Of a stretch of 64,000 nucleotides of DNA, positions 1-64,000 are shown piece after piece. The position numbers and the translations under genes were made by a program. Source of the DNA: an uncultured Bacteroidales bacterium (GTDB taxonomy: Bacteria > Bacteroidota > Bacteroidia > Bacteroidales > WCHB1-69); NCBI GenBank assembly GCA_900319925.1, contig ONQE01000005.1, forward strand, positions 16,373 through 80,372. The letters run 5' to 3'. Positions within the stretch are counted from its first letter, which is position 1. Each line of letters starts with the position of its first letter. Below the pieces are notes generated by a model. The model saw nothing but the letters and a program-made list of their open reading frames with translations, did no database searches and had not been told where the DNA came from.

Positions 1-210
1 ATCCGCCCCGTGGTGGTCGCCCTCATCGCCGCCCCCGTCTTCCGGATGGCCAAAACGGCGAAGATCTCCCGCTACAACTTCTGGATTCCCCTGGCGGCCG
101 CGTTGCTGATTTGGCTGCTCGGCGTCTCCCCGATTTGGATTATCGTGGCTACCGGCATCGGCGGCTTCCTGTACGGAAAGAACATCGAAGGGAAGGAGGC
201 CACGTCATGA
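1..210 (+). CDS. chromate transporter family protein, C-terminal fragment (start lies upstream of the window)
   Basis: The frame is open from the window edge to TGA at 208-210. The sequence is hydrophobic and TM-like. An ATGA overlap joins it to the next CHR-family gene, as in paired short-chain CHR genes. Confidence 0.55.
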   Translation: MRPVVVALIAAPVFRMAKTAKISRYNFWIPLAAALLIWLLGVSPIWIIVATGIGGFLYGKNIEGKEATS

Positions 211-800
211 TCTTCTGGAAACTCTTCTATACGTTCTGCAAAATCGGCATCTTCAACTTCGGTGGCGGTTACGCGATGTTGGCGCTCATCCAAAACGAGG
301 TGGTCGAGAAGAACGGCTGGATGACCTCCGCCGAATTCACGGACATCGTGGCCACGAGCCAGGTCACGCCGGGTCCTATCGGCATCAACGTGGCGACCTA
401 CGCTGGCTACACCGCCGTCATCAATGCCGGCTACGACCCCGCGTTTGCCGTCCTCGGCGCCTTCTTATCCTCGTTCTCCGTGATACTGCTGCCGTTCATC
501 GCCATGCTGCTCGTGAGCCGTTACCTGCTCATACACAAAGATAATCCCATCGTGAAAACGGTGCTCACATACCTGAAATTGGCCGTGGTGGGACTGATCG
601 CCGCCGCCGCCCTTCTGCTCGTGAGCCCCGAGACGTTCGGCTCCTTTGCGGAAAACCCGTTGCAGTTCTGCCTCAGCATTGCCCTCTTCGCCGCCGCCTT
701 CTTCGCCTCCCTGAAATGGAAAACCAGCCCTATCCTGCTGATTCTGCTCGCAGGCGTGGTGGGATTTGCGGTGTACTACCTCCCCACGCTCGTAATGTGA
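207..800 (+). CDS. chromate transporter (short-chain CHR family)
   Basis: Starts at the internal ATG at 207 of ORF 111..800. The motif FNFGGGYAMLALIQ...VTPGPIGINVATYAGY is typical of the ChrA/CHR family. Multi-TM profile. Confidence 0.75.
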   Translation: MIFWKLFYTFCKIGIFNFGGGYAMLALIQNEVVEKNGWMTSAEFTDIVATSQVTPGPIGINVATYAGYTAVINAGYDPAFAVLGAFLSSFSVILLPFIAMLLVSRYLLIHKDNPIVKTVLTYLKLAVVGLIAAAALLLVSPETFGSFAENPLQFCLSIALFAAAFFASLKWKTSPILLILLAGVVGFAVYYLPTLVM

Positions 801-840
801 CGGTTCCGAATCGCACTGTCTTGGACATCGTTATTTTGTT

Positions 841-848
841 TATTTTTG
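841..848 (+). promoter_or_regulatory. candidate Bacteroidota -7 box TATTTTTG (TAnnTTTG) upstream of the glycosyltransferase gene
   Basis: Matches TAnnTTTG 40 nt upstream of the ATG at 888. It overlaps the palindrome tttgcagctgcaaa (845-858). Confidence 0.35.
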
Positions 849-887
849 CAGCTGCAAATCTAGTGTTTGCGGTTCAAATCCGAAATT

Positions 888-2012
888 ATGAAAATCATCA
901 TTCTTGGTACGGCATATCCTTATCGCGGCGGACTGGCGGCATTCAACGAGCGGCTCGCGAATGAGTTTCAAAAACAGGGACACGAAGTCGAAATCTACAC
1001 CTTCACCCTGCAATACCCGAACTTTTTGTTCCCGGGCAAGACCCAGTACAGCCCGGATCCCGCTCCCGACCACTTGACTATTTTCCGGAAAGTCCATTCG
1101 TGCAATCCGTTCAACTGGCTCAAAGTCGGACGTGAAATCGCCCGCAAACGGCCCGATGTGCTGATTTTCGCCTATTGGATGTCCTTCATGGCGCCTTGCA
1201 TGGGCACCATCGCCCGAAAGGTGCATCGGAACGGACATACAAAGAATATCGCGTTGGTACACAACATGATACCCCACGAACCGAATCTCCTCGACAAATT
1301 CCTGCCTCCCTACTTTGTGAAATCGATGGACGGCTTTATGGCCCTTTCGGAGTCGGTGGTGCACGACATTGAACGTTTCGACAAAAGAAGCTGTCCCAAG
1401 CGTTTCTCGCCCCATCCGATATACGACCACTACGGGGAACGTTTGCAGCGCGAACAGGCACTCTCGCTGCTGCAGCTCAGTCCCGATAGCCGGTACGTAC
1501 TCTTTTTCGGGTTCATACGCGGCTACAAAGGACTCGATTTGCTCCTGGAGGCCTTTGCAGACAACCGCCTGAAGGAAGATGGCGTCAAGCTGATAGTGGC
1601 CGGCGAGTTCTACGGCGATCCGTCACCGTATCTCAACCAAATCAAGAAGCTGGGCATCGAAGACCGCGTGGTGCTCTGCACCGACTTCATCCCCGACGGC
1701 GAGGTGAACCGCTACTTCAGCGCGGCCGACATCGTGGCACAACCCTACAAGACCGCCACGCAGAGCGGCGTCACCCAAATCGCCTTCCACTTCGAGAAAC
1801 CGATGCTGGTGACCAATGTCGGCGGCCTGCCTGAAATCGTCCCCGATGGGAAAATAGGCTATGTCGTGGAACCGGATCCCGCATCCATCGCCGACGCACT
1901 GCACCGCTTCTTCTCCGAGCACAAGCAGGAAGAATTCGAGGCCAATGTGGTCGAGGAAAAGAAGAAGTACGCCTGGTCGCGGTTCACGGAGACGATGGAA
2001 GAGCTCTTTTAG
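888..2012 (+). CDS. glycosyltransferase family 4 (GT-B fold)
   Basis: Starts at the internal ATG MKIIILGTAYPYRGG. The C-terminal half carries a GT1/GT4-like motif: FFGFIRGYKGLD...EFYGD...QPYKTATQSGV...PMLVTNVGGLPE. Confidence 0.75.
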   Translation: MKIIILGTAYPYRGGLAAFNERLANEFQKQGHEVEIYTFTLQYPNFLFPGKTQYSPDPAPDHLTIFRKVHSCNPFNWLKVGREIARKRPDVLIFAYWMSFMAPCMGTIARKVHRNGHTKNIALVHNMIPHEPNLLDKFLPPYFVKSMDGFMALSESVVHDIERFDKRSCPKRFSPHPIYDHYGERLQREQALSLLQLSPDSRYVLFFGFIRGYKGLDLLLEAFADNRLKEDGVKLIVAGEFYGDPSPYLNQIKKLGIEDRVVLCTDFIPDGEVNRYFSAADIVAQPYKTATQSGVTQIAFHFEKPMLVTNVGGLPEIVPDGKIGYVVEPDPASIADALHRFFSEHKQEEFEANVVEEKKKYAWSRFTETMEELF

Positions 2013-3277
2013 TATCCGAACACCCTCACCGCCATTTCCATCTTTTCGCGTACGGGCACCTCAAACGGGCAACGATCTTCGCAGACCCCGCACTGCAGAC
2101 AGTCGCCGGCGTGCTGCTTGAGCTTTGCATACTCCGCAGCCAGCTCCTTGGAAACGCTGCCCTCCAGTTCGGCCTGGGCCAGCAACTTGTTGACGGCTGC
2201 GATGTCGATGCCCGCCGGACAAGGAGCGCAGTGTTTGCAGTAGGTGCACTCGCCCTGGCCGGCGCTCGTGCCCGCCTGCGCCGTCGTGCGGTTCAGCACA
2301 GCGTTGTAGTCCTTCTCCGCGTCGGTGGCTTTCAGGTAGTGCAGGTACTCGTCGAGCTGGTTGGCGTTGCTGGCACTGCAGAGACTCACGGCCACGCAGG
2401 GTTTCGCCAACGCGTAGGCCACACACTGGTCACGGGTGAGCGCCACCTTGAGCGGTGACTTCTCGGCATCCAACAGACGGTCGCCGCCACCGTAGGCTTT
2501 CATCACCGTGATGGCGATGTCGTGCTGGGAACAGTAGTCGTAAAGCTCCATACGCACAGGGTCGATGCCGGCCAGCATATTGTTGAACGTCTCCGGATCC
2601 CACGGACTGGCGTCGGGTTGCGTGCGGTCGAAGGCCGGGTTCAGACTGAACATGATGACCTCCACGAGTCCGCTCTTGGCGATGGCCAGTGCCACCTTCG
2701 CGTTGTGGCTGCTCACGCCGATGTGCTTGATCTTGCCCTGCGCCTTCAGGTCCTTGACATACTGCAGGTATTCGCTGCCCTGAACGGCCTCCCAATCCTC
2801 CATCTTGTCGAAAATGTGCATCATGCCGACGTCGATGTAGTCGGTGTGCAGACGGGTGAGCAGGTCTTCGAAGCCTTTCTTGCATTTCTCCACGTCGCGG
2901 GTGCGCTCGTAGCTTTCGCCGTTCCACCAGCAGCCGATATGGCCTTGGATGACCATCTCGTTGCGGCGGTCACCGAGACCGTAGCCGATGTTGCTGCGCA
3001 CCTTGGGGTTCGCGTCGTAGATGTCCATGTAGTTCATGCCGCGGTCAAGGGCGGCGGTCACGAGCTCACGGGAGGTGGCGGAGTCAATCTCCTCGAAACC
3101 GCCGCAGCCGAGGCCGATGACACCCACGCGCAAGCCGGTGCTGCCGAGCGTGCGGTACTCCATGTCGGGGTTCTCCACGAATTTCGTGGTGTTCTTCTTG
3201 TTGTTGCAGGATGTCAGCAACAGTGTCGCGCACAAGACGGCGAAACACATGATCAGGATAGTGTAAAGTTTTCTCAT
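2009..3277 (-). CDS. aldo/keto reductase with C-terminal 4Fe-4S ferredoxin-type domain and an N-terminal lipoprotein-like extension
   Basis: AKR core: YRTLGSTGLRVGVIGLGC...DIYDAN...IGVSSHN. Two Cys clusters: CTYCKHCAPCP and CLQCGVCEDRCP. I chose the start at MRKLYTIL... (LLLTSC lipobox). An alternative start at MEYRTLG (3163) is possible. Confidence 0.75.
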   Translation of the reverse strand: MRKLYTILIMCFAVLCATLLLTSCNNKKNTTKFVENPDMEYRTLGSTGLRVGVIGLGCGGFEEIDSATSRELVTAALDRGMNYMDIYDANPKVRSNIGYGLGDRRNEMVIQGHIGCWWNGESYERTRDVEKCKKGFEDLLTRLHTDYIDVGMMHIFDKMEDWEAVQGSEYLQYVKDLKAQGKIKHIGVSSHNAKVALAIAKSGLVEVIMFSLNPAFDRTQPDASPWDPETFNNMLAGIDPVRMELYDYCSQHDIAITVMKAYGGGDRLLDAEKSPLKVALTRDQCVAYALAKPCVAVSLCSASNANQLDEYLHYLKATDAEKDYNAVLNRTTAQAGTSAGQGECTYCKHCAPCPAGIDIAAVNKLLAQAELEGSVSKELAAEYAKLKQHAGDCLQCGVCEDRCPFEVPVREKMEMAVRVFGY

Positions 3278-3319
3278 AACGTTATTTTTTTTGATATACA
3301 TAATTTCCAAACAGAAGTG

Positions 3320-3327
3320 CAAAGATA
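3320..3327 (-). promoter_or_regulatory. -7 box TATCTTTG for the aldo/keto reductase gene
   Basis: The plus strand reads caaagata, which is TATCTTTG on the minus strand. It lies about 43 nt upstream of the start at 3277. Confidence 0.55.
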
Positions 3328-3395
3328 CGATTTTTCAAATATGCGACCACTGCCGAAAAAATCGTATCTTCGCGCCGTTTTTTGAATGACCGTTT

Positions 3396-3974
3396 GTGAT
3401 GAATCCAAGAATACCCCAGTCCATCAGCCAGTCCATCGCCGTGAAGCAGGCGGTTCTCGACGACCCCGATTTCCAAAGCCGCATCCAGCAGGCCGCGGAG
3501 ATGATCACCGAGTCCCTGCGGAAGGGCGGCAAGATCCACTTCTGCGGCAACGGCGGCAGCGCGGCCGACGCCCAGCACCTCGCCGCCGAGCTCTCCGGCC
3601 GCTTCTACTTCGACCGGCCGCCGCTCAACGCCGAAGCCCTCCACTGCAACACCTCCTACCTCACCGCCGTGGGCAACGACTACGGCTACGACCTCGTCTT
3701 CTCGCGGCTCCTGCGCGGCACCGCCAAGGCCGGCGACGTCATCGTGGGCATCTCCACCTCCGGCAACTCCAAGAACATCCTCAACGCTTTCGAGGCGGCC
3801 AAAGAGATGGGTGTGAAAATCATCGCCTTGACCGGCGAGACCGGCGGCGCCATGAAAGACTACGCCGACATCCTGCTGAATGCCCCCTCCAAAGACACCC
3901 CCCGCATCCAAGAGAGCCACATCCTAATCGGCCACATCATCTGCGAACTCGTCGAAACCGCAATGTTCGGCTAA
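3396..3974 (+). CDS. gmhA: D-sedoheptulose-7-phosphate isomerase (SIS domain)
   Basis: Motifs GGKIHFCGNGGSAADAQHLAAEL, GISTSGNSKNI and QESHILIGHIICE are GmhA hallmarks. Length is 192 aa. Confidence 0.85.
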   Translation: MMNPRIPQSISQSIAVKQAVLDDPDFQSRIQQAAEMITESLRKGGKIHFCGNGGSAADAQHLAAELSGRFYFDRPPLNAEALHCNTSYLTAVGNDYGYDLVFSRLLRGTAKAGDVIVGISTSGNSKNILNAFEAAKEMGVKIIALTGETGGAMKDYADILLNAPSKDTPRIQESHILIGHIICELVETAMFG

Positions 3975-3992
3975 AATCAACCCGAAACGAAT

Positions 3993-4730
3993 ATGCGTAC
4001 CTTCTTATACATCATACGGACCATCAACGTCCTGAAAACCATCTGGTTCAACTTCAAGGCGTTTCCCTTTGCGGTGGCGAAGAAGTTCCCGGTGTGGCTG
4101 TACGGGAAGGTGACTTTCCGCAGCCTGACGGGAAAAGTCGTCATCAACGGGCCCATCTCCTCCGGGATGATCAAAATCGGGAAGAACGACCATTACGTGG
4201 ACACCGCCATCCAGCAGTGCATCTGGAACGTGCGCGGCACCGTCATCTTCAACGGTCCCGCCATCTTCGGCCACGGCTCCTACGTGGTGGTCTCCGACAA
4301 CGCAACGTTGGAGTTCGGCGAACGGGAAGTCTATCTCGGCACCAACCTCAAGATTTTCTGCTTCGACCGGATTGTCATCGGCAGCAATGTGCGCGCGGCC
4401 TGGGACTGCCAGTTCATGGACACGACCTTCCACTACGTGCAGAACCTCAACCGCGACGGCGAAATCGGACCGCTGACCAAGCCCATCATCCTCGGTGAGG
4501 ACATCTGGGTCGGCAACCGGACCACCTTCTCCAAAGGTGCCGTCGTGCCGAGCAAGACCATCATCGCCTCCAACAGCTTGGTGAACAAAGACTTCTCCCA
4601 TATCGAACCCTACACGATGCTCGCCGGGATGCCGGCCTCCGTCAAGGCAACAGGCCTGAAACGTATCTTCGACTTGGACATTCAGCGTGAGATGGACGAG
4701 AAATACCACTACGTCCGTACCCACCTCTAA
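3993..4730 (+). CDS. hexapeptide-repeat (left-handed beta-helix) acyltransferase
   Basis: Imperfect hexapeptide periodicity: IGSNVRAAWDCQF..., GEDIWVGNRTTFSKGAVVPSKTIIASNSLV. Sits next to gmhA and the ATP-grasp gene. Confidence 0.6.
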   Translation: MRTFLYIIRTINVLKTIWFNFKAFPFAVAKKFPVWLYGKVTFRSLTGKVVINGPISSGMIKIGKNDHYVDTAIQQCIWNVRGTVIFNGPAIFGHGSYVVVSDNATLEFGEREVYLGTNLKIFCFDRIVIGSNVRAAWDCQFMDTTFHYVQNLNRDGEIGPLTKPIILGEDIWVGNRTTFSKGAVVPSKTIIASNSLVNKDFSHIEPYTMLAGMPASVKATGLKRIFDLDIQREMDEKYHYVRTHL

Positions 4731-4742
4731 AAACCCTCTGCC

Positions 4743-5882
4743 ATGTCGCTAAGAACCGCCTTCGCCACCCTCTACCACGCTGTGCAACTCGCCAAAATGT
4801 ACCCGACTTCATCGCGGGAGAAGGTGATGCGTGACTATATCGCCCTTCACCACTCCAAAGGACTTCGGCCGGAGGAGTATTACGAGTTCGAGTTCGACAA
4901 GCGGAGCGAGGCGTTCCGCCGCGATTTCTTAGGGTTGGACGAGCAGCGTTACTACTTGGAACTGCTCAACCCGCTGAAGTATCTCTCCTTGGCCCGCAAC
5001 AAGTATGTGGCGCACAAAATGCTGGAAAACACGGGAATCCGAACCTCAGAGCTCTATGGTTACTATCAGCCGGAAGCCCGCTATTCCGAGAACACCGAAT
5101 GCGCTGGCAACCTTGCCGGGGTCCTCCATATTCTGAAAGACAAAGCGGTGCAATGCTGCGTCATCAAGACCACGGAGAGCTCCCATGGCGATAACGTGTG
5201 GGTGATCAAAAGCATAGACTATCAAGAGAATGACGCGGTACTCACCCGCTTCGACGGTCAGCAGCTGGCCCTCTCATCCGTTTTGGGCGACGAGGCCCTG
5301 ATCTTCGAGAGCGTGGTGCGGCAGACCGCCCAGCTCGCCGCCTTCAACCCCTCGTCGGTCAACACGGTGCGCTTCATGACCGCCCTCTATCCCGACGGCT
5401 CTGCGAAGGTGGTCGCCACCTTTATGAAGATCGGTCGAGCCGGCCGCTGTGTCGATAACGCCGGCGGCGGAGGCAACGTGGATGTCTGCGTGGAGGTGGA
5501 CACCGGCGAAATCCGCCACGCCATCCAGTTCGACGGCTGGCGCAACGTGAAAGACATCGACAGCCATCCCGACAGCGGGGCGCAGCTGAACGGCGTCCTC
5601 CTCGAGAATTGGGAATCCGTGAAGGCGGAGGTGACTCGTTTCCAGCAGGCCTTTCCCTACTGCAAAGTGGCCGGCTGGGACATCGCCCTCACCGACGAAG
5701 GCCCGGTGGTCATCGAAATCAACGACTTCTGGGATCGTACCGGACAGTTTTTCATCCGTAAGGGTTGGCGGAACGAAATCCGGGAATGCTATCTCGCGTG
5801 GAAGAAAACGGGCAAGGACTACTCCGTCGGGGCGCAGCGCCTTCCTCTCGACGACCCCAAAATGGCAGCGAGGTTCCGTTAG
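4743..5882 (+). CDS. ATP-grasp fold protein (sugar-transfer-associated / TupA-like)
   Basis: The C-terminal part NAGGGGNVDV...GWDIALTDEGPVVIEINDFWD resembles ATP-grasp ligases found next to sugar-modifying genes. Assigned from memory. Confidence 0.55.
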   Translation: MSLRTAFATLYHAVQLAKMYPTSSREKVMRDYIALHHSKGLRPEEYYEFEFDKRSEAFRRDFLGLDEQRYYLELLNPLKYLSLARNKYVAHKMLENTGIRTSELYGYYQPEARYSENTECAGNLAGVLHILKDKAVQCCVIKTTESSHGDNVWVIKSIDYQENDAVLTRFDGQQLALSSVLGDEALIFESVVRQTAQLAAFNPSSVNTVRFMTALYPDGSAKVVATFMKIGRAGRCVDNAGGGGNVDVCVEVDTGEIRHAIQFDGWRNVKDIDSHPDSGAQLNGVLLENWESVKAEVTRFQQAFPYCKVAGWDIALTDEGPVVIEINDFWDRTGQFFIRKGWRNEIRECYLAWKKTGKDYSVGAQRLPLDDPKMAARFR

Positions 5883-5923
5883 GAACCCCGCCGCATCGTA
5901 TCTATCAGTCTTGTTGTCTTACC

Positions 5924-7273
5924 TTAGTTCGCCGTTCCGAATCCTCCCAACGCGGTGTAGAGGTTGATGAGCGCCTGTATCATCTCGAATCGGTTCTGCA
6001 CCTGCGTGAGCTGCGACGAAAGCAGCGACTCCTGCGCGGTGAGAACCTCCAGATAGGTGTTCGTGCCGTTCATCATCAACTCCGAGGTGGCGTCGTATGC
6101 GTTCTGGAGCGACACAACCCGGGCATCGATGAATTCGGATTTCGCTCTGGCGGTCTCGCAGTTGTGCAGATACGTATAGACCTCATTGCCAGCATCGAGC
6201 AAGGTCTGCTCGAACTCTAAACGCGCTTTTTCCTGTTCTAATTTCGCATTCTTGAGCTGGGCGTTGAGCTTGCCGGCAGCGAAGATCGGCTGGGTGAGCG
6301 AGGCCATGGCCCTTCCGAGTATCTGGACAGGGCTGCCAACCATGCCGAAGAGTCCGTCGATGGTGAGGGTGGGGTAGAAGGCTTGGCGGGCCTGCTGGGT
6401 GCCGTAGTAGGCGATCTCCATATTCCGCTCGGCCAAGCGCACGTCGGGACGCGCGTCAAGCAGGCGCAAGGGCAGACCCACATGCAGATGCTCCGGCATC
6501 TTGAACGTGCCGAAAGGCGCACGCTCGATATGGTGCGGCGGTTCCGCCAACAGATTGCAGAGTGCCGCTTCCGTGGTGAGGATGCTGTTGCGCAAATCGA
6601 TGATGTTCGTTTTCACCTGCGCCACCGATGCCTCCATCTGATAGACTGCGGGACTCTCTGTGACGCCCGCCTCGTACAGGGCACGGGTCGATTCCAACGA
6701 CTCCTCCCACAACTTCTCCGTCTCCAGCGAAACCTCCAGCTCGCGGTCCAACATCACCAAGGTGTAGTACAGGGCGGCGACGTTGGCGGCTAAGCTGACC
6801 TGCACGGCCTGTTTGTATTCCTGTGCGTAGGCGGCCTGGGATTTCGCCTTCCGCACGCTCGTGGTCGTCTGCCCGAAGATGCCCAACTGCCAGCTGGCCG
6901 TCACGGGCACCTGATAGGTAAACGCCCCCCCGCCTTGGTAGGTGTAGGTGGCCTGCGGGGTGAACGACAGCGTGGGCGCATAACCCCATTTCGCAGCCTT
7001 GACGCTGTTCTGGGCCTGCTCGACGGAGAGCTGCGCCTGACGCAAATCGGTGTTGTTGGCCAACGCGTTCTCGACGAGCCGCTGCAACAGCGGATCCGGG
7101 AATGCCGTGCGCCAGTCCAGACTGGCCATGGAAAGCGTGTCCTGCGGATTCACCACATCACCCATCAAGTCACTCCGGACAGTGGCGTCGGATGAATATT
7201 TCCGATAGAGATTGCAGCTCGAAAACAGCAGCATCCCGATCAATACCATGATATATAGGTGTCTATTTCTCAT
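5924..7273 (-). CDS. RND efflux outer-membrane factor lipoprotein (TolC/NodT family)
   Basis: Lipobox LLFSSC. Two-repeat OEP-like sequence. Last gene of the MFP-RND-OMF operon. Confidence 0.85.
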   Translation of the reverse strand: MRNRHLYIMVLIGMLLFSSCNLYRKYSSDATVRSDLMGDVVNPQDTLSMASLDWRTAFPDPLLQRLVENALANNTDLRQAQLSVEQAQNSVKAAKWGYAPTLSFTPQATYTYQGGGAFTYQVPVTASWQLGIFGQTTTSVRKAKSQAAYAQEYKQAVQVSLAANVAALYYTLVMLDRELEVSLETEKLWEESLESTRALYEAGVTESPAVYQMEASVAQVKTNIIDLRNSILTTEAALCNLLAEPPHHIERAPFGTFKMPEHLHVGLPLRLLDARPDVRLAERNMEIAYYGTQQARQAFYPTLTIDGLFGMVGSPVQILGRAMASLTQPIFAAGKLNAQLKNAKLEQEKARLEFEQTLLDAGNEVYTYLHNCETARAKSEFIDARVVSLQNAYDATSELMMNGTNTYLEVLTAQESLLSSQLTQVQNRFEMIQALINLYTALGGFGTAN

Positions 7274-7302
7274 AACCTCTTGATTCTCTTGTCAGATGTT
7301 CT

Positions 7303-7376
7303 TACAAATCACAAATCACAAATCACAAATCACAAATCACAATTCACAAATCACAAATCACAAATCACAAATCACT
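7303..7376 (+). repeat. H1 heptamer array (TCACAAA), about 10.5 units
   Basis: Reads tacaaatcacaaatcaca...atcact. It fills most of the 98-bp spacer between the RND pump stop (7372-7374) and the OMF start (7273). The pump's TGA lies in the last unit. Confidence 0.95.
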
Positions 7377-10300
7377 CCTTGCTCATTTCTAATTCCTCGC
7401 TCGCATCGCCCGGCGTCAGCTTCTCGTGCAATTTCTGGAAGAAGATGTAGAAGGCCGGGGTGACGAACAGGATGGCGATGATACCCACGATCATACCGCC
7501 GATGACGGTGAGCGACAACGACTTGTTACCCACGGCACCCGCGCCGCCTTCGACCGCCAGCGGGATCATACCGATCACCATGGTGGAGACGGTCATCAGG
7601 ATGGGACGCAGACGGTCCTTACAAGCACCGATGGCTGCGTCGAAGATGGACAAACCCTCCTCGCGCTTCTGGATGGCGAACTCCGTGATCAGGATGGCGG
7701 TCTTGGCCACCAAACCCATCAACATGATGACACCCGTCTGCACGTAGATGTTAGCGCCGACACCCATCAAGGATTCCAACGGACGGATGGTCAGGTACGC
7801 GCCGAAGAGTCCGAACGGGATGGAGAAGAGGACGGCGAAGGGGATGAACAACGAGTTGTAGAGGCAGGCCAAGATGAGGTAGATGATCAGGATGGCGATA
7901 CCGTAGATGAGGACGGTCTCGTTGGAGCCGGCACTTTCCGCCTCCTCACGGGCCATGCCGCCGTATTCGTAGCTGTAATCAGAGGGGAAAACCTCCTCCA
8001 TCACCTCGTCAACCGCTGTGCGCACGTGCGCGGTGGTGTAACCCGGGGCGGGCATCAAGGCCATGTTGTAGCACGGGAACAGATTGAAACGACGCTCCTG
8101 TGAAGAACCCAAACCTTCGGTCAGGGTGACAAACTCGGAGGCCGGTGCCATACCGCCCGATGTCGGCACAAAAATCTGGTTCAACGTGCCTGGCGCCATA
8201 CGGTAGATACTGTCGGCCTCGATCAGCACTTGATAGACCTTTCCGTACTGGATGTAGTTGCCGATATACCGACCGGCGAGGTTCGCGCCGATGGTGTTGA
8301 TGACCGTCTTCGGGGAGACCCCTTTGCGCTTGCAGGCTGCCGGATCAATAGTCAGACGGTATTTGGGAAAGTCCTGCGCGTAGGAGGAGGAGGCAAGCGC
8401 CACCTCCGGACGAGCCTGCATCTTCTTCGTAAATTCGGCACCCATATCCACAAACGTCTGGTTGTCGCCGGTTCCCGAACGGTCTTGCAAGTCGAGTTCC
8501 ATCATGGAACCGGTACCGTAACCGGGAATCTGCGGCATCTGGTACGGGGTGATCGTCGCTTCCGGAAGATTCACCATCGCCCAGCCGTAGATCTGCTTCT
8601 GTACAGCGGCGATGCTGTAGAAGGAGCGCTCTTCCCAATTCTTCAATCGCACCATCAACGTGCCGTAGTTGGTGCCCGCGCCGCCGTTGATCATGGAGTA
8701 GCCGGTGATGCCGCTCACGAGTTCGACCTCGTCGATGCCGCGCACGAAATCTTCCAACTTCTTGACGGTCGCTTCCGTCTCGTTGAGGTAGGTGCCGGAT
8801 GCCAAACCGACATCCACCATCATGAAGCCCTGGTCCTCCTGCGGCACAAGGTCTTTCTGTGCGGTAACCATCAACCACGCCATGCCGGCAGTGAAGACGG
8901 CTAACAGAATCCACGCGAAGGCGGGTTTCTTCATGAACTTGCCAACACCGCTCAGATATTTCTTCTCAATGGCATTGAAGGCGGTGGTGTAGCCCAACCG
9001 CACGTAGTAACTCAAACTCTTCTTTTCACCGTCCCCCTCTTGCTTCGGCTTGAACAGCAAGGCGCAGAGGGCGGGACAAATGGTCAAAGCCGACACGGCC
9101 GACAGCGCCACGGAGGCCGCCATGATGATACCGAACTGCATGAAGAAGGTGCCGGAGGTACCCGACATGAACGTCACGGGGATGAACACGGCCATGAAGA
9201 CCAACGCCGTGGAGATACAGGCGGCGGTCACCTCGCTCAAGGCGTCGTTGACGGCGGCCGTCGCACTCTTGTAGCCCGACTCCAACTTGGCCATGACCGC
9301 CTCCACCACCACGATGGCGTCATCCACCACCGTACCGATGGCTAGCACTAACGCAAAGAGTGTTAGTAGGTTGAGGGAGAAACCGACCACCTTGGCGACG
9401 GCGAAGGTGCCCACCAAGGAGATGATGATGGAGACCGAAGGCACGATGGTGGCCTTGAAGTCCTGCAGGAACAAATACACAATCAAAATCACCAAGATGA
9501 TGGCGATGATAAGCGTCTCGATAACACTGTGCATGGAGGCGTGCAGGAAGTCGTCGGAAGTCTCCAACTGCTTGAACTCCAATCCTGCAGGCAAGCTCTT
9601 CGAGAGTTTCTCGAGCACTTGGTTGATCTCGGCGTTGACCTGGGTGGCGTTGGCGCCGGGAGCCTGGTTGATGATGAACAGCACGCCCGGATGACCATCG
9701 ACATCGGTACGATAGTCGTAGGACTGGGTGCCCAGCTCCACATCGGCCACATCGGCCAAGCGCAGCAGGTTACCGTCCGGGGTGGCGCGCACCACGATAT
9801 TCTCGAACTCACTCATGTCGTTGAGCAGACCGTTGTATTCGATGTCGATTTTGTTGACGGTGCTCTCAAAACTACCGATAGGAGCCACGAGGTTTTGCTC
9901 GTTGATGGCGGCCGCAACTTCATCCGGGGAGATGTTGTACATACCCATCACGTCGGGTTTGAGCCAGATACGCACACCATAGACGTTACCGAGCAGCTGG
10001 GTACGACCCACGCCCGTGACACGGCTGACAGCGGGTATGACATTGATGTCCAGGTAGTTCGTGATGAACTTTTGGTCAAATCGGTCGTCGGTGCTCTCCA
10101 AGCTGAGAATCTGCAGGATGGAGTTCACGCTCTTGGTGACGGTCACACCTTGGGTGGTCACCACACTGGGCAGCAGACCCAAAGCGCGGTTCACACGGTT
10201 CTGCACATTCGTGGTGGCCTGGTCGGCATCGGTACCCTGCTTGAAATAGACGTAGATTTCCGCACTCCCGTTGGAACGGGCGGTGGAGGTCATGTACAAC

Positions 10301-10542
10301 ATGTCTTCCACACCGTTCACCTGCTCCTCAATCGGCATGATGACCGACTTCTGCACCGCGTTGGCGTCAGCACCGCTGTAGTTGGCCGTGATAATCACCA
10401 TGGGCGGGGCGATATCGGGGTATTGCTCAATCGGCAGCGTGAAGATGCTGAGCAGACCGACGAGAAGGATGACCACACCGATGGCGAACGCCGCCACCCA
10501 GTGCTTCACAAAGAATTTGGTTTTCTTGACGTTCTCTTCCAT
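7372..10542 (-). CDS. RND efflux permease (AcrB/HAE1-like)
   Basis: 1056 aa with 12-TM topology and two large periplasmic loops. Typical N-terminus FFVKHWVAAFAIGVVILLVGLLSIFTLPIEQYPDIAPP. Confidence 0.9.
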   Translation of the reverse strand: MEENVKKTKFFVKHWVAAFAIGVVILLVGLLSIFTLPIEQYPDIAPPMVIITANYSGADANAVQKSVIMPIEEQVNGVEDMLYMTSTARSNGSAEIYVYFKQGTDADQATTNVQNRVNRALGLLPSVVTTQGVTVTKSVNSILQILSLESTDDRFDQKFITNYLDINVIPAVSRVTGVGRTQLLGNVYGVRIWLKPDVMGMYNISPDEVAAAINEQNLVAPIGSFESTVNKIDIEYNGLLNDMSEFENIVVRATPDGNLLRLADVADVELGTQSYDYRTDVDGHPGVLFIINQAPGANATQVNAEINQVLEKLSKSLPAGLEFKQLETSDDFLHASMHSVIETLIIAIILVILIVYLFLQDFKATIVPSVSIIISLVGTFAVAKVVGFSLNLLTLFALVLAIGTVVDDAIVVVEAVMAKLESGYKSATAAVNDALSEVTAACISTALVFMAVFIPVTFMSGTSGTFFMQFGIIMAASVALSAVSALTICPALCALLFKPKQEGDGEKKSLSYYVRLGYTTAFNAIEKKYLSGVGKFMKKPAFAWILLAVFTAGMAWLMVTAQKDLVPQEDQGFMMVDVGLASGTYLNETEATVKKLEDFVRGIDEVELVSGITGYSMINGGAGTNYGTLMVRLKNWEERSFYSIAAVQKQIYGWAMVNLPEATITPYQMPQIPGYGTGSMMELDLQDRSGTGDNQTFVDMGAEFTKKMQARPEVALASSSYAQDFPKYRLTIDPAACKRKGVSPKTVINTIGANLAGRYIGNYIQYGKVYQVLIEADSIYRMAPGTLNQIFVPTSGGMAPASEFVTLTEGLGSSQERRFNLFPCYNMALMPAPGYTTAHVRTAVDEVMEEVFPSDYSYEYGGMAREEAESAGSNETVLIYGIAILIIYLILACLYNSLFIPFAVLFSIPFGLFGAYLTIRPLESLMGVGANIYVQTGVIMLMGLVAKTAILITEFAIQKREEGLSIFDAAIGACKDRLRPILMTVSTMVIGMIPLAVEGGAGAVGNKSLSLTVIGGMIVGIIAILFVTPAFYIFFQKLHEKLTPGDASEELEMSKE

Positions 10543-10544
10543 CG

Positions 10545-11678
10545 CTATCTGATTTTCATGCCGTTAGAGAGTTTGCGCGCACCGTTGGTGACCACTTCGT
10601 CACCCACCTTCAGACCATCCTCAATGTAGTATTCTTTACCATCGTTAGACGGGAAGACATGACAGATGACACCCTCCACCGTACCGTCGGATTTCACGCG
10701 GTAGAACATCATCTGGTCTTGCAGACGCACGGCCGCGGTCTGCGGCACACACAACACGCTGTCAGACGAGACGGGAATCACCACAGTGGCAGACATTCCG
10801 GAGCGAATCTCGCCGTCGGGGTTCGGGAAGGAACCGGTGCAGGTCACCGTACCGGTGCTCTTTTGCACGATAGCGTCCACCTTGGTCACTTTTCCGTCAT
10901 GTTGATACGAGGAACCGTCCTTGAGTTGCATCTTCAATGTCGGCAGGACATCGCCGATGAACTGCCCGTCAGGACCTGCCATACCTTTGCTCGTCACCTT
11001 CAGCTTGAAATGCTGGATAAGTTCGAGAAGCTGGCTCTCTGTGAGGGAGAACTTGGCATCCATATCGCTGTTGTCACTGACTTCGCAAAGATAGTTGCCG
11101 CGACTGGCGAGGTCACCGACACTGAATCCGTTGCCATCGACAACGCCGGTGAGCGGCGAGGTCACCGTGCAGTAGCCGAGGTTCGTGCGGGCGATGTTGA
11201 GCTGCGCCTCCGCCTGCAGGACGGATGCCTTGGCCGAATTGTAGGAGTTGTAGCTGGTCTTGAGCACATAGTCGCTGATCACCTTCTTGTTGAACAACTC
11301 TTGGTTCGACTCGTACTGCAGCTTGGTGGTCTCCATCTGCGCTTTCGCCGCGCTGAGGTTGGCCTCCGCCGACTGCACGTTCAAACGGAACTCCGTCGGG
11401 TCGATGATGAACAGGGTTTGCCCTTTGGTGACCCTGGTGCCGTTGATGAAGTTCTTGACCTTGATGATGCCCTCCACCTGAGGATAGACTTTCACCTCAC
11501 TCGTACCTTCCAATGTCGCGGGAAACATCATGTTGTACGTGCGAGATTCGTATTTGAGCACTTTGGTCTCGTACTTGATTTGGGGCATTTCGGCATTCTT
11601 GTTCTTCTTGCCGCAAGAGGCGAAAAGACCTATGGCCATTATCGCCACCACACAAATGAATAAACGTCTTTTGTTCAT
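10545..11678 (-). CDS. RND efflux periplasmic adaptor (MFP) lipoprotein
   Basis: Lipobox LFASCGKK. Coiled-coil and barrel-sandwich MFP pattern. Its stop lies 3 nt upstream of the pump start. Confidence 0.85.
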   Translation of the reverse strand: MNKRRLFICVVAIMAIGLFASCGKKNKNAEMPQIKYETKVLKYESRTYNMMFPATLEGTSEVKVYPQVEGIIKVKNFINGTRVTKGQTLFIIDPTEFRLNVQSAEANLSAAKAQMETTKLQYESNQELFNKKVISDYVLKTSYNSYNSAKASVLQAEAQLNIARTNLGYCTVTSPLTGVVDGNGFSVGDLASRGNYLCEVSDNSDMDAKFSLTESQLLELIQHFKLKVTSKGMAGPDGQFIGDVLPTLKMQLKDGSSYQHDGKVTKVDAIVQKSTGTVTCTGSFPNPDGEIRSGMSATVVIPVSSDSVLCVPQTAAVRLQDQMMFYRVKSDGTVEGVICHVFPSNDGKEYYIEDGLKVGDEVVTNGARKLSNGMKIR

Positions 11679-11701
11679 ATTAACTTGTTTTTATATAATC
11701 A

Positions 11702-13270
11702 TCAATGTTTTTCGATTTTACAACAGTGCGTCTTCGTCTCTTTGTCATAATTCACGCCGACGAGCAGAAGATGGCCCTCGTACTCTTCCAATTTAGCAGG
11801 GTATTGTTTCCGCTTGATCTGGTCGATGGCGGCGTCGGCGTCGCGATTGAACTTCAGCTCCACAACCAAGGCGGGCGAATCCACGTTCTTGCGCGGAATC
11901 ATTACGATGTCGGCGAAACCTTTGCCGCTCGCCAACTCGCGGTGGACAATGTAGTGGTTGCGGGCGGCATAGTAGGCGAGGCTGATCACACAGGCCAAGG
12001 AGTTCTCGTTGTTGTAGGAGAGAATGCTGGTGCTCTCGTCGTGGACGGCATCCACCCCTTTCGCCACCGCCTCCTCGTCTCCTTCGAGCGTGGCCTGCAG
12101 CAAATCCTCCGACTGCTTCAGGGCACGGATGACCGGCGTCCAGTCCGTGGACTCCACAGCATTGGTCAGCTCATCGGCCACCTCGTAGTTGGGGATGTAA
12201 CAGACCCCTCTTTTCCAGTCAAAAGACAGATATCCAAGATGGATAAGGACGGTCAGCGCATCATCTTTGCTGTGGATGATGGAGATGTCGTTCAAAAAAC
12301 GCGTGGTGTTCACCTTCACCGTCCCTCCGCCAAGCATGGCGATGATGTCATCTTTTAACCCTTCGAAATTCATGTTGATGTATTCGGCCACGGTTTCGTA
12401 GGCACCAGTACTTGCCCAATAGCTGCGGCACCGTCCGCGCGTCACGGCTTGTATCACCGAGTTGGGGTTGAACATGGAGGTCTCGTCCCCGATTTGATAG
12501 CCATCATACCATTTTTCCAACTCATCGAAATCCCTGTTGTACTTTTCGGAGAGCATCCGCACCTCGTCTTTCGTGAAACCGAAGAAGCGTCCCATGTTTC
12601 CCGGTTCCACCATCGAATACTCAACGAAGTTGTTCATGGCCGACTGCGTTTTGTACTTCTTGACCGGAAGGATTCCCGTCATATACACGCCGGCGAACAC
12701 ATCGTATGCGATTACATCTTTAAACATCCGGCGGAGCCAGTTCAGGTAGGATTCCATTCCCTCGGAACCGGGTTCAAATTCGCGGCAGATGGCATCCCAT
12801 TCGTCAATGATGAAGAAAAACGAATCGCCCGTAGCATCGTTGATACGCATTAGACAACCCATCAGGTCATCCCTCTCAACAAATGTCAATTCAGGATAAG
12901 CGGCGCACACATCCGCTTTGAGCTCTTCGTCAATGTGGCGGACAATGCTTTCGTCCTTGAACCGGGTGATGAAGCTGGTCATATCCAAATAGATGACCCT
13001 GTATTGGTTGAGATGCTTCTCAAACGTGGGGTCCTTGGCTATATCAAGGTCGGCGAACAGCTCCCGGGAGTCGCAACTGCAGTCGTAGTAGGCGGCCAAC
13101 ATCTTTGCCGCCATGGATTTGCCGAACCGACGGCAACGCGACACACAGCTGAACCGCTGCTCCGTGAACAACGTCCGATTCACCGCAGCAATCAGCTCCG
13201 ATTTATCGACGTACTCGCTGTTCCGGACCATCCGAAAACCTTTGTTACCTTTGTTGATATAAAAACCCAT
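11702..13270 (-). CDS. AAA-ATPase-like plus PD-(D/E)XK nuclease-domain protein
   Basis: N-terminus FYINKGNKGF...YVDKSELI...RRFGKS matches the Bacteroidales predicted-AAA-ATPase family. The C-terminus ...GKGFADIVMIPR...VVELKF is a PD-(D/E)XK-like motif. Confidence 0.7.
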   Translation of the reverse strand: MGFYINKGNKGFRMVRNSEYVDKSELIAAVNRTLFTEQRFSCVSRCRRFGKSMAAKMLAAYYDCSCDSRELFADLDIAKDPTFEKHLNQYRVIYLDMTSFITRFKDESIVRHIDEELKADVCAAYPELTFVERDDLMGCLMRINDATGDSFFFIIDEWDAICREFEPGSEGMESYLNWLRRMFKDVIAYDVFAGVYMTGILPVKKYKTQSAMNNFVEYSMVEPGNMGRFFGFTKDEVRMLSEKYNRDFDELEKWYDGYQIGDETSMFNPNSVIQAVTRGRCRSYWASTGAYETVAEYINMNFEGLKDDIIAMLGGGTVKVNTTRFLNDISIIHSKDDALTVLIHLGYLSFDWKRGVCYIPNYEVADELTNAVESTDWTPVIRALKQSEDLLQATLEGDEEAVAKGVDAVHDESTSILSYNNENSLACVISLAYYAARNHYIVHRELASGKGFADIVMIPRKNVDSPALVVELKFNRDADAAIDQIKRKQYPAKLEEYEGHLLLVGVNYDKETKTHCCKIEKH

Positions 13271-13280
13271 ATCGTTCCTT

Positions 13281-13436
13281 ATTCTTTACATCTACCGAGC
13301 TTTTACCCCTACGGGGTTGCTCAAGGAATTCTATTCTTTACATCTACCGAGCTCTTACCCCTACGGGCTTGCTCAAGGAATTCTATTCTTTACATTTACC
13401 GAGCTCTTACCCCTATGGGCTTGCTCAAGGAATCCT
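13281..13436 (+). repeat. 52-bp direct repeat, 3 tandem copies (REP-like unit with internal hairpin acccctacggggt)
   Basis: Units at 13281-13332, 13333-13384 and 13385-13436 differ at only a few positions. An inverted relative lies at 47335-47373. Confidence 0.9.
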
Positions 13437-13438
13437 AT

Positions 13439-13520
13439 TCACAAATCACAACTCACAAATCACAACTCACAAATCACAACTCACAAATCACAACTCACAA
13501 ATCACAACTCACAAATCACT
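13439..13520 (+). repeat. H1 heptamer array (alternating TCACAAA/TCACAAC, about 12 units)
   Basis: Reads tcacaaatcacaactcacaaatcacaac.... It directly follows the 52-bp repeats and ends 4 nt from the stop of the 13524 gene. Confidence 0.95.
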
Positions 13521-13523
13521 AAA

Positions 13524-14333
13524 CTAGTACACAAACGGAAACACCCGTTTCAACTTCTTGCGCTCTATAATCTCGCCGAAGTCCACCTTGTAGCGCTTGT
13601 ACAGGGCGTCGGCGCGGGGCACGAGGTTCGCGAATGTCCAAATGAAGAAGACCAACCCCGGCAACGACCACGTCAGGATGGCGAATCCCAACCACTCCGT
13701 CAGCTCACCAAGATAGTTCGCGCTCGTAACGTATTCGAACATAAAGCCTTCCGGCAGATAATGGTTCGTGTCCTCGTCGCTCTTCCGCAAATGCCGGATG
13801 ATGTAGTCCGAGCGCAGGTTGATATAGAACCCGAGGAGGAAGATGACGAGACCGATGATGAACTGCGGCGACCACAGCCAGGCCGTGTCCTGGTAGGAGA
13901 GCCCGAAGGCGTGGTAGTCGCACTTGTACGATTCGAAGAATATCCAATAGCCCTGCATCACGGCGTTCAGGATGTTGAAGGCAATGCCGCAGAACATGAC
14001 GCTCAACGACATTTTGCTCGCCTTGCCCTTCATCAGCCAGGGAAAGATGATGGACCTTTGGAAATAGTGGACCTCGAAGACGAGGAGGAAAACCAACGGC
14101 ACGATGTCGAAACGGTGCGGGGAGAGCAGCCAGATGACAATCATGGCGAGGAAGATGGGGAACTCCATCAGGAACCAGGCCACCTTGTTGTTGATGGTCT
14201 TGCCCCATTTGTCGGATACAAACACGCCGTAGCCCGCCTTCACGAAGTAAAGCGTGACGAAAACCACCACGGCGACGGCGATCATCACCCAAAGGTAGAT
14301 ATTAAAGGCAGAAGTGAGAAATTCAGGAGACAT
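13524..14333 (-). CDS. 3-oxo-5-alpha-steroid 4-dehydrogenase-family membrane protein
   Basis: Multi-TM. The C-terminal motif YLPEGFMFEYVTSANYLGELTEWLGFAI is typical of the steroid 5-alpha-reductase/DUF1295 fold. Confidence 0.65.
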   Translation of the reverse strand: MSPEFLTSAFNIYLWVMIAVAVVVFVTLYFVKAGYGVFVSDKWGKTINNKVAWFLMEFPIFLAMIVIWLLSPHRFDIVPLVFLLVFEVHYFQRSIIFPWLMKGKASKMSLSVMFCGIAFNILNAVMQGYWIFFESYKCDYHAFGLSYQDTAWLWSPQFIIGLVIFLLGFYINLRSDYIIRHLRKSDEDTNHYLPEGFMFEYVTSANYLGELTEWLGFAILTWSLPGLVFFIWTFANLVPRADALYKRYKVDFGEIIERKKLKRVFPFVY

Positions 14334-14378
14334 AATGATGAGATTTGGGGTGAGACAATGTTTATAATGATATATTGG

Positions 14379-16199
14379 TTATTCGATGACCAAGGTCATG
14401 GGCATCCGGGCCTGCACACCCTCTTGCCCCAACACTTGCTGCACACCGTCGAAGATGTAGTAGAACTGGCCCATCCGTTGGCGCACGGCGGCATCCACGG
14501 CGTCGTCTTTCATATTGAAAAGGAGCGTGAACCAGTCTTTCTGTACGGGATATTCGCAAACAACGTATTTGTCCAAGTTGGCCAGCTCGGCGGCTTTCGC
14601 CACGGCGTCGTCGATGTTGCCGAGCTTATCGACCAGCCCGAGTTTGAGGGCGTCGATGCCCGCCCACACGCGGCCCTGCCCGATGCTATCGACGTACGCC
14701 ACGTCAAGGTGACGGCCGTCGGCCACGCGCTTCGTGAAGGTGCTGTAGATATCCTCGATGGAGGCCTGCAAACGCTCGCTCTCCAGCTCGTCCATCGGCC
14801 GCATGATGCCGCCGTAGTCGGAATGCTGGTTGGTGTTCACCCGGTCGATGGTGACGCCGACCTTGTTCTTCAGGAAATTCTGCACGGAGGGAACCATCCC
14901 GAACACGCCGATGGAACCGGTGATGGTGTTCGGCTCGGCGATGATGTAGTCGGCGTTGCAGGAGATGTAGTAGCCGCCGGACGCCGCATAGTCGCCCATC
15001 GAGACCACAATCTTCTTGCCGGCCGCCTTGGCCCGCTCAATCTCGTGCCAGATGTTTTCGGACGCCAACGCGCTGCCGCCGGGCGAGTTCACCCGCAACA
15101 CGATGGCCTTCACATCCTTGTCCTTCCACGCCTTGCGGAACTCCTTGATGAAGGTCTCCGAGTAGATGCCGTTCTCGCTGTCACCCTTGCCGTCGCTGAT
15201 ATCCCCGAAAGCGTAGAACACCGCCACCTTGGTGCCGCTGCCGCTCTCCGTGGTGAGCGTCTTGGCGTAGGCGCTCAAGGACACGTAGTTGGGATTCTCG
15301 TCATCGCCCAAGTTCAGCTTGGACTTGATAAGCTTCTCGGCCTGGTCCGCGTATGCCAGCTGATCCACCAACTTCAGTGCCAACGCCTCCTTCGGGGAGG
15401 AGCAGAGCAGACTGTCGGCGATGCTGTTCAACTGGTCTGCAGAGAGCTTGCGCGCCTTGGAGACATCCTCCAGGAAAACACTCCACAGCGAGTTGGCCAG
15501 CACGGAAAGCTGCTCGCGGTTCGACTCGCTCATCTTGTCGAGGAAGTAGGGCTCCACCGCGCTCTTGAACTGCCCGTGACGGAAAATCTGCACGTCCACA
15601 TCCAGCTTGTCCAGCAGGTTCTTGTAGAACATCACCTGGAAGGCGTACCCCTTCAGGCTGAGGTCGCCGACGGGGTTCAGCAGGATCTTGTCCGCAGCAG
15701 TGGCCATATAGTAGCCGTTCTGCGTGTATATGTCGCTGTAGGCATAGACGAACTTGCCCGACTTCTTGAACTCCATCAGGGCGTCGCGGATGGCTTTCAA
15801 CGAAGCCGGAGAAGCACTCACGGTGCTGCTCTTCAGGTAGATGCCCTTGATCTTGGAATCCCCGGCCGCCGCCTTGATGGAGGCTAAAATCTTGTCTAAG
15901 CCGACATTCTGATCCATGTAGGGACCGAAGCTGAAGGGGATCTCCACGGCACGCTCCTCGATGGGACTGTCCAAGTTGAGCACCAGGACGCTGTTGTCCT
16001 TCACCGTGGTGGTCGTCGTGCTGGAACCCAATTTCTCAAGAGAGGCAATCATCCCGAGGAACATCAGGATGCCCAAAATGCCCACAATGATATTGGCGAG
16101 CACGAAACCCACCATCGAACCGAGCACCACCCGCCAAAACTTGCGCGACCGGCTCTCCTGCTGACTGCTTTGCGATTGCGTTTGTATATTTTCACTCAT
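14379..16199 (-). CDS. sppA: signal peptide peptidase SppA, 67K type
   Basis: 606 aa with an N-terminal TM and two ClpP-like halves. Motif VVSMGDYAASGGYYISCNADYIIAEPNTITGSIGVFG. Confidence 0.85.
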   Translation of the reverse strand: MSENIQTQSQSSQQESRSRKFWRVVLGSMVGFVLANIIVGILGILMFLGMIASLEKLGSSTTTTTVKDNSVLVLNLDSPIEERAVEIPFSFGPYMDQNVGLDKILASIKAAAGDSKIKGIYLKSSTVSASPASLKAIRDALMEFKKSGKFVYAYSDIYTQNGYYMATAADKILLNPVGDLSLKGYAFQVMFYKNLLDKLDVDVQIFRHGQFKSAVEPYFLDKMSESNREQLSVLANSLWSVFLEDVSKARKLSADQLNSIADSLLCSSPKEALALKLVDQLAYADQAEKLIKSKLNLGDDENPNYVSLSAYAKTLTTESGSGTKVAVFYAFGDISDGKGDSENGIYSETFIKEFRKAWKDKDVKAIVLRVNSPGGSALASENIWHEIERAKAAGKKIVVSMGDYAASGGYYISCNADYIIAEPNTITGSIGVFGMVPSVQNFLKNKVGVTIDRVNTNQHSDYGGIMRPMDELESERLQASIEDIYSTFTKRVADGRHLDVAYVDSIGQGRVWAGIDALKLGLVDKLGNIDDAVAKAAELANLDKYVVCEYPVQKDWFTLLFNMKDDAVDAAVRQRMGQFYYIFDGVQQVLGQEGVQARMPMTLVIE

Positions 16200-16217
16200 A
16201 ATGATGATGATTAATTT

Positions 16218-16350
16218 CCCTTAAACTCTTAAACCCTTGAACCCTTAAACCCTTAAACTCTTAAACCCTTAAACCATAACCCTTAACCCTTAACCCATAA
16301 ACCTTAACCCATAACCCTTAACCCATAAACCTTAAACCTTAAACCTTAAC
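16218..16350 (+). repeat. H3 heptamer array (TTAAACC/TTAACCC/ATAACCC, about 18 units, some 8-nt units)
   Basis: Fills the spacer between the sppA start (16199) and the methyltransferase stop. The TAA stop at 16339-16341 and the last codons of the methyltransferase lie in the array. Confidence 0.95.
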
Positions 16351-17160
16351 CGAGTAACTCACATTCACCCCCCAATAAAAATGATTCCGCAAAAATGCAC
16401 TTTTCTTCCATATCCGCTGCTCCCTTTCAATGGTTTTTTCATAATTTTTTTCATCGAAGACAAAAGAGGGCAGACAGCGGATGTACTGGAGGCTCTCCTC
16501 GTCCCTGCGGAAGCCCGCCTTTTCGAAGTGCTTGCGCCACTCCTTCTCGGGGCGGATGTTCTCGTTGCCCATCAGCACCTCCTTGCCTAACACGTCGTCG
16601 TGGACGGTGATGATGCGCTTCCGGCCGCGCTGGGCGAACAGCATCGCGCTCTTGAACCAGCAGCCGCCGTTCTCCTCGATGAGCAGGAGCTTGCCGTCGG
16701 GCTTCAGCGCCTTGCGGAAGAGGGGCAGCGCCTCGTCCAACGGCTCGATGTGGTGGAGCGTGTCTTGCAGGATGATGTAGTCGTAGCGCTTCTCCTCGAT
16801 GGGTTGGTCGAAGAGGTTGGCATATTCGCAGGTGAGCAGCGAGGTGTCGCCGAAGCGGCTCCAGAACTGCTTGCGCTTCTCCCATTGGTCGGGGTAGTAC
16901 TCCAAGGTGGTGCCATATACGGGTTGCCCCTTCATGGCGAAGAAGAGACCGGTGGTGCCGTAGCCGCAGCCGCAGTCCCAGATCTTCGGCCCTTTGCTGA
17001 GGTCGATATGCCGGTCGAGGTATTGCAGGCGTTGCAGGAAGTAGGCCTTGCGGAACAGCTGTTGCGAGGGCGTCCCGTCCGTCAGCTTGTAGTACGGGTA
17101 GAGGCCGCGGTTCTCGCGCAGCTCCTCGCAAAGATGTTCGTAAAAGACCTCCGGCTGCAT
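16339..17160 (-). CDS. class I SAM-dependent methyltransferase
   Basis: SAM-binding motif IWDCGCGYGTTGLFFA. Downstream acidic loop DYIILQDTLHH. Confidence 0.75.
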   Translation of the reverse strand: MQPEVFYEHLCEELRENRGLYPYYKLTDGTPSQQLFRKAYFLQRLQYLDRHIDLSKGPKIWDCGCGYGTTGLFFAMKGQPVYGTTLEYYPDQWEKRKQFWSRFGDTSLLTCEYANLFDQPIEEKRYDYIILQDTLHHIEPLDEALPLFRKALKPDGKLLLIEENGGCWFKSAMLFAQRGRKRIITVHDDVLGKEVLMGNENIRPEKEWRKHFEKAGFRRDEESLQYIRCLPSFVFDEKNYEKTIEREQRIWKKSAFLRNHFYWGVNVSYSVKV

Positions 17161-17172
17161 ACGGTATGGCGT

Positions 17173-18987
17173 TTAGTCGTTAGAGGTGCGTTTCTCGGCG
17201 CGCTTGCGCTCGGTCTCGTCGAGGATGATCTTGCGCACGCGCAGACTCTGCGGGGTGATCTCCAAGTACTCGTCCTTGGCGATGAACTCCATGTACTGCT
17301 CCAGCGAGTACTTGATGGCCGGCGCGAGGATGAGCTTCTCGTCGGAACCGGCAGCACGCATGTTCGACAGCTTCTTGGACTTGCACACGTTGACCACCAG
17401 GTCGCTCTGGCGGATGTGCTCGCCGATGACCTGTCCGGCATACACCGGGTCGTTGGGCTCGATGAAGAAGCGGCCGCGGTCCTGCAGCTTGTTGAGCGAG
17501 TAGGCGTAGGCCTGGCCGGTCTCCATAGCGATGAGGGAGCCGGCGTGACGGCCCGCGATCTCGCCCTTCCACGGCTGGAACTCGATGAAGCGGTGCGAGA
17601 TGATGGCCTCGCCCTCCGTGGCCGTCAGCAGCTGGTTGGTCAACCCGATGAGACCGCGCGACGGAATCGTGAAGTTGAGGTGCACACGGTCGTTGACGGT
17701 GTCCATCGACATCAGCTCTCCCTTCTTCCGCGACACGTAGTCGATGACGCGGCTCGACATCTCCTCGGGCACCAGCACGGTGAGCTGCTCCACGGGCTCG
17801 CACTTCTGCCCGTCGATCTCCTTGATGATGACCTGGGGCTGGCCCACCTGGAGCTCGTAGCCCTCGCGGCGCATCGTCTCGATGAGGATGGAGAGGTGCA
17901 GGATGCCGCGCCCGAACACGTTCATGCGGTCTGGGGAGTCGGTCTCCTCGATGCGCATGGCCAGGTTCTTCTCCAGCTCGGCGAAGAGACGGTCGCGCAG
18001 GTGACGGGAGGTGACGTACTTGCCCTCTTTCCCGAAGAACGGGGAGTTGTTGATGGTGAACAGCATGCTCATCGTGGGCTCATCGACCTTGATGGGGGTG
18101 AGCTGCTCGGGGTTCTCCGCGTCGGCCACCGTGTCGCCGATCTCGAAGTCGTCGAGACCGAGCAGGGCGCAAATCTCACCGGCCTCCACGGGCTCCTTGT
18201 ATTTCTCCTTCCCGAGGCCCTCGAACACGTACAGCTCCTTGATCTTGGAGGTCTGCACGGTGCCGTCGCGTTTCACGAGCGAGACCGTTTGCCCCCATTG
18301 GATGGTTCCGCGTTTGACGCGCCCCACGGCGATACGCCCCACGTAGGAGGAGTAGTCCAGCGAGGAGATCATCATCTGCAGGTTGCCGGGCTCCACCTTC
18401 GGGGCCGGGATGTGCTCGATGATGGTGTCCAACAGGTAGGAGATGTCCGACGTCGGGGTGCTCCAGTCGGGACCCATCCAGCCGTTCTTGGCAGAGCCAT
18501 AGACGGTGGGGAAGTCCAGCTGCTCGTCACTGGCACCGAGGTTGAACATCAGCTCGAAGACGGCCTCCTGAGCCAAGTCGGGGTGACAGTTCGGCTTGTC
18601 CACCTTGTTGATGACCACGATGGGCTTGAGCCCCAGCTCGATGGCCTTCTGCGTCACGAAGCGGGTCTGCGGCATCGGTCCCTCGAAGGCATCCACCACG
18701 AGGAGCACACCGTCGGCCATGTTGAGCACGCGCTCTACCTCACCGCCGAAATCACTGTGGCCGGGAGTGTCGATCACGTTGATCTTCACCCCTTTGTATC
18801 GCACGGAAACGTTCTTCGACAATATGGTGATGCCACGCTCGCGCTCCAGGTCGTTGTTGTCCAATACCAAATCCTGCACCTGCTGGTTCTCGCGGAAAAG
18901 GTGTGACTGGTACAAAATTCTGTCCACGAGCGTAGTCTTGCCGTGGTCAACGTGCGCGATGATGGCGATGTTTCTGATATTCTGCAT
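17173..18987 (-). CDS. typA: translational GTPase TypA/BipA
   Basis: Motifs [24 protein letters not shown] and NKVD. Full-length EF-G-like domain order. I chose the start at MQNIRN because the -7 box at 19013 lies downstream of the ORF-track start. Confidence 0.9.
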
Positions 18988-19012
18988 CTTACTGTTTTTA
19001 TAAATAAAAGTG

Positions 19013-19020
19013 CAAAGATA
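19013..19020 (-). promoter_or_regulatory. -7 box TATCTTTG for typA
   Basis: The plus strand reads caaagata, 26 nt upstream of the typA ATG (18987). Confidence 0.55.
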
Positions 19021-19107
19021 CATTTTTTTGCCGTTGGTGACGAAGGGTCGGGCATAAGTTTTTTTTCAAAAAAAAATCTCGTTAGAGGTTGCATTTTGAA
19101 AATATTG

Positions 19108-19115
19108 TACCTTTG
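19108..19115 (+). promoter_or_regulatory. -7 box TACCTTTG for the 19150 gene
   Basis: Matches TAnnTTTG 35 nt upstream of the ATG at 19150. Confidence 0.55.
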
Positions 19116-19149
19116 CTATTTCAAATTTCGAATTAATAAATTATCGCTT

Positions 19150-21612
19150 ATGAATAGAAAATATACCTTTTCGATTTTTTCTATACTGTTGGTATTCAGT
19201 GTCTTCGCCTACGCCCAGACGGAAAACCAGTATAGCCAGTTCGATCCGGCGTCGCTGAAAGAAAATGCCAAATATGTGCGGAATTTCGCGCCCAACAACT
19301 ACGACGAGAAGATTCTCTACCAATGTTTCACCGATATGGTGGACCTCGCACGCGCCGAGTACCGCTACCTCCCCAAGCTGAAACATGACATCAGCCTCGA
19401 CTCTACAGCGCAGTTCCAGGCTGACTATCAGGCTTCTAAGGATGAGAAGACCCTGGAGAACAATGCCCCCTACAAGACCACCTACTACCGCCTGCGCAAG
19501 TACGGCCTCGCAGGCAACGGCGACGAACTCGTGGCCAAGGCCAAAGCCTATATGGGCGAAGCCGAATACAGCTACTACGACCTCTGCCTCGCCCTCGTGC
19601 AGTCCATCCTCAAGAACGTGAAGACCGCCGACGTGATGCTCGCCGAACGCTACACTTACATGGGCTTCGGCTACAACACCGACCCCGCGATGAAGAGCAT
19701 GTACGTCTCCCTCGTCCTCGGCAACGACCGCACCTTCAACCACTACAAGGCCGGCTACAGCGAGAAGGACGTCCCCTACACCAAAGGCCAGGCCAACCTG
19801 AAAGGCTATGACGACAAGGTCTGCAAGAAGTGCGCCACTGAACCCGCGCTGGAAATCCTCTCCGAATGCGTCAGCGTCAACAAGAACGGCGAGGTCTATT
19901 TCACCACCGACAACTATAAGGAAATCAAACGCCTCATCGGCAAGGAGGGCGACGCCATCGTCATCGACATCGTACAGGAAGGCCAGTACGAGTGCGACAA
20001 CCACCAAGTCGATTACGACCTCTGGCACCGCGGCACGGTCACCAAACCCGTCACCTTCGAGAAGCTGATGACCGTCAACGAGAATACCAACCTCAAATCC
20101 GGCAAGCTCATCGCCAAAATCTGCGACCTGCCCGCCGAAATCGATGACAGCAAAGGCATGGACCTCATCGTGCTGGTGCTGAAAGAGGGCAACCGCGTCT
20201 GCCGCGCCGTCATGGCCAAGCACATCGAGAGCAAGGGCGCCGACTATACCGAGAAGATCAACTTCGTGAAGGACGAGACCGGCATCAAGAGCACCGGCGA
20301 GTGGACCATCTCCCCCGAGGACGGCGATGTGGTGCTCACCTTCCCCTACGAGGCCAAGAAGATCGACTATACCGCCGCCGGCTTCAACCTCGACAAGAAA
20401 GACCCCGACCTCCCGCAGTACAAGGTCAACAGCGTGGAACTCATCTCCCACATCTCCCCCGACTACTACCAGGATCCCGCCTACAAGACCATCCAGGAGA
20501 AACGCGCAGCCGCCATCAAGAAAGACCTGCAACGCTACTTCCCGGGGATGGACATCAAGTTGGTGTACGACTATTGCTGGGATGTCTTCAAAGAGAAAAT
20601 CACCCAGCATGAAGAATACTACGACCTGAGCTTCAAAACCTTGGAGGAGGCCGCCAAAGAACTTAGACTCTACAACCGCTACGCCGCCAAAGTGTTGGAC
20701 ACCAGCTACCTGGCTCCGCTGCGCACAATGGAACTCCGCATGAACGTGACCTACTACGCCGACTCCCCCGTCGGTGAGGAGACCTTCGCCCTCTGGAAGT
20801 TCAACAACGCCGTCAAAGATTCCAAAAAGCTCGGCTTCGCCATGGCCGTGGAGGACTACATCCTGAAACAGGTCGAGAACGGCAAATTCTCCTCCTCCTC
20901 CCTCGAAAAGATGGACATCCCCTTCAAGAAGGAGTACCAGACCCTGCTCAACAACAAGCTCTATGCCCAATACTACAAGAGCTCGAAGCTCACGCCCGCC
21001 ATGGCTGAGCAGATGGTGAAAATCTACAACCTCAACACCGCCAACCAGCTGCTGCTCTACAACACCACGGTCAGCGACGTGCTTGCGGCTACCATCAAAT
21101 CCCCGGCCGACATCCTCAAGACGCAGGCCGCCATCGACAAGCTCTACACCATCCCTGCCATCCCGAAGGACCGCGTCAACAGCCTCAACCTCGAGTATCA
21201 GTTCAAAATCATCAACTACTTCGACACGATGCCCGCCACCCCCGAGAATGTCGCGCAGCTCAATGCCACCTATCAGAAAATCAAAGAGATCCGGAACGAT
21301 AAGTTGGACAGCTGGAAGAACGCCTTCAAGCTCGCCTCCTACTTCAACAAACGCTACGACTATATGTACTCCCTGTCGCTGATGACCCCCTTCCTCAGCG
21401 ACCCGACCATCTCCGAGGACTTCATCTTCTCCTACATCTCCTTGGCGGCACACCGCGAGGAGACCTACCTCAGCGGGCTCTTCACCCAGGCCGTGAAGCT
21501 CGCCGCCGAGAAGAACGCCCCCCGCCTCTGCGGCCTCATCGACAAGCTGCCCTCCTGCATCCTCGAGAACGAAGAAGCCAAGAAGGTCATCTGCAAAGCC
21601 TGCAACCGTTAA
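19150..21612 (+). CDS. secreted hypothetical protein (about 820 aa)
   Basis: Signal peptide MNRKYTFSIFSILLVFSVFAYAQ. Ordinary amino-acid composition, unlike the antisense ORF. I recognise no family. Confidence 0.6.
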   Translation: MNRKYTFSIFSILLVFSVFAYAQTENQYSQFDPASLKENAKYVRNFAPNNYDEKILYQCFTDMVDLARAEYRYLPKLKHDISLDSTAQFQADYQASKDEKTLENNAPYKTTYYRLRKYGLAGNGDELVAKAKAYMGEAEYSYYDLCLALVQSILKNVKTADVMLAERYTYMGFGYNTDPAMKSMYVSLVLGNDRTFNHYKAGYSEKDVPYTKGQANLKGYDDKVCKKCATEPALEILSECVSVNKNGEVYFTTDNYKEIKRLIGKEGDAIVIDIVQEGQYECDNHQVDYDLWHRGTVTKPVTFEKLMTVNENTNLKSGKLIAKICDLPAEIDDSKGMDLIVLVLKEGNRVCRAVMAKHIESKGADYTEKINFVKDETGIKSTGEWTISPEDGDVVLTFPYEAKKIDYTAAGFNLDKKDPDLPQYKVNSVELISHISPDYYQDPAYKTIQEKRAAAIKKDLQRYFPGMDIKLVYDYCWDVFKEKITQHEEYYDLSFKTLEEAAKELRLYNRYAAKVLDTSYLAPLRTMELRMNVTYYADSPVGEETFALWKFNNAVKDSKKLGFAMAVEDYILKQVENGKFSSSSLEKMDIPFKKEYQTLLNNKLYAQYYKSSKLTPAMAEQMVKIYNLNTANQLLLYNTTVSDVLAATIKSPADILKTQAAIDKLYTIPAIPKDRVNSLNLEYQFKIINYFDTMPATPENVAQLNATYQKIKEIRNDKLDSWKNAFKLASYFNKRYDYMYSLSLMTPFLSDPTISEDFIFSYISLAAHREETYLSGLFTQAVKLAAEKNAPRLCGLIDKLPSCILENEEAKKVICKACNR

Positions 21613-21686
21613 CGTTGGCGCTTAGCTTTTAGCTTTTTTAAGGAAGTTTAGAATTTAGAACGACAACGGAATACGTATATCCCAAA

Positions 21687-22679
21687 ATGAAGAAAATGAG
21701 CATCCAAGAGCCGACGACCAACGACCAACAACCCATTAGCAGCCAACAGCCAACAGACGAACTATACGAACACTACCGCTTCGAGGTCACCGCGGGCACG
21801 GAAATGCTCCGCATCGACAAATACCTCTTCAACCTGATCGCCAACACCTCGCGCAACAAGGTGCAGCAGGCGGCCAAGGCGGATTGCATCCTCGTGAACG
21901 GCAAACCCGTCCGGCAGAACTACAAGGTGCGCCCCGGCGACACCATCTCCGTGCTCATGCCCAACCCGCCCAACGACACCGAAATCCTCCCCGAACATAT
22001 CCCCCTCAACATCGTCTATGAGGACAAAGACCTCCTCATCGTGAACAAGGAGCCAGGGATGGTGGTGCACCCCGCCTACGGCAACTACACCGGCACCCTC
22101 GTCAACGCCCTCTACGACTACTTCCAAGGCCAAACCCTCGAGGACGGCTCCCCGGTGAAACCCCTCCTGGTGCACCGCATCGACAAGAACACCTCCGGAC
22201 TGCTGGTGGTGACCAAAAACGAGCTCGCCCAGATGCGCCTGGCCAAGACCTTCTTCGACCACAACCTCGAACGCAAATACTGGGCCTTGGTGTGGGGCTC
22301 CTTCGACGAGGACGCCGGCACCATCGTCGGCAACGTGGGCCGCAACCCCAAAGACCGGATGGTGATGACCGTCTTCCCCGAAGGCAGCGACCAAGGCAAA
22401 CACGCGGTCACCCACTGGCGCGTGGTCGAGCGCTTCGGCTACGTCACCCTCGTCGAGTGCCAGCTCGAAACCGGCCGCACCCACCAGATCCGCGTCCACA
22501 TGCAGCAGTTCATCCGCAACTGTTTCGCCCTGATGCCCCGCCAGGCACTGCACGCCAAGTCGCTGGGCTTCAAGCACCCCATCACCGGCAAGGAAATCCT
22601 CTTCGAGTCGGAACTGCCCGAGGACTTCGCCGCCGTGGTGGAGAAATGGCGCGGATATTCCAAAAACGAGACGCTGTAG
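21687..22679 (+). CDS. rluD: RluD-type pseudouridine synthase (S4 plus PseudoU_synth_2 domains), apparently lacking an internal segment
   Basis: S4 domain: RIDKYL...VNGKPV. Catalytic motif LVHRIDKNTSGLLV. GRTHQIRVH is followed directly by QFIRNCFALMPRQALHAKSLGF. Confidence 0.8.
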   Translation: MKKMSIQEPTTNDQQPISSQQPTDELYEHYRFEVTAGTEMLRIDKYLFNLIANTSRNKVQQAAKADCILVNGKPVRQNYKVRPGDTISVLMPNPPNDTEILPEHIPLNIVYEDKDLLIVNKEPGMVVHPAYGNYTGTLVNALYDYFQGQTLEDGSPVKPLLVHRIDKNTSGLLVVTKNELAQMRLAKTFFDHNLERKYWALVWGSFDEDAGTIVGNVGRNPKDRMVMTVFPEGSDQGKHAVTHWRVVERFGYVTLVECQLETGRTHQIRVHMQQFIRNCFALMPRQALHAKSLGFKHPITGKEILFESELPEDFAAVVEKWRGYSKNETL

Positions 22680-22766
22680 AGACGTGAAATCCGCCGCCTC
22701 CATGCACCGTTTTTACCTCGCAGGGTTTCCGCAGTCTCTGTATTATATGACCCGATTCGAATACAG

Positions 22767-25211
22767 ATGTTGTGGCGGATGCCGATGAGTAAGACAGAGA
22801 CATACCAGAGCGAACGACGCCGTTCCATCCTCCTGCGGATGGTGGGGTGTCTGCTCCTGCTGTGCCTCTCCATCGGGTATCTCTCCGCGCAGACAAACGA
22901 TGACAACGCTCCCGTCCTGAACCGACGCGACTCCATCCGCGCCGCCAAGAACCTCAAGGAGGTGGTGGTCTCCAAAAAACGGCCGAAATACGTCCGCAAG
23001 GGAAACCCCGCCGTTGAACTGGCCAAGAACGTCATCAAACACAAAAACGACAATAGAATAGAGTCCGTGGAATCGTATAAGTCCACGAACTACAAGAAGT
23101 TAGTACTCTCTTTCGGACGTTTCACGATGGACTTCCAAAAGAACAATTTCAACCGGAAGTTGGCCTTCCTCGAGAAATACATCGACACGCTGCCGCCCGA
23201 TACGGTGCCCGTGCTCACCATCTCGGTGCGGGAGCGCTTGGAGGACCACTACCACCGAAAATCGCCGCGCAAGGACGTGATATACGTGCGCGCCCGACGA
23301 ATGCAGGGAGCCGACGAGAGCCTCGACAAGGAGGGCCTCGGCACCAACCTCGACGCCATCTTCACCGAAGTCAACATCTTCGACAATGACATCGAGCTGA
23401 TGCTCAACCGCTTCGTCAGCCCGCTCTCCTCCACCATCGGCACCACCTTCTACCACTACTACATCACCGACACCGTGATGATAGACAGCGTCTCCTGCAT
23501 CGAGCTCACCTTCACGCCCGTCAACAGCCACGACTACGGCTTCAACGGACGGATGTACATCGTCAACGACAGCTCCTATGCCGTGAAACGCTATATCATC
23601 AACATTCCCCACCGCATCAACATGAACTTCGTGAACCAGCTCGTCGTGGAACAGGAGTTCATGCAGACCGACAGCGGACTCTGGGCTCCCCGTATCGCCC
23701 ACACCACTGCCTCCTTCTCCCTCCTCAAAAGCAAGAAGTTGCGGAAGATCTACGCCCACCAGACCACCTTCTGGTTCGGCTACGAGACCGGCGTGGGCAT
23801 CCCCGACTCGCTCGATGTGGCCCTCACCGGCGAAGAACTCGTCTCCCCCGACGTCTGGAAGTACAAGAGCGGCCGCTGGAAGGAGATGCGCCCCCTGCCG
23901 CTGAATCCCAAGGAGTCGTTCATCGACAGCCTGGGACCGGAGCTGCGCCGCCTGCCCGCCTTCAAGGCGCTCGAAAAGACCGCCGAAATCCTCGCCTCTG
24001 GCTATATCGCCACCGCCAAGAACCGCAAAGACAGCTATTTCGACATCGGCTCTATATACAATATGATAAGTTTCAACCCCGCCGAAGGACTGCGACTGCG
24101 CATCGGCGGGATGACCACCGCCAAGCTGCACGACCAGTGGTTCATGAACGCCTACCTCGCCTACGGCTTCAAAGACCGACGGCTGAAGTACAACGTCACG
24201 ATGATCCACACCTTCGACAAGAAGAAGCGACACCCCTACGAATCACCGCGCAACGGGCTTACCATCAGCACGATGTACGATATGGAGATGCCCGGCCAGC
24301 AGTACACCTACATGGACCGCGACAACATCCTGCTGTCGTACGACAACGACACGACCGCCGCGGCCGCGCAGTACGTGCGCCGCACGAAAGTGCACTACCA
24401 GCGCGAGTGGCCGAGCCGTCTCCGCTTCGAGACCTGGCTCCAGTACGAGAACAACGAGGCCGCGGGCTCCCTGGCCTACTGGCGCATCAACCGCGACGGG
24501 TCGGTCACGCGCGTGCACGACTTCAACAACCTAGAGTGGAGCATACGCCTCCGCTGGGCCCCCGGCGAAACCACCATCGACAGCCAGCGCGGCGACAAGA
24601 AACCCTTCAAGCTCTCCAAGGACGCCCCCGTGCTCATCCTCACCCACACCTTCGGCATCCTCAGCGGCAACCTCCAGTACAACAAGACCGACCTCTCCGT
24701 GGAGAAGCGCTTCTGGCTCTCCGCCTTCGGCCATATTGACGCCACACTGCAGGCCGGAATCGTCTGGGACGCCGTGCCCTACACCAAACTCTACATCCCG
24801 CAGAACAGCCAGTCGCTCTTTATGATGCCCAACACCTTCTGCCTGATGAAGCCGATGGAGTTCCTGATGGACAAATACGTGGCCCTCTATGCTACCTACT
24901 ACCTCAAAGGGCTGATCTTCAACCGCATACCCTACTGGAACCGCCTCAACCTCCGCGAGGTGGTCTCCTTCAGCGGCATCTACGGCGGCCTCTCCCCAAA
25001 GAACATCCCCGGCCCGAACACCCCCGGCCTCTACCTCCTCCCCGACGGCTGCGGACAGCTGGGCAAGGTGCCCTATATGGAGATCACCGCCGGCATCGAG
25101 AACATCTTCGAGTTCCTCCGCATCGACTACGTCCGCCGCATCAGCTACGCCAAAAACCTCAAAGGCTGGGACAAAAACGGCATCCGCTTCACCTTCCGCG
25201 TCTCGTTCTGA
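22767..25211 (+). CDS. DUF5686-family protein (beta-barrel-like, secreted)
   Basis: Signal-like N-terminus. KGNPAVELAKNVIKHK and the overall pattern recall the Bacteroidota DUF5686 family. The start is ambiguous (22767, 22779 or 22785). Confidence 0.55.
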   Translation: MLWRMPMSKTETYQSERRRSILLRMVGCLLLLCLSIGYLSAQTNDDNAPVLNRRDSIRAAKNLKEVVVSKKRPKYVRKGNPAVELAKNVIKHKNDNRIESVESYKSTNYKKLVLSFGRFTMDFQKNNFNRKLAFLEKYIDTLPPDTVPVLTISVRERLEDHYHRKSPRKDVIYVRARRMQGADESLDKEGLGTNLDAIFTEVNIFDNDIELMLNRFVSPLSSTIGTTFYHYYITDTVMIDSVSCIELTFTPVNSHDYGFNGRMYIVNDSSYAVKRYIINIPHRINMNFVNQLVVEQEFMQTDSGLWAPRIAHTTASFSLLKSKKLRKIYAHQTTFWFGYETGVGIPDSLDVALTGEELVSPDVWKYKSGRWKEMRPLPLNPKESFIDSLGPELRRLPAFKALEKTAEILASGYIATAKNRKDSYFDIGSIYNMISFNPAEGLRLRIGGMTTAKLHDQWFMNAYLAYGFKDRRLKYNVTMIHTFDKKKRHPYESPRNGLTISTMYDMEMPGQQYTYMDRDNILLSYDNDTTAAAAQYVRRTKVHYQREWPSRLRFETWLQYENNEAAGSLAYWRINRDGSVTRVHDFNNLEWSIRLRWAPGETTIDSQRGDKKPFKLSKDAPVLILTHTFGILSGNLQYNKTDLSVEKRFWLSAFGHIDATLQAGIVWDAVPYTKLYIPQNSQSLFMMPNTFCLMKPMEFLMDKYVALYATYYLKGLIFNRIPYWNRLNLREVVSFSGIYGGLSPKNIPGPNTPGLYLLPDGCGQLGKVPYMEITAGIENIFEFLRIDYVRRISYAKNLKGWDKNGIRFTFRVSF

Positions 25212-25266
25212 CGCAGCCGTTAACGTTAAAAATTGTTAATCCCCTCCCCGCAATTGTAAAAAATAC

Positions 25267-25274
25267 TACTTTTG
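25267..25274 (+). promoter_or_regulatory. -7 box TACTTTTG for the DUF4954-nagB operon
   Basis: Matches TAnnTTTG 34 nt upstream of the ATG at 25308. Confidence 0.55.
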
Positions 25275-25307
25275 CAATTTTTAGATTGTTAACGAATAAG
25301 ACGGCAG

Positions 25308-27512
25308 ATGGACAAAGTTACCATATTACCCTACGACAGGATCTACCAAAATTTCATAGACCCTAAGTATCTGCATGACGGTCACGACGAATACTACTAC
25401 CGCGACCAGCAGGTGAAGAAACCCGAAGGCGGGTGGCGTCACCTCCGCTCCGACGAAATCGAACGCCTCGTCCTCAACAACAACTCCGCCTCCAACTGGG
25501 ACGACATCTGGGTCACCGACCAGTTCGACACCGCGATGGTGCGCAACAACCACTTCTTCGGGATGGTGCGCATCGGACGCGTCACCCGACACGTGCTCCA
25601 ATACCACGACCTGCGCGTGCCGGTCGGCATCACCGACAGCAGCATCATCTCCTGCGACATCGGCGACGACGTGGCCGTCCACGACGTCCACTATATGGCC
25701 AACTGCATCATCGGCGACCGCTGCATCCTCTTCAACATCCAGGAGATCTCCACCACCGACCACTCCAAGTTCGGCAACGGCACTATCAAGGAGGGCGAAC
25801 CTGAGGATGTGCGCGTCTGGCTCGAGGTGATGAACGAGATCGGAAGCCGCAAGATCATGCCCTTCGACGGGATGACCACGGCCGACGCCTACCTCTGGGC
25901 CAAATACACCGACGACACCAAGCTGCAGGAGCGCCTCAAGGAGATCACCCAGGCCAGCGTCGATATCCACCGCGGCTACTACGGCACCATCGGCGAGGGC
26001 TGCGTCATCAAGAACTGCTGGATCCTCAAGGACGCGAAAGTCGGCCCGCACTGCTACATCAAGGGCGCGAGCAAGCTGAAGAACGTCACCATCAACTCCT
26101 CCGAGGAGGAACCGTCGCAGATCGGCGAGGGCGTCATCCTCGTGAACGGCGTCACCGGCTACGGCTGCCGCATCTTCTACTCCGTGGTGGCCACCCGTTT
26201 CGTCCTGGGCGACAACTGCAACCTGAAATACGGCGCGCGCCTGATCCACTCCGTCCTCGGCGACAACTCCACCATCTCCTGCTGCGAGGTGCTGAACAAC
26301 ATCATCTTCCCCTCACACGAGCAGCACCACAACAACTCCTTCCTCATCTCCGCCTGCGTGATGGGACAGAGCAACATGGCCGCCGGCGCCACCATCGGCT
26401 CCAACCACAACAGTCGCGCCACCGACGGCGAAATCGTCGCCTCGCGCGGATTCTGGCCGGGCCTCTGCTCGAGCGTCAAGCACTCCTCGCGGTTCGCCAG
26501 CTTCACCCTGCTGAGCAAGGCCGACTACCCCAACGAGTTGGACATCCGGCTCCCCTTCTGTCTCGTGAGCAACAACGCCGCCAAAGACGAGCTGCACCTC
26601 ATGCCCGCCTACTGGTGGATGTACAATATGTACGCCCTCGCGCGCAACACCTCGAAGTACCAGAGCCGCGACAAGCGCAAACGCAAAATCCAGAACATCG
26701 AGTTCGAGACCCTCGCCCCCGACACCGTGGAGGAGATCATCGAGGGACGTAAGCTCTTGGAGGTGTGGGTCGCTAAGGCGTACCTCCGCTCGCAAGGCGA
26801 AGACCCCGACCAGTACGAATACTACAACCTCCGCGCATGCGGCAAGAACCTCCTCGACAATGAACCCTACACCGTCGAGAAGCTGGAGGTCCTCGGCGAG
26901 AAGGTCGAGAAAGGCCGTCGCAAGGTGGTCATCGACAAGGCGCTGAAAGCCTATCACGCGTACGGCGACATGATTGTCTACTACGCCGTGAAGACCTGCC
27001 TGAACTACCTCGAATCCCATCCCGGTGTCACCATGAAGGCCATTGTGGAGCACATGCGCGGCAAACGTCTCCGCAAGTGGATCAACCTCGGCGGCCAGAC
27101 CATGCCCGAGGAGTACGCCGACCAGCTCCGCGCCGACATCCGCGACGGCGTGCTCAACACCTGGGACGACATCCACCACCGCTACGACGAACTTTGGAAA
27201 GACTACCAGCGCGAGAAGCTGCGCCACGCCTACTTCTCCCTGATGTTCCTCTACAAAGACGACACCGACGTGATGACCAAGGAGATGTGGCAGGAGAACC
27301 TCGACCAGGCCCTCCGCATCCAGCAGTACATCTGCGACCAAGTCTATGAGAGCCGCAAGAAAGACTACGACAACGAGATCCGCAGCGCCACCTTCCGCAA
27401 CGAAGCCGAAAAGCTCGCCGTCGTCGGCCGCATCGACGACGTCTCCTTCGTCAAACAAACCCGCCAACAAACCACCGAATTCCTAACCCTAGTCCAAAAG
27501 TACAAAGAATAA
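25308..27512 (+). CDS. DUF4954-family protein
   Basis: N-terminal pattern YRHLRSDEIERLVLNNNSASNWDDIWV plus beta-helix-like repeats. It lies immediately upstream of nagB, as I recall for Bacteroides. Confidence 0.65.
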   Translation: MDKVTILPYDRIYQNFIDPKYLHDGHDEYYYRDQQVKKPEGGWRHLRSDEIERLVLNNNSASNWDDIWVTDQFDTAMVRNNHFFGMVRIGRVTRHVLQYHDLRVPVGITDSSIISCDIGDDVAVHDVHYMANCIIGDRCILFNIQEISTTDHSKFGNGTIKEGEPEDVRVWLEVMNEIGSRKIMPFDGMTTADAYLWAKYTDDTKLQERLKEITQASVDIHRGYYGTIGEGCVIKNCWILKDAKVGPHCYIKGASKLKNVTINSSEEEPSQIGEGVILVNGVTGYGCRIFYSVVATRFVLGDNCNLKYGARLIHSVLGDNSTISCCEVLNNIIFPSHEQHHNNSFLISACVMGQSNMAAGATIGSNHNSRATDGEIVASRGFWPGLCSSVKHSSRFASFTLLSKADYPNELDIRLPFCLVSNNAAKDELHLMPAYWWMYNMYALARNTSKYQSRDKRKRKIQNIEFETLAPDTVEEIIEGRKLLEVWVAKAYLRSQGEDPDQYEYYNLRACGKNLLDNEPYTVEKLEVLGEKVEKGRRKVVIDKALKAYHAYGDMIVYYAVKTCLNYLESHPGVTMKAIVEHMRGKRLRKWINLGGQTMPEEYADQLRADIRDGVLNTWDDIHHRYDELWKDYQREKLRHAYFSLMFLYKDDTDVMTKEMWQENLDQALRIQQYICDQVYESRKKDYDNEIRSATFRNEAEKLAVVGRIDDVSFVKQTRQQTTEFLTLVQKYKE

Positions 27513-27533
27513 CCCCCTAATCCATAAACCATC

Positions 27534-28319
27534 ATGCGAGTAATTATCAACAACAACTACGACGAAATGTCCCAATGGGCCGCCAACCACATCGTAGAGC
27601 GCATCAAAGCGTTCAAGCCGACGGCCAAGAAACCCTTCATCTTAGGTCTGCCCACGGGCTCCACCCCCATCGGCACCTACAAGGAGCTCATCCGTCTCCA
27701 CAAGGCCGGCAAGGTCTCCTTCAAGAACGTGGTCACCTTCAATATGGATGAGTACGTCCAGATTCCGGAGGACCATCCCGAGAGCTACCACAGCTTCATG
27801 TGGAACAACTTCTTCAGCCACATCGACATCAAGAAGGAGAACGTCAACATCCTCAACGGCAACGCCAAGGACTTGGAGGCCGAGTGCGCCCGTTACGAGG
27901 AGAAGATCAAGAGCTACGGTGGCATCGACCTCTTCATGGGCGGCATCGGCCCTGACGGCCACATCGCCTTCAACGAGCCGGGCAGCAGCCTCACCTCGCG
28001 CACCCGCGTGAAGACCCTCACCACCGACACGGTCATCGCCAACTCCCGCTTCTTCGACAACGACATCAACCAGGTGCCCAAGACGGCCCTCACCGTCGGG
28101 GTCGGCACTGTGATGGACGCCCGCGAGGTGATGATCCTCGCCAACGGTCACGGCAAAGCCCGCGCGTTGGCCGCCGCCATCGAGGGCGCCGTTAGCCAGA
28201 TGTGCACCGTCTCCGCCCTTCAGCTCCACCCCAAGGGCATCATCGTCTGCGACGATGCCGCCTGCGACGAGCTCACCTACGGCACCGTCAAATACTTCAA
28301 AGACATCGAGAAGCGGTAA
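27534..28319 (+). CDS. nagB: glucosamine-6-phosphate deaminase
   Basis: Motifs [17 protein letters not shown] and [18 protein letters not shown]. Length is 261 aa. Confidence 0.9.
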
Positions 28320-28321
28320 CC

Positions 28322-28545
28322 TTTAGATACGCTGCGCGTATTGTGTTCACACGCTGCGCGTGTTATGTTTATACGCTTCGCGTAGAAATCTGAGATAATC
28401 TTAAAAGAAAATCTGAGAAAATCAATAGGATAATCTTTATGATTTCTTTAACTTAATAGATTTTCTAAGATTTTCAATAAAGATTTTCCCAGATTTCTTG
28501 TCCGAAGGACAACCCCCTAATTGTCCGCAGGACAACACATAAAAG
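28322..28545. repeat. AT-rich/GC-motif mosaic repeat region (acgctgcgcgt x3; agattttc x4; hairpin ttgtccgaaggacaa / ttgtccgcaggacaa)
   Basis: Shares the segment agattttctaa..agattttcc.agatttct plus a hairpin with 63840-63885. The gctgcgcg motifs are related to the 58661-58905 flank. Confidence 0.7.
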
Positions 28546-28552
28546 AAAAATG

Positions 28553-28560
28553 TACCTTTG
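28553..28560 (+). promoter_or_regulatory. -7 box TACCTTTG for the lytic transglycosylase gene
   Basis: Matches TAnnTTTG 29 nt upstream of the ATG at 28589. It lies inside the ORF-track start at 28550, which I therefore reject. Confidence 0.55.
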
Positions 28561-28588
28561 CGATTTCTTTAGAAGGTGCATTTTTTTT

Positions 28589-29593
28589 ATGTCAAAACCC
28601 AATAACCCGTTCACAATGAGGAAGAACAACATCATCATCGCCGCGTGCCTACTCGTCGCTGTGCTGGCGGTCACCGGCTGCTGGGCCATCACCAAAGGGC
28701 ACAGCGAGGCCGACCCCACCCCGAACCAATACGCCAACACCCTCACCTCGCCGCCCCTGCCGCAGAGCCTCACCTTTGCCGGCGAAGAGGTCCCCCTGGA
28801 CGTCTATTGGGTGCGCGAAGCCCTCGACCGCGAGCTCGTCATCAACTGCTACCAGCACTCCAAGACCCTGCGCATCCTCAAGCTGTCGAGCCGCGTCTTC
28901 CCCACCGTCGAGAAGATTCTCAAGGAGGAGGGCGTGCCGGATGATTTCAAATACCTCTGTGTCGCGGAGAGCGGCTTGGAGAACGTCACCTCGCCCGCCA
29001 ATGCCGGCGGTTATTGGCAGTTCATCCCCTCCACCGCCAAAGTCTATGGCTTGGAGGTCGGCACCGACGTCGATGAGCGTTGTCATCTCGAGAAGGCGAC
29101 CCGTGCGGCCTGCAAGTACCTCAAGAAGATGAAGAACCAGTTCGGCAGCTGGACCATGGCCGCGGCCGGCTACAACCGGGGCGACGGCGGTCTACAGGCG
29201 GCCGTCGACGACCAGAAAGTGCACAACTACTGGGATCTCTGGCTCAACAGCGAGACCTCCCGTTACGTCTATCGCATCCTCTCCTTCAAGCTCATCTTCG
29301 AGAACCCACAGGCCTACGGCGTGGCCATCTGTCCCGCGCAGATGTATCCCCCCATCGAGACCAAGACCGTCAAGGTGACCACCTCCATCGCCAGTCTCCC
29401 GCGTTTCGCCGAGGAGCACCACGTCACCTACCGCGAGCTCCGCAACCTTAACCCCTGGATCCGCAACAACAAGCTCACCGTCGCCTCCGGCAAGTCCTAC
29501 GAGATTGAGCTCCCCACCCATCCCAAGTCCCACTACCGCGACCTCCTCAAATCCTGCGACAACCCGTATTTGAACCTCGGCGCGAACGAGTGA
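28589..29593 (+). CDS. lytic transglycosylase (SLT domain) lipoprotein
   Basis: Lipobox LAVTGC. SLT catalytic region CVAESGLENVTSPANAGGYWQF...AAGYNRG. Confidence 0.75.
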   Translation: MSKPNNPFTMRKNNIIIAACLLVAVLAVTGCWAITKGHSEADPTPNQYANTLTSPPLPQSLTFAGEEVPLDVYWVREALDRELVINCYQHSKTLRILKLSSRVFPTVEKILKEEGVPDDFKYLCVAESGLENVTSPANAGGYWQFIPSTAKVYGLEVGTDVDERCHLEKATRAACKYLKKMKNQFGSWTMAAAGYNRGDGGLQAAVDDQKVHNYWDLWLNSETSRYVYRILSFKLIFENPQAYGVAICPAQMYPPIETKTVKVTTSIASLPRFAEEHHVTYRELRNLNPWIRNNKLTVASGKSYEIELPTHPKSHYRDLLKSCDNPYLNLGANE

Positions 29594-29746
29594 GAGATTC
29601 CGCTCGCCGCTTTGCGTCTGTATGGAGGTGTCTGCGTCCCCGCAGACACACTGGTGTAAGTTGGAGATTCCGCTCACCGCTATCGCGTCTGTAGGGAGGT
29701 GTCTGCGTCCGCGCAGACACACTGGTGTAAGATGGAGGTTCCGTTT
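29594..29746 (+). repeat. 70-71-bp tandem repeat (2 full copies plus a partial third), each with a hairpin gtgtctgcg-N3-cgcagacac
   Basis: Units at 29594-29663 and 29664-29734 are near-identical. A partial third begins at 29735. The hairpin stems are 29629-29637/29641-29649 and 29699-29707/29711-29719. Confidence 0.85.
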
Positions 29747-30134
29747 GGAGCGCATGCTCTTGCGAGTCACTGCGCGCCTTGGTTGTTGCTGCGCTCTCTT
29801 GCGGGTGAAGGGGTGCGGTTATCGTCCAAACGGAATGGAGGTGTCTCTTTCGTTAATGCGCGAGTTGTCGATAAAGTGGCATATCGTTGGCGTGCGGGTT
29901 GTCGATAACGCGGTATTTCGATAGTGTGTGAGTTACCGATAAAGCAGCGCATTGACAGAGTGCATGTCTCGTCAGCTCGGGAGCTAACGAAACCGTGCCT
30001 CCATTCCGTTTTGCCGGAAAGCCGATACCATAACTCGCAAGCGAATGAAAAACCGATAAAACCAAACATTGACTCGCGAGAGAAGTCGCGCAAAACGGAA
30101 CCTCCTTCTCGCCAGTGCGTGCGTAACCTATTAA

Positions 30135-30161
30135 AAGGGCTGTCCCCATCGAACAGCCCTT
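30135..30161 (-). terminator. candidate intrinsic terminator of the giant gene
   Basis: Hairpin aagggctgt-N9-acagccctt lies 55 nt downstream of the stop at 30216. On the minus strand it is followed by ttttaa. Confidence 0.45.
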
Positions 30162-30171
30162 CATTATCAAC

Positions 30172-30227
30172 TAGTAATTACCAATTACCAACTGCTAACT
30201 ACTAACTACTAACTGCTAACTCCTCAC
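30172..30227 (+). repeat. H2 heptamer array (TAACTAC/TAACTGC and degenerate units, about 8 units)
   Basis: Reads tagtaattaccaattaccaactgctaactactaactactaactgctaactcctcac. The TAG stop of the giant gene (30216-30218) is inside a unit. Confidence 0.9.
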
Positions 30228-33200
30228 CACCTTCTTCACCCCCAGCACATTTCCGTCGGCCACGGCCTTGACGAAATAGACGCCGCGGGCGTAGCGGGAG
30301 AGGTCGATCTGCACGGTCTCGTCAGGCTGAACCCTGACCACGTTCACCAACTTCCCATACGCATCCAACACATGAATCTCTACCGTCTCCACCTGTACAT
30401 TGTTCATTGTCCATTGTACATTGACCACGCCGGTCGTCGGGTTGGGATAGACGGTGAGGTTCTCAAACTCCTCCGCAAAGCCGTCCACGCCCATCGGGGT
30501 GCCGATCTCCACATCGTCCGTCATGCTGCCGTCGCCCGTTGCAGTACCGCTGCCGGTCCCCACTTCCTCAATCTTGTTCGGGACGATGGAGAGGGAGATG
30601 TCGTCGATGTAGTTGTAGGAGTAGGAGTATGAACCTGTTGTCACGTTGCGGAAGGCGATGCGGTGTCCGTTGCCGGTGTAGTTCGAGAAGTCAACCTCGA
30701 CATACTCCAAGCCTGTGGTGGCGTTGTCTATGGTGGCTACGGGCACGAACGCGCTGTCCCCTTCCCAAACGCCGACCTGCAGCTGGTACTTGGCATTCGA
30801 CTGCCGCAGATACATTTCCAGCTTCAGAGTGTTCAACTCGACGGAGGAAGCCAGAGCCGGCATTGCGTATATTCCCCGGTTGACCATTCTCAGGGAATAG
30901 TCGCCGCTGTGTGCGTATGCAGTGCCGTAGTAGAGCTGCGGCCTTTTTCCTGCCGTCATCGCCACGTCTTCCTGTACCAGTTCCCAGCACTTTGGCTCAA
31001 TGCCCGTGGCGGCCGCGGTGCTCTGCGTGTATCCGTCGAAGTTCTCCGTGTACGGCAGCGTGGCGATACTGTCACACCCTGCCGATATAGGTGCCTCGAT
31101 CAGTACGATATCGTCAAGGTAGTTGTAGGAGTAGGAGAGTGAATTATTGCTTGCGGTGTTTCTGAAGGCGATGCGGTGTCCGTTACCCATGTAGTTCGAG
31201 AAATAGACTTCCACATATTCGACGCCAGTTGTGGCGTTGTTGATTGTGGCTATGGGCACGAACGTGCTGTCCCCTTCCCAGACGCCGACCTGCAGCTGGT
31301 ACTTGGCATTCGACTGTTGCAGATACATTTCCAGTTTCAGGGTGTTTATCGCAATGGAGGAGGCCAAAGCCGGCATGGCGTAGATTCCCCGGTTGACCAT
31401 TCTCAGGGAATAGTTACCGCTGTGTGCGTTTGCAGTGCCGTAGTAGAGCTGCGGTCTTCTTCCCGCCGTCATGGCCACATCCTCTTGCACCAACTCCCAG
31501 CACTCAGGTTCGACACCGGTTGCTGCTGTTGTGCTCTCTGTGTATCCGTCGAAGTTCTCCGTGTACGGCAGCGATAAGATTTTACAATTGTTACTTATGG
31601 AGATGTCGTCGATGTAGTTGTAAGAGTAGGCGTATGTACTTGTCGTCACGTTGCGGAAGGCGATGCGGTGCCCGTTGCCGGTGTATTCAGAGAAGTCGAC
31701 CTCGACATATTCGACACCCGTGGTGGCGTTGTTGATTAGGGCGACTGGAGTGAACGTACTGTCCTCCTCCCATACTCCCACCTGCAGTTGATATTTGGCA
31801 TTAGTTTGCAGCAGATACATTTCCAGTTTCAGGGTGTTTATCGCAATGTGGGAAGCCAAGGCCGGCATAGCGTAGATCCCCCGGTTGACCATTCTCAGGG
31901 AATAGTTACCGCTGTGAGCGTATGCACTGCCGTAGTACAGTTGCGGCCTCCTCCCCGCCGTCATGGCCACATCCTCCTGCACCAACTCCCAGCATCTAGG
32001 TTCGATACCAGTCGCTGCTGTAGTACTCTCCGTATGCCCGTCGAAATTCTCCGTGTACGGCAGTGTGGCGATGCTGTCACACTCTGCCGATAAAGGTGCC
32101 TCGCTCAGTACGATATCGTCAATGTAGTTGTAGGAGTAGGAGTATGTACTTGTTGTCACGTTGCGGAAGGCGATGCGGTGTCCGTTTCCGGTGTAGTTCG
32201 AGAAATGGACCTCCACATATTCGATGTCCGTCGAGGCGTTGTTTATGGTGGCTACGGGCACGAACGTGCTGTCCCCTTCCCAGACGCCGACCTGCAGTTG
32301 GTACTTGGCATTCGACTGCCGCAGATACATTTCCAGTTTCATGGTGTTCAACTCAATGGAGGGGTCCAGGGCGGGCATGGCGTATATTCCCCGGTTGACC
32401 ATCCTCAGGGAATAGTTACCGCTGTGTGCGTATGCACTGCCGTAGTACAGCTGCGGCCTTTTTCCTGCCGTCATCGCCACATCCTCATGCACCAGCTCCC
32501 AGCAATCCGGCTCCACTCCCGTGGCTGCCGTCGTGCTCCCCGTGTACCCCTCGAAATCCTCGAAATACGGCAGCTCCGCAATCGGCACGCACGGCGCCGC
32601 CGGGACGGTCACCGTCAGGTTCTGGATGATGGCAGGGGGCTGGATGCCAGAACTGTTATCGTTCTTCCAGGCAAACACTAATTGGGCGGTGGAACTCGAA
32701 GTCGGGTTGGCGTTCGGGTTCGGCATCTTCGCCACCACATGGATGGTGCTGTCGAGCAGGTTCAAGATGTAGTGGTAGTTGGATCTCGTACCGTAGCCGT
32801 TGGCGTAGAAGTCGTAAGCGTAGGTGGAGTCGTTGTTATTTCCGTAATAAGGTCCGCTGGGCACCGAGGTGTAAGCCGGGTACTGCTCGATGGCGGGCGA
32901 CAAGAACATCTTCAGGTAGTCGTAGGAAGACTCGCCCTTCACCTGCACGTCGAAGGTGATGGTGATGGTGTCGGCAGTGCCCACCGTGAACAACTTCTGG
33001 GCGGAAACCACTGTGGTTTTGTTGGTGACGTAGCCTGGCGTAGTGCCGTCGTTGGTCACGAACAGGGCTCCCTCACCGCCAACCGTTCCCCTCGTCCAGT
33101 AGTTGGCGCAGTCGCCGTTGTTCAACACCCAACTGTCGGTGACATCGGTGAAGTCGGCAGTGTAGGGCAGCGCCACGGGAACCATAGTGGTGGCAGCCTC

Positions 33201-36200
33201 CACGCCTTCGCTCCATGAGCTGACATCGACGCTGCTGCAAGTGGCGCGGACGTAGAACTCGTATTCGGTAGCACTATTCAGTCCGGTAACCGTGAACGGG
33301 TTGGTATTTGCGGTTACCACGGTGGCACCAGTGCTGTCGGGATTGAATCCCGGTGCACCGTAGGCAATCTCCCACGTAGAGGCCGAACCGTTCTCTCTCC
33401 ACCCCAACTCGATGCTGTTCGAGGTCGCGTCCGAAACTGCCAGATGATGCGGTCTCGGGCAGGTCGGCATCAGGTCAATGGTCAAACTGTCAATATACGC
33501 CGCCGCATTCGCAGTGGTATATTCGTTTTTGAAGGCGATGTAGTGACCTCCTCCCGTGTAACCGTTGAAGAATACCTCTTTCTCCACCCAAGTGGAGGCG
33601 GGGGTTGCCGGATAGACGGTATCGACCGCCACAAAAGAGGCGGTGTCGGTCGGACTGGTCATCACACCCACAATCAACCGATCGGTGGAGTTGCTGGCTT
33701 TGTACATGAATGTGGCCCATAGCGTGTTTACGGGGATGGCAGCATCAAACTCCGGCGTGATGGCAATGTTATACTTACCGCTACCTGTTGCGTAGAAGTA
33801 GAGGGAACCCACACCGTTGTAGCGAGTGCTGGTGATATAGGGATAACGGTAAGAGGAGGAGGTGTAGGTATTGATTCTATCCCAACACAATGGATAAATA
33901 GCGTCGCCCGTGCCGTAGGAGTCGAAGTTATCAACGTATGGGAGCGCATCAATGGCTGAGCAGGAAGTGGCCGCGGAATATACGAGGGACGTTACGCTGC
34001 TGTCACCAGTGCCGCAGACGGCTGTGATGTAGAAGTCATATCCCGTGGAGTGGCTCAACCCGGTGACGGTGAACGGATTGGTCGTTGCCGTCACTTTAGT
34101 GCCAGTGCCAGGTGTAAAACCGGAAGGCCCGTACTCAATCACCCAGGAGGCGGGTGTGCCGTCCTGATACCAGGAAAGTTCAATACTGTTCGTGGTCGCA
34201 TTCGTGGAAGTCACATGCACTGGTCTCGCACAGTCCGGAATCAGGTTGATGTTCAAGCTGTCAATATACGCGTATGCATAATCGGTGGTATATTCATTTT
34301 TGAAGGCGATGTAATGACCTCCACCAGTATAGCCGCTAAAGTGGATCTCTTTCTCCACCCAGGTGGATGCGGGGTTTGCCGGATAGACGGTATCGACCGC
34401 CACGAAAGAAGCGGCATCGTTCGGATCGGTCATCACACCCACAATCAACTGGTCTGTGGGATTGTTTGCACTGTACATAAAGGAGGCCTTCAGCGTGTTG
34501 ATGGGGATGGCGGCATCAAACTCTGGCGTGATGGCGATGTTGTAGGTGCTGGTGTCACCTGCGTAGAAGTAGAGGGAACCCACACCGTTGTAGCGGGTGC
34601 TGGTGATGTAGGGATTGGTGGAGCTTCCGCTGGAGTAGGTGTTAATCCTATTCCAACAACGAATATACTTATTGCTACCTGTGCCGTAGGTGTCAAAGTT
34701 CTCAGCGAAAGGCAGATCGTTCAGCGGGCCGCACTCCGTAAGGTGACAGAGAGTAGTCCAGTTGCTGTATTCACCACCGCCGCAAACACTTCTCAGACGG
34801 ATGTTGTACAGCGTGTTGGACTGCAGGTTGTTGATCGTGTAAGGAGCGTTGGAAACCGTGCCCTGGGAAACCCAGTTGGTGTCCGTGGCGCTGTTGTATT
34901 CCATTTCCCATGTGGACTCCGTGTTGCCGGGAACCCAGTTCACCGTGATGCTGTTCTCCGTTGCACCAGAGACATAAACGTTGGGAGCGATACAGGTGAC
35001 GGTGTAGTCGCACGGCATGGAAATCTTGATGTTGGTACGGGTGGAGGTGACAGAGCTGCTTGCGCTGGTGCCGCCAGGGTTGGTCGGATCCATGTTGTAG
35101 CTGTCGGAATAGTAGTACAGGCTACGTTTCGCGCCAGCGTCATGTGCGTAGAAGGTGTAGGAGTTGCCATCGTAGCCACCGGAGTTGTCGTCGATGGCGA
35201 TGACCAAGTTGTCGGTGCCGTTGTACTGGAAGGGGGTCGTGAAGTAGAACGTGTTCCAACCTTGGTGGCAGTTCATGGGACCCGTATAGACCAACTGCAG
35301 ATTGGCGGGATTCACCGTGTCTGAAGAGCTGGAGAAAGAAGACTTGTTCGTGTGACCGAGGTAGATGCTTACGTTGCCCTTTTGGGAAGAGGGTGAGGAG
35401 TAGGAGTATTCGAAGGCGATGTTGCTGATGGTGGCAACGCCGATCAACTCGGAGGCGAGGAAGATCTGTTGCGTGTAGCTATATTTGAAGTAATTGTTCA
35501 GCGGGATTTTGTAGGTAGTTTCGGTGCCGTTGCCGATCTGTATGTTGTCGCTGTACAGACAAGAGGTTGTGAACGTCTGGGTCACGACAGGGGCATTGCC
35601 CTCATTGCATTCGGAAGCCACTGACACAGTGTAAGCCGTCTCAGGCGTGAGGCCTGAGAGCATGTAGCAGTCGCCGGTAACCGTCTGGGAAATCCAATTG
35701 TTCGTCCCGCTTTTCGAGTAGGATACCGTGTAGCCCGTGGCTCCGAAGATGGCGGGAGTCCAAGAGACTAAGGCGGAGGTGCCGGTAACCTGACTGACCA
35801 GCACATCCGTGGGAGACGTACACAACGGGAAGGTGGTGAAAGTGCATTTCTTACTCCAGAAACTGAAATCAGCGCCCGTGCCGCAATCCGCGCGCACATA
35901 CACGTCGTAGGAAGTGCTGTCGCTCAAATTGGTGAGCGTGTAAGGATGGGTGCTGACAAGCACTGGCGAGCCGGTAGTGACACTCGCACCTGCGGGTACG
36001 ACAACCACCTCCCAGGCGGTCTCATCGCCGCCAAGCTGCCAATTGATGTCCGCACTCGTGGCCATGATGTTGCTGGCAATGACGTTCGTGGGCTTGGAGC
36101 AAAGCGGAGCCACATCCACGAAGATGTTATCGACATAGCCGCGGTTGTAGCCGGAAGTCGGTTGCGGGGCTTTGATGGCGATGTACTCGCCGGCGCCCGT

Positions 36201-39200
36201 GTAACTGGTCAACGGCACATCGAAGGTGTTGTAGGTGGTAGAGGAAACCGTGACGGTCTGCACGGCGGTGAACGTCGAGATGTCCGTCGGGTCGCTCATG
36301 ACACCGACCACCAACGTGAATGGGTAGCTGGAGTCGTTCTGACGGGCGTCGAAGGTGAGCTGCAACGTGTTCGTCGGGAAGGTGTTCGCGTCAATAGCCG
36401 GCAGGATGGCGGTCTGGTCGCTGTAGGAGACGGAGGGGGTGTAGGTGTAGAAACGCATGGCGTTGTTGCCGGAAGCCGCATACGTGGCGCTGGCGTAGAT
36501 GATCGGATACCCGGAGCAGGAGGTGCCGGTGCCGGTGTTGTAGTTGGACCAGCAGTACGGTAAGTTGTTGGCGGCCACCGAAGTGGAGGTGGCGCCTGCG
36601 TGCGCATCGAAGTTCTCTAGGAACGGCAGTTCGGTTATTTTGCCGCACGCGGTGGTAACCGTATAGACGTTGGACCAACGGCTGTAGTCGCCGCTGCCGC
36701 AGTCACTTCTGACATAAATGTCGTAGGTGGTCAACGGGGTTAGGTTAGCCAATGTATAGGGATTGGACGTGGCAGTCACCGTATTGCTGTTAGCATCGCC
36801 AGGAGTGAAACCGGCGGGGCCATACGCCACCTCCCATGAGGTGGCTGAACCCATTTCGTCCCAGGCTAGATCCATGCTGGTGCCGGTAGCGTTTTCCGCG
36901 TTTAGGTTCTGAGGTTTCGGACAGACCTCGATGCAGCTCGTAGTGAATGTGAAGAGCGTACCTGCGGCAGGAATAGAGTCGCTATAAAGGATGTCTCCGA
37001 AAGGATTGCTCATAGTGAAAGAAACTTCATTGTCATAGCTTGCGCTATGCCATTCCAATTCAGCGGGGATATTGTTGCACAAGCTGACAGTTTTCGTGGC
37101 TTTGAATCCGCTGGACATAGTTACCTTGGCCATTGTGATACCATTTTGTTTGACAAGAAGGTAACCACCGTTCCAGCCGTCACCGTATGCGTCGTTAAGT
37201 GCGAAGGTGTACTCGCACTGGTCAGAACTGTCGCAGATCTGTGTGTGGGCTTGAGTGGAAATCCACAGGGAATGATCGCCACCGCAGTCACTTCTGACAT
37301 AAATGTCGTAGAGGGTTCCCGGGGTTAGGTTAGCCAATGTATAAGGGGTGGATGTGGCAGTCACCGTATTGCTGTTAGCATCGCCAGGAGTGAAACCAGC
37401 GGGGCCATATTCAATCTCCCAAGCGGTGGCGCCGCTCGTCTCTATCCAAGCGAGGTCAATACTGGTTTCGGTGGGGTTGGAAGCTATCACAATCGTCGGT
37501 TTGGCGCAGGTCGTTACTTCAAGGTTGTCAATAAATCCGGTATTGTAGCCAGAGGCGGGCTTTTTCGCCATCAAGGCGATATAGCTGCCCGAGCCTGTAT
37601 AGCTGCTCAACGGAACGGTGTAGGTGGCGTAGGTTGTAGCTGCCGGAACGATACTGTCCACGATTTCGAAGGTTGTTCTGTCCGTAGGATCCGTCATCAC
37701 ACCCACCATTAATTTGAAAATATAATCGGGATATTCGGCGTACATGCAGGCATCAAGAGAGAGTTGGAGGGTGTTTATCGGATAGCTGTTGTTGTTAATT
37801 TGAGGCAATACGGCAATCTGGTCGTCGTAGGATGTATTGGCGGAAGTGTGGAAACGCAAAGAGTTACTGCTGGATGCAGCGTAAGTGTTGCTATTGTATA
37901 TGATCGGCAGGCCTTCGTAAATATCGCCCGAGTTGATGCGGCTCCAGCAGTAGGGCAGGTTGGCTATAACATAGGCGGTGTTGGCATCGTAAGCATCGAA
38001 ATTCTCCGCATACGGCATGCTAAGGTAACCACATATAGTTGAAGCACTGAACCGGTTGGTGTATTGGCTGAAGTCACCATTGCCGCAATTCGCCCTTACA
38101 TAGAAGTCATAGCCCGTGGACGGGGTCAGGCCGGTGGCCGAGTAAGAGTTGCTGTTAACGGTAACCGTCGTGCCATGGCCTTGTGTGAAGCCGATTGGCC
38201 CGTATTCAATATTCCAGGATGTGGCGGTGCCCATCTCCGTCCAGGAGATCGTAATGCTGTTCGGGGTAATGTTGGAAGCGTTCACATCTGTCGGAATGAT
38301 ACAGGAAGGCAGAAGGTCAAGCACGAGATTATCTATGTTGCCGGTATTATCACCGGTCGTAGGTTTGGGGGCCATAATGGCGATATAACTGCCGGAACCG
38401 GTGTAGTGGCTGAAGGGGATATCGTAGTGCTTGTAGGCGCTGAGTGTGGTAGTAAGGGTGTCCACTGGCACGAACGTGGTCTTGTCTGTCGGAGCAGTCA
38501 TAACACCCACTATGATGGTAAGCTGATTACTGCTGTTCCTTGCATCGAAGGAAAGCTGCAGAGTGTTTATGGGAAGTGTCGTGATATCTATTTGTGGCAG
38601 AATAGCTATCTGATCATCGTAATTTTCGGAGACATCAAACTGTAAGGAGTTACTGCCGGAGAGCGCAGACGAAGAGGAGGAGTAGATGATGGGATAGCCG
38701 GAATAGCTCGAGATATCGCTTGTGGTGATGTTGTTCCAGCAGTGTGGCAGGTTAGAGAACGCTAACCCCCAAGTGGAACTGCCAGGGTACTGGTCGAAGT
38801 TTTCTGTAAACGGCAGGTTGCTGATGGGGAGACACTCGGTACCAGCGGTACAGACCGTCGAGAACATGCTCACATCTCCACCGCCGCAGTTCGCCCGAAC
38901 GTAGAAGTCATAGCCTGTGGAATGGGTCAGACCGGTGATCGTGTAGGGGTTGCTCGTTACACCCGTCAACATTGTGCCGCTACCCTGTGCAAAGCCTTTC
39001 GGCCCGTATTCGATATCCCAAGCACTGGCGTTGCCCATTTCTGTCCAAGCCAGATCAATGCTGGTCTCTGTGGAGCTGGAGGCGGTCACATATTTCGGCT
39101 TGGGACAGGTCCAGACATCCACCACGATGTTGTCGATATAACCGGCATTGTAGCTGGAGTTGGAGGTCGGACGCGGCGCCATGACGGCGATGAAACCCTC

Positions 39201-42200
39201 CGGACCGGTATATTGGCTGAAGGGGAACTTGTAGTTGGTGTAGGTGTCGGAAGTGGTCATAATGGTATCTATCGGCACAAATGTGGTCTTGTCAGACGGG
39301 TTGGCGATGACACCCACCACCACGGTGAACTTGTAAGAATTGTGGCTTTTCGCATCGAAGGAGAGTTGCAGGTTGTTGACAGGATAGAGCGTCGGGTCTA
39401 TCTGCGGCAGGATGGCCATCTGGTTGTCAAAGTTATTAGAGTTATAGAGGTAGAATCGCAAGGCATTGCTGCCGGAAGCGGCGTAGCTGGCGTCGGCGTA
39501 GATGATGGGGTAGCCGGTGTAGCTCGTGCTGGTGCCTGTGTTGAGATAGCTCCAGCAATAGGGCAGGTTGTTGGTGGCCACTGAAGTGATGGTGGCGCCT
39601 GCGTGCGCATCGAAGTTCTCCGTGAACGGCAGTATGGTGACGGGATAGCATGGGGTCATGAAAGTGTAGGGTGCACTCCAAATACTATGTTCCTCATCAC
39701 CACAGTTGGTTCGCACCGCAACGGTGTAGCTTGTGTTTGGCGTCAGATTCGTGACGGTGTTGGACAAACTATGGGTGGTGTGATATTGGGTGGTGTCCGT
39801 CATGTTAAAGTTCACAGTCTCTGCCAAAACGTAAGTGAACTCCGTGGCCTCACCCGAATGGGTGAATTGCACCGTCGCACTGCTTGGGGTGATATTCTGT
39901 ACTGCGAGGTTGCGGGGACTCGAGCAGGTCGTACGTCTGATGCTAAAGTTGTCAACAGCGGCGGGCGGGTTCGTCCCCACCGAGTTATCGTTCCACCAGG
40001 CAAACACCACGTTGTAGTTTCCATCCTCTGGCACTGTAATATTGTCTACCTCAATGGTCGTCCACTCTTGTATCTGATTGAGCTTCGTACCGCCGTCAAG
40101 GGCAATCCAGCTGGTGGGTAACGTGTTCACATCAAACGGACTCGATGTGCCGGCTTCCAGGGTCTCGGAGGTGGGTACTAAAGCCACGCGCATATAGTCG
40201 TAGGCGCTCTCGCCTTCAGCTTTCCAATCGTAACGGACAGCGTACTCACCTGCTGACAAAGAGAACGGTTTGGCGGCATAGACCATGGATGGCGCAGTAG
40301 TGGTATAGGCGTTGGTCGTGCCTCCGTCGTTGGAGATGTAGAGGGCTTTGCTGCCGCCGTTATTCGTGGCACTGTCCCACACCCAGGCGTTGGTGTTCGT
40401 GCCGTTGATCAGCTGCCAGCATTGGTCGCTCTCGAAGTCATCGGTGAACGGTAGGGTGGTGACGGGATCGCACTCCGTAGCCTCGGTCACGCACATCGTG
40501 AAACGGGTATTATTCCGTTTGCTCGTACCATAACCGGTTTCAAGTGACTCGGCACCAGAATAGTATATGGTCTTGTCCCCGTCACAGGCAGAATAATCAA
40601 AATAGACTGATTGGGATAACGCCAGTGTGGGACGATAGACCATGATGAGGAGATTGGCGGTGGCATCATACTCGAACGGTGTGGTGAATGCTATATCGGT
40701 CCACTCTCCGGCAGCGAAATCCATGGTGCCGTCATACACCTTGGTCATCGTGGCACGACTCACCGTGTCAGCGGCATCGGCGAACGCGTCCTTGGAGGTG
40801 TTGGCCATATAGATTTGGAATGGGATGGAGGCATTCTGTGACGATTTCCACGCTATTCCCTTGATGGCGCCGGCGAACTCTGAACCATCTAATATCTCGT
40901 CGGCCGTGAAAATCTGCCAAGAAGCGCCTTGATTGCCGGAGCTTGAGGCCAAACTGTAAAAAGGATAAGAGGCGTTTTGGGACGTGTGCGTACCTATTGC
41001 AAACTGGCGTGAGGCCCGGCTTCCGCAGTCGAGGGCTGTGGTGAACGAGACCGGCTCCGACCAGTGGTTTGTCGTGCTATTATCCGGGCAAGAGGACTTC
41101 ACTGCGACGGTGTACCTCGTGAAAGGTTCCAGTCCGGCCAACGTCGTGCTGGTGCTCGTCAACGTATGCCACTGACTCGAGTTCGTGACATCGAAATCAT
41201 TCGCTTTAGCCAAGGCGTAGGTGAAGGAGCTTTGACCATACGTGGAGAACTGCAACGCCGCCGTTGTGGACGTGATGTCGCTGACAGTCAGATTGTAGGG
41301 GGAGGGGCAGGCCGCTTTGGTAACGTTGAAATTGTCTATGGCAGCGGGCGGATTGGAGCCGCCACTGCCGTCGTTGCGCCACACGAACACCACGGTATAA
41401 ATTCCGGCTTCCGTTATGTTCACATTCAAGGGTTGCTGCTCTGTCCAGATGCCGGAGCCATTCAGCTTTTTGCCGCCGTCAAGGGCAATCCAGCCATCGG
41501 GCAGGGAGGTTCCGGAAAGACCGGAAGGCGGGTAGGTGCTGGCGGTAAGCTCCTGGAGGCCAGGCACCAAAGCCACGCGCAGATAGTCGCAGCAACTTTC
41601 ACCCGTACACATCCAATCGTAGCTGAAGTCATATTGTCCCGCTTCGAGCGAGAATAGCTTGGAGGCATACACCACGGAGTTGTAGCTGTTGGTATTATAG
41701 GCATTGGTGGTGCCGCCGTCGTTGGAGATATAGAGGGCCTTGCTGCCGCCGTGGTTCACGGCCTCACCCCTTGCCCAGGCGTTGGGGCGGTCGCCGTTAA
41801 TCAGCTGCCAGCACAGGTCGCTCTCGAAGTCATCCGTGAAGGAGTGTGTGGCATCCACCACCACGGGGGCACAGTGAGCGTTGACTTCAAGGTTATCAAC
41901 AAATCCGTAGTTGTTACCGGAAACGGGCTTCGGAGCCATCAAGGCAATATAGCTGCCCGTACCATCGTAGTTGCTGAACGAAACGTTGTAGGTGGCGTAG
42001 GTGTTGGACGCCGGAACAATACTATCCACAACGACAAAGGTCGTTCGGTCTGTCGGATTCGTCATTACACCCACCATTAGTTTGAAAGTATAATTGGAGT
42101 TGTTAGTGTATGCGCTGCTGGCATCGAAGAAGAGCTGCAACGTGTTCATCGGGTACGAAGAGACATCAATCTGCGGCAGCACGACATACTGGTCATCGCA

Positions 42201-45008
42201 AGATGTGCTGGTGGAAGTGTAAAACTGTAGGAAATTTTTACCGGAAGCGGCATGGCCGAAGTATATTGGTGCTTGTGCTTGTATGTTCGGCATACCATTA
42301 AAGCTGGTGCCTGAATTGATGCGGCTCCAGCAGTAGGGAAGGTTTGCCATAAGATAGGAGACGGTGGCGTCGTAAGAATCAAAATTTTCAACATACGGCA
42401 GATTAAGGTATCCGCATTCGGTTGAGACGCTGAGCCGGTTGGTGTAATTGCTGACGTTATTGCCGCCGCAGTTCGCCCTTACATAGAAGTCATAGCCCGT
42501 GGTCGGGATCAGGCCGGTGACCGTGTATGAGTTGCTGGTAACCGTCACCGTCGTGCCGTTGCCTTGGGTGAAACCGATGGGACCGTATTCGATATCCCAG
42601 GCTGTGGCAGTGCCCATCTCCGTCCAGGAGAGGGTAATGCTGCTCGGGGTGATGTTGGATGCGGTCAAATTCATCGGAGTGATACAGGAGGGCAGAACGT
42701 CAACCATAATGTTGTCTATGAAGCCGGGGTTGGTGGTTGTGGTTGCTGACTTAGGCGCCATAATGGCGATATAGCTGCCGGAACCGGTGTAGTGGCTGAA
42801 GGGGAACTCGTAGTGTTTGTAGGAACCGGCTACGGTGGAGAAGGTATCCACTGGTACGAACGTATTTTTGTCTGCTGGATTGGAGATGACACCCACCACA
42901 GCTGTGAACACGTAGTCATTGCACCTTGCATCGAAGGAAAGCCGCAGGGTGTTTATAGGATGGGTCGTGATATCAATTTGCGGCAGAATGGCTATCTGGT
43001 CATCGAAGGTTTCGTGGTTATAGGTGTCGAAACGCAGAGAGTTGCTGCCAGTAGAAGCAAACGACGAATTTTGGTAGACGATAGGGTAGCCGGAAAATGA
43101 CGTGCTGGTGGCGGCGTTAAGGTAGTTCCAGCACTCCGGCAGGTTGTTGGATGCAGCGGTGGAGCTTGTGTAACCCGTGTAAGAGTCAAAGTCCTCCGTG
43201 AACGGCAGCGTGGCGATACCCGGGCACGGTATGTACTCCACCGTCACATCGTCGATGCTCAGGTAATGGCCAATATAGGCCGTGGAACTTTTGAATGCTA
43301 TATGGGCAGATTCGACACCTGCGGGTACTCCCCCAAATGTCACTTCCGCAAGGGTCATAGTTGTAACCTTGTCCAAACCCCGTAATTCAACAAACGTGCT
43401 GGCATCAGATGGATCCGTCATATAGCCCACAATCAAGTTTCCATCATTGCTGCTTTCGTTCCGATAGTAGAACGATAGCTTCAGGTTATGGATGTCCTTC
43501 TCGAAGAGGGGCAGTGCCACAAATATAGGTATGTTGGGGCTGGCTCTAAATAGCAATGATTTACCGCTTATCGTATAATTTGCAAATTGGCCTATATAAA
43601 CATAAGGAGGATTTGCGCCATTGTTGAAGGGACTCATACTTCTGTTGAGAAATGTCCAGCAGTCGGGTAGGGTCACGTCCGGATAAGATGACGGGACTAG
43701 GTAATTTGATGACACTCCTTGCGTATAGGAGTCGAAGTTCTCGGTGTAGGGCAACGCGACGGTCATGCACAGCGAGGTAATCGTTACCTCGTCGATAACC
43801 ACACCGTAGTTTCCTTCAGCGGCTGTAAACCGGAAGGCTAAGCGAGCGTTATCGGGCAGGTTGTTGATAGTCAGATTCGACAGGGTCATGCCAGTAGTGA
43901 CTGGACAGGAGTCCACTGCCACAAAGGAGTAGTTGGGATCGAAGTCGTATCCGTTGTCTGATGTGATATAACCGACGGTGAGCGTTCCGGAAAGGTTTCC
44001 GTTCATATAAGAATAGTAGAATGAGAGTTCCAGCGGATCGCCGTTTGCTCCTGTGAATTTTGGGAGCATCGCATACACTGGGGTCTCGGGGGTACTATAC
44101 AATACGAGGCCGTTTCCGGACTTGGCCAATGTGTTGCTTGAGGTCAGGAATGCTTGTGGCTTAAGATACCTGTATTCGCTGAGGTTGAAGAAATTCCAGC
44201 AATCGGGATAGGTAATGTCGGGATAGTTGTTCGGACTGTATTGGTTGGTGGAGATAAACCCCGTGTAGGAGTCGAAATCTTCCGCGTAGGGCAACGCCAC
44301 GCCTTCACAATCGGTGCGTTTGTGCATAACTTTGGTCCAGTCACTCCAGCTCGTATCCGTTCCGTTTATACAGTTCACCCTCATGGCGAGCGAATAGTCG
44401 GTGCCCGGTTCTAAACCTTGATTGATTACTCCATTGTAATGCACAGAATCTGTTTCATTAAAGTACCAAGCTGAGGAGTAAGAGGAGGGATTGTTCAAAT
44501 TAAAAGTACTCTTGAGCCCTTGTGCGATTTCGAGTGTATAGCTGTCGCCGGAGTGGAAATTTGGATTTTTGAAATCGAAAAAAATCTCATTGGGGGAAAG
44601 AAAGTGTTCCGAAAGCGTCACCACCGGTCGTTTGCAGCCGTCGGGCGTAGTGAAAGTGTATGACACCACATCGCTGAGAACGTAACCGGTGCACGTGGTT
44701 TGAAGGTAGCAGTAATAGGTGGTGTTGGGTTCCAAGTCTGTCCAATCCTCACTCGGATAGCCGACATACCCTCCAGCACTCCAATCCCAATTGGTGTGTG
44801 TGTTGAAATCCGTCACGGGCACGATGGACCGGTACAGCGTATATTGCTGCACATTAGTCGATGTGCTTTCCGTCCACGACACGTGGGCGGAGGTGGTCGT
44901 CACATTGGTGACAGTGAAATTGGTGGGCGGGGCGCATTGCGCTTCCACATTCGCGGCCGGCCAGCAAACCGCGGCCAGCATAACCATAAGGAATAAACTT
45001 TTTTTCAT
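30216..45008 (-). CDS. giant T9SS-sorted surface protein (about 4,930 aa)
   Basis: Signal peptide MKKSLFLMVMLAAVCWPAANVEAQ. About 14 Fn3-like modules (...YDFYVRANCG). About 15 LP[YF]xENFD...CW modules that look like choice-of-anchor-J. Three larger DDFES..CW modules and other unassigned modules. The C-terminus LTVYPNPTTGVVNV...GVYFVKAV... is a T9SS type-A CTD. I chose the start at the second ATG because the -7 box at 45058 abuts the ORF-track ATG at 45053 (its last base is 4 nt upstream), too close for that ATG to lie in the transcript. Confidence 0.85.
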   Translation of the reverse strand: MKKSLFLMVMLAAVCWPAANVEAQCAPPTNFTVTNVTTTSAHVSWTESTSTNVQQYTLYRSIVPVTDFNTHTNWDWSAGGYVGYPSEDWTDLEPNTTYYCYLQTTCTGYVLSDVVSYTFTTPDGCKRPVVTLSEHFLSPNEIFFDFKNPNFHSGDSYTLEIAQGLKSTFNLNNPSSYSSAWYFNETDSVHYNGVINQGLEPGTDYSLAMRVNCINGTDTSWSDWTKVMHKRTDCEGVALPYAEDFDSYTGFISTNQYSPNNYPDITYPDCWNFFNLSEYRYLKPQAFLTSSNTLAKSGNGLVLYSTPETPVYAMLPKFTGANGDPLELSFYYSYMNGNLSGTLTVGYITSDNGYDFDPNYSFVAVDSCPVTTGMTLSNLTINNLPDNARLAFRFTAAEGNYGVVIDEVTITSLCMTVALPYTENFDSYTQGVSSNYLVPSSYPDVTLPDCWTFLNRSMSPFNNGANPPYVYIGQFANYTISGKSLLFRASPNIPIFVALPLFEKDIHNLKLSFYYRNESSNDGNLIVGYMTDPSDASTFVELRGLDKVTTMTLAEVTFGGVPAGVESAHIAFKSSTAYIGHYLSIDDVTVEYIPCPGIATLPFTEDFDSYTGYTSSTAASNNLPECWNYLNAATSTSFSGYPIVYQNSSFASTGSNSLRFDTYNHETFDDQIAILPQIDITTHPINTLRLSFDARCNDYVFTAVVGVISNPADKNTFVPVDTFSTVAGSYKHYEFPFSHYTGSGSYIAIMAPKSATTTTNPGFIDNIMVDVLPSCITPMNLTASNITPSSITLSWTEMGTATAWDIEYGPIGFTQGNGTTVTVTSNSYTVTGLIPTTGYDFYVRANCGGNNVSNYTNRLSVSTECGYLNLPYVENFDSYDATVSYLMANLPYCWSRINSGTSFNGMPNIQAQAPIYFGHAASGKNFLQFYTSTSTSCDDQYVVLPQIDVSSYPMNTLQLFFDASSAYTNNSNYTFKLMVGVMTNPTDRTTFVVVDSIVPASNTYATYNVSFSNYDGTGSYIALMAPKPVSGNNYGFVDNLEVNAHCAPVVVDATHSFTDDFESDLCWQLINGDRPNAWARGEAVNHGGSKALYISNDGGTTNAYNTNSYNSVVYASKLFSLEAGQYDFSYDWMCTGESCCDYLRVALVPGLQELTASTYPPSGLSGTSLPDGWIALDGGKKLNGSGIWTEQQPLNVNITEAGIYTVVFVWRNDGSGGSNPPAAIDNFNVTKAACPSPYNLTVSDITSTTAALQFSTYGQSSFTYALAKANDFDVTNSSQWHTLTSTSTTLAGLEPFTRYTVAVKSSCPDNSTTNHWSEPVSFTTALDCGSRASRQFAIGTHTSQNASYPFYSLASSSGNQGASWQIFTADEILDGSEFAGAIKGIAWKSSQNASIPFQIYMANTSKDAFADAADTVSRATMTKVYDGTMDFAAGEWTDIAFTTPFEYDATANLLIMVYRPTLALSQSVYFDYSACDGDKTIYYSGAESLETGYGTSKRNNTRFTMCVTEATECDPVTTLPFTDDFESDQCWQLINGTNTNAWVWDSATNNGGSKALYISNDGGTTNAYTTTAPSMVYAAKPFSLSAGEYAVRYDWKAEGESAYDYMRVALVPTSETLEAGTSSPFDVNTLPTSWIALDGGTKLNQIQEWTTIEVDNITVPEDGNYNVVFAWWNDNSVGTNPPAAVDNFSIRRTTCSSPRNLAVQNITPSSATVQFTHSGEATEFTYVLAETVNFNMTDTTQYHTTHSLSNTVTNLTPNTSYTVAVRTNCGDEEHSIWSAPYTFMTPCYPVTILPFTENFDAHAGATITSVATNNLPYCWSYLNTGTSTSYTGYPIIYADASYAASGSNALRFYLYNSNNFDNQMAILPQIDPTLYPVNNLQLSFDAKSHNSYKFTVVVGVIANPSDKTTFVPIDTIMTTSDTYTNYKFPFSQYTGPEGFIAVMAPRPTSNSSYNAGYIDNIVVDVWTCPKPKYVTASSSTETSIDLAWTEMGNASAWDIEYGPKGFAQGSGTMLTGVTSNPYTITGLTHSTGYDFYVRANCGGGDVSMFSTVCTAGTECLPISNLPFTENFDQYPGSSTWGLAFSNLPHCWNNITTSDISSYSGYPIIYSSSSSALSGSNSLQFDVSENYDDQIAILPQIDITTLPINTLQLSFDARNSSNQLTIIVGVMTAPTDKTTFVPVDTLTTTLSAYKHYDIPFSHYTGSGSYIAIMAPKPTTGDNTGNIDNLVLDLLPSCIIPTDVNASNITPNSITISWTEMGTATSWNIEYGPIGFTQGHGTTVTVNSNSYSATGLTPSTGYDFYVRANCGNGDFSQYTNRFSASTICGYLSMPYAENFDAYDANTAYVIANLPYCWSRINSGDIYEGLPIIYNSNTYAASSSNSLRFHTSANTSYDDQIAVLPQINNNSYPINTLQLSLDACMYAEYPDYIFKLMVGVMTDPTDRTTFEIVDSIVPAATTYATYTVPLSSYTGSGSYIALMAKKPASGYNTGFIDNLEVTTCAKPTIVIASNPTETSIDLAWIETSGATAWEIEYGPAGFTPGDANSNTVTATSTPYTLANLTPGTLYDIYVRSDCGGDHSLWISTQAHTQICDSSDQCEYTFALNDAYGDGWNGGYLLVKQNGITMAKVTMSSGFKATKTVSLCNNIPAELEWHSASYDNEVSFTMSNPFGDILYSDSIPAAGTLFTFTTSCIEVCPKPQNLNAENATGTSMDLAWDEMGSATSWEVAYGPAGFTPGDANSNTVTATSNPYTLANLTPLTTYDIYVRSDCGSGDYSRWSNVYTVTTACGKITELPFLENFDAHAGATSTSVAANNLPYCWSNYNTGTGTSCSGYPIIYASATYAASGNNAMRFYTYTPSVSYSDQTAILPAIDANTFPTNTLQLTFDARQNDSSYPFTLVVGVMSDPTDISTFTAVQTVTVSSTTYNTFDVPLTSYTGAGEYIAIKAPQPTSGYNRGYVDNIFVDVAPLCSKPTNVIASNIMATSADINWQLGGDETAWEVVVVPAGASVTTGSPVLVSTHPYTLTNLSDSTSYDVYVRADCGTGADFSFWSKKCTFTTFPLCTSPTDVLVSQVTGTSALVSWTPAIFGATGYTVSYSKSGTNNWISQTVTGDCYMLSGLTPETAYTVSVASECNEGNAPVVTQTFTTSCLYSDNIQIGNGTETTYKIPLNNYFKYSYTQQIFLASELIGVATISNIAFEYSYSSPSSQKGNVSIYLGHTNKSSFSSSSDTVNPANLQLVYTGPMNCHQGWNTFYFTTPFQYNGTDNLVIAIDDNSGGYDGNSYTFYAHDAGAKRSLYYYSDSYNMDPTNPGGTSASSSVTSTRTNIKISMPCDYTVTCIAPNVYVSGATENSITVNWVPGNTESTWEMEYNSATDTNWVSQGTVSNAPYTINNLQSNTLYNIRLRSVCGGGEYSNWTTLCHLTECGPLNDLPFAENFDTYGTGSNKYIRCWNRINTYSSGSSTNPYITSTRYNGVGSLYFYAGDTSTYNIAITPEFDAAIPINTLKASFMYSANNPTDQLIVGVMTDPNDAASFVAVDTVYPANPASTWVEKEIHFSGYTGGGHYIAFKNEYTTDYAYAYIDSLNINLIPDCARPVHVTSTNATTNSIELSWYQDGTPASWVIEYGPSGFTPGTGTKVTATTNPFTVTGLSHSTGYDFYITAVCGTGDSSVTSLVYSAATSCSAIDALPYVDNFDSYGTGDAIYPLCWDRINTYTSSSYRYPYITSTRYNGVGSLYFYATGSGKYNIAITPEFDAAIPVNTLWATFMYKASNSTDRLIVGVMTSPTDTASFVAVDTVYPATPASTWVEKEVFFNGYTGGGHYIAFKNEYTTANAAAYIDSLTIDLMPTCPRPHHLAVSDATSNSIELGWRENGSASTWEIAYGAPGFNPDSTGATVVTANTNPFTVTGLNSATEYEFYVRATCSSVDVSSWSEGVEAATTMVPVALPYTADFTDVTDSWVLNNGDCANYWTRGTVGGEGALFVTNDGTTPGYVTNKTTVVSAQKLFTVGTADTITITFDVQVKGESSYDYLKMFLSPAIEQYPAYTSVPSGPYYGNNNDSTYAYDFYANGYGTRSNYHYILNLLDSTIHVVAKMPNPNANPTSSSTAQLVFAWKNDNSSGIQPPAIIQNLTVTVPAAPCVPIAELPYFEDFEGYTGSTTAATGVEPDCWELVHEDVAMTAGKRPQLYYGSAYAHSGNYSLRMVNRGIYAMPALDPSIELNTMKLEMYLRQSNAKYQLQVGVWEGDSTFVPVATINNASTDIEYVEVHFSNYTGNGHRIAFRNVTTSTYSYSYNYIDDIVLSEAPLSAECDSIATLPYTENFDGHTESTTAATGIEPRCWELVQEDVAMTAGRRPQLYYGSAYAHSGNYSLRMVNRGIYAMPALASHIAINTLKLEMYLLQTNAKYQLQVGVWEEDSTFTPVALINNATTGVEYVEVDFSEYTGNGHRIAFRNVTTSTYAYSYNYIDDISISNNCKILSLPYTENFDGYTESTTAATGVEPECWELVQEDVAMTAGRRPQLYYGTANAHSGNYSLRMVNRGIYAMPALASSIAINTLKLEMYLQQSNAKYQLQVGVWEGDSTFVPIATINNATTGVEYVEVYFSNYMGNGHRIAFRNTASNNSLSYSYNYLDDIVLIEAPISAGCDSIATLPYTENFDGYTQSTAAATGIEPKCWELVQEDVAMTAGKRPQLYYGTAYAHSGDYSLRMVNRGIYAMPALASSVELNTLKLEMYLRQSNAKYQLQVGVWEGDSAFVPVATIDNATTGLEYVEVDFSNYTGNGHRIAFRNVTTGSYSYSYNYIDDISLSIVPNKIEEVGTGSGTATGDGSMTDDVEIGTPMGVDGFAEEFENLTVYPNPTTGVVNVQWTMNNVQVETVEIHVLDAYGKLVNVVRVQPDETVQIDLSRYARGVYFVKAVADGNVLGVKKVVRS
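30567..32591 (-). repeat. intragenic tandem array of four modules of about 170 aa each (510, 495, 510 and 510 bp)
   Basis: The module-initial Cys codons are at 32589-91, 32079-81, 31584-86 and 31074-76. There are long stretches of near-identical DNA, for example gttgcggaaggcgatgcggtg in every copy. Confidence 0.9.
33192..34733 (-). repeat. intragenic tandem duplication, 2 x 771 bp (LPxxxNFD module plus Fn3)
   Basis: The Cys codons at 34731-33 and 33960-62 are exactly 771 bp apart. Shared peptide: YITSTRYNGVGSLYFYA...IAITPEFDAAIP.NTL...GGGHYIAFKNEYTT. Confidence 0.85.
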
Positions 45009-45057
45009 AACCTTTATATTTAAATTAAACTTCTTTCCAAGAACAGAAAACACGCGG

Positions 45058-45065
45058 CAAAGTTA
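45058..45065 (-). promoter_or_regulatory. -7 box TAACTTTG for the giant gene
   Basis: The plus strand reads caaagtta, 50 nt upstream of the ATG at 45008. Confidence 0.5.
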
Positions 45066-45225
45066 GTAAAAATATTTTGGAACATCAAGCAAAAAATCGC
45101 ATTATTTTGTCGTTTTTTTTAAGGTGATAGTGCTAATGTATTGGTTGTTAGCTGGTTGAGAGATATTCCGCTCGCCGCCTGACGTCGACGGCGGCCCACC
45201 CCCATTTTGAGCCTGCCCCGCCGGC

Positions 45226-45274
45226 AGTAACTGCTAACTGCTAACTACTAACTGCTAACTACTAACTGCTAACC
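45226..45274 (+). repeat. H2 heptamer array (TAACTGC/TAACTAC, 7 units)
   Basis: Reads agtaactgctaactgctaactactaactgctaactactaactgctaacc. It lies in the divergent region between the giant gene and the PPIase gene. Confidence 0.95.
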
Positions 45275-45284
45275 AAAAAAATTG

Positions 45285-45292
45285 TATCTTTG
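45285..45292 (+). promoter_or_regulatory. -7 box TATCTTTG for the PPIase gene
   Basis: Matches TAnnTTTG 26-32 nt upstream of the ATGs at 45318 and 45324. It directly follows the H2 array and an A-run. Confidence 0.55.
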
Positions 45293-45323
45293 CCGCTTGT
45301 TTATAAACTGACGGAAAATGTAT

Positions 45324-46064
45324 ATGAAAAAGACATTAGCGTACGTTATGGTGTTGAGTATCACGGTCTTGGCGGCCTGCTCCTCACCCAAGAAGGTCAA
45401 GACGGAAGAGGCCTCCGCCACCACCGGCGCCACCGAACAGACATCCCAAAACAAAGACAAAGATAACGACAAGATGACCCAAGTCCTACTGAAAACCACA
45501 TTCGGCGACATCGTGATCGCCCTCTACAACGACACGCCCCAGCACAAGGCCAACTTCGTGAAGCTGGTCAACGACAAGTTCTACGACGGCGTGCTCTTCC
45601 ACCGCATCATCAAGGGCTTCATGATCCAGGGCGGCGACCCCGACTCCAAGACCGCGAAACCCGGCCAGCGCCTCGGCTCCGGCGATGTCGGCTACACCAT
45701 CCCCGCCGAGTTCGTGCCCGCCCACATCCACAAACGCGGCGCCGTGGCCGCAGCCCGCATGGGCGACAACGTCAACCCCCAGAAGGCCTCCTCCGGATGC
45801 CAGTTCTACATCGTTGACGGCACCGTCTACGACAACGACAAGCTCAACATGCTCGCCATGCGCCTCGGCAAGACCTTCACCCCCGAACAGGTCCAGGCCT
45901 ACACCACCGACGGCGGCGCCCCCTTCCTCGACGGCGAATACACCGTCTTCGGCGAAGTCGTCCGCGGCATGACCGTCGTCGACAAGATCGCCGCCCAACA
46001 AAAAGACGGCGCCGACCGCCCCGTAGAAGACATCAAAATCATCAGCGCGACGATAATGGAGTGA
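45324..46064 (+). CDS. cyclophilin-type peptidyl-prolyl cis-trans isomerase lipoprotein
   Basis: Lipobox VLAACS. Motifs FHRIIKGFMIQGGDP and ...GCQFYIV...LDGEYTVFGEV. An alternative start is at 45318. Confidence 0.85.
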   Translation: MKKTLAYVMVLSITVLAACSSPKKVKTEEASATTGATEQTSQNKDKDNDKMTQVLLKTTFGDIVIALYNDTPQHKANFVKLVNDKFYDGVLFHRIIKGFMIQGGDPDSKTAKPGQRLGSGDVGYTIPAEFVPAHIHKRGAVAAARMGDNVNPQKASSGCQFYIVDGTVYDNDKLNMLAMRLGKTFTPEQVQAYTTDGGAPFLDGEYTVFGEVVRGMTVVDKIAAQQKDGADRPVEDIKIISATIME

Positions 46065-46182
46065 GATTTGTGATTTGTGATTTGTGATTTGTGACTTGTG
46101 ACTTGTGATTTGTGACTTGTGATTTGTGACTTGTGATTTGTGATTTGTGATTTGTGATTTGTGATTTGTGACTTGTGACTTG
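46064..46182 (-). repeat. H1 heptamer array in TTTGTGA orientation (TTTGTGA/CTTGTGA, about 17 units)
   Basis: Begins at the PPIase TGA (46062-64) and runs to 46182, where it abuts the H3 array. Confidence 0.95.
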
Positions 46183-46183
46183 C

Positions 46184-46232
46184 ACCCATAACCCATAACC
46201 CTTAACCCATAAACCTTAAACCTTAAACCATA
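46184..46232 (+). repeat. H3 heptamer array (ATAACCC/TTAACCC/TTAAACC, 7 units)
   Basis: Reads cacccataacccataacccttaacccataaaccttaaaccttaaaccataat and ends 2 nt before the pheS ATG at 46235. Confidence 0.95.
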
Positions 46233-46234
46233 AT

Positions 46235-47260
46235 ATGAAAAACATAGACGAAATAAGATCGGAAATAGAGAATTACAAAATCGAGAACGCTGAGACGCTG
46301 GAGCAGTTCAGGCTCCAGTTCCTGAGCAAGAAGAGCGAGATCCAGGCCCTGTTCGGCGAAATCAAGAACATGGCCCAGGAGAACCGCAAGGAGTTCGGTC
46401 AGCTGGTCAACGACCTGCGCGACATGGCCCAGAACCACTACAACGAGTTCAAGACCCGCATCGAGGCCGCCGCTGACAAGAAGGCCGACCTCATCCCCGA
46501 CATCACACGCCCCGCCGCGCAACGCGAGATCGGCTCCATGCACCCCATCTCCCTGATGATGAACGAGGTGCGCCGCATCTTCGAGGACATCGGCTTCTCC
46601 GCCGTCGAGGGCCCCGACATCGAGGACGACTGGCACGTCTTCACCGCCCTCAACTTCGCCGAGGAACACCCCGCCCGCGACATGCAGGACACCTTCTTCA
46701 TCGAGCTGCACCCCGACGTGCTGCTCCGCACGCACACCTCCTCGCTGCAGGTGCGCACCATGGAGAAGCAGCAGCCCCCGATTCGCGTGATCTGCCCCGG
46801 CCGCGTCTTCCGCAACGAGGCCATCACCTCCCGCGCCCACTGCATCTTCCACCAGGTGGAAGGCCTCTACGTGGCCGAGAAGGTCTCGTTTGCCGATATG
46901 AAGCAGACCCTGCTCTACTTCGCCCAACGGATGTTCGGCGACGAGGTCCGCATCCGTCTGCGCCCCTCCTACTTCCCCTTCACCGAGCCCTCCGCCGAGA
47001 TGGACGTCTCCTGCAACATCTGCGGCGGCGCCGGCTGCAACCTCTGCAAGCACACCGGCTGGGTCGAGATCCTCGGCTGCGGCATGGTCGACCCCAACGT
47101 CCTCGAAAACTGCGGCATCAACAGCAAGAAGTACAGCGGCTTCGCCTTCGGCCTCGGCATCGAACGCATGACCATGCTCAAATACCGCACCAACGACATC
47201 CGCCTCTACTTCGAAAACGACCTCCGCTTCCTCCAACAATTCAAACCCGCCACGAGGTAG
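46235..47260 (+). CDS. pheS: phenylalanine--tRNA ligase alpha subunit
   Basis: 341 aa. Class II motifs: HPARDMQDTFF, LRTHTSSLQVR, GRVFRNE, FHQVEG, FPFTEPS and GFAFGLGIERM. Confidence 0.92.
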   Translation: MKNIDEIRSEIENYKIENAETLEQFRLQFLSKKSEIQALFGEIKNMAQENRKEFGQLVNDLRDMAQNHYNEFKTRIEAAADKKADLIPDITRPAAQREIGSMHPISLMMNEVRRIFEDIGFSAVEGPDIEDDWHVFTALNFAEEHPARDMQDTFFIELHPDVLLRTHTSSLQVRTMEKQQPPIRVICPGRVFRNEAITSRAHCIFHQVEGLYVAEKVSFADMKQTLLYFAQRMFGDEVRIRLRPSYFPFTEPSAEMDVSCNICGGAGCNLCKHTGWVEILGCGMVDPNVLENCGINSKKYSGFAFGLGIERMTMLKYRTNDIRLYFENDLRFLQQFKPATR

Positions 47261-47306
47261 TTAGCAGTTAGTAGTTAGTAGTTAGTAGTTAGCAGTAAGC
47301 AGTAAC
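47257..47306 (-). repeat. H2 heptamer array in reverse orientation (GTTAGTA/GTTAGCA, 7 units)
   Basis: Reads gtagttagcagttagtagttagtagttagtagttagcagtaagcagtaac. The pheS TAG stop (47258-60) is in the first unit. Confidence 0.95.
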
Positions 47307-47334
47307 GATTGAAACACCATATATGAAAAATATT

Positions 47335-47373
47335 ATTCCTTAAGCAGCCCCGTTAGGGGCAAGAGCTTGGTAG
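47335..47373 (-). repeat. single inverted copy of the 52-bp REP-like unit seen at 13281-13436
   Basis: attccttaagcagccccgttaggggcaagagcttggtag matches the reverse complement of unit 2 at about 33 of 39 positions. It is followed by a second hairpin, cccagggt...accctggg (47375-47405). Confidence 0.75.
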
Positions 47374-47420
47374 CCCAGGGTAAGGCCGCAGGCCGCCACC
47401 CTGGGATGAATGATGGGATG

Positions 47421-47477
47421 ATAAACCCATAACCCATAAACCTTAAACCTTAAACCTTAAACTATAACCCATAAACC
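47421..47477 (+). repeat. H3 heptamer array (ATAAACC/ATAACCC/TTAAACC, about 8 units)
   Basis: Ends 3 nt before the ATG at 47481. Confidence 0.95.
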
Positions 47478-47480
47478 AAT

Positions 47481-50400
47481 ATGACCAAAACCCAAAAACG
47501 CATCAATAACCTGATCGGCCTGATCATCGGTATAGTGGCCTCCGCCGTCTATATCATGACTGCCGAGCCCACCGTCTCGTGGTGGGACTGCGGTGAGTAC
47601 ATCGCCACAACCTCGAAAATGCTCATCGGCCACCCGCCTGGAGCCCCCACGTTCCAGATCCTCGGCCGCATCGCCACGCTTTTCGCCGGCGGTGACGTCA
47701 CCAAGATGGCCTACTGCATCAACTGCATGTCGGCGGTATGCAGCGGCATGACCATCATGCTGCTCTACTTCAGCGTCGTGCGCCTGGCCCGCAAGCTCGT
47801 CGCCAGATGGGGCGAGCTCAACACCCCGCGCTTCGTCGCCGTCCTCGGCACCGCCCTTGTGGCCGCGCTGACCTACACCTTCTCCGACACCTTCTGGTTC
47901 TCCGCCGTCGAGGGTGAGGTCTATGCCATGTCGTCGTTCTTCACCGCCCTGGTCTTCTGGTGCATCCTGAAGTGGGACGAGGAGTACGAGCACCCGATGC
48001 CCAACGTCAACCCGAACCGTTGGATCGTGTTGATTGCCTACCTCGTAGGCCTCTCCATCGGCGTGCACCTCTTGAACTTGCTGACCCTTCCGGCCATCGG
48101 GCTCATCATCTACTACCGTCTCTCGCCCAAGGCCACCCATGCCGGTGCCGTGCTTGCCTTCGCCCTTATGTCGTTCGCGTTCGGCATCTTCTGCTCCCCG
48201 ATGTGGATGATCCTGATCTGGCTCTTCGTCACCACCCCGCTGCTCATCTACTGCGGCAAGAAGGGGGCGCTGACCTCCAAGGCCGAATGGGGCGTCACCC
48301 TGTCGCTCCTCGTGTCGGTCGCGCTGCTCGGCTTCATCCTCTGGGGTGTCGTGCCCCAGGTGGTCAACCTCTCCGGTAAGTTCGACCTCTTCTTCGTCAA
48401 CTCCCTCCACATGCCCTTCAACTCGGGTGTGATCTTCTTCTTCCTGCTCATCGCCGCCATCATCGGCTGGGGCATCTGGTACGGCCACAAGCGCAACAAG
48501 CCGGTCCTCTCCATCGGCGCCTTCTCCCTGATGATGCTCATCATCGGCTACTCCACCTTCATGACCCTGGTGATTCGCTCCAACGCCAACCCCACCATCG
48601 ACGAGAACAGCCCCGAGGACGCCGTCTCGCTGCTCTCCTACCTCAACCGCGAGCAGTACGGCTCCAACCCGCTGGTCTATGGCCAGAGCTACAACACCCG
48701 CGTGGTCCGGATGAAAGACGGCAGCCCGATCTACTACCGCGACGAGGACACCAAGCGTTACGAGGTCTCCGACCCGCGCAAGGGCAGCATCCCGGAATAC
48801 GACCCCAAAGGCTGTATGTTCTTCCCGCGTATGTGGTCGTCGGAGAAACGCTCGCAGTACATCGACTGGCTGAACAACCGCTATAATTCCGACAGTCCCT
48901 CCGACAAGGAGAACCGTCGCCTGCTGCAGCGCGGGGGTACGCCCACCTGGCAGCAGAACATCAAGTTCTTCCACACCTACCAGCTGGGCTATATGTACTG
49001 GCGCTACTTTATGTGGAACTTCGCGGGCCGTCAGAACGACCTGCAGGGCCACGGCGACTACCAGAACGGCAACTGGATCACCGGCATCGGCGCCATCGAC
49101 AACCCGATGGTCGGCAACCTCAAAGACCTGCCCACCTCCATCGAGCGCCCCGGCCACAACAAATACTACCTGCTCCCGCTGCTCTTGGGTCTCCTGGGCC
49201 TCGTCTTCCACACGAAGAACGACAGCAAGCACTCTTTTGTGGTCTTCATGCTCTTCGTGATGACGGGTATCGCCATCGCCATCTACCTGAATATGTATGC
49301 CTTCCAGCCGCGTGAGCGTGACTACGCCTTCGCCGCCTCCTTCTACGCCTTCGCGATGTGGGTCGGCTTCGGCGTGCTGGCCCTCTACCGCCTCTTCGAG
49401 AAGCTGCAGAGCAAGAGCGTGCAGACCGCCGGTGCGGTGCTCGTCACGCTGATCTGCGTCGGCTTGGTGCCCTGCGTGATGGCCAAGGAGAACTGGCACG
49501 ACCACGACCGCTCCGACCGTTACACGGCCTTGGCGGTGGCCAAGAACTACCTCGACTCCTGCGAGCCCAACGCCATCCTCTTCACCCTCGGCGACAACGA
49601 CACCTTCCCGCTCTGGTACGCCCAGGAGGTCGAAGGCTACCGTACCGACGTGCGCGTCTGCAACCTGATGCTGTTGAGCACCAGCTGGTACGTCGATCAG
49701 ATGAAGCGCAAAGCCTACGAGTCCGAGCCGCTGCCCATCTCCATGACCTGGGACCAGTACAAGGACGGCACCCGCGATGTCCTCTACCTCGAGGCCGCCA
49801 ACAACCAGTATATCGACTTGAAGGCCGTGGTGGACTACGTGAAGTCGCCCACCTTCGACCATACACGGAGCCTCTTCTTGATGAAGCAGAACAGCGGCTA
49901 CCCGGTCAACGGACGCCCCATCCCCGCCAGCTTCTCGCTGCCGGTCGATAAGGCGAAGGTGTTGGCCAACGGCACCGTCGCCCCCGAGGATTCCGCCCTC
50001 GTGGTGGACAGACTGATGTGGAATATGAACACCAACGGCATGAACGCCCTCACCAAGGCCTACATCGTGATGATGGACATCCTGGCGAACAACAACTGGG
50101 AGCGCCCCATCTACTACGCTTCTACCGCCGGTTCGGAGGCCTACCTCGGCTTGGAGAACTATTTCCAGTTGGAGGGTTTCGCCTACCGTTTGGTGCCTAT
50201 CCGCAACACTTCGCGCTCCTACGGGGAGACTGGCCGCATCAACTCCGCCCGTCTCTACCACACCTTGATGGAGACCTTCGACGACCATAGCCGTCTGGAT
50301 CCCGTCAAGAACCCCAACGCCCAGCATACGCCGTACGAGTTCGCTTGGGGCGGCTTCAACGACCCGAGTCTCTACCATAGCGAGGACAACACCCGTCTGG

Positions 50401-51128
50401 TGCCCCTCATGCGTCGTTTGTACGCCCGTCTCGCCGAGCAGCTCATCACCGAAGGGGAGCCCGACAAGGCCCTCAAGGTGCTGGTGCACGGCAACGAGGT
50501 GCTGCCCGACTGCAACTTCCCGTACGTCTCCGTGATGTCCAGCATCTACGGCTACACGCACGGCTGTATGAGCTATGTCGAGGACTTCTTCCGCGTCCAT
50601 TCGCCCGAAGCCGACAAGAAGGGTATGGAGATGGCCAACCGGATTTGGGACGAGCAGGTGGAGCTCTTCAACTGGTACAACAACTGTGACGAGCGCACCC
50701 TCGACTACCGCAGTGGCGACATCCACTACGACTTCCTGTTCCTGCACTATATGATGAACAACATCAAATACCCCGACAACAGCCTGGCCCAGCGTTACAA
50801 AGAGCTGAAGATCGACAATGTCGCGGCGAATTATGCCAAGTCGTTGCAGGGCAGCATTGCTGCGCAGCTGCGCAAGGCCGAGCCTGACCAGCAGGCCATC
50901 GCCGGCAGTCTCCAGGAGCTGCACCAGATGCAGGAGATTGCCAAGATGATCGGTGACAATGCCACCGCCCAGAAGATCGAGGGCATCGCCGCCGCGCAGA
51001 TCGACATGATGGGCAGCCTCTCCCCCGATATGGCCGCCGCCTTCCGCCAGTTCTACTACAGCATGGACAGACGCGAGGCCCCCGCCGAGGAAGAGACCCC
51101 CACCGAAACCCCCTCCGATAACCAATAA
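47481..51128 (+). CDS. DUF2723-family large membrane protein (glycosyltransferase-C-like N-terminal domain)
   Basis: 1215 aa. N-terminal motif TVSWWDCGEYIATTSKMLIGHPPGAP, multiple TMs, then a soluble helical-repeat C-terminus. Assigned from memory. Confidence 0.7.
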   Translation: MTKTQKRINNLIGLIIGIVASAVYIMTAEPTVSWWDCGEYIATTSKMLIGHPPGAPTFQILGRIATLFAGGDVTKMAYCINCMSAVCSGMTIMLLYFSVVRLARKLVARWGELNTPRFVAVLGTALVAALTYTFSDTFWFSAVEGEVYAMSSFFTALVFWCILKWDEEYEHPMPNVNPNRWIVLIAYLVGLSIGVHLLNLLTLPAIGLIIYYRLSPKATHAGAVLAFALMSFAFGIFCSPMWMILIWLFVTTPLLIYCGKKGALTSKAEWGVTLSLLVSVALLGFILWGVVPQVVNLSGKFDLFFVNSLHMPFNSGVIFFFLLIAAIIGWGIWYGHKRNKPVLSIGAFSLMMLIIGYSTFMTLVIRSNANPTIDENSPEDAVSLLSYLNREQYGSNPLVYGQSYNTRVVRMKDGSPIYYRDEDTKRYEVSDPRKGSIPEYDPKGCMFFPRMWSSEKRSQYIDWLNNRYNSDSPSDKENRRLLQRGGTPTWQQNIKFFHTYQLGYMYWRYFMWNFAGRQNDLQGHGDYQNGNWITGIGAIDNPMVGNLKDLPTSIERPGHNKYYLLPLLLGLLGLVFHTKNDSKHSFVVFMLFVMTGIAIAIYLNMYAFQPRERDYAFAASFYAFAMWVGFGVLALYRLFEKLQSKSVQTAGAVLVTLICVGLVPCVMAKENWHDHDRSDRYTALAVAKNYLDSCEPNAILFTLGDNDTFPLWYAQEVEGYRTDVRVCNLMLLSTSWYVDQMKRKAYESEPLPISMTWDQYKDGTRDVLYLEAANNQYIDLKAVVDYVKSPTFDHTRSLFLMKQNSGYPVNGRPIPASFSLPVDKAKVLANGTVAPEDSALVVDRLMWNMNTNGMNALTKAYIVMMDILANNNWERPIYYASTAGSEAYLGLENYFQLEGFAYRLVPIRNTSRSYGETGRINSARLYHTLMETFDDHSRLDPVKNPNAQHTPYEFAWGGFNDPSLYHSEDNTRLVPLMRRLYARLAEQLITEGEPDKALKVLVHGNEVLPDCNFPYVSVMSSIYGYTHGCMSYVEDFFRVHSPEADKKGMEMANRIWDEQVELFNWYNNCDERTLDYRSGDIHYDFLFLHYMMNNIKYPDNSLAQRYKELKIDNVAANYAKSLQGSIAAQLRKAEPDQQAIAGSLQELHQMQEIAKMIGDNATAQKIEGIAAAQIDMMGSLSPDMAAAFRQFYYSMDRREAPAEEETPTETPSDNQ

Positions 51129-51132
51129 CCCC

Positions 51133-51160
51133 GTAGAGACGCGCCCCAGCGCGTCTCTAC
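51133..51160 (+). terminator. perfect 12-bp stem hairpin after the DUF2723 gene
   Basis: gtagagacgcgc-ccca-gcgcgtctctac starts 5 nt after the stop and is followed by tt. The H3 array begins right after it. Confidence 0.55.
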
Positions 51161-51164
51161 TTCC

Positions 51165-51269
51165 ATAACCCCTAACCCTTAACCCCTAACCCTTAACCCC
51201 TAACCCTTAACCCTTAACCCTTAACCCCTAACCCTTAACCCTTAACCCTTAACCCTTAAACCATAACCC
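51165..51269 (+). repeat. H3 array, CCC-rich variant (CTAACCC/TTAACCC/CCTAACC, about 15 units)
   Basis: Reads ataacccctaacccttaacccctaaccc...cttaaaccataaccca. It ends 2 nt before the elbB ATG at 51272. Almost every unit has CCC or CCCC. Confidence 0.95.
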
Positions 51270-51271
51270 AA

Positions 51272-51913
51272 ATGAAATTCGCAGTAATATTGTGCGGCTG
51301 CGGCACACTGGACGGCAGCGAAATCCACGAATCGGTGATGACCCTTTTGGCCATCGACCGCAACGGCGGCGAGTATCAGATCTTCGCCCCCGACGACTGG
51401 CAGTACCACGTCGTGAACCACGTCACGGGGCAACCCATGGAAGAGCGGCGCAACATGTTGTTGGAGGCGGCGCGTATCGCCCGTGGCAACGTCAAGCCCC
51501 TCGAGGAGTGCCGTGTCGAGGACTTCGACGCGGTGATCTTCCCCGGCGGCAACGGTTCCGCCAAGAACCTCTTCACCTACGCTTACGAGGGTGCGGGCTG
51601 CACCGTGCGTGAGGATGTGGCGGCGGTCATCCGCGCCTTCCACAGTGCCGGCAAGCCCATCGGTGCCCTCTGCATTGCCCCGGTGATGATTGCCAAGGTT
51701 CTCGGCGACGTCACCGTGACCGTCGGCAGCGACCCCGGCACCGTCCGCAACGTCGAGAGTTTCGGTTCCAAGCACGAGGTCACCGTCCAGAAGGGTGTCT
51801 GCTGCGACAAGGCCAACAAGGTCTTCACCACCCCCTGCTACATGCTCCCCGCCCGCATCTCCGACATCGCCGACTGCGCCGATAACCTCGTGCGAGCGAT
51901 GGTTATGGGTTAA
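51272..51913 (+). CDS. elbB: isoprenoid biosynthesis glyoxalase ElbB (DJ-1/PfpI superfamily)
   Basis: Motifs MKFAVILCGCGTLDGSEIHE, FDAVIFPGGNG, GALCIAP and TTPCYM. Length is 213 aa. Confidence 0.8.
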   Translation: MKFAVILCGCGTLDGSEIHESVMTLLAIDRNGGEYQIFAPDDWQYHVVNHVTGQPMEERRNMLLEAARIARGNVKPLEECRVEDFDAVIFPGGNGSAKNLFTYAYEGAGCTVREDVAAVIRAFHSAGKPIGALCIAPVMIAKVLGDVTVTVGSDPGTVRNVESFGSKHEVTVQKGVCCDKANKVFTTPCYMLPARISDIADCADNLVRAMVMG

Positions 51914-51946
51914 TGGTTATGGGTTAATGGTTATAGGTTAATGGGA
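51898..51946 (-). repeat. H3 array in reverse orientation (GGTTATG/GGTTAAT, about 7 units)
   Basis: Reads gatggttatgggttaatggttatgggttaatggttataggttaatggg. It contains both the elbB TAA (51911-13) and the TAA of the convergent four-helix-bundle gene (51938-40). Confidence 0.9.
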
Positions 51947-52321
51947 GGGCTGTAGGGCAGTGGAGAAGTGACGTCGTAGACCTGAAAGCATTTTAGCGAC
52001 GACGATAAATTGTGGTCTAAGTGCTTCTAACGAGGCTTCTGTGATGAAACCGAGGTCTAATGCAGTTTGTAGTTCACTGAATACCTCCATTAAAGACCCG
52101 AATGCGATTCCAATAAAGTAGGTCTTCTCTTTTATTGAAAATCTACCGCTTCCTTCCGCAATATTGGCGGTAATTGAGGCAGCAGCTCTCCTTATTTGGG
52201 AACTAAGTGCGAATTTTTCTTCAGGAGGTAATTGTTTTACAAGTTGATATACTTCCTTTACCAGTTTTCTGGATTCAGCATAAACTTCTAACTTTTCAAA
52301 TGAGAATCTTTCGTTGTCCAT
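51938..52321 (-). CDS. four-helix-bundle protein (23S rRNA intervening-sequence protein family)
   Basis: Motifs FEKLEVYAESRKLVKEVY, ...SQIRRAAASITANIAEGSGR and ...FIGIAFGSLMEV. Visibly AT-rich compared with the flanks. Confidence 0.75.
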   Translation of the reverse strand: MDNERFSFEKLEVYAESRKLVKEVYQLVKQLPPEEKFALSSQIRRAAASITANIAEGSGRFSIKEKTYFIGIAFGSLMEVFSELQTALDLGFITEASLEALRPQFIVVAKMLSGLRRHFSTALQPSH

Positions 52322-52417
52322 AAATAATTATATTTTGTTTGATTTATTCTATTAACGAATCAATAACGAAAATATTGCATGCTAATAAAAAAATCCCAAC
52401 AATAACCCTTCCATCTT

Positions 52418-52482
52418 CATAACCTACTAACCCATAACCCATAACCTACAACCTACAATCCATAACCCATAACCCATAACCC
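52418..52482 (+). repeat. H3 array (ATAACCC/ATAACCT/ACAACCT, about 9 units)
   Basis: Reads cataacctactaacccataacccataacctacaacctacaatccataacccataacccataaccc. It ends 3 nt before the aroK ATG at 52486. Confidence 0.9.
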
Positions 52483-52485
52483 AAA

Positions 52486-52944
52486 ATGACCACCGTCCTC
52501 ATCGGCTTCCCCGGTTCCGGGAAGAGCACCGTCGGCAAGCAGCTTGCCGAGCGGTTGGGTATGGCGTTCATCGACCTCGATGTGTATATCGAGGAGAAGT
52601 ACCACACGGCCATTCCCCTGCTCTTCGAGAAGTATGGGGAGGCGGCCTTCCGGACGTTGGAGTACGCCGCCCTCTGCGAGGTCTTGGAGCGCGAGGACGT
52701 CGTCATCGCCACCGGCGGCGGCGCCCCCTGCCACGCCGACGCCATGGACCGCATCAACGCCCGCGCCGAGAGCATCTACCTCCGCCTCTCCGAAGACCAG
52801 CTCGTCGAGCGCCTCCGCCAATCCAAGAAGAAGCGCCCCCTCACCGACTCCCTCTCCCTCCCCGCCCTCCGCCAATACGTCCACGACACCCTCGCCCTCC
52901 GCGAACCCTTCTACCTCAAAGCCCACACCGTATGGGATTTGTGA
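52486..52944 (+). CDS. aroK: shikimate kinase (short C-terminus)
   Basis: P-loop GFPGSGKST, then ...FIDLD and ...ATGGGAP. Length is 152 aa. The last codons and the TGA come from the H1-type array. Confidence 0.8.
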   Translation: MTTVLIGFPGSGKSTVGKQLAERLGMAFIDLDVYIEEKYHTAIPLLFEKYGEAAFRTLEYAALCEVLEREDVVIATGGGAPCHADAMDRINARAESIYLRLSEDQLVERLRQSKKKRPLTDSLSLPALRQYVHDTLALREPFYLKAHTVWDL

Positions 52945-53107
52945 TTGGTGACTTGTGATTGGTGACTTGTGATTGGTGATTAGTGACTTGTGATTGGTGA
53001 TTGGTGACTTGTGATTGGTGATTGGTGACTTGTGATTGGTGATTGGTGACATATCCCGCAGGCATTAACTACTAACTACTAACTGCTAACTGCTAACTAC
53101 TAACTAA
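52936..53107 (+). repeat. composite element: [TTGTGAT/TGGTGAC]n (52936-53050), 15-bp linker, [TAACTAC/TAACTGC]n (53066-53107)
   Basis: Same array order as the elements at 61053-61258 and 61691-61866. The linker ends in ggcat, as in the other two. Confidence 0.9.
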
Positions 53108-53146
53108 ATTTTTTTTCCCTCCCCCCGTCCATTGTTGTATTTTTTG

Positions 53147-53154
53147 TATATTTG
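53147..53154 (+). promoter_or_regulatory. -7 box TATATTTG, candidate promoter of the capsule-export operon with a leader of about 190 nt
   Basis: Matches TAnnTTTG 200 nt upstream of the ATG at 53355. The leader contains hairpins at 53159-53184 and 53204-53231. Confidence 0.45.
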
Positions 53155-53293
53155 CCGCGTGGAAAAATCTGTAAAATTTTCCACGGGAGGGCGGCTTACG
53201 CCACTGGAATCAGTGGACAACCGGATTCCAGAAACCCTTACAGCTCATGGGATCTCCTCCTTACGCACCTCCTTGATAATCAGGGAGGAATAG

Positions 53294-53323
53294 AGGATTT
53301 TGTCTCCTGAAAAACAAAATCCT
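53294..53323 (+). terminator. terminator-like hairpin inside the leader (possible attenuator)
   Basis: aggattttgt-N10-acaaaatcct is followed by tttt and lies about 30 nt upstream of the Wza-like start. Confidence 0.4.
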
Positions 53324-53354
53324 TTTCGCTCGAGTTTAATTAAAATCCATCATT

Positions 53355-54173
53355 ATGAGAAAGAAACTCATTCCATTCATTGCGGTGCTTCTGCTCATGG
53401 CCTCCTGTTCCATGAATAAGAAAATCACCTATTTTCAGGATGTCATCGTGTCATCCGACTCGACGGTTGCTGAGAAATTACCCCCGGATATCACCCTCCG
53501 GCCGGAGGACAAGGTTTCCATTATCGTCAACAGCAAAGATCCAGAACTCTCCGCCCTTTTCAATTTACCTTATGTGTCTCGATCTATCGGTTCAAGTTCT
53601 GATAATGAAATCACCCGTGGCGTGTCAAGTTATGTAGTAAGAAGAGATGGCACTATTGACTTCCCTGTACTCGGGAGTGTCAAGGTGGCTGGTCTGTCCC
53701 GTGATGAAGTGGCCGCTTACATCAAGAATCAACTCATTTCGCAGAACTTGGTCAACGATCCGGTGGTGACCGTTGAGTTCGTGAATCTTCAATACTCGGT
53801 TATGGGAGAGGTAAGGGCCCCTGGTAACTATAAGATTACTCGCGACCGCGTTACCCTGCTCGAGGCCATCTCCCAGGCCGGCGATTTGAACATCAGTGGT
53901 AAGCGTGACAACGTGCTCGTGATTCGCGCCGACTCCACTGGCAAGCTCTACGCCTACCAAGTCGATATGCGCTCCTTTGAAGACGTGGTCAATTCCCCCG
54001 TCTATTACATCCACCAGAACGACTACATCTACGTGGAGCCCAATAAGAAACGGGCCAACGAATCCACTGTCAACGCCAACACCGTGAGTTCCGCCTCCTT
54101 CTGGATCTCCATCTCTTCCCTGTTAGCCTCCCTCGCCTCCACCGCCACTTTGATTTTTGTCCGACTCAGATAG
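53355..54173 (+). CDS. polysaccharide export outer-membrane protein (Wza-like, Poly_export plus SLBB)
   Basis: Lipobox LLMASCS. Motifs RPEDKVSIIV, ...Y.V..DG.I.FP.LG.V.VAG and ...LEAISQAGD. Confidence 0.8.
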   Translation: MRKKLIPFIAVLLLMASCSMNKKITYFQDVIVSSDSTVAEKLPPDITLRPEDKVSIIVNSKDPELSALFNLPYVSRSIGSSSDNEITRGVSSYVVRRDGTIDFPVLGSVKVAGLSRDEVAAYIKNQLISQNLVNDPVVTVEFVNLQYSVMGEVRAPGNYKITRDRVTLLEAISQAGDLNISGKRDNVLVIRADSTGKLYAYQVDMRSFEDVVNSPVYYIHQNDYIYVEPNKKRANESTVNANTVSSASFWISISSLLASLASTATLIFVRLR

Positions 54174-54208
54174 ATTAGTTCATTTCTTTAACTATAGAAA
54201 GAAATATT

Positions 54209-56683
54209 ATGCAGAAAAATACAAATAATACAGAACAAGCTGTCAGCTCTGCGCAGATCAAGAACCTATTTTACCAATGCTTGGCCAAATGGTATTGGTT
54301 CGTTATTTCCGTGGGCATTGTGCTCTTTGGTGCAGTCTTCTATCTGCTGAAGACCACCCCAGTCTATACCCGCACTGCCAAATTACTGGTCAAGTCCGAT
54401 AGTAAAGGCCGTTCAACGGGTGATATAAGCGATTTTTCCGACTTGGGTGTCTTTGGCTCCAGTGTGAATGTGAACAATGAGCTCATGACGATGAAGTCTC
54501 TCGATGTGATGACAGAAGTGGTGCGCCGTCTCCATTTGGACATGAACTACAGCCAGGACGGCCTCTTCCGCCCGGTGGTGCTCTACGACAAATCCCTGCC
54601 CGTGACTGCCATCTTGGTGGATGCGCCGGACAACATGACTGCTTCCTTTGATCTCAAGTTGGACAAGGGTGCTGTCACGCTGACCGATTTTGTGCGTGGG
54701 GATGAGGATTTGAGTGGTAAAGTCAGTGCGAAGTTTGGTGACACGGTGAAAACACCAATCGGTCTCATCTGCATCGAGAAAACCGATTTTTACAAGAATA
54801 AAAAATATGACAAGATTCATATCCGTCGCTCTACTATCAATGGGACGGCTCGCAGCTATGCCTCCCGGGTTAACGTCGGACTCGCCGGCAAGAATACCGA
54901 AGTGCTTGCACTTTTCGTGGAGGATATCAACAAGAGCCGTGGCGATGATATTCTCAATATGCTCATTGCGGTTTATAACGGTAATTGGCTCAAAGACAAA
55001 AACCAGATTACCGTCAGCACCTCCATGTTCATCAACGACCGTCTCCAAGTCATCGAGAAGGAGTTGGGAAACGTCGATAGCGATATTTCCTCCTATAAGA
55101 GCGAGAACCTTTTGCCCGATGTGGATGCGGTGTCCAGCATGTACCTCAACCAAAACCGAGAGGCTAACACCCGTATTAACGAGCTCAATAACCAGATATC
55201 GATTACCCGTTATGTTCGCAATTACCTGACCAACGAGACGGATAACAACCAACTCCTGCCTGTCAACACCGGTATCAGCAACGGTCATATCGAGAGCCAG
55301 ATTGCGAACTACAACACGATGATGCTCCGTCGCAATGGCTTGGTGGCCAACAGCAGTGAGCAGAACCCCCTTGTACTTGATTTGGATGAGAAGCTGAAGG
55401 CTATGCGTCACGCCATCCTCACCTCCATTGACAACCAGTTGGCCACGCTCAACACGCAGTTGGCTAACTTTCAGGGCACCGAGCGGCTCATCAATGCCCG
55501 TTTGGCCGCCAACCCCAAGCAGGCCAACTACCTACTCTCGGTGGAACGTCAGCAGAAGGTCAAGGAGTCACTGTACCTCTTCCTCCTGCAGAAACGTGAG
55601 GAGAACGAGCTTTCCCAGGCCTTCACGGCCTACAACACCCGCGTGATTGAGCATCCCAACGGCAGTAGCTCCCCCACCAAACCGCGCAAGACAGTGGTTT
55701 TGTTGGCCGCCCTCATCATCGGTATCGCCATTCCCATCGCCATCATCATCATTAAAGAATATCTCAACACCACAGTGCGCGGCCGAAAGGATCTGGAGAA
55801 GCTCACGATGCCCTTCATCGGCGAGATTCCGCTCTCCATCAGTGCCGAGGAGGAGAAGAAGAAAATCAAAGAGAAACGCAAGATGCTCCGCCGTAGCAAG
55901 CGCAAAGGGGTGGAACCCGAACAGGAGAAGGGCTTCGGCGGCGTCATCGTCGTCAAGCACGGCAACCGCAACGCCATCAACGAAGCCTTCCGTGTGCTCC
56001 GTACCAATATCGAGTTCATGACCAAGGGCAACGAGTCCAACGTCATCATGCTCACCTCCTTCAACCCGGGCTCTGGCAAGTCGTTCATCACGATGAATAC
56101 CGCCCTCACCCTGGCCATCAAGAACCGGAAGGTGCTGCTGATCGACGGCGACCTGCGTCACGCCTCCCTCTCCGCCTACATCTTCTCGCCCAAGCGCGGC
56201 CTGGCCAACTTCCTCGGCGGCCAGGAGAAGGATGTCCATGACGTCATCGTGAAGAGCGAGGAGTATCCCACTCTCAGCTATCTGCCGGTGGGCACCATCC
56301 CGCCCAACCCCACGGAATTGCTCGAGACCGAGCTCTTCGGCGAAACCATCAATATGCTGCGTAAGGAGTATGACTACGTCTTCATCGACTGTCCGCCTAT
56401 CGACATCGTCGCCGACCCGCAGATTATCAGCAACTACGTCGATCGTACCATCTTCGTGGTGCGTGTGGGTCTCTTGGAGCGCAGCATGCTGCCGGAACTC
56501 GAGGAACTCCACACCAGCCACAAGTACAACAACCTCTGCCTCATCCTCAACGGCGGTACCGGTGGCGACGGCCGCTACGGCTACAGCCGCTATGGCTACA
56601 ACTACAAGTACGGCTACAAATACGGCTATGGCCACAACTACTACGGCCACAGCTATTACCACAAAGAGGACGACGAACAATAA
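54209..56683 (+). CDS. polysaccharide chain-length determinant / tyrosine autokinase (Wzc-like)
   Basis: Wzz domain with two TMs. Walker A SFNPGSGKSF. C-terminal Tyr cluster YGYSRYGYNYKYGYKYGYGHNYYGHSYY. Confidence 0.85.
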   Translation: MQKNTNNTEQAVSSAQIKNLFYQCLAKWYWFVISVGIVLFGAVFYLLKTTPVYTRTAKLLVKSDSKGRSTGDISDFSDLGVFGSSVNVNNELMTMKSLDVMTEVVRRLHLDMNYSQDGLFRPVVLYDKSLPVTAILVDAPDNMTASFDLKLDKGAVTLTDFVRGDEDLSGKVSAKFGDTVKTPIGLICIEKTDFYKNKKYDKIHIRRSTINGTARSYASRVNVGLAGKNTEVLALFVEDINKSRGDDILNMLIAVYNGNWLKDKNQITVSTSMFINDRLQVIEKELGNVDSDISSYKSENLLPDVDAVSSMYLNQNREANTRINELNNQISITRYVRNYLTNETDNNQLLPVNTGISNGHIESQIANYNTMMLRRNGLVANSSEQNPLVLDLDEKLKAMRHAILTSIDNQLATLNTQLANFQGTERLINARLAANPKQANYLLSVERQQKVKESLYLFLLQKREENELSQAFTAYNTRVIEHPNGSSSPTKPRKTVVLLAALIIGIAIPIAIIIIKEYLNTTVRGRKDLEKLTMPFIGEIPLSISAEEEKKKIKEKRKMLRRSKRKGVEPEQEKGFGGVIVVKHGNRNAINEAFRVLRTNIEFMTKGNESNVIMLTSFNPGSGKSFITMNTALTLAIKNRKVLLIDGDLRHASLSAYIFSPKRGLANFLGGQEKDVHDVIVKSEEYPTLSYLPVGTIPPNPTELLETELFGETINMLRKEYDYVFIDCPPIDIVADPQIISNYVDRTIFVVRVGLLERSMLPELEELHTSHKYNNLCLILNGGTGGDGRYGYSRYGYNYKYGYKYGYGHNYYGHSYYHKEDDEQ

Positions 56684-56784
56684 CCCCTAACCCCCAACCT
56701 CTAACCCAGACTCCTTAAATCCTAACCCTTAAACCCTAAACCATAACCCTTAACCCTTAAACCTTAACCCTTAAACCTTAAACC
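56681..56784 (+). repeat. H3 array (degenerate CTAACCC/TTAACCC/TTAAACC, about 14 units)
   Basis: Starts at the Wzc-like TAA (56681-83) and ends 1 nt before the TTG at 56786. Confidence 0.9.
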
Positions 56785-56785
56785 A

Positions 56786-57484
56786 TTGTTCCGCAAATAC
56801 CCCATCGACTCCCAGCTGACCGGCTTCACCGACCACCACTCGCACATCCTCTTCGGGGTGGACGACGGCGTGAAGACCCTCGAAACCTCCCTGAAAGTGC
56901 TCCATCGCTACGAGGAACTTGGCGTCGCCGAAGTGTGGTGTACGCCCCACATCATGGAGGACATCCCCAACACCCCGGAGAGCCTGCGTGCACGCTTCGC
57001 CGAGCTGCAGGCCGCCTACCAGGGTCCCGTCAAACTCCACCTCGCCGCCGAGAACATGATGGACCAGCTCTTCGAGGAGCGCCTCGAGGCCAATGACCTC
57101 CTCCCCCTCGGCGAGACCGGCAACCATCTCCTCGTGGAGACCTCCTACTTCACCCCGCCGATGGGGATGAAGGACATCCTCCGGCGTATCAAGTCCAAGG
57201 GCTACTTCCCCGTGCTCGCCCATCCTGAGCGCTACGTCTATATGGACAAGGACGACTACCGGGAGCTCAAGGGCATGGAGATCCTCTTCCAGGTCAACCT
57301 CTCCTCCCTCGCTGGCGGCTATGGCCCCGAGGCCGAGGACAAGTCGCACTGGCTCCTCAAGAAGGGGTTCTACGACCTCGCCGGCTCCGACCTCCACTCC
57401 CTCCGCAACACCCAGTTCTGGTCCAAACCCCTCCGCGAGTCCGTGATCAACCCGCTTAGAAAGATACTGGCGAGTTCGATTTAG
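56786..57484 (+). CDS. CpsB/YwqE-type (PHP-fold) tyrosine-protein phosphatase
   Basis: Motifs DHHSHILFGVDDG, ...CTPH and ...LAHPERY. The only in-frame start after the upstream stop (TAA 56780-82) is TTG at 56786. Confidence 0.7.
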   Translation: MFRKYPIDSQLTGFTDHHSHILFGVDDGVKTLETSLKVLHRYEELGVAEVWCTPHIMEDIPNTPESLRARFAELQAAYQGPVKLHLAAENMMDQLFEERLEANDLLPLGETGNHLLVETSYFTPPMGMKDILRRIKSKGYFPVLAHPERYVYMDKDDYRELKGMEILFQVNLSSLAGGYGPEAEDKSHWLLKKGFYDLAGSDLHSLRNTQFWSKPLRESVINPLRKILASSI

Positions 57485-57522
57485 CGTTGCCTGCGGAAAG
57501 AAAAGAACACACATTATAAGGC

Positions 57523-57603
57523 ATCACCCACCACCTACCACTCACAAATCACCACTCACAAGTCACAAATCACAATTCACAAGTCACAAATCACAAATCA
57601 CCA
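57523..57603 (+). repeat. H1 array (TCACAAA/TCACAAG/TCACCAC, about 11 units, degenerate at the 5' end)
   Basis: Reads atcacccaccacctaccactcacaaatcaccactcacaagtcacaaatcacaattcacaagtcacaaatcacaaatcacc. It is followed by aaaaaa and the rfbB ATG at 57609. Confidence 0.9.
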
Positions 57604-57608
57604 AAAAA

Positions 57609-58659
57609 ATGAGAAACATCATCATCACCGGCGGAGCCGGATTCATCGGCAGCCATGTGGTACGGCTGTTCATAAACAAGTACCCCGAATACAACATCAT
57701 CAACATCGACAAACTCACCTACGCCGGGAACCTCGCCAACCTCAAGGATGTCGAGGGCAAGCCCAATTACAAGTTCGTCAAGATGGACATCTGCGACTTC
57801 GAGGGCATCCATCGGCTGATGCAGGACGAGCATATCGACGGCGTCATCCACCTCGCCGCCGAGAGCCACGTGGACCGCTCCATCAAGGACCCCTTCACCT
57901 TCGCGCAGACCAACGTGATGGTCCACCGATGAGGTCTATGGCGCCCTGGAGATGACCCATCCCGACGGCATCGAGCCCCCCTTCACCACGAAGGCCTCCT
58001 CTGGCGAGCACCACCTGGCCTACGGCGAGAAGTTCTTCACCGAGGACCTCAAATACCAGCCCCACAGTCCCTACAGCGCCGCCAAGGCCGCCAGCGACCA
58101 CTTCGTGCGGGCCTTCCACGACACCTACGGGATGCCCACCGTGGTCACCAACTGCTCGAACAACTACGGTCCGTACCAGTTCCCCGAGAAGCTCATCCCC
58201 CTGTTCATCAACAATATCCGCCACCGCAAGCCGCTGCCCGTCTATGGAAAGGGCGAGAACGTGCGCGACTGGCTCTATGTCGAGGACCACGCCCGCGCCA
58301 TCGACCTCATCTTCCATAAAGGCAAGGTGGGCGACACCTACAACATCGGCGGCTTCAACGAGTGGAAGAACATCGACATCATCAAGGTGCTGATCAACAC
58401 GGTGGACCGGATGCTGGGCCGTCCCGAAGGTGCCGACATGGATCTGATCACCTACGTCACGGACCGCGCCGGCCACGACATGCGCTACGCCATCGATTCC
58501 ACCAAGCTGCAGCGCGAGCTGGGCTGGGAGCCGTCGCTCCAGTTCGAGGAGGGCATCGAGAAGACCGTCCGCTGGTACCTCGACAACCAAGACTGGATGG
58601 ACAACGTCACCTCCGGTGACTACATGAAGTATTACGAAGATATGTACGCGAACCGGTAG
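57609..58659 (+). pseudogene. rfbB: dTDP-glucose 4,6-dehydratase, disrupted by an internal deletion and frameshift
   Basis: The N-terminal ORF 57609..57932 (GGAGFIGSH...AAESHVDRS...TNVM) hits a stop. The +1 frame continues STDEVYGALE...YSAAKAASDH... to 58659. About 28 codons that I expect between TNVMG and STDEVYG are missing. Confidence 0.8.
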
Positions 58660-58660
58660 A

Positions 58661-58905
58661 AGCGCGCTTCGCTTGCTTTGTTGCTCGCTGCGCGAGTTTT
58701 GTTGCGCGCTTCGCTTGCAAATGTGCTCGCTGCGCGAGCTTTTTTAATTTCACACAGAAATCACAGAAATCACAGAAAATTGTGCGCTGCGCTTACAATT
58801 AGGCTCGCTGCGCTCGCTTAAAATCACAGAAAGTTGCGCGCTACGCTTGCAATTGCGCTCGTTTAATATTCGCTGCATGCAGCGTTTGAACCATAAGAAT
58901 AAAAA
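58661..58905 (+). repeat. left flank of the GxxExxY cassette: 41-bp unit x2 (gcgcgcttcgcttgc...gctcgctgcgcgag) plus 9-mer ATCACAGAA x3 and further partial copies
   Basis: Tandem units at 58663-58745. cacacagaaatcacagaaatcacagaaaa at 58751-58779. It is inverted relative to 59383-59500. Confidence 0.85.
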
Positions 58906-58917
58906 GAAATTATCAAT

Positions 58918-59289
58918 ATGACCGAAAACGATATAACATACAAAATTAGAGGTGCCATTTATGATGTGTACAGCGTGTTGGGGCCGGGGTTGTTGGAGTC
59001 GGTGTACGAAGAAGCCCTTGTGTTTGAACTGGAACAGCGAGGACTGAAAGTGCAAAGACAGGTAACCGTGCCTATCGTGTACAAAGGCGTAACCCTCAAA
59101 TCAGAACTCCGTGCCGATCTGATCGTGGAAGACCAGGTCATCGTAGAGATCAAATCCGTCGAAGAGATGAAGAAGGTCTTCAGCAAACAACTGCTCTCCT
59201 ACCTCCGCCTAACGCACAAAAAGTTAGGCCTCCTGGTAAACTTCAACACCCCCGACATCCTCAAATCCATCTATAGAATAATCAATTAA
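58918..59289 (+). CDS. GxxExxY protein (PD-(D/E)XK superfamily)
   Basis: 123 aa. Carries the motif GLLESVYEEAL, which gives the family its name, and ...DLIVEDQVIVEIKSV. Confidence 0.8.
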   Translation: MTENDITYKIRGAIYDVYSVLGPGLLESVYEEALVFELEQRGLKVQRQVTVPIVYKGVTLKSELRADLIVEDQVIVEIKSVEEMKKVFSKQLLSYLRLTHKKLGLLVNFNTPDILKSIYRIIN

Positions 59290-59382
59290 CCCACCCCCTC
59301 ATTCCCCCTCTTCCCTCATTTCCCCTTCCGCCTCAATCATCTTCTCCCAGCAATCACCATAGCCATCGATCTAGCGCATTTA

Positions 59383-59500
59383 CGAGCGAAGCGAGTAACT
59401 TTCTGTGCTTTCAGCGAGCGAAGCGAGCAAATTTCTGTGCTTTAAAAGCGAGCGAAGCGAGCCCATTTCTGTGATTTCTGTGATTTCTGTGTGACATTTA
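59383..59500 (-). repeat. right flank of the GxxExxY cassette: (gagcgaagcgag.aa.tttctgtgcttt) x3 plus TTTCTGTGA x3, the inverted counterpart of the left flank
   Basis: 59466-59493 tttctgtgatttctgtgatttctgtgtg is the reverse complement of 58751-58779. Confidence 0.85.
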
Positions 59501-59542
59501 AAATTCAAATTCGCCGCAGGCGAACCAAAAAAATACCACCAA

Positions 59543-60604
<1,062 letters not shown>

Positions 60605-60622
60605 CGAAACGTCGTGTCGGGT

Positions 60623-61045
60623 TCATCGCGGCTGGAGGTCTTGGTACTCCTCCCTCGCGTCGAAGCAGGGACAGGCTTTGGTAGGGTCGAAGACATTGTG
60701 CCCCACAATCAGGGCTTTCGGGTATTTGGCGTGCAGCTCCTTGATCAGCGCGCGCAGGACCCGCTTCTGCAGCGTCGTGCGGGTGTCCTCCGGCAGCCCT
60801 TCGGTGTCGAGGCCGCCCTCATAGCAGACCCCGATGCTGTGGGCGTTGTGATACTGGCAGTGGGCGCCGATCATCTCCACCGGTCGTCCGGCCTCCACGG
60901 TGCCGTCGCGGCGCACCACGAAATGGTAGCCGCATCCGTATTTCCACCCGCGTGCCCGATGCCAGCGGTCGATCTCCTTCACGCCGCTCCGCTGCCCCGG
61001 CCTCACCCCACTGCAATGAATGATAATTAAAGTGATAGTTCTCAT
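60623..61045 (-). CDS. N-acetylmuramoyl-L-alanine amidase (Amidase_2, AmpD/T7-lysozyme-like)
   Basis: 140 aa. Motifs IIIHCSG, ...GYHFVVRRDG, ...GAHC..HN..SIGVCYEGG and ...IVGHN. Confidence 0.8.
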   Translation of the reverse strand: MRTITLIIIHCSGVRPGQRSGVKEIDRWHRARGWKYGCGYHFVVRRDGTVEAGRPVEMIGAHCQYHNAHSIGVCYEGGLDTEGLPEDTRTTLQKRVLRALIKELHAKYPKALIVGHNVFDPTKACPCFDAREEYQDLQPR

Positions 61046-61052
61046 TTTGTTT

Positions 61053-61258
61053 GACTTTTGATTGGTGACTTGTGACTTGTGACTTGTGACTTGTGACTTG
61101 TGACTTGTGATTTGTGATTTGTGATTTGTGACTTGTGACTTGTGATTTGTGATTGGTGATTAGTGACTTATGCCATGACATCAACGATGAAGTGGGCATT
61201 AACTACTAACTGCTAACTGCTAACTACTAACTACTAACTACTAACTGCTAACTCCTCA
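61053..61258 (+). repeat. composite element: [TTGTGAC/TTGTGAT]n (61053-61167), 32-bp linker, [TAACTAC/TAACTGC]n (61199-61258)
   Basis: The linker ttatgccatgacatcaacgatgaagtgggcat is about 26/32 identical to the linker at 61802-61833. The TGA of the 61256 gene lies at the array end. Confidence 0.92.
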
Positions 61259-61612
61259 CGGTTTTTCCGCCAGCTCCATCCTCAGCTGGTTCATCTTCTC
61301 CGAGACCTTGATATAGTAACTGCCGATCTCCGAGAGGCCGAGGATCATCGCCTCCGGGAAATCCATCCGGAGCGCCACCAGCAGATCGACGAGTGTCTCG
61401 TGCTGGATGGGGTTGTCCACGTTCTGAGAACGGGACACGTGGATTCCGATCGAGCTGCTGTTATAGCCGTCCGGGTCGATGCGCCGGTCGAGGATGTTCA
61501 CCGGCTTGCGGATATGGAGCTTCTTCTCCACGAAGCCCTTGCGGTTGACCGAATAGTGATGATCGCGCCGCTTCCCGCAGTCATAGACAATAATATATTG
61601 TATTGGACGCAT
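61256..61612 (-). CDS. hypothetical protein, possibly a degenerate Amidase_2 paralogue
   Basis: 118 aa. Colinear weak matches to the neighbouring amidase: IIVYDCG vs IIIHCSG, HYSVNRKG vs YHFVVRRDG, SIGIHVS vs SIGVCYE. The predicted Zn-ligand His residues are not conserved. Confidence 0.45.
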   Translation of the reverse strand: MRPIQYIIVYDCGKRRDHHYSVNRKGFVEKKLHIRKPVNILDRRIDPDGYNSSSIGIHVSRSQNVDNPIQHETLVDLLVALRMDFPEAMILGLSEIGSYYIKVSEKMNQLRMELAEKP

Positions 61613-61690
61613 AGTGACTGATTTTTAGTTGGACATAATTTCAGTTTGACGTAATCGGTTTCAAGCATCCCTCCCACCCACCCGCTTGAG

Positions 61691-61866
61691 AATTGTGACT
61701 TGTGATTTGTGAATTGTGACTTGTGATTTGTGATTTGTGATTTGTGATTAGTGATTAGTGAATTGTGATTAGTGATTAGTGTGATTAGTGTGATTAGTGA
61801 CTTATGCCATAACATTAACGATAAAGAGGGCATTAACTGCTAACTACTAACTACTAACTGCTACTC
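61691..61866 (+). repeat. composite element: [TTGTGAC/TTGTGAT/TAGTGAT]n (61691-61801), 32-bp linker, [TAACTGC/TAACTAC]n (61834-61866)
   Basis: Third copy of the same architecture. The TGA of the 61865 gene lies at the array end. Confidence 0.92.
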
Positions 61867-62059
61867 ACATCAGGTAGGTCACTGCCGCTGTCGCGCTACC
61901 GGTGGTCACCACGCCACCCAGGATGAGGCCGATGATATAGGCCACCACCTTCAGGACAATCACCCACCACGGGTCGGTGGTTTTGATCCCGGCCTCCTGG
62001 ACCTTCTGCGGATCCGCCAGGATCTCCTCAATTTGCTGTTTCGATAACTTGACTTTCAT
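61865..62059 (-). CDS. small membrane protein (64 aa, one C-terminal TM)
   Basis: Polar N-terminus, then WWVIVLKVVAYIIGLILGGVVTTG. Sits next to the amidase genes. I cannot assign a family with confidence. Confidence 0.45.
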   Translation of the reverse strand: MKVKLSKQQIEEILADPQKVQEAGIKTTDPWWVIVLKVVAYIIGLILGGVVTTGSATAAVTYLM

Positions 62060-62105
62060 TTTGATTGGGTTTTCGTTCGTGAAATAAATGATGATTTAGA
62101 AAGGC

Positions 62106-62131
62106 CGCACGGAACCGGCAAGTGCCGTGCG
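62106..62131 (-). terminator. candidate terminator hairpin after the 62164 gene
   Basis: cgcacgg-N12-ccgtgcg lies 33 nt downstream of the stop. The T-run on the minus strand is weak. Confidence 0.3.
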
Positions 62132-62163
62132 ACCTGAGTTCGTGAATAGGTTGATTTAAAAAG

Positions 62164-62706
62164 CTACTCAGTAACCTCGGGGTTGGTTGTGGGGGCAACA
62201 TTCTCAGATCCAATCACTACAATGGTGTTGGAACCGGAATGAGTTCGGAGAGTGATCATTTCGGGCCATGCGCCGGTAAGGTGGACGATATCGTAGCCGT
62301 TCTTTGCGGCGATGGTGATATCTTGCGGGTGATCAGCAGCGTAAGTGGCGATAGCAGCCTCGATTTCGCTGAGGGTGATGTTCTCGCCTTCCACCATGCG
62401 GTCGGCTAAGGCGTCGAGAGCCTTTTGAAAGGCGCCGTAGTTCAGTGAAAAGTAGCGATTCGAGACACTGCCGTTGCCTTTGCGGCTAATGGTCTGTTTG
62501 ATGGTGCCGAGATGGAATCGGATATGCTGTTGCACCATCTTGAAGATGCTCTGGCGTTTCAAAGCCTTGGGGGTTTTGAAAGCAGATGCGGGCATAACAG
62601 GAGTCACGCGAGCGTAAGTTTTACCATTGCGTGTGGTGACATAGGTGATGCCATCGATAGTACCAGAAGTTTTGAGGCCAGGGCCAACATGTTTAATTTT
62701 TGCCAT
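62164..62706 (-). CDS. hypothetical protein (180 aa)
   Basis: Clean ORF with normal composition in a lower-GC segment. I recognise no motif. Confidence 0.5.
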   Translation of the reverse strand: MAKIKHVGPGLKTSGTIDGITYVTTRNGKTYARVTPVMPASAFKTPKALKRQSIFKMVQQHIRFHLGTIKQTISRKGNGSVSNRYFSLNYGAFQKALDALADRMVEGENITLSEIEAAIATYAADHPQDITIAAKNGYDIVHLTGAWPEMITLRTHSGSNTIVVIGSENVAPTTNPEVTE

Positions 62707-63013
62707 TTTTCTTAAATTTTAAAAGGTTAATATTAATATTCATGAAATCGTAGTTGGAGCTTTTCGTCTCTTTTCTCTTCTTTAACCCTTTGAGTTTCGT
62801 GTCCCAAGTCCTGCAGCCACCTGAAACTTGAAATCGGGTTCAGAATCCTGAAGCGATCAGTTCAACCGCGTTTTCGAGTGCAAAAGTACAACCACGGCAA
62901 CTGTGAAAGCAAGAAAGAAAGTTGGTTTAAACTTTCTTTCATCTTTCACCCTTGATAGTCAACGATTTGTGACCTTTAAAAAGAAAGCAAAATTCACTTT
63001 TAACACTAAAAAT

Positions 63014-63553
63014 ATGGATATTAAAATCGAAGGAGACCCCGGGACCCACAATGTTTTCCAAGAGGTGAAAATCGGTTCCGTGCAGCATTACAACTACAAC
63101 CCCAACCTCACAACCGTGATTAATTACAACGGTAAAACCCCATACGTGTCGAGCAGCAAAGCAACAGAACAGATGCTTGGCCAGGATGTGATCAACAAAG
63201 AAGCCACCTGTAAGGAGGTATTGAACTATGTGAGTTGTAGTAGGCCTTTTGTCAGAGATGGGTGGAAAGATCGTTATATGCAGTTGTGGGAGGATATTCT
63301 GAGTTTGAAAGAGGTGGATGAAAGGCTTTACGATATGGGTAAACAGCAGGGTACTAATTTCAATCGCAAGCTTGTGGCAGCAATCCTGCATTTTCTTGAC
63401 AGCCAAAAGGTTTATCGAGACCCCTTCAATGCCAAGGCGATGGCTGTGGCGCTTGAGGGTGATTGGGAACACTCTGTCCGTCGCGAGTTGGCTGGAGAGC
63501 TTCCCGATGACATCAAGGCTGCCATCAAACTGCTTATAAAGGACAAGTACTAA
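63014..63553 (+). CDS. hypothetical protein (179 aa)
   Basis: Starts at ATG 63014 (MDIKIEGDPG...) inside ORF 62903..63553, whose track start is GTG. Lies in a lower-GC segment. I recognise no motif. Confidence 0.5.
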   Translation: MDIKIEGDPGTHNVFQEVKIGSVQHYNYNPNLTTVINYNGKTPYVSSSKATEQMLGQDVINKEATCKEVLNYVSCSRPFVRDGWKDRYMQLWEDILSLKEVDERLYDMGKQQGTNFNRKLVAAILHFLDSQKVYRDPFNAKAMAVALEGDWEHSVRRELAGELPDDIKAAIKLLIKDKY

Positions 63554-63715
63554 GCCTGCTCGCTCATTTCTCGTCCTTCCTGGTCAACTGCTGATTCTAA
63601 GTTCTCGGTCATCAAATGCTGACATGCTTCGCTCGTCCTTCGCTCAGGCACGCTCAATGAGCGAACCATGTACGAGCCACGAGCGAACCATCTCCGAGCC
63701 ACCCCGCACCCAGCA

Positions 63716-64000
63716 ACCGCTCGCGCAGCGAGCCGATTTCCGTTTATTTCGCTCCTTTCGCATCTTTTCGCAATCCAAAAAATGAATTATATTGCGAAAA
63801 CAATGCGGAAACAGCGAAAACAACGCGAAAATATTCTCTCAGATTTTCTAAAAAGATTTTCCTAGATTTCTGGCCGCAGGCCACCCTCAACCCCGCTCGC
63901 GCAGCGAGCCAATTTTCGCCCCTTTCGCCCCTTTCGCCCCTTTCGCATCTTTCGCAATCCAAAAAATGAATTATATTGCGAAAACAATGCGAAAACAGCG
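63716..64000 (+). repeat. tandem repeat of about 176 bp, at least 1.6 copies, running off the window end
   Basis: gctcgcgcagcgagcc...tttcgcatctttcgcaatccaaaaaatgaattatattgcgaaaacaatgcg.aaaacagcg occurs at 63718 and again at 63893. The second copy contains (cccctttcg) x3. There is an internal hairpin ttcgcaat/attgcgaa. Confidence 0.85.

Follow-up and report, generated by a model that had tools for sequence, protein, structure and literature searches.

By the account of Mrazek (2007; cited in PMC4679880 and PMC4692102), no class of long simple-sequence repeats is more abundant in prokaryotes than heptanucleotides. Slippage of the polymerase has been put forward as the origin of the heptamer repeats (PMC4679880; PMC4692102). 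Three tandem heptanucleotides were reported from Calothrix PCC7601 (cited in PMC4692102), and TAACTGA heptamer repeats are known from Beggiatoaceae, Cyanobacteria, and five Bacteroidetes (PMC4679880). In the latter the TAACTGA arrays are intergenic, lie in forward orientation just upstream of starts and in reverse orientation after a stop, and share spacers with other heptamer repeats (PMC4679880). The 64,000-nt stretch of DNA analyzed here (the window), from an uncultured Bacteroidales bacterium of the cattle rumen, carries arrays of three heptamer families, H1 (TCACAAA), H2 (TAACTRC), and H3 (CCCTTAA and similar units), and like the TAACTGA arrays these are intergenic heptamers beside starts and stops. 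They belong with the heptanucleotide long simple-sequence repeats, the cyanobacterial tandem heptamers, and the TAACTGA repeats, so the view of the initial annotation, which knew of no described element class in Bacteroidota with such properties, is not upheld. (TCACAAA)3 and (TAACTRC)3 are moreover widespread across many phyla, and such arrays occur also in the complete genome of Desulfonema magnum and in contigs of 3–4 Mb. What is unusual for the known class is the array density and the strict start/stop orientation rule; in the literature searched we did not find the H1, H2, and H3 families, the host lineage, this array density, or the polarity rule, nor did we find cases in which strains carry different families at one site with unchanged polarity.

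All 21 arrays of the initial annotation were recovered in the window by Tandem Repeats Finder, and their summed length of 1568 nt agrees with its hand count of about 1.6 kb. Individual arrays are 30–134 nt long, a range to be read in the light of the short-read origin of all assemblies compared, in which arrays above ~140 nt would go undetected or break contigs. In an autocorrelation scan of the window, period 7 gave 19 runs (1303 nt), while periods 4–6 and 10–12 gave none, period 8 one, and period 9 three, so that the 7-nt signal stands far above chance. The period of 7 thus holds, but calling the arrays strict overstates their regularity, since H3 arrays contain 3–6% indels and several arrays show 14- or 21-nt super-periods; likewise, the array said to start at 57523 is real but opens with degenerate units and is clean only from 57542. 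The arrays occupy 29% of the intergenic DNA (1445 of the 1568 nt, within 4976 nt) and ~0.2% of the coding DNA of the window, and 14 of its 37 spacers carry one. Their distribution is patchy, as first described, with 17–29 kb array-free. The only truly intragenic array is indeed that at 60294–60357, but many of the others run a few bases into the upstream stop codon and so do not lie purely between coding sequences. An artefact of sequencing or assembly might be suspected from the available assemblies all being short-read metagenomes and from the position of arrays at contig ends in many loci from collection scans. This reading is effectively refuted: about ten independent metagenome assemblies from different samples have the same arrays at the same places with flanks identical to the base, the array lengths are below read length and k-mer length, and arrays of the same heptamers occur in the complete D. 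magnum genome and the 3–4 Mb contigs.

The arrays are oriented with respect to the genes that they adjoin (the strand given below is that on which the G-poor unit reads). Before pheS, the H3 array 46184–46233 (+), G-free in the sense strand, ends 2 nt ahead of the ATG (46235), and G-free H3 arrays end 3 nt ahead of the ATG of a TMEM260-like gene (47481; array 47421–47478, +), of a DJ-1/PfpI gene (51272; array 51166–51269, +, 14.9 units), and of the shikimate kinase gene (52486; array 52418–52483, +). The H3 array 56681–56786 (+), with a G-poor sense strand, fills the entire spacer from the TAA stop of a Wzc-like gene to the TTG start of cpsB (56786). H1 arrays occupy corresponding positions, reading TCACAAA in the sense strand at 57542–57601 (+), which ends 7 nt before the ATG (57609) of a dTDP-glucose dehydratase gene, TCACAAG (sense strand −) at 61052–61169 (−), which ends ~7 nt before an amidase ATG (61045), and TCACAAT/TCACTAA (sense strand −) at 61693–61800 (−), ~80 nt upstream of the ATG at 61612. 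After stop codons the sense strand carries the complementary kind of unit. For H1 it is TTTGTGA (sense strand +) immediately after the peptidyl-prolyl isomerase (PPIase) stop at 46065–46182 (−) and TTGTGAT at 52939–53050 (−), an array with a 21-nt super-period that contains the TGA stop of the shikimate kinase gene (52942–52944), and the sense strand is G-rich at 13439–13519 (+), where TCACAAA/TCACAAC units in a 14-nt super-period follow the stop of the − strand gene 13524–14333. For H2 it is GTAGTTA, beginning at the pheS stop codon at 47257–47303 (−), running on the − strand from the TAG stop of a 4945-aa gene at 30169–30221 (+; TAACTRC), which is followed by a G+C-rich hairpin with a TTTT tail, and, again on the − strand, standing immediately after the stops of gene 61256–61612 (array 61200–61253, +) and of a 64-aa gene, 61865–62059 (array 61834–61863, +). 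For H3 it is GGTTATG, in the array 51899–51944 (−) that spans the DJ-1 stop (51913).

When counted over Pfam- or database-verified genes of the window, arrays after stop codons have a G-rich, C-poor sense strand by 8:0 and arrays before start codons a G-free or G-poor one by 8:1 (Fisher p = 4e-4). The start-adjacent arrays that break the rule are those at 7304 and 16218. The former (H1; 7304–7375, +; TCACAAA, 10.3 units; sense TTTGTGA) lies between the stop of an AcrB-type pump gene (7372) and the start of an outer-membrane-factor gene (7273), and the latter (H3; 16218–16351, +; CCCTTAA(A) with indels; sense G-rich) fills the spacer from a methyltransferase stop (16339) to the SppA start (16199), all four genes being on the − strand. 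Unrelated loci outside the window gave 76:17 after stops and 31:8 before starts, a statistic that cannot tell "G-free before start" from "G-rich after stop" because a wrong-strand gene call converts the one case into the other. Seven pre-start arrays (578 nt) are devoid of start codons, and RNA folding energy is predicted at 0.0 kcal/mol/nt for them, −0.26 for segments taken at random from the window, and −0.14 for array-less leaders; A is found at −3 in six of seven start-adjacent arrays, as read from the sequence, and stops in all three frames occur in eight of nine post-stop arrays. Initiation in Bacteroidetes depends on weakly structured mRNA, an A at −3, and AUG depletion near start codons (PMC6847099; PMC7797042), and the start-codon-free pre-start arrays, predicted to be unfolded, fit initiation in Bacteroidia, which ignores Shine-Dalgarno sequences.

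The arrays are hypervariable by whole units. In seven comparisons of near-identical strains (0–1 SNP per 6–21 kb each), the sole indels were +14, −21, and −14 nt, all within arrays, and in a strain 1.4% diverged the indels (−21, −52, and −7 nt) were also confined to arrays, with none elsewhere in the aligned sequence. By site, the differences among strains are −21 and +35 nt at 7304–7375 and −14 and −7 nt at 13439–13519, while the array 16218–16351 is 52 nt shorter in strain L284, 46065–46182 is 14 nt longer in L001, 52939–53050 is 21 nt shorter in L002, and 61052–61169 is ~33 nt shorter in L291–293. At two sites H1 or H3 alternates between strains with polarity kept, as in the spacer of the 57542–57601 H1 array, where L291 has an H3 array of unchanged polarity. 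In a sister species (pheS 92% identical) the corresponding spacers hold arrays too, which are shorter, consist of other heptamers, and likewise vary in copy number, with an H3-like array at the 47421–47478 position. Upstream of DJ-1 the hairpin GTAGAGACGCGCCCCAGCGCGTCTCTAC (51133–51160, +), which precedes the H3 array here, is kept in the sister species L122 but is followed there by a TAccTTTG promoter, not by an array; the array 51166–51269 takes the position of the sister's DJ-1 promoter and leader. Relatives at 87% and 79% identity have no arrays in those spacers, which are 3–63 nt long versus 143–220 nt here.

Such variation could itself be the selected function, the arrays being adaptive contingency loci in which copy number is a heritable, reversible expression dial for capsule, LPS-sugar, and efflux genes. 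There is a precedent in the hmw adhesin genes of Haemophilus influenzae, where more copies of an (ATCTTTC)n heptamer in the 5′ UTR lower expression (PMC12721329); whole-unit copy number is the main difference between strains here, and the densest stretch (53–61 kb) includes genes for capsule export (Wza, Wzc, CpsB) as well as the dTDP-glucose dehydratase gene and galE. Within galE (UDP-glucose 4-epimerase, 59543–60604) the H1 array 60294–60357 (+; TCACAGC/TCACAAA) is in frame, its 63 nt amounting to 21 codons and adding a loop of 14 residues that solved GalE structures lack, and any change not a multiple of three units would turn the gene off. However, both galE alleles (63 and 102 nt) are in frame, with no OFF variant in the window, L290, or L291, and housekeeping genes are flanked equally (pheS, shikimate kinase, PPIase, DJ-1, SppA, and the AcrB-TolC pair). 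We therefore regard a contingency function as unlikely, although it overlaps with the explanation that we favor.

We propose, as the probable explanation, that these are slippage-made, microsatellite-like heptanucleotide arrays filtered by translational constraints. Strand slippage in DNA replication or repair would gain or lose one to five whole units at once, and loops of at least 7 nt would evade mismatch repair, which together would make the arrays by far the fastest-changing sites of the genome. An array would grow through its spacer, possibly overwriting ancestral sequence, until it meets sequence protected by selection, usually a stop on one side and a start on the other, and gene expression would then filter the arrays that survive. 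Beside a start codon the surviving orientation would be that with the G-free sense strand, since this gives a leader without AUG, GUG, or UUG and unable to fold; these arrays end A-rich, which would suit Bacteroidia ribosomes with their open, AUG-poor, A-rich initiation regions. Beside a stop codon the G/T-rich, C-poor orientation would survive, offering TGA, TAG, or TAA in all three frames and perhaps keeping C-rich naked RNA from the termination factor Rho. Because start-abutting arrays leave no room for a promoter, they are presumably transcribed as 5′ leaders or as inter-gene RNA of operons, with a possible effect on translation. The one in-frame array would be tolerated in a surface loop of GalE. 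Slippage alone, however, does not account for the same three heptamers in six to eight separate spacers each, nor for minor variants common to separate arrays, namely TCACAAG, present in five of eight H1 arrays, and the A/G alternation at position 6, seen throughout the six H2 arrays. It also leaves unexplained why TCAC is fixed in the H1 units here (92 of 93, with positions 5–7 variable) when no position of this heptamer is constant in its arrays in other genomes, which suggests either sequence-specific selection or dispersed arrays that exchange sequence or share an origin.

Sequence-specific selection would be expected if the arrays were platforms for DNA-binding proteins, one 7-bp unit per dimer, serving as operators, insulators, or nucleoid-organizing sites. 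The ribbon-helix-helix protein omega/ParB of plasmid pSM19035 binds contiguous 5′-WATCACW-3′ heptads, of which at least four are needed for function (PMC9499535). In the omega register the commonest H1 unit, AATCACA, is an omega heptad, 52 of ~105 H1 units match WATCACW, and every H1 array exceeds the four-heptad requirement; the fixed TCAC and the restriction of H2 variability to position 6 are also motif-like. H2 arrays lie directly upstream of both canonical TAnnTTTG promoters in 45–58 kb, one (45228–45273, +) in a divergent promoter region, ending 12 nt upstream of the PPIase Bacteroidetes-type −7 box TATCTTTG (45285–45292), the other (53066–53106, +) 40 nt upstream of the capsule-export (Wza/Wzc) −7 box TATATTTG (53147–53154). 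Omega sites, however, include inverted heptads, whereas the window arrays are purely direct (no inverted heptads), and nowhere do the units here vary more than at position 2 (A) of the omega heptad. Neither the window nor the adjoining 8 kb was found to hold a gene of the ribbon-helix-helix or omega family, each of the three families and of the many genome-specific heptamers elsewhere would call for a separate protein, and the TCAC core varies in other genomes. The start/stop-linked orientation and the polarity-keeping family swaps also fit a constraint at the RNA or coding level better, and we consider binding platforms decidedly improbable.

A further reading makes the arrays components of a non-autonomous, MITE-like or cassette-like element, such as an H1–linker–H2 unit, inserting at gene boundaries, or has such an element seed them. 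The families do recur in order, as first noted, H1(reverse)–linker–H2 being seen three times: the linker TTATGCCATGACATCAACGATGAAGTGGGCAT (61170–61199) has a second copy at 61801–61833 with four differences (28 of 32 nt agree) and a shorter variant at 53051–53065, joining the arrays 52939–53050 and 53066–53106. Three H2 arrays have the left edge GGCAT in common and two the right edge TAACTCCTCAC, the same families fill many spacers, and inverted arrays bracket small genes (23S_rRNA_IVP, PDDEXK_3), with 51899–51944 and 52418–52483 forming such a pair around an inserted 23S_rRNA_IVP gene. Against this, no transposase was found in the window, and the arrays have neither unique terminal inverted repeats nor target-site duplications, the sole inverted repeats being arrays that face each other, and the earlier exclusion of transposase, MITE, and, for want of unique spacers, CRISPR stands. 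The linker was not found in any other fetched locus, its ~30-nt form occurs only twice, both times in the window, and the near-identical copies, 600 nt apart, could be a local duplication; in the related genome L182, H2 and H1 are arranged in the same way around an unrelated linker, and close strains differ by unit number, not by gain or loss of whole composites. A mobile element is thus very improbable. Under the preferred reading of slippage with a translational filter, strain-to-strain differences in spacer length, among them those in the cluster of capsule and sugar-nucleotide genes, would arise as a side effect, a regulatory benefit, if any, being conjectural.

Tandem Repeats Finder recovers all 21 arrays where the initial annotation had placed them, with 4-18 units each, and on re-reading of the sequence the units of the three families, H1 (TCACAAA and variants), H2 (TAACTAC/TAACTGC) and H3 (TTAACCC-like), are as they had been described. 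The period had been called strict, and the 7-nt unit stands, but the H3 arrays contain indels and several arrays have 14- or 21-nt super-periods. A period-specific autocorrelation scan of the window gives 19 runs at period 7, covering 1303 nt, compared with none at periods 4-6 and 10-12, one at 8 and three at 9, and the summed Tandem Repeats Finder spans of the arrays come to 1568 nt. Location was judged from the gene calls of a codon-usage model trained on Pfam-verified genes, which were cross-checked against Pfam and against the database calls on identical contigs. Greedy longest-ORF calling was dropped, as in this genome of 55-60% G+C it chose antisense ORFs, which gave mirror-image artefacts when polarity was counted. 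The arrays are concentrated in the 4976 nt of spacer DNA (7.8% of the window), which holds 1445 of the 1568 array bases, so that they occupy 29% of spacer DNA versus about 0.2% of coding DNA. At least one array is present in 14 of the 37 spacers of the window, arrays occur about once per 3 kb, and entire spacers are filled. The sole array inside a gene (60294-60357) inserts 63 nt in frame into a UDP-glucose 4-epimerase gene and corresponds to 14 extra loop residues relative to solved GalE structures. About 17 kb of the same genome flanking the window contains four short arrays upstream and none downstream. Approximately 9 kb upstream of window position 1 (locus L295, positions 12-95) there is an H1-reverse array (GACTTGT/GACTTGA) and, 16 nt past it, an H1-forward array (TCACAAA/TCACAAG); the pair precedes a thioredoxin gene, is an imperfect inverted repeat and, like the composite spacers of the window, runs from G-rich to C-rich.

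The locus recurs, by exact-protein look-up, in about ten metagenome assemblies that are independent of one another; some of these, at least, come from the public cattle-rumen metagenome project PRJEB21624, and the proteins are labelled as from a 'Bacteroidales bacterium' MAG. Among near-identical strains (seven comparisons in five assemblies, with 0-1 SNP per 6-21 kb), only three indels are present, each of them whole units within an H1 array: +14 nt at 46096, -21 nt at 52983 and -14 nt in the 13439 array. A strain with 294 SNPs in 20.8 kb has indels of -21, -52 and -7 nt, each within an array, and no indel outside the arrays in the aligned sequence, with an alignment break only at a 52-nt tandem repeat (13336-13384); a +35 nt indel among the strains is likewise confined to an array. 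These comparisons show that the arrays are the fastest-evolving sites of the genome and change in steps of one to five units. The possibility had been raised at the outset that the arrays would be missing from independent long-read assemblies; the ten or so (short-read) metagenome assemblies reproduce them, and an assembly artefact is ruled out. The 52-nt tandem repeat itself (3.1 copies with the core ACCGAGCTCTTACCCCTACGGGCTTGCTCAAGGAAT, at 13280-13440) directly adjoins an H1 array, and its copy number varies too, as the strain alignments break within it. A single relative of this repeat adjoins an H2 array in an unrelated rumen contig (L149:3290-3330).

The class to which these arrays belong is known, and the window is a new and very dense member of it from a rumen Bacteroidales. 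Heptanucleotides are the most abundant of the prokaryotic long simple-sequence repeats (LSSR), and polymerase slippage has been proposed as their origin (Mrazek 2007, as reported in PMC4679880 and PMC4692102); three tandem heptanucleotides from Calothrix PCC7601 are cited in PMC4692102. Other published heptamer repeats are GGGAATC in Xanthomonas and GGGGAYT in Nostoc, and the Xanthomonas arrays differ in length and sequence among close relatives while their location is often kept (PMC4692102). TAACTGA repeats have been described from Beggiatoaceae, Cyanobacteria and five Bacteroidetes (MacGregor 2015, PMC4679880), and the statement in the initial annotation that no such class had been described in Bacteroidota is therefore incorrect: its observation was sound and striking in degree, but not the first of its kind. 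The arrays have three features of LSSR, namely tandem 7-nt units beyond chance, intergenic location and whole-unit length polymorphism, and they share with the LSSR and cyanobacterial heptamers the head-to-tail arrangement, several families per genome, a strong intergenic bias, length and sequence variation among close relatives with location often kept, and a sporadic phylogenetic distribution. They differ in their unit sequences (TCACAAA, TAACTRC and TTAACCC-like), in having one G-free strand, unlike the G-rich, quadruplex-forming units of those repeats, in their host, an uncultured rumen Bacteroidales, and in a density at which whole spacers are filled. Those reports contain neither a rule that ties array orientation to starts and stops nor a site where one family has replaced another, both of which are documented here, and a string search of the literature with the units found no description of these exact three families. 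Contiguous 7-nt units without spacers exclude CRISPR, with its 23-50-nt repeats and unique spacers, as had been noted from the sequence. A MITE or mobile cassette is rejected as well, and the early remark that no classical terminal-inverted-repeat structure is present holds, as an inverted-repeat search yields only array-versus-array matches, that is, arrays facing each other; target-site duplications are likewise absent. The linker, a short unique sequence that joins H1-reverse and H2 arrays (61170-61199 and 61801-61833), has only these two copies in the window, 600 nt apart, and is absent from about 290 other loci.

At least 119 stretches of species-representative genomes contain an exact (TCACAAA)3. 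Among the matches listed, Bacteroidota account for about 40% of the records by a rough count and include many rumen Bacteroidales MAGs, Paludibacteraceae, Aequorivita, Lentimicrobiaceae and Rikenellaceae, while the other carriers listed include Acidobacteriota, Planctomycetota, Cyanobacteria, Desulfobacterota and candidate phyla. The motif is present in the complete genome of Desulfonema magnum, some of the listed contigs are 3-4 Mb in length, and (TCACAAA)3 loci elsewhere often lie near other, genome-specific heptamer arrays. (TAACTRC)3 is found in at least 120 metagenome stretches and 34 viral contigs. None of the 119 listed H1 species-representative loci or of the H2 metagenome and viral loci that were fetched overlaps the window. 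Two rumen metagenome loci that are not assignable to the genome of the window (L182 and L149) carry H1, H2 and H3 together, with a similar density and the same arrangements.

All three families are strand-asymmetric, with one strand lacking G or nearly so, and their orientation depends on the gene end that they adjoin. Specifically, for arrays within 30 nt of a stop codon in the window, the sense strand is G-rich and C-poor in 8/8, while for those within 30 nt of a start codon the sense strand is G-poor in 8/9, at 0-12 nt from the start (Fisher p = 4e-4). In composite spacers the orientation switches in mid-spacer: on the plus strand at 46064-46235 the order is stop codon, TTTGTGA array, TTAACCC-type array and ATG, and on the minus strand at 61256-61045 it is stop codon, GTAGTTA array, linker, TCACAAG array and ATG. 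At loci of unrelated organisms the pooled polarity counts are 76:17 and 31:8; this count is unaffected by a wrong-strand gene call and merges the start side with the stop side, so all that it establishes is a G-poor strand that reads towards the neighbouring gene.

Bacteroidia ribosomes operate without Shine-Dalgarno pairing, low mRNA structure and an A at -3 tune initiation, and AUG is depleted near start codons (PMC6847099, PMC7797042). Over their 578 nt the seven pre-start arrays lack ATG, GTG and TTG altogether, their predicted RNA folding energy is 0.0 kcal/mol/nt, compared with -0.26 +/- 0.09 for random window segments and -0.14 for array-free leaders, and an A is read at -3 in six of the seven. 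Judged by their sequence, with no AUG, no predicted structure and a richness in A, they match the Bacteroidia initiation profile exactly. Eight of the nine arrays that follow stop codons have stops in all three frames. Promoters of this host were sought with a TAnnTTTG scan, and just two canonical matches lie at 45-58 kb, each closely downstream of an H2 array. As pre-start arrays abut the ATG and this region has only these two canonical promoters, the pre-start arrays are therefore probably transcribed, either as leaders or as intergenic RNA within operons. Scans for sigma-70 promoters and intrinsic terminators, using a tool that lacks Bacteroidetes promoters, gave no more matches than in shuffled sequence, and no known RNA families or tRNAs were found in the window. 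TCACAAA-type arrays are free of stop codons in all frames. On the minus strand at 60819-61199 and 61498-61833, spurious ORFs of 111-126 aa (MPTSSLMSWHKSLITNHKSQ...) extend from the H1-H2 linker through H1 arrays and, because these arrays are stop-free, read through into the next gene; the long antisense ORFs of real genes likewise end within arrays, and both effects mislead length-based gene calling.

The TAACTGA repeats are mostly forward and a few nt from starts without Shine-Dalgarno sites, one reverse set directly follows a stop codon in Flexibacter litoralis, and other heptamers share their spacers in Gramella, Aequorivita and Elizabethkingia (PMC4679880). The arrays of the window are similar in being mostly intergenic, with the G-poor orientation a few nt before starts and the reverse after stops, and H2 has TAACT in common with TAACTGA. 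However, the H2 units are TAACTAC (17) and TAACTGC (13) with no TAACTGA in the window arrays, the pre-start position is taken by H3 and H1 while H2 itself is found after stops or upstream of promoters, and the copy number reaches 17-18 units versus 2-6 in most TAACTGA sets. The (ATCTTTC)n repeats in the 5' leaders of Haemophilus influenzae hmw1A and hmw2A (11-63 copies) also have 7-nt units in rapidly changing, strain-variable number, but they belong to single dedicated adhesin loci and act via a hairpin with a G-rich partner and RNase III, whereas arrays of the window type number in the dozens, mostly flank housekeeping genes and are predicted to be structure-free.

In a sister species (pheS 92% identical), the PPIase-pheS-TMEM260-DJ-1-shikimate kinase order is kept and the spacers have heptamer arrays that are shorter, of other units and strain-dependent in copy number: the 20-nt PPIase-pheS spacer is filled by (TTGATAA)3, an H3-like CTTTAAC array lies upstream of the TMEM260 gene, and AAGGCAA, GAAACTT and AGCTTAA arrays are present at other sites. 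Relatives with 87% and 79% identity have no arrays over 21 kb, and their spacers are 3-63 nt long versus 143-220 nt at the same places in the window. Upstream of DJ-1 the sister species has a hairpin, a TAccTTTG promoter and a short leader, whereas in the window an H3 array of 105 nt runs from this hairpin straight to the ATG. The hairpin is kept but the promoter and leader are replaced by an array, and we therefore conclude that ancestral spacer sequence is overwritten by the arrays. In the GalE loop and in the cpsB-rfbB spacer, the window has an H1 array where a diverged strain has H3, with strand polarity unchanged. A hairpin of the form GTAGAGACGCG-loop-CGCGTCTCTAC is found downstream of genes at 51133-51160 in the window, at L122:14790-14818 in the sister species and at L149:10060-10090, each time preceding a promoter or an H3 array, and can be described as a REP-like or terminator-like element of the lineage.

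Several further features lie near the arrays. A 23S_rRNA_IVP (four-helix-bundle) gene on the minus strand (51938-52321) separates DJ-1 from shikimate kinase and has an H3 array on either side, the two being inverted relative to each other (51899-52483), and the sister species has only a 53-nt array-filled spacer at this site. The dTDP-glucose 4,6-dehydratase (rfbB-like) gene at 57609-58659 is split into two ORFs (57609-57932 and 57952-58659) because of an 83-nt deletion after 57921 relative to the otherwise identical strain L290, which like other strains has an intact gene of 377 aa; the split gene is either a strain-specific pseudogene or an assembly lesion. A PDDEXK_3 (GxxExxY-type) gene (58918-59289) lies within a region (58741-59503) that looks like an inserted cassette, flanked by 39-53-nt inverted repeats that include 9-nt tandem arrays, CACAGAAAT x2.9 (58753-58778) and ATTTCTGTG x3 (59465-59491), with further 34-42-nt repeats at 58662-58743 and 59383-59477. 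The minus strand at 30216-45053 encodes a 4945-aa protein with fibronectin type III (fn3) repeats and a C-terminal Por_Secre_tail (type IX secretion); its gene has internal repeats of about 1.1 kb with 76% identity (37512-38619 and 41879-43005), and its called length is 4923-5093 aa across assemblies. Other repeats are a 71-nt unit x2.1 at 29594-29743 and, at the 3' end of the window, a 22-nt unit x2 at 63659-63702, TGCGAAAACAA x3.7 at 63793-63831, recurring at 63977-63997, and TTTCGCCCC x4.7 at 63914-63955. Immediately after the window, the roughly 8 kb beyond position 64000 (L290:1-8600) carry a HepT/nucleotidyltransferase toxin-antitoxin pair, a SocA_Panacea protein and AAA_15/AAA_21 ATPases, where other strains have a RelA_SpoT-domain gene instead; this stretch looks like a variable defence island and has no heptamer arrays.

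Could the arrays be sites for a protein of the omega/ParB kind? The commonest H1 unit, AATCACA, is the 5'-WATCACW-3' heptad of the pSM19035 ribbon-helix-helix protein omega/ParB, with one dimer per unit (PMC9499535), and the inc18 parS/operator heptads are similarly contiguous 7-bp units, at least four per array, adjoining promoters. We nevertheless regard such protein-binding arrays as improbable. The consensus fits about half of the H1 units (52 of about 105, with at least two in each H1 array), the A at its position 2 is the most variable position in H1 here, and none of the eight H1 arrays contains an inverted heptad, versus mixed direct and inverted heptads in omega sites. Omega sites have 7-10 units and are located on Firmicutes plasmids beside the omega and delta (ParA) genes, whereas the H1 arrays consist of direct units only, reach 17 units and lie on the chromosome. 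A Pfam scan (E <= 0.1) of ten small or unannotated proteins from the 3' part of the window and adjoining L290 gave no match to ribbon-helix-helix or Omega_Repress families, and the start/stop rule together with family replacement argues for a constraint at the RNA or coding level.

We now put forward, as the likely explanation, that the heptanucleotide arrays are made by slippage and that their orientation is filtered by the tolerance of the adjacent gene end. The arrays would arise by slippage and grow into spacer DNA that nothing protects, and their orientation would be under a selective filter set by the tolerance of the neighbouring gene end; we infer that variable copy number may in addition bring a benefit. 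For the TAACTGA repeats a dedicated RNA-binding regulator and horizontal spread have been proposed (MacGregor 2015, PMC4679880), and our analysis favours the passive filter over that proposal. Slippage with a filter does not explain why each family occupies 6-8 separate spacers of the window, why minor unit variants are common to different arrays, or why the cores are invariant, the H1 TCAC core being unchanged in 92/93 units and H2 varying only at position 6. Conservation of the TCAC core is not universal, as variant units in TCACAAA arrays of other genomes differ at every position. The invariant cores and common variants in the window suggest either lineage-specific sequence recognition or exchange or common descent among dispersed arrays. 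It is conceivable, although we consider it unlikely, that the G-free arrays are a selected cis-element system in Bacteroidia, and perhaps in Cyanobacteria and large sulfur bacteria, in which pre-start arrays would be start-free and structure-free ribosome landing pads, post-stop arrays would be C-poor trailers with stops in three frames, and copy number would be a heritable, rapidly mutable expression setting for each gene. If this were so, the cores (TCAC, TAACT-C and TAA) and common variants would reflect a dedicated factor or active copy-and-exchange.

Whether heptamer arrays are a by-product of slippage or an element used by the cell is an old question, and it is testable in this lineage because its spacers are nearly one third array, polarity is kept through family replacement and the pre-start arrays suit Bacteroidia ribosomes. 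In this lineage, indels between strains come mainly from the arrays, which also break short-read assemblies, mislead ORF callers and can overwrite promoters, effects that are relevant to the annotation of rumen Bacteroidales and to the calling of strain variants.

Follow-up and report, generated by a model that had tools for sequence, protein, structure and literature searches.

A giant modular protein, predicted T9SS cargo and putative adhesin, at a strain-variable locus of an uncultured Bacteroidales bacterium

The locus and its giant gene

The stretch of DNA analysed here (the window, 64,000 nucleotides from an uncultured Bacteroidales bacterium) carries a single intact ORF of 4,930 aa at 30216..45008 on the minus strand, with its ATG at 45008 and a reading frame unbroken across 14.8 kb, as the original prediction had described. 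The gene lies between SLT and PPIase and runs in the reverse direction to all genes around it, which are housekeeping genes without exception. Its third positions are more AT-rich than those around it, as had been noticed from the sequence (GC3 of 0.685, compared with 0.85-0.91 in ten flanking genes). The low GC3 is in line with an accessory gene, although it could alternatively reflect weak expression. The coding sequence, its signals and the elements that surround it are the following:

30216..45008 (-): whole coding region of the giant gene, 4,930 aa
44937..45008 (-): Sec signal peptide, aa 1-24, MKKSLFLMVMLAAVCWPAANVEA followed by Q, read directly from the sequence
45054..45065 (-): promoter-like -7 motif TAACTTTGCCGC of the Bacteroidetes TAnnTTTG type, 50 nt upstream of the ATG
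29609..45248 (no strand): strain-variable segment of 15.6 kb, from contig comparison
29598..29610 (+): direct-repeat motif TTCCGCTCGCCGC, left copy, part of a ~70-nt REP-like unit
45166..45178 (+): direct-repeat motif TTCCGCTCGCCGC, right copy
30188..30221 (+): heptamer array (CTAACTR)n, beginning at the TAG stop codon of the giant gene
45227..45274 (+): heptamer array (CTAACTR)n, ~220 nt upstream of the ATG

Read from the first GTG, the ORF would span 30216..45053 (-). However, a -7 promoter motif of the Bacteroidetes type (TAACTTTG, 45058-45065) overlaps the GTG region and, thus, the ATG at 45008 is the likelier start. A 12-mer of the same class as TAACTTTGCCGC precedes the PPIase gene (45285-45296, +). 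An invertible promoter, proposed from an 18-nt inverted repeat (45048-45065 / 45285-45302), was rejected because the two arms are divergent promoters sharing TAnnTTTGCCGC, a motif also present upstream of a third gene.

In the signal peptide (MKKSLFLMVMLAAVCWPAANVEA, then QC), a KK n-region is accompanied by a hydrophobic core; VEA occupies -3 to -1 and Gln +1, the latter in agreement with the Bacteroidetes Q-rule (PMC5837995). At the opposite end, the sorting domain at the C-terminus (CTD) matches Por_Secre_tail PF18962 in Pfam (aa 4853-4927; 49.7 bits, cut-off 27) and the type-A sorting domain TIGR04183 in NCBIfam (35.6 bits, cut-off 23). With a CTD above the curated cut-off and an N-terminal Sec signal peptide, the protein classifies from its sequence as predicted T9SS type-A cargo, and both signals agree with those originally proposed. 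Likewise, the two absences reported at that stage persist: none of the T9SS genes (SprA, PorV, PorU, GldKLMN) is found within the 64-kb window, and Pfam and NCBIfam searches detect no catalytic domain in the protein. The mature product, of ~534 kDa, is acidic (pI 4.35) and abundant in Thr, Ser and Asn, and it shows no excess of O-glycosylation sequons D[ST][AILVMT] (26 vs. 23 +/- 4 in shuffles). Rfam yields no matches on the whole window. No exact database match is on record for the giant protein or the SLT protein, probably owing to different start-codon choices during gene calling.

Module families of the giant protein

Between its signals, the protein consists of 34 consecutive beta-sandwich modules, namely 14 fn3, 14 choice-of-anchor-J (CoA-J), 3 BIG, 2 IAF and 1 GDGW, the last three being working names; together with the CTD, these modules cover 96.5% of the residues. 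Counts derive from HMMs iterated on the giant protein itself (self-HMMs), which map the five sequence types anticipated for it. From the N- to the C-terminus, the modules are:

44646..44936 (-): fn3 module 1, aa 25-121 (Pfam, self-HMM)
44328..44636 (-): fn3 module 2, divergent, aa 125-227 (self-HMM)
43773..44306 (-): CoA-J module 1, aa 235-412 (NCBIfam, self-HMM)
43233..43766 (-): CoA-J module 2, aa 415-592 (NCBIfam, self-HMM)
42696..43220 (-): CoA-J module 3, aa 597-771 (NCBIfam, self-HMM)
42426..42686 (-): fn3 module 3, aa 775-861 (Pfam, self-HMM)
41877..42413 (-): CoA-J module 4, aa 866-1044 (NCBIfam, self-HMM)
41313..41861 (-): BIG module 1, probable divergent CoA-J-like jelly roll, aa 1050-1232 (self-HMM)
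41043..41309 (-): fn3 module 4, aa 1234-1322 (Pfam, self-HMM)
40467..41042 (-): IAF module 1, aa 1323-1514 (self-HMM)
39930..40466 (-): BIG module 2, aa 1515-1693 (self-HMM)
39660..39926 (-): fn3 module 5, aa 1695-1783 (Pfam, self-HMM)
39114..39644 (-): CoA-J module 5, aa 1789-1965 (NCBIfam, self-HMM)
38844..39107 (-): fn3 module 6, aa 1968-2055 (Pfam, self-HMM)
38313..38828 (-): CoA-J module 6, aa 2061-2232 (NCBIfam, self-HMM)
38043..38303 (-): fn3 module 7, aa 2236-2322 (Pfam, self-HMM)
37509..38030 (-): CoA-J module 7, aa 2327-2500 (NCBIfam, self-HMM)
37245..37508 (-): fn3 module 8, aa 2501-2588 (Pfam, self-HMM)
36924..37241 (-): GDGW module, aa 2590-2695, four Cys, 8-stranded beta sandwich (self-HMM, predicted structure)
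36657..36923 (-): fn3 module 9, aa 2696-2784 (Pfam, self-HMM)
36111..36641 (-): CoA-J module 8, aa 2790-2966, best NCBIfam stretch (NCBIfam, self-HMM)
35838..36101 (-): fn3 module 10, aa 2970-3057 (Pfam, self-HMM)
35565..35822 (-): fn3 module 11, aa 3063-3148 (Pfam, self-HMM)
34995..35564 (-): IAF module 2, aa 3149-3338, the modelled copy, jelly roll (predicted structure, pLDDT 93.2)
34740..34994 (-): fn3 module 12, aa 3339-3423 (Pfam, self-HMM)
34242..34727 (-): CoA-J module 9, aa 3428-3589 (self-HMM)
33972..34232 (-): fn3 module 13, aa 3593-3679 (Pfam, self-HMM)
33471..33956 (-): CoA-J module 10, aa 3685-3846 (self-HMM)
33195..33461 (-): fn3 module 14, aa 3850-3938 (Pfam, self-HMM)
32601..33182 (-): BIG module 3, most divergent BIG copy, aa 3943-4136 (self-HMM)
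32100..32585 (-): CoA-J module 11, aa 4142-4303, first unit of the C-terminal tandem array
31590..32075 (-): CoA-J module 12, aa 4312-4473 (C-terminal tandem array)
31095..31583 (-): CoA-J module 13, aa 4476-4638 (C-terminal tandem array)
30585..31070 (-): CoA-J module 14, aa 4647-4808 (C-terminal tandem array)
30453..30584 (-): Gly/Thr/Asp-rich linker ahead of the CTD, aa 4809-4852
30219..30452 (-): T9SS type-A C-terminal sorting domain, aa 4853-4930 (Pfam, NCBIfam)

The estimate of about 14 fn3 modules was accurate: PF00041 matches 13 stretches in Pfam (354 bits, cut-off 25) and the protein's own HMM adds the divergent copy at aa 125-227, each module containing a conserved Cys pair. The choice-of-anchor-J assignment also holds, since NF038128 matches nine stretches in NCBIfam (169.2 bits, cut-off 30), whereas the estimate of about 15 copies does not: the self-HMM detects 14, and one same-strain assembly has 15. 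PDB sequence-profile searches with CoA-J and BIG returned nothing significant, and neither Cleaved_Adhesin PF07675 nor MAM PF00629 is among the Pfam families matching the whole protein at E<=0.01.

The three larger modules of the original prediction correspond to the BIG copies, which probably represent divergent relatives of CoA-J and not a fold of their own. This is suggested by a local hhalign comparison of BIG with CoA-J (93%, E 3e-7, full length), and a second run gave only 9.4% probability with an E of 0.0035, again full length and colinear. NF038128 is matched by two of the 16 BIG family members, at 3e-5; BIG2 has no match to this model, nor have BIG1 and BIG3 any in Pfam. Small proteins composed of a signal peptide, BIG, fn3 and CTD exist, as do others with a signal peptide, IAF and CTD, and the existence of such small proteins indicates that these modules are autonomous cargo domains.

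Both remaining module types lack a Pfam or NCBIfam model and a close solved structure; PDB sequence-profile searches with IAF and GDGW gave nothing significant, PHROGs gave no matches on the window copies of either, and Pfam at E<=10 gave none on BIG, IAF or GDGW modules. The two IAF copies, recognized previously as a pair that could not be named, can now be assigned to the jelly rolls of the galactose-binding type, at the level of fold class only, on the basis of a structure model of module 2. Its PDB neighbours in Foldseek are all galactose-binding-like jelly rolls, including the Eph ligand-binding domain, discoidin, the Cwp84 lectin-like domain, F-type lectin and phage tail tips (best E 2e-3, TM < 0.5 throughout). 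This fold class is shared with DUF4082 (PF13313), galactose-binding-domain-like jelly rolls and the domains at the distal ends of phage tail fibres and tail tips. However, the gathering score of DUF4082 is not reached, the window copies lie below any Pfam threshold without a match even at E<=10, and seven of 44 IAF relatives match it weakly (best 4.5e-4), which weakly suggests, at most, a distant relationship. The Caudovirales (tailed phage) protein A0A6J5NL19 is a true IAF homologue (TM 0.81, 28% identity). Moreover, a viral-contig search with a narrow IAF alignment retrieved one IMG/VR contig, in which the gene for an IAF protein is close to a tail-fibre-like ORF.

The Cys-bounded AYGDGWNGG module was found once, as expected, and belongs to a very widespread domain family (5,891 protein cluster representatives) for which no model exists. 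Its predicted structure is an 8-stranded sandwich (pLDDT 94.7) and only the fold class can be named (Foldseek against PDB, best E 0.04). Among the best 150 family members, 77 carry a T9SS CTD, 99 fn3, 31 CoA-J and 18 IAF, and one GDGW-family protein carries a dockerin. A literature search on GDGW, DUF4082 and giant T9SS adhesins found nothing useful, and the cluster records assign the GDGW proteins no taxonomy.

Replication of the ORF and variation among strains

A 14.8-kb ORF cannot arise by chance. It could, in principle, be an assembly artefact joining or collapsing several smaller paralogous genes, considering that the gene is highly repetitive, with four C-terminal CoA-J units 79-88% identical at the DNA level, and that the majority of database homologues are fragments on short contigs. 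However, the frame is unbroken, no internal DNA repeat exceeds 88% identity, the longest exact repeat inside the C-terminal array is 42 nt, and intact relatives of 2,814 and 3,537 aa occur in other MAGs. Furthermore, three contigs yield the same gene in the same context: L010 shows 100% identity throughout the 11.3 kb compared, k141_166718 differs by 1 nt, and STEW18 scaffold_46 has an identical gene with zero substitutions (MAFFT) plus one extra 510-nt CoA-J unit, an exact duplication of CoA-J module 11. Although this nearly exact unit in a same-strain assembly could itself be taken as a sign of misassembly, an artefactual origin is very improbable, and the concern that the ORF might be collapsed or chimeric is largely answered, with a C-terminal array of four or five units. 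Some of these contigs may derive from common read sets.

Presence, absence and module number across related genomes, a comparison recommended with the original prediction, proved variable. The giant gene is accessory and absent from some closely related strains: in contig L011 the 15.6-kb segment is replaced by 2 nt, leaving a clean empty site that retains a single (CTAACTR)n array, and in contig L006 it is missing, with ~530 nt of REP-like units in its place. In contig L007, from the same species, the allele is divergent and mosaic. Short direct repeats flank the variable segment on both sides, and a second left copy of TTCCGCTCGCCGC with one mismatch lies at 29668-29680; the window contains no other occurrence of the motif. 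The genome-contig search revealed no close orthologue, only relatives 56-58% identical over the best segment and with other architectures.

Proposed function and significance

We consider it probable that the giant protein is an accessory, recombining, non-enzymatic, adhesin-like T9SS fibre, likely anchored to the cell surface, an adhesin role being the most likely one suggested by fold class and architecture. Following established T9SS biology, the protein would be exported by Sec and then taken by its CTD through the T9SS translocon, a route read from the CTD alone. The PorU sortase would cut off the CTD and join the protein to anionic LPS, as described for this enzyme (PMC4560394, PMC8545088), so that it would stay on the outer membrane. 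That the protein would be anchored and not released is an extrapolation from Porphyromonas. Judging from the anatomy of the protein, the fn3 modules with their Cys pairs may serve as spacers, while fold and anatomy point to CoA-J, BIG, IAF and GDGW as putative multivalent ligand binders, most likely of glycans; to our knowledge, no binding activity is known for any of these four. The fibre could thereby attach the bacterium to particles, to host material or to other cells. In turn, recombination between repeats would add, remove and reshuffle modules, and recombination at the flanking direct repeats may cause the gain or loss of the whole gene.

In support of this proposal, Prevotella intermedia T9SS cargo with fn3 and CoA-J domains has been described as putative adhesins (PMC11969387). 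These Bacteroidales proteins resemble the giant protein in their type-A CTD, the dominance of fn3 and CoA-J and the lack of catalytic domains, although the latter is much larger (4,930 aa, 34 modules), adds the model-less BIG, IAF and GDGW, and belongs to an uncultured species, apparently of gut or rumen. Thus, the fn3 plus CoA-J architecture is already known, and the giant protein is a further example rather than a new kind, leaving the understanding of T9SS or adhesins unchanged.

The haemagglutinin-adhesin regions of gingipain and HagA in Porphyromonas gingivalis are also T9SS type-A cargo with tandem jelly-roll modules (Cleaved_Adhesin, PF07675), which mediate adhesion. The N-terminal CoA-J motif LPYxExFD ... 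CW presumably recalls the start of the cleaved-adhesin domain, which we take as a lead only, and the BIG-family homologue P0026 carries a precomputed PF07675 match. However, the giant protein itself, unlike those regions, has no such match at E<=0.01 and no protease domain, and proteolytic processing is not indicated.

Alternatively, the protein could form a structural or protective surface layer, whether an S-layer-like coat or a means of shielding the cell from phage and predators or of decoying them. In that case, its modules would have no specific ligands, and evasion rather than adhesion would drive the variation. This reading is unlikely, since one long tandem chain with lectin-like jelly rolls resembles a fibre and not a lattice-forming unit, strains lacking the gene show that it is not an essential envelope layer, and no partner genes lie nearby; nevertheless, it would suit the very large size, the low pI, the Thr/Ser/Asn-rich composition and the IAF fold in common with phage tail proteins. 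In addition, presence/absence and mosaic alleles within one species typify surface structures under frequency-dependent selection. Decidedly improbable is a non-catalytic polysaccharide-capture scaffold, a CBM-like array holding plant fibre or glycans for enzymes encoded elsewhere, comparable to scaffoldin or SusE/F-type proteins. The apparent source in gut or rumen Bacteroidales MAGs, the CBM-like jelly-roll folds and the dockerin in the GDGW family are set against the lack of adjoining glycoside hydrolase, PUL or SusC/D genes and of any module matching a curated CBM family; moreover, this scaffold overlaps the adhesin reading and is inseparable from it by sequence. Finally, a gliding-motility adhesin moved along the cell surface is barely credible and already disfavoured: SprB and RemA of Flavobacterium johnsoniae are likewise giant, repetitive, T9SS-dependent surface proteins, but SprB carries a CTD of type B and uses a dedicated PorP/SprF partner, whereas the giant protein has a type-A CTD (TIGR04183), no TIGR04131 match at E<=0.01, no adjacent sprF/porP-like gene and a different repeat family without sequence relation to that of SprB.

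Returning to the adhesin-like fibre, a more far-reaching version of it, which we regard as doubtful, would see IAF, GDGW and BIG as three new glycan-binding families in an exchangeable T9SS toolkit, with IAF exchanged with tailed-phage tail-fibre proteins and the gene encoding a recombining, strain-variable multi-lectin fibre. If true, presence, allele and module number would decide the attachment targets or which phages reach the cell, and the SLT-PPIase site would be a hot spot on which frequency-dependent selection acts in populations of the gut or rumen.

Large non-enzymatic T9SS cargo is abundant in gut, oral and rumen Bacteroidota, yet almost none has been functionally tested, and this locus provides a clean and complete example. 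What is new here is the replication of the ORF within the same species, the extra CoA-J unit, the empty sites, the mosaic allele and the repeat-bracketed segment. Both IAF, common to bacterial surface proteins and a phage protein, and GDGW lend themselves well to binding assays and to the building of new domain families. Within one species, natural strains that carry the gene, a mosaic allele or an empty site constitute a ready-made comparison for the function of the putative fibre.

Module architecture and growth of the giant gene

The giant gene is a single open reading frame on the minus strand that runs from a GTG at 45053 or an ATG at 45008 to a stop codon at 30216, and it encodes 4,930 aa from the ATG. 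Its N-terminus, MKKSLFLMVMLAAVCWPAANVEA followed by QC, has the sequence of a standard Sec signal with Gln after the predicted cleavage site, as is usual in Bacteroidetes signal-peptidase-I substrates (PMC5837995). The ATG is the likelier start codon by sequence, since a promoter motif overlaps the upstream GTG:

45054-45065, minus strand, Bacteroidetes-type -7 promoter motif TAACTTTGCCGC of the giant gene

The mature protein, in which Thr, Ser, Asn, and Tyr are abundant, has a computed mass of about 534 kDa and a pI of 4.35. In this protein, Pfam recognizes fn3 in 13 stretches and Por_Secre_tail, while NCBIfam recognizes the type-A sorting domain TIGR04183 as well as choice-of-anchor-J (CoA-J; choice_anch_J with 169 bits over 9 stretches). 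Both models of the T9SS C-terminal sorting domain (CTD) score above their curated cut-offs, and the original prediction of a giant single reading frame with a signal peptide and a type-A CTD is borne out. The full module order, in which BIG denotes three larger modules and IAF and GDGW are named by sequence motif, was obtained from HMMs iterated on the giant protein itself:

First part: signal peptide, fn3, fn3, CoA-J x3, fn3, CoA-J, BIG, fn3, IAF, BIG, fn3
Middle: (CoA-J, fn3) x3, GDGW, fn3, CoA-J, fn3, fn3, IAF, fn3
End: CoA-J, fn3, CoA-J, fn3, BIG, CoA-J x4, linker, CTD

These 14 fn3, 14 CoA-J, 3 BIG, 2 IAF, and 1 GDGW modules account for 96.5% of residues and agree with an earlier hand count, except that the latter had put CoA-J at about 15. 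Each fn3 module starts with a Cys and has a second one about 73 residues on. Comparison of all 14 CoA-J sequences separates four subgroups, namely two N-terminal modules, six central modules (mutual identity 45-64%), one pair (73% identical), and four C-terminal modules (80-85% identical). This pattern argues that the gene grew by duplication of CoA-J-fn3 dyads together with the formation of a C-terminal CoA-J array; at the DNA level, the dyads repeat about every 800 nt and the array units every 492-513 nt. None of the five module types occurs in any other ORF of the 64-kb window.

Domain families shared with other large T9SS cargo

BIG, IAF, and GDGW have no match in Pfam even at E<=10. About 44 BIG homologues were found, some of which (about 410 aa) consist of a signal peptide, BIG, an fn3-like module, and a CTD. 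BIG and CoA-J have in common an N-terminal LPYxDDFE...W motif and the position of a C-terminal PPAAVDN motif. Local hhalign with larger alignments matched both families over the full length at 93% (E 3e-7), a separate hhalign tool with smaller ones at only 9.4% (E 0.0035), likewise full-length and colinear, and two of 16 BIG family members match NF038128 at 3e-5. On this mixed evidence, BIG is probably a divergent relative of CoA-J.

The GDGW model (pLDDT 94.7) shows a sandwich of eight strands that contains four Cys, and its best PDB matches are generic sandwiches (BcsB, PLAT, C2, and PA14, E at least 0.04). At E<=1e-3 an exhaustive HMMER search recovered 5,891 cluster representatives, and 2,859 remained at the stricter E<=1e-10. 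The best 150 usually carry several copies (median 3) in proteins whose median length is 1,682 aa, five of them of at least 4,000 aa; within this set GDGW co-occurs with a T9SS CTD in 77 proteins, fn3 in 99, CoA-J in 31, IAF in 18, and BIG in 9. In ten GDGW proteins, Pfam assigns no family over the domain, and one contains a dockerin. Distant relatives of the giant protein, found in other genomic contexts, use the same module vocabulary:

Contig L001: 2,814 aa, 3 IAF, 11 fn3, 6 CoA-J, 1 BIG, CTD
Contig L002: 3,537 aa

Judging from these sequences, large T9SS cargo draws repeatedly on a toolkit of fn3, CoA-J, BIG, IAF, GDGW, and CTD, and the giant protein is a large member of this class and no one-off.

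A profile search found 85 IAF proteins, in which the domain as a rule lies directly behind the signal peptide; minimal forms, such as the 280-aa Chryseobacterium proteins P0121-P0123, comprise signal peptide, IAF, and CTD. The AlphaFold2 model (44 sequences, pLDDT 93.2, pTM 0.89) is an all-beta jelly roll. No PDB entry matches it at E<=1e-3 or TM 0.5, and the neighbours below those limits are all galactose-binding-like jelly rolls: the Eph ligand-binding domain, PHR, discoidin, and APC10, the Cwp84 lectin-like domain and an F-type lectin, and a mycobacteriophage tail tip and central fibre. DUF4082 is weakly matched by seven of the 44 IAF relatives and PITH by one. Within a viral model library, A0A6J5NL19 from an uncultured Caudovirales is a true homologue that superposes on IAF with TM 0.81 and rmsd 2.1 Å (28% identity, E 1e-13); next come many minor-tail and collagen-repeat tail-fibre proteins at TM 0.45-0.5. 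Moreover, a 926-aa protein encoded at 4240-7020 of the viral contig L012 (IMG/VR UViG 3300010270_000006) has weak DUF4082 and PITH matches and contains an IAF-type domain that shares 49% identity with IAF relatives. Its gene is located where the 49-kb contig ends, some 3.4 kb downstream of an ORF matching a PHROG tail-fibre family, and may represent either a phage receptor-binding protein using the IAF domain or a piece of host DNA from the edge of a prophage.

Genomic setting and strain variation

The giant gene lies on the minus strand, whereas its neighbours are housekeeping genes that are all on the plus strand:

Upstream, plus strand: RluD-like, DUF5686, DUF4954, NagB-like, SLT
Downstream, plus strand: cyclophilin PPIase, PheS, TMEM260-like, DJ-1, then the Wza/Wzz capsule locus

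The genes farther upstream, an RND efflux operon among them, are likewise unrelated. No T9SS genes, glycosidases, SusC/D, or partner genes are present in the 64-kb window, in line with the absence of T9SS machinery and glycosidases claimed beforehand. The proposed AT-richer third positions were likewise confirmed, with a GC3 of 0.685 for the giant gene versus 0.85-0.91 for flanking genes. Lowered GC3 (0.63-0.74) is also seen in a predicted AAA-ATPase/PD-(D/E)XK gene (11702-13270, minus strand) and in the Wza/Wzz capsule-export genes (53355-56683, plus strand); thus, the window holds several accessory-type regions beyond the giant gene. Two genes away, 47481-51128 (plus strand) encodes a 1,215-aa TMEM260-like (DUF2723) putative protein O-mannosyltransferase, which is not tied to the giant gene because empty-site strains carry it too. 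The giant protein shows no enrichment of Bacteroidetes O-glycosylation sequons. Exact matches of the flanking proteins bear NCBI names from 'Bacteroidales bacterium' MAGs, and one record name of related contigs contains PRJEB21624, which we take to be a cattle-rumen project.

Same-species contigs, chosen by identical PheS or NagB proteins, are independent assemblies, not necessarily independent samples, and may share read sets; between the SLT and PPIase genes they exhibit four states. Firstly, the same gene is present in L010 (100% identity with the window across the compared 11.3 kb) and in k141_166718 (1 nt different across the whole giant gene). Secondly, STEW18 scaffold_46 has zero substitutions and one extra 510-nt CoA-J unit at nt 12535-13044 of its giant gene, a nearly exact tandem copy of the first C-terminal CoA-J unit (497-nt identical tract) that yields 5,100 aa and 15 CoA-J modules; this unit may reflect either a duplication of very recent date or an artefact of assembly or scaffolding. 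Thirdly, L007, with flanks 96% identical to the window, carries a divergent allele (12685-20786) of which at least 2,699 aa are visible in a different module order, and which is a mosaic, since a tract near IAF1 is 96.6% identical in DNA versus 75-77% in the C-terminal part. Owing to a scaffold gap (100 N from about 13600), the source's gene caller broke this allele up and annotated a 283-aa Por_Secre_tail protein plus several spurious ORFs on the plus strand. Finally, the site is empty in L011 (2 nt in place of 29609-45248) and L006 (about 530 nt of REP-like units in place of 29691-45270), both with flanks 96-98% identical to the window.

Direct repeats bracket the variable segment: within the window, TTCCGCTCGCCGC is a 13-mer confined to positions 29598, 29668 (one mismatch), and 45166. 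Since the empty site of L011 retains one motif copy and one heptamer array, gain or loss of the giant gene by recombination at these repeats is plausible. The heptamer arrays (CTAACTR)n occupy six intergenic sites:

30188-30221
45227-45274
47259-47299
53065-53105
61199-61253
61833-61859

They comprise 30 overlapping matches in the window versus 0.05 expected by chance. Two arrays start exactly at stop codons, those of the giant gene (30188-30221) and pheS, and the period of 7 places a TAG stop in all three frames (TTAGYAG strand). The arrays are found in the same-species contigs except L007 and are absent from L001-L003 and L012. REP-like intergenic units of about 70 nt are located downstream of SLT (29589-29745), each combining the motif GGAGrTTCCGCTCGCCGC with a perfect hairpin GTGTCTGCG...CGCAGACAC; the motif also recurs in four tandem units of about 85 nt in L006 (12110-12460), annotated by the gene caller as a 181-aa ORF. 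The 600-nt spacer that separates SLT from the end of the giant gene contains three tandem 34-nt repeats (TCGTTAATGCGCGAGTTGTCGATAAAGTGGCATA-like, 29850-29951).

The extended promoter motif TAnnTTTGCCGC has three window copies:

45054-45065, minus strand, giant gene
45285-45296, plus strand, divergent PPIase gene
53147-53158, plus strand, about 200 nt upstream of the Wza-like gene

The inverted repeat of 18 nt that copies one and two create resembles an invertible switch, though they are probably no more than two divergent promoters.

Predicted surface display and putative function

Type-A CTD proteins cross the inner membrane via Sec and the outer one by way of the T9SS, after which the PorU sortase cuts off the CTD and joins the protein to anionic LPS (PMC4560394, PMC8545088, PMC5445135). 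Applied to the giant protein, this biology predicts a surface-anchored chain of 34 modules that, by a rough estimate, would extend on the order of 100 nm or more. The protein contains no catalytic domain and 20 of its 34 modules are lectin- or CBM-like sandwiches with fn3 spacers between them, which makes multivalent binding as an adhesin-like fibre the most economical putative function. Similarly, Prevotella intermedia cargo with fn3 and CoA-J was labelled 'putative adhesins' in a survey (PMC11969387).

Low GC3, presence/absence polymorphism, and the mosaic allele mark the giant gene as an accessory surface gene with rapid turnover. The finding is real and was well described from the outset: the giant protein is a new, unusually large T9SS cargo of a known kind, with putative functions only. 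The analysis adds two well-modelled domain families, IAF and GDGW, for which curated libraries contain no model, links one of them to phages, and documents at the SLT-PPIase site a clear natural series of presence, absence, and alleles.

Follow-up and report, generated by a model that had tools for sequence, protein, structure and literature searches.

The intergenic spacers of the window (the whole 64,000-nucleotide stretch analysed here) are filled by arrays of three families of period-7 tandem repeats, TTTGTGA (H1), TAACTAC (H2) and TAACCCT (H3). The most probable explanation, to which we give about 60%, is that these arrays are long, hypermutable, lineage-specific heptanucleotide simple-sequence repeats (SSRs), filtered by selection at coding boundaries. 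Such SSRs would have proliferated in one clade of uncultured rumen and gut Bacteroidales, where they would now form most of the inter-gene spacer DNA. Replication slippage lengthens and shortens the arrays, unit types are replaced fast between species, and selection at coding boundaries would set which array sites and orientations persist.

Array catalogue and turnover

Tandem Repeats Finder recovered period-7 arrays at every site named in the initial annotation; for four of the arrays listed below its own limits are slightly narrower (47257-47303, 51166-51269, 52939-53050 and 57542-57601). The window holds 22 arrays, i.e. 3.4 per 10 kb, and those discussed below are the following.

7304-7375, − strand: H1 array, reading TTTGTGA on the coding strand of the RND pump gene and including its TGA (7372-7374)
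13439-13519, − strand: H1 array, TTTGTGA/GTTGTGA in gene sense; a steroid-dehydrogenase-family gene (13524-14333) ends with its native TAG 4 nt before it
16218-16351, − strand: H3 array, AGGGTTA/AGGTTTA in gene sense, including the methyltransferase stop (16339-16341)
30163-30221, − strand: H2 array, GTAGTTA in gene sense, including the TAG (30216-30218) of the giant gene, whose product is a 4945-aa T9SS protein
45228-45273, + strand: H2 array TAACTGC/TAACTAC, 6.6 units (Tandem Repeats Finder), A/C-rich on this strand, in the divergent spacer beside the giant gene and 43 nt 5′ of the PPIase ATG (45318)
46062-46182, + strand: PPIase TGA (46062-46064), then from 46065 a post-stop H1 array TTTGTGA/TTGTGAC, ~17 units, G+T 81%
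46184-46233, + strand: pre-start H3 array of 7 units (ACCCATA/AACCTTA) with no G, up to 1 nt from the pheS ATG (46235)
47257-47305, + strand: H2 array in reverse orientation, GTAGTTA/GCAGTTA, including the pheS TAG (47258-47260) in register
47421-47499, + strand: H3 array ATAAACC/TAAACCT, which according to Tandem Repeats Finder reaches and slightly overlaps the start of a TMEM260-like gene (ATG 47481)
51166-51270, + strand: H3 array TAACCCT, 15 units, 1 nt before the elbB ATG (51272); the TMEM260 gene stops (51126-51128) 38 nt before the array, within two H3-like units, and a conserved hairpin lies between these units and the array
51899-51944, + strand: H3 array in reverse orientation with a 14-nt periodicity (ATGGTTATGGGTTA, 3.3 copies), holding two convergent stops, the TAA of elbB (51911-51913) and that of the four-helix gene (51938-51940, − strand)
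52418-52483, + strand: H3 array CATAACC, G-free, 2 nt before the aroK ATG (52486)
52936-53050, + strand: H1-like array TTGTGAT/TGGTGAC, including the aroK stop (52942-52944)
53066-53106, + strand: H2 array TAACTAC/TAACTGC, 5.9 units, 15 nt past the H1-like array and adjoining no gene end
56681-56786, + strand: H3 array TAACCCC/CCTTAAA, from the Wzc TAA (56681-56683) to the cpsB TTG start (56786)
57525-57601, + strand: H1 array in the stop-free orientation TCACAAA/TCACAAG, A/C-rich, 57 nt past the cpsB stop and 7 nt before the ATG (57609) of a disrupted rfbB-like gene
60294-60357, + strand: in-frame intragenic array TCACAGC/TCACAAA of galE
61052-61253, − strand: composite of an H2 array, a 32-nt hairpin spacer and an H1 array (arrays 61200-61253 and 61052-61169); in − strand sense H2 (GTAGTTA) begins 2 nt past the stop of gene 61256-61612, and H1 (TCACAAG) lies 19 nt before the amidase start (61045)
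61693-61863, − strand: second copy of the composite, with H2 array, spacer and H1 array (arrays 61834-61863 and 61693-61800), after the stop of gene 61865-62059

The arrays are present in three independent assemblies, and are therefore no assembly artefact. They had no outstanding RNA structure (z = −0.9 to −3.0) and matched no Rfam family. Array density was 0.5-6.6 per 10 kb in relatives of the clade, and 80 other Bacteroidota loci yielded 8 arrays in 1.23 Mb. Two strains, compared with the window over 21 kb, differed by one SNP plus a 14-nt or 21-nt indel within H1 arrays: two units in the 46065-46182 array for L001, three units in the 52936-53050 array for L002. The proteins encoded upstream were unchanged by these differences. 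Such unit-sized indels between otherwise identical strains demonstrate slippage, and the fast replacement of units is seen at the elbB-aroK and cpsB-rfbB junctions, where each species carries different ones. Slippage accounts for array growth, not for the recurrence of the H1, H2 and H3 families at many unrelated junctions.

Might the arrays rather be footprints or terminal structures of mobile DNA, as in an insertion of the four-helix gene? This gene (51938-52321, 23S_rRNA_IVP family) is flanked by inverted H3 arrays and is missing from this site in relatives, whose own genes of the family likewise adjoin arrays; an extra gene (11702-13270), also absent in relatives, lies beside the 13439 array. 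However, most arrays separate conserved syntenic housekeeping genes with nothing inserted, we found neither transposase or integrase genes nor terminal inverted repeats other than the arrays themselves, and Rehm et al. (2015, PMC4692102) also found no mobile-element association. We regard a mobile origin as very improbable.

Stop codons within arrays

The initial annotation had described the arrays as three-frame stop cassettes, supplying the stop codons of many genes. Its account of the units is right for H1 (TTTGTGA has a stop, TCACAAA is open) and for H2, as TAACTAC has stops on both strands; for H3 it applies to TAACCCT and not to the variant TAACCCA, which is open on the reverse strand.

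The position of the stops was analysed in 33 array-bearing spacers of the clade. Of 32 stop-type boundaries, 14 had an array touching or overlapping the stop (gap ≤0), far more than the 1.5 predicted for arrays placed at random (P<1e-5). As for all our statistics, the sample covers ~250 kb, drawn from two syntenic neighbourhoods in related genomes, and junctions of related species are possibly not fully independent. Read base by base, the junctions of the RND pump, methyltransferase, giant gene, pheS, elbB, four-helix gene, aroK and Wzc have the stop inside the array and in its period-7 register, up to some distance from the edge (10 nt in the methyltransferase, 12 nt in elbB, 9 nt in aroK), which makes 8 in-register stops out of 13, while random phase gives at most 1/7. 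For PPIase, the stop belongs to a first unit that differs by one base (TGAGATT instead of TGTGATT). About ten of the stops that had been assigned to arrays (at least ten were claimed) are indeed there, but those of the 61256 and 61865 genes are merely adjacent, 2 nt and 1-5 nt before the array. We conclude that arrays do extend into gene ends and furnish the terminating codon.

Truncation of the encoded proteins, which the same annotation had suspected, is not general: 7 of the 9 checkable proteins are full length or within normal tail variation compared with orthologues (PPIase, pheS, Wzc, steroid dehydrogenase, RND pump, methyltransferase, and the T9SS domain of the giant gene). The pheS C-terminus is as long as that of nine relatives, and in the methyltransferase the final 3 codons (VKV) are array-coded. 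The PPIase TGA occupies the conserved codon position, where 7/7 relatives have TAA; slippage does not account for this replacement of the ancestral stop at exactly the same codon. In elbB, array sequence takes the place of the final 3-4 codons and of the native stop (..MVMG array-coded). Only aroK is clearly truncated: it has 152 aa, where lengths are 161-169 aa within the genus and ~172-176 aa further away; its Pfam SKI match reaches only position 137 of 159, the C-terminal 9-24 aa are lost, and the D-L-TGA end is encoded by the array. At the other side of a spacer, cpsB does start with TTG at an array edge, as proposed, but its N-terminus is not shortened, because this TTG occupies the position of the relatives' ATG. 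The Wzc-cpsB junction of the relative L205 carries three TAACCCA units starting at the same TAA.

At 3′ ends, an array can erode the spacer together with the gene's own stop and some dispensable codons at the C-terminal end; elbB and aroK display the outcome, the order of events being our inference. Nearly any A/T-containing heptamer would present TAA, TAG or TGA in all frames within 21 nt and close the ORF at once, so that in-array stops would be a by-product and not a purpose. The supply of stop codons is real, but mostly such a by-product. The proposal that arrays insert or expand at gene ends, and are tolerated because they terminate translation by themselves, agrees with the elbB, aroK and PPIase ends and with the unchanged upstream proteins of strains that differ in copy number; it gains no support from the intact state of most proteins, and leaves aside the arrays lying equally close to starts.

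Alternatively, arrays could be selected as stop cassettes or translational insulators, catching read-through and frameshifted ribosomes at gene ends. A stop is present on at least one strand in 22 of 23 intergenic unit families, compared to 49% of random non-array intergenic heptamers. All four window H1 arrays at 3′ ends (RND pump, steroid dehydrogenase, PPIase, aroK) are TGA-oriented, and a metagenome sample gave 20 TGA-sense H1 arrays within 16 nt of a gene end, versus ~5 open-sense ones within 12 nt. However, 17.1 of the 23 families are expected to carry a stop at fixed composition (P=0.003), so the enrichment is mostly compositional, with stop-bearing units still somewhat enriched after this control. 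The H1 orientation follows from a general rule of G/T-richness after stops (see below), which covers units with stops on both strands as well as sense-open units found directly 3′ of stops in relatives (GTTTACT in L208 and L209, AGGTTTC in L205). Moreover, arrays are 5-17 units long where three would be enough, they are equally close to start codons, and a study of additional, fail-safe stops reports no selection for them in bacteria (PMC6764699). Given this composition, the polarity rule and the proximity to starts, selection as insulators appears improbable.

Start codons, strand polarity and intragenic arrays

Arrays adjoin starts as tightly as stops, at 0-5 nt: the gap was ≤5 nt at 15 of 34 start-type boundaries, for 8.4 expected. 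Their orientation depends on the boundary. In gene sense, post-stop arrays were G+T-rich in 18 cases out of 22 (p=0.004), and pre-start arrays A+C-rich in 18 out of 18 (p=8e-6). Every family is used in both orientations, as this rule requires. Units that have stops on both strands obey it too, as do those that have none, and it is left unexplained by the stop-cassette idea. The 18/18 polarity before starts means that orientation is under selection. A selected orientation is also expected of a positively functional element, and that arrays are merely tolerated is not proven. Under SSR expansion filtered by selection, only the A/C-rich, G-poor orientation would adjoin starts, probably because ribosomes of Bacteroidota pay no heed to Shine-Dalgarno sequences and require initiation regions that are A-rich and free of structure, and the complementary G/T-rich orientation would be the one found after stops.

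The same polarity could point to a positive role, arrays being putative RNA-level modules of operon punctuation, selected in a lineage that does not use Shine-Dalgarno sequences. The A/C-rich, G-free arrays would be leaders without structure on which ribosomes load, or would load a protein (S1, Rho); post-stop G/U-rich arrays would be Rho-loading-resistant spacers or sites for another factor, and expression would be tuned through the number of units. C-rich, G-poor, unstructured RNA typifies Rho loading sites. Such a role is consistent with a polarity that follows gene sense very strongly, whichever DNA strand carries the gene, with the A-rich junction (..AAACCAA ATG AA..) of pre-start arrays 0-5 nt from the ATG, and with the maintenance of arrays at the same junctions in several species despite changing units, which fits a constraint on composition, not sequence. 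Elsewhere, the same polarity is seen in Xanthomonas and Nostoc (PMC4692102), TAACTGA repeats lie just 5′ of starts in Beggiatoaceae and Flexibacter (PMC4679880), and A-rich, unstructured regions are favoured in Bacteroidetes initiation (Baez 2019). However, close relatives (83-85% protein identity) have the same operons with array-free spacers of 6-90 nt, therefore arrays are not needed. In addition, array lengths differ between strains with no sign of constraint, and 4 of the 8 arrays spanning a whole stop-to-start spacer are G/T-rich right beside the start. Punctuation is thus possible, but we hold it to be rather unlikely.

Inside genes, filtering would let arrays survive only if they are sense-open, if their unit number is a multiple of three and if they lie in surface loops that tolerate them, as is the case in GalE. 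The galE array is in frame, encoding ..SSQITAHSSQITNHKS..; its segment 60294-60357 codes for TAHSSQITAHSSQITNHKS, a 14-aa insertion (6 units) relative to solved GalE structures. A 96%-identical homologue is 7 aa longer, that is 3 units, and among 120 homologues this loop holds many different heptad-peptide inserts, all in frame. The galE array had been taken for the only intragenic one; its orientation is indeed stop-free, but a second, tiny intragenic array lies at 21740-21756. That only the stop-free orientation occurs within a CDS is true but uninformative, being a logical necessity, as MacGregor (2015, PMC4679880) had already stated. TGA is present on the antisense strand in 5 of 6 intragenic arrays, which are therefore drawn from the same pool of units, reversed.

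Comparison with known repeats

Mazel and colleagues reportedly described, in 1990, short tandemly repeated repetitive (STRR) heptanucleotides in heterocystous cyanobacteria. As here, several heptanucleotide families are amplified in tandem at many, mostly intergenic, chromosomal sites of one lineage, in another phylum and with other units.

The galE gene supplies surface-polysaccharide precursors, and gain or loss of one unit would shift its frame. With its slippage-prone repeat of non-multiple-of-three length, it resembles contingency loci such as the phase-variable SSR tracts in surface-polysaccharide genes of Haemophilus and Neisseria (PMC2651432). In contrast to these, the galE tract is mid-gene, in a loop, no out-of-frame allele was present among the 120 homologues, and the 3′ and 5′ intergenic arrays cannot switch neighbouring genes on or off by frameshift. 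The Borg repeats (Schoelmerich et al. 2023, PMC9879509) are likewise lineage-specific, rapidly evolving tandem repeats of independent origin, and those within genes give rise to novel repetitive or disordered stretches of protein, to which the GalE loop is comparable; they belong to archaeal extrachromosomal elements, and their unit length varies whereas ours is fixed at 7 nt.

Plasmid pSM19035 has contiguous arrays of 7-bp heptads, 5′-WATCACW-3′, as parS/operator sites of its ribbon-helix-helix protein omega (omega/ParB system), the functional unit being at least 4 contiguous heptads (PMC9499535). Tandem TCACAAA reads AATCACA in another register, which matches, as does the variant AATCACT, and (TTTGTGA)4 was present in at least 120 metagenome contigs, whose source organisms are very diverse. 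H1 arrays might then be putative ribbon-helix-helix protein sites, operator or centromere-like. Yet the match, a sequence resemblance only, concerns one family of three, and the common variants AAGTCAC and AATCACC do not match. The plasmid sites are 7-10 heptads of mixed orientation at par or copy-control promoters (PMC9499535), whereas H1 arrays are all-direct, occupy chromosomal operon spacers, and show a gene-sense polarity and coding occurrences unlike a DNA operator; the scan for a cognate protein covered ten window proteins. We give this idea little credence.

Three-frame stops and stop-codon overlap were already known from TAACTGA repeats (MacGregor 2015) and G-rich heptamers (Rehm 2015). 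The latter, GGGAATC in Xanthomonas and GGGGA(T/C)T in Nostoc PCC 7120 (PMC4692102), show a lineage-specific intergenic over-representation, preferably between co-directional ORFs, with no tie to mobile elements or surface-structure genes. Their G-rich strand is the coding strand 0-50 bp after stops, stop-overlapping repeats included, and their C-rich strand is the coding strand 0-50 bp before starts, as with our arrays. They prefer a length of four units, where lengths are broad here, and can form G-quadruplexes, the proposed basis of their effect, which most of our units (TTTGTGA, GTAGTTA, TAAACCT) cannot.

The TAACTGA direct repeats of marine Beggiatoaceae, Cyanobacteria and five Bacteroidetes (MacGregor 2015, PMC4679880) are also tandem 7-nt units, mostly intergenic, a few nt before starts in the forward, TAA-bearing orientation. 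Forward repeats have stops in all three frames and overlap the upstream stop codon in 13 cases; reverse repeats are translated within ORFs, mostly at protein ends; Gramella and Aequorivita have other heptamer repeats in the same spacers; and close relatives have shorter, repeat-free spacers (PMC4679880). The window has no TAACTGA tandem, the nearest units being TAACTAC and TAACTGC. It differs by at least three coexisting families (23 across the clade), far denser and longer arrays (up to 17 units), a G/T-rich partner array after stops, and inserts in internal loops of housekeeping enzymes instead of mainly at protein ends.

Gene stop codons at array boundaries

The 64-kb window (55% G+C, source rumen or gut) holds at least 22 period-7 arrays, on which Tandem Repeats Finder and an independent periodicity scan agree. 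They are head-to-tail direct repeats of 7 nt with three or more units, found at several loci, and form three families: H1 (TTTGTGA, with variants TTGTGAC, TTGGTGA, TTAGTGA and TCACAGC), H2 (TAACTAC, TAACTGC) and H3 (TAACCCT, TAAACCT, TAACCCA, TAACCCC). An assembly artefact was ruled out: three independent assemblies carry arrays at the same places, and the arrays are therefore real. The window pheS protein matches two ENA metagenome contigs residue for residue, and the closest genomes at species level are MAGs from goat, yak, cattle and horse that bear only the label "Bacteroidales bacterium" (pheS identity 73-85%). As the window species is absent from the GTDB representative genomes (best pheS identity 85%), array counts were taken from ~250 kb of clade loci. 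Repeats of longer period (52 nt x3, 71 nt x2, 42 nt x2, 34 nt x3, and perfect 9-nt arrays, CACAGAAAT / ATTTCTGTG) are present at 13280-13440, 29594-29743, 58662-58778, 59383-59491 and 63659-63997, and 9-11-nt repeats (TTTCGCCCC, TGCGAAAACAA) cluster near the window end.

Features of the window that adjoin arrays or lie next to genes discussed here:
11702-13270, - strand: gene of 522 aa between the steroid-dehydrogenase gene and the RND operon, adjoining the 13439-13519 array and the 52-nt repeats; a lineage-specific insertion, since two relatives (L212, L213) show only a 40-54 nt spacer there
30216-45053, - strand: giant fibronectin-type-III / T9SS-sorted gene, of unequal length in near-identical strains (4945 aa in the window, 5093 and 4923 aa on the two ENA contigs), with internal repeats of ~76-89% identity (BLAST self-hits)
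51938-52321, - strand: small four-helix gene (23S_rRNA_IVP / bAvd-like) between elbB and aroK, with H3 arrays in inverted orientation on either side (51899-51944 and 52418-52483); the site is empty in all relatives examined, and genes of this family abut or overlap arrays in L206 (11300-11734) and L208 (6408-6668 and 8814-9215)
57609-58659: rfbB-like dTDP-glucose 4,6-dehydratase gene, split into ORFs 57609-57932 and 57952-58659, with roughly 70 internal codons missing and a shift of frame near 57921; intact in relatives (376-377 aa)
61256-61612 and 61865-62059, - strand: small genes 61256 and 61865
61052-61253 and 61693-61863: composite element (H1 array, conserved ~32-nt spacer with a small hairpin TTATGCCATGACATCAACGATGAAGTGGGCAT, H2 array) downstream of small genes in an amidase-containing cluster; also in relative L203 at about 7949-8139

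The initial annotation had proposed that the arrays act as three-frame stop cassettes, and that the stop codons of at least ten genes lie in or at the first unit of an array. Each of these gene ends was compared base by base with a +7 shift. The stop is in array register for the RND pump, the methyltransferase, the giant T9SS protein, pheS, elbB, the four-helix gene, aroK and Wzc, that is 8 of 13 gene ends, when a random-phase null gives at most 1/7. The PPIase stop is a first array unit with one base changed. Genes 61256 and 61865, counted among the ten, are only adjacent: their stops, like that of the steroid-dehydrogenase gene, stand 1-5 nt ahead of the array. The cpsB stop is followed by a 57-nt gap and adjoins no array, and that of the TMEM260-like gene is inside a two-unit H3-like stretch that a hairpin separates from the main array. 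Over 33 array-bearing spacers of the window and of relatives with called genes, 14 of 32 stop-type boundaries had an array touching or overlapping the stop, where random placement of array blocks within their spacers would give 1.5 (P<1e-5). We conclude that stops fall in arrays beyond what adjacency alone would give.

The stop content listed for each strand of H1, H2 and H3 was as described, except that the H3 variant TAACCCA is open on the reverse strand. A further in-frame stop shortly beyond the primary one is found trivially, stop-bearing arrays repeating one every 21 nt. A stop trinucleotide occurs on at least one strand in 22 of 23 intergenic unit families; for random heptamers drawn from the intergenic DNA outside arrays at these loci, the share is 49% (p=2e-6). 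When the letters of each unit were permuted at fixed composition, 17.1 of the 23 families were already expected to carry a stop (P=0.003 for the 22 observed); the A/T-containing make-up of the units therefore explains most of the enrichment, with a modest residue left after this control. In relatives, units open in the gene sense also directly follow stops: GTTTACT with gaps of -1 nt (L209) and 7 nt (L208), and AGGTTTC (L205). For bacterial genomes, one study found nothing to indicate that fail-safe extra stops are selected for (PMC6764699).

Most proteins whose genes end at arrays are of normal length. The PPIase ends in ..SATIME*, compared to ..SATILE* or similar in seven relatives; at the conserved stop position it has TGA, like the H1 unit, and 7/7 relatives have TAA. 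This stop appears to have been replaced by the array with protein length unchanged. The pheS product ends in ..KPATR* (..KAATR* in relatives), the steroid dehydrogenase in ..FPFVY* (..FPFIY*), and the Wzc tail and TAA stop are identical to those of relative L205. Variable tails are found in the methyltransferase (273 aa, 272-278 aa in relatives) and the RND pump (1056 aa, 1058 and 1062 aa in relatives). Pfam models are matched to their last position in the RND pump, the steroid dehydrogenase, the four-helix protein and the T9SS sorting domain of the giant gene. Two proteins are exceptions. In ElbB the native stop and about four codons are gone, and the protein ends in ..AMVMG* instead of the ..AMLQVM* of genus relatives, MVMG being array-encoded. 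AroK is shorter than its orthologues, as first noticed: it has 152 aa, where members of the genus have 161-169 aa and more distant relatives about 172-176 aa, the Pfam shikimate-kinase model is covered only to position 137 of 159, and the terminal D-L-stop is array sequence. A leftover aroK 3' fragment was sought beyond the arrays and none is there; the arrays pass straight into the conserved wza promoter region. Upstream of wza, a motif, TTTTTGTATATTTGCCGCG (window 53135-53165, L204 about 4285-4305, L206 about 4295-4315), is kept across species while everything from the motif to aroK differs; it fits the Bacteroidetes -7 promoter consensus, TAnnTTTG.

The stop-cassette property is real, and because of it arrays can sit on, and occasionally eat into, gene ends harmlessly. 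Tolerance of self-terminating arrays, or their selection as translational insulators, had been put forward as the explanation. The best reading is that the property follows from tandem heptamers together with purifying selection, as a by-product that makes up half of a wider picture of polar arrays running from stop to start.

Strand polarity of arrays from stop to start

Arrays abut starts as tightly as stops, which a stop-centred view misses. H3 arrays end 1-2 nt ahead of the ATG of pheS, the TMEM260-like gene, elbB and aroK, and ahead of the TTG of cpsB; this TTG start right after an array, already pointed out, stands exactly where relatives carry ATG. Start-adjoining arrays of relatives are made of other units (GTAAACA, TGAAACC, CCGTAAA, GTCTAAA, TAACTAC). 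The gap was at most 5 nt at 15 of 34 start-type boundaries, against 8.4 expected (P=3e-4).

Orientation was counted over 72 arrays in 250 kb (ten loci), 64 of the 72 being non-coding.

Composition of arrays, read in gene sense, according to their position
Beside a stop only, n=22: 18 G+T-rich (p=0.004)
Beside a start only, n=18: 18/18 A+C-rich, many G-free (p=8e-6)
Single array spanning stop to start, n=8: 4 G+T-rich, 4 A+C-rich
Intergenic, away from gene ends, n=16: unscored
Intragenic, n=8: unscored

Orientation of the three families in the window
H1: TTTGTGA after the RND pump, steroid dehydrogenase, PPIase and aroK; TCACAAA before the rfbB-like and amidase genes
H2: GTAGTTA after pheS, the giant gene and genes 61256 and 61865; TAACTAC before starts
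H3: AGGGTTA after the methyltransferase and elbB; TAACCCT before starts

Polarity follows gene sense, whichever DNA strand is concerned. The orientation of H1 at gene ends had been ascribed to its TGA; this turns out to be a special case, since every family obeys the G+T/A+C rule, H2, H3 and sense-open units included. Orientation at the H1 loci of metagenomes (at least 120 among the matches listed) was only partly usable, as ORF calls are ambiguous in high-GC contigs. That many unrelated units share the polarity suggests that composition or the RNA is constrained, rather than that a sequence-specific factor is at work. Initiation regions of Bacteroidetes lack a Shine-Dalgarno sequence and prefer adenines and low structure (Baez et al. 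2019, PMC6847099), which gives a plausible reason for the A/C-rich, G-free orientation ahead of starts.

Folding of three array-bearing spacers gave z-scores of -0.9, -1.6 and -3.0 and no convincing hairpin or terminator, the H1-like plus H2 pair of aroK forming the only, modest, G-U-rich stem. A gathering-threshold Rfam scan of the whole window matched 0 families, and a promoter and terminator scan, made with the sigma-70 consensus and not the Bacteroidetes one, found no excess relative to shuffles. Directly after the TMEM260-like stop lies a G+C-rich hairpin, GTAGAGACGCGCCCCAGCGCGTCTCTAC (51129-51165), conserved in relatives L205, L206 and L209, which interrupts the H3-like sequence in the window; it could be a terminator or a REP-like element.

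We propose, at a probability of somewhat less than one in five, that polar arrays may be a functional, quickly tunable operon punctuation of Shine-Dalgarno-blind Bacteroidales. If so, G-free A/C-rich arrays ahead of starts would set ribosome (or Rho/S1) loading, C-poor G/U-rich arrays after stops would set transcript continuity, and gain or loss of units by slippage would tune expression like a rheostat. Within genes, the process that generates the arrays would make heptad-peptide loops, and galE could gain a frameshift-type, phase-variable switch for surface polysaccharide precursors.

Arrays within coding sequences

Measured against solved GalE structures, the in-frame galE array lengthens one loop by 14 residues (6 units). 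Across the 120 best homologues, this loop has 10 aa when insert-free and 15-90 aa in the others, many inserts having a 7-residue period and being derived from different units (QITNHKS, PSTLNPQ, RLKTEDL, SHVTRHT, KSQDSRF); PSTLNPQ is encoded by (TCAACCC)n, i.e. H3 with its TAA altered. One homologue that is 96% identical (P0001) is longer by exactly 7 aa, or 3 units. This +3 is the only length variant seen. Alleles whose unit numbers differ by other than a multiple of three, as ON/OFF phase variation of galE would require, did not turn up, a weak test as out-of-frame alleles would be absent from a protein database. In addition to the loop after HVAALQCF, some homologues have a second site of heptad-repeat insertion after RVEEII (e.g. 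PLNLKPSTLNPQPSTLDPQPSTLNPQPSTLNLR), and one homologue has a heptad-like C-terminal extension, EREEVRSKKVEVRSKREEGRSMK; the homologues with the second site or the extension are P0018, P0117, P0102, P0090, P0074 and P0016.

It had been noted that the only array orientation found inside a coding sequence is the stop-free one. This is true of galE, and also of JGI metagenomes, which were scanned for (TTTGTGA)4. The scan gave at least 120 contigs, with G+C from 21% to 69% among the matches listed; in 42 contigs of these matches an ORF of 600 nt or more contains the repeat, which reads as TCACAAA in every case. The observation is a logical necessity, and no evidence of function. In the clade, 5 of 6 intragenic arrays have TGA on the antisense strand, hence intragenic arrays draw on the same pool of units with the sense strand open.

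Real, conserved housekeeping proteins with a KSQITNHKSQI-type insert include CarB, SecA, LepA, GuaA, NifS/IscS, UppS, a GH3 glycosidase and a helicase. The (TCACAAA)n hosts (metagenome contigs L097, L174, L160, L139, L164, L113, L180, L105 and L095) are unrelated low- to mid-GC organisms, and several of the proteins bear further heptad-peptide inserts. No mention of such peptides was found in the literature searched. Arg-rich ORFs spanning the repeat in 63-68% GC contigs look spurious.

Instability, origin and known heptamer systems

Heptamer arrays are over-represented in this lineage. Their density per 10 kb is 3.4 in the window and 0.5-6.6 in clade relatives with 79-88% GalE identity (one insert-free relative having none), compared to 0.065 in 80 other Bacteroidota loci (8 arrays in 1.23 Mb, about 50-fold below the window per kb). 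Relative L210, which has few arrays, carries a mutL gene. Relatives with 83% SppA identity keep the gene order of window positions 7-17 kb. Their methyltransferase and RND junctions are free of arrays; next to the steroid-dehydrogenase gene, L212 lacks one too, and L213 and L214 have only short heptamer-like repeats. In three further loci (L003-L005), the spacers from PPIase through pheS, TMEM260 and elbB to aroK are only 6-90 nt long.

Copy number is unstable. Two strains match the window over 21 kb except for one SNP and, within H1 arrays, an indel of 14 nt or 21 nt (2 and 3 units, as expected from slippage): the arrays are the fastest-changing sequence of the region. At the same junction in different species, the unit family changes and the composition type is kept. 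Slippage alone does not account for the same families at many unrelated junctions. TAACCC is a frequent post-stop context and could seed H3 arrays; H1 arrays, by contrast, introduce a TGA absent from the ancestral genes. Seeding from the gene's own stop as the sole origin is attractive for Wzc, where TAACCCA units begin at the TAA in L205, and was rejected as a general rule, because H1 gives TGA where PPIase orthologues have TAA, and follows unrelated C-termini.

In this clade, gene ends and sometimes starts are set by hypermutable repeats. Tails (aroK, elbB, and cpsB in L203), the cpsB TTG start and the GalE loops are repeat-derived and variable between close strains, and automated annotation and orthologue alignment should allow for such ends. 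The GalE loop and the KSQITNH inserts of CarB, SecA, LepA, GuaA and UppS mean that 7-nt repeats feed new peptide segments into conserved enzymes. Moreover, the variable-length G-free leaders are a natural set for testing what initiation regions need in a phylum without Shine-Dalgarno pairing.

Resemblance to the heptads bound by the pSM19035 omega (RHH) protein, 5'-WATCACW-3', is taken here as one of sequence only: H1 read as AATCACA or AATCACT fits, AAGTCAC, AATCACC and all H2 and H3 units do not, and no par genes are among the gene families seen in the 64-kb window. TAACTGA repeats are known from Beggiatoaceae, Cyanobacteria and five Bacteroidetes, mostly just upstream of starts in forward orientation; 13 of them overlap the stop of the upstream gene, and reverse repeats are translated within ORFs (MacGregor 2015, PMC4679880). 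The present arrays likewise stand a few nt before starts, carry stops in three frames and overlap upstream stops. TAACTGA itself does not occur in tandem in the window, also when one mismatch is tolerated; TAACTAC and TAACTGC come closest, differing from it at 1-2 positions. The G-rich heptamers of Xanthomonas and Nostoc have the polarity seen here: in the 0-50 bp ahead of starts, their G-rich strand is the non-coding one (Rehm et al. 2015, PMC4692102). Like them, our arrays are mostly non-coding (64/72), near ORF ends and strand-polar (18/22 after stops, 18/18 before starts), which extends a polarity rule previously reported only from Xanthomonas and Nostoc to gut and rumen Bacteroidales and to many unrelated units. 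Unlike them, they mostly lack the four or more GGG(G) runs with short loops on one strand that define a G-quadruplex, GGG runs being found only on the complementary strand of TAACCCT-type H3, and none in H1, H2 or TAAACCT units. Compared to both systems, the arrays of the window and its clade differ in their units, in the number of families, in density, and in their frequent insertion into internal protein loops.
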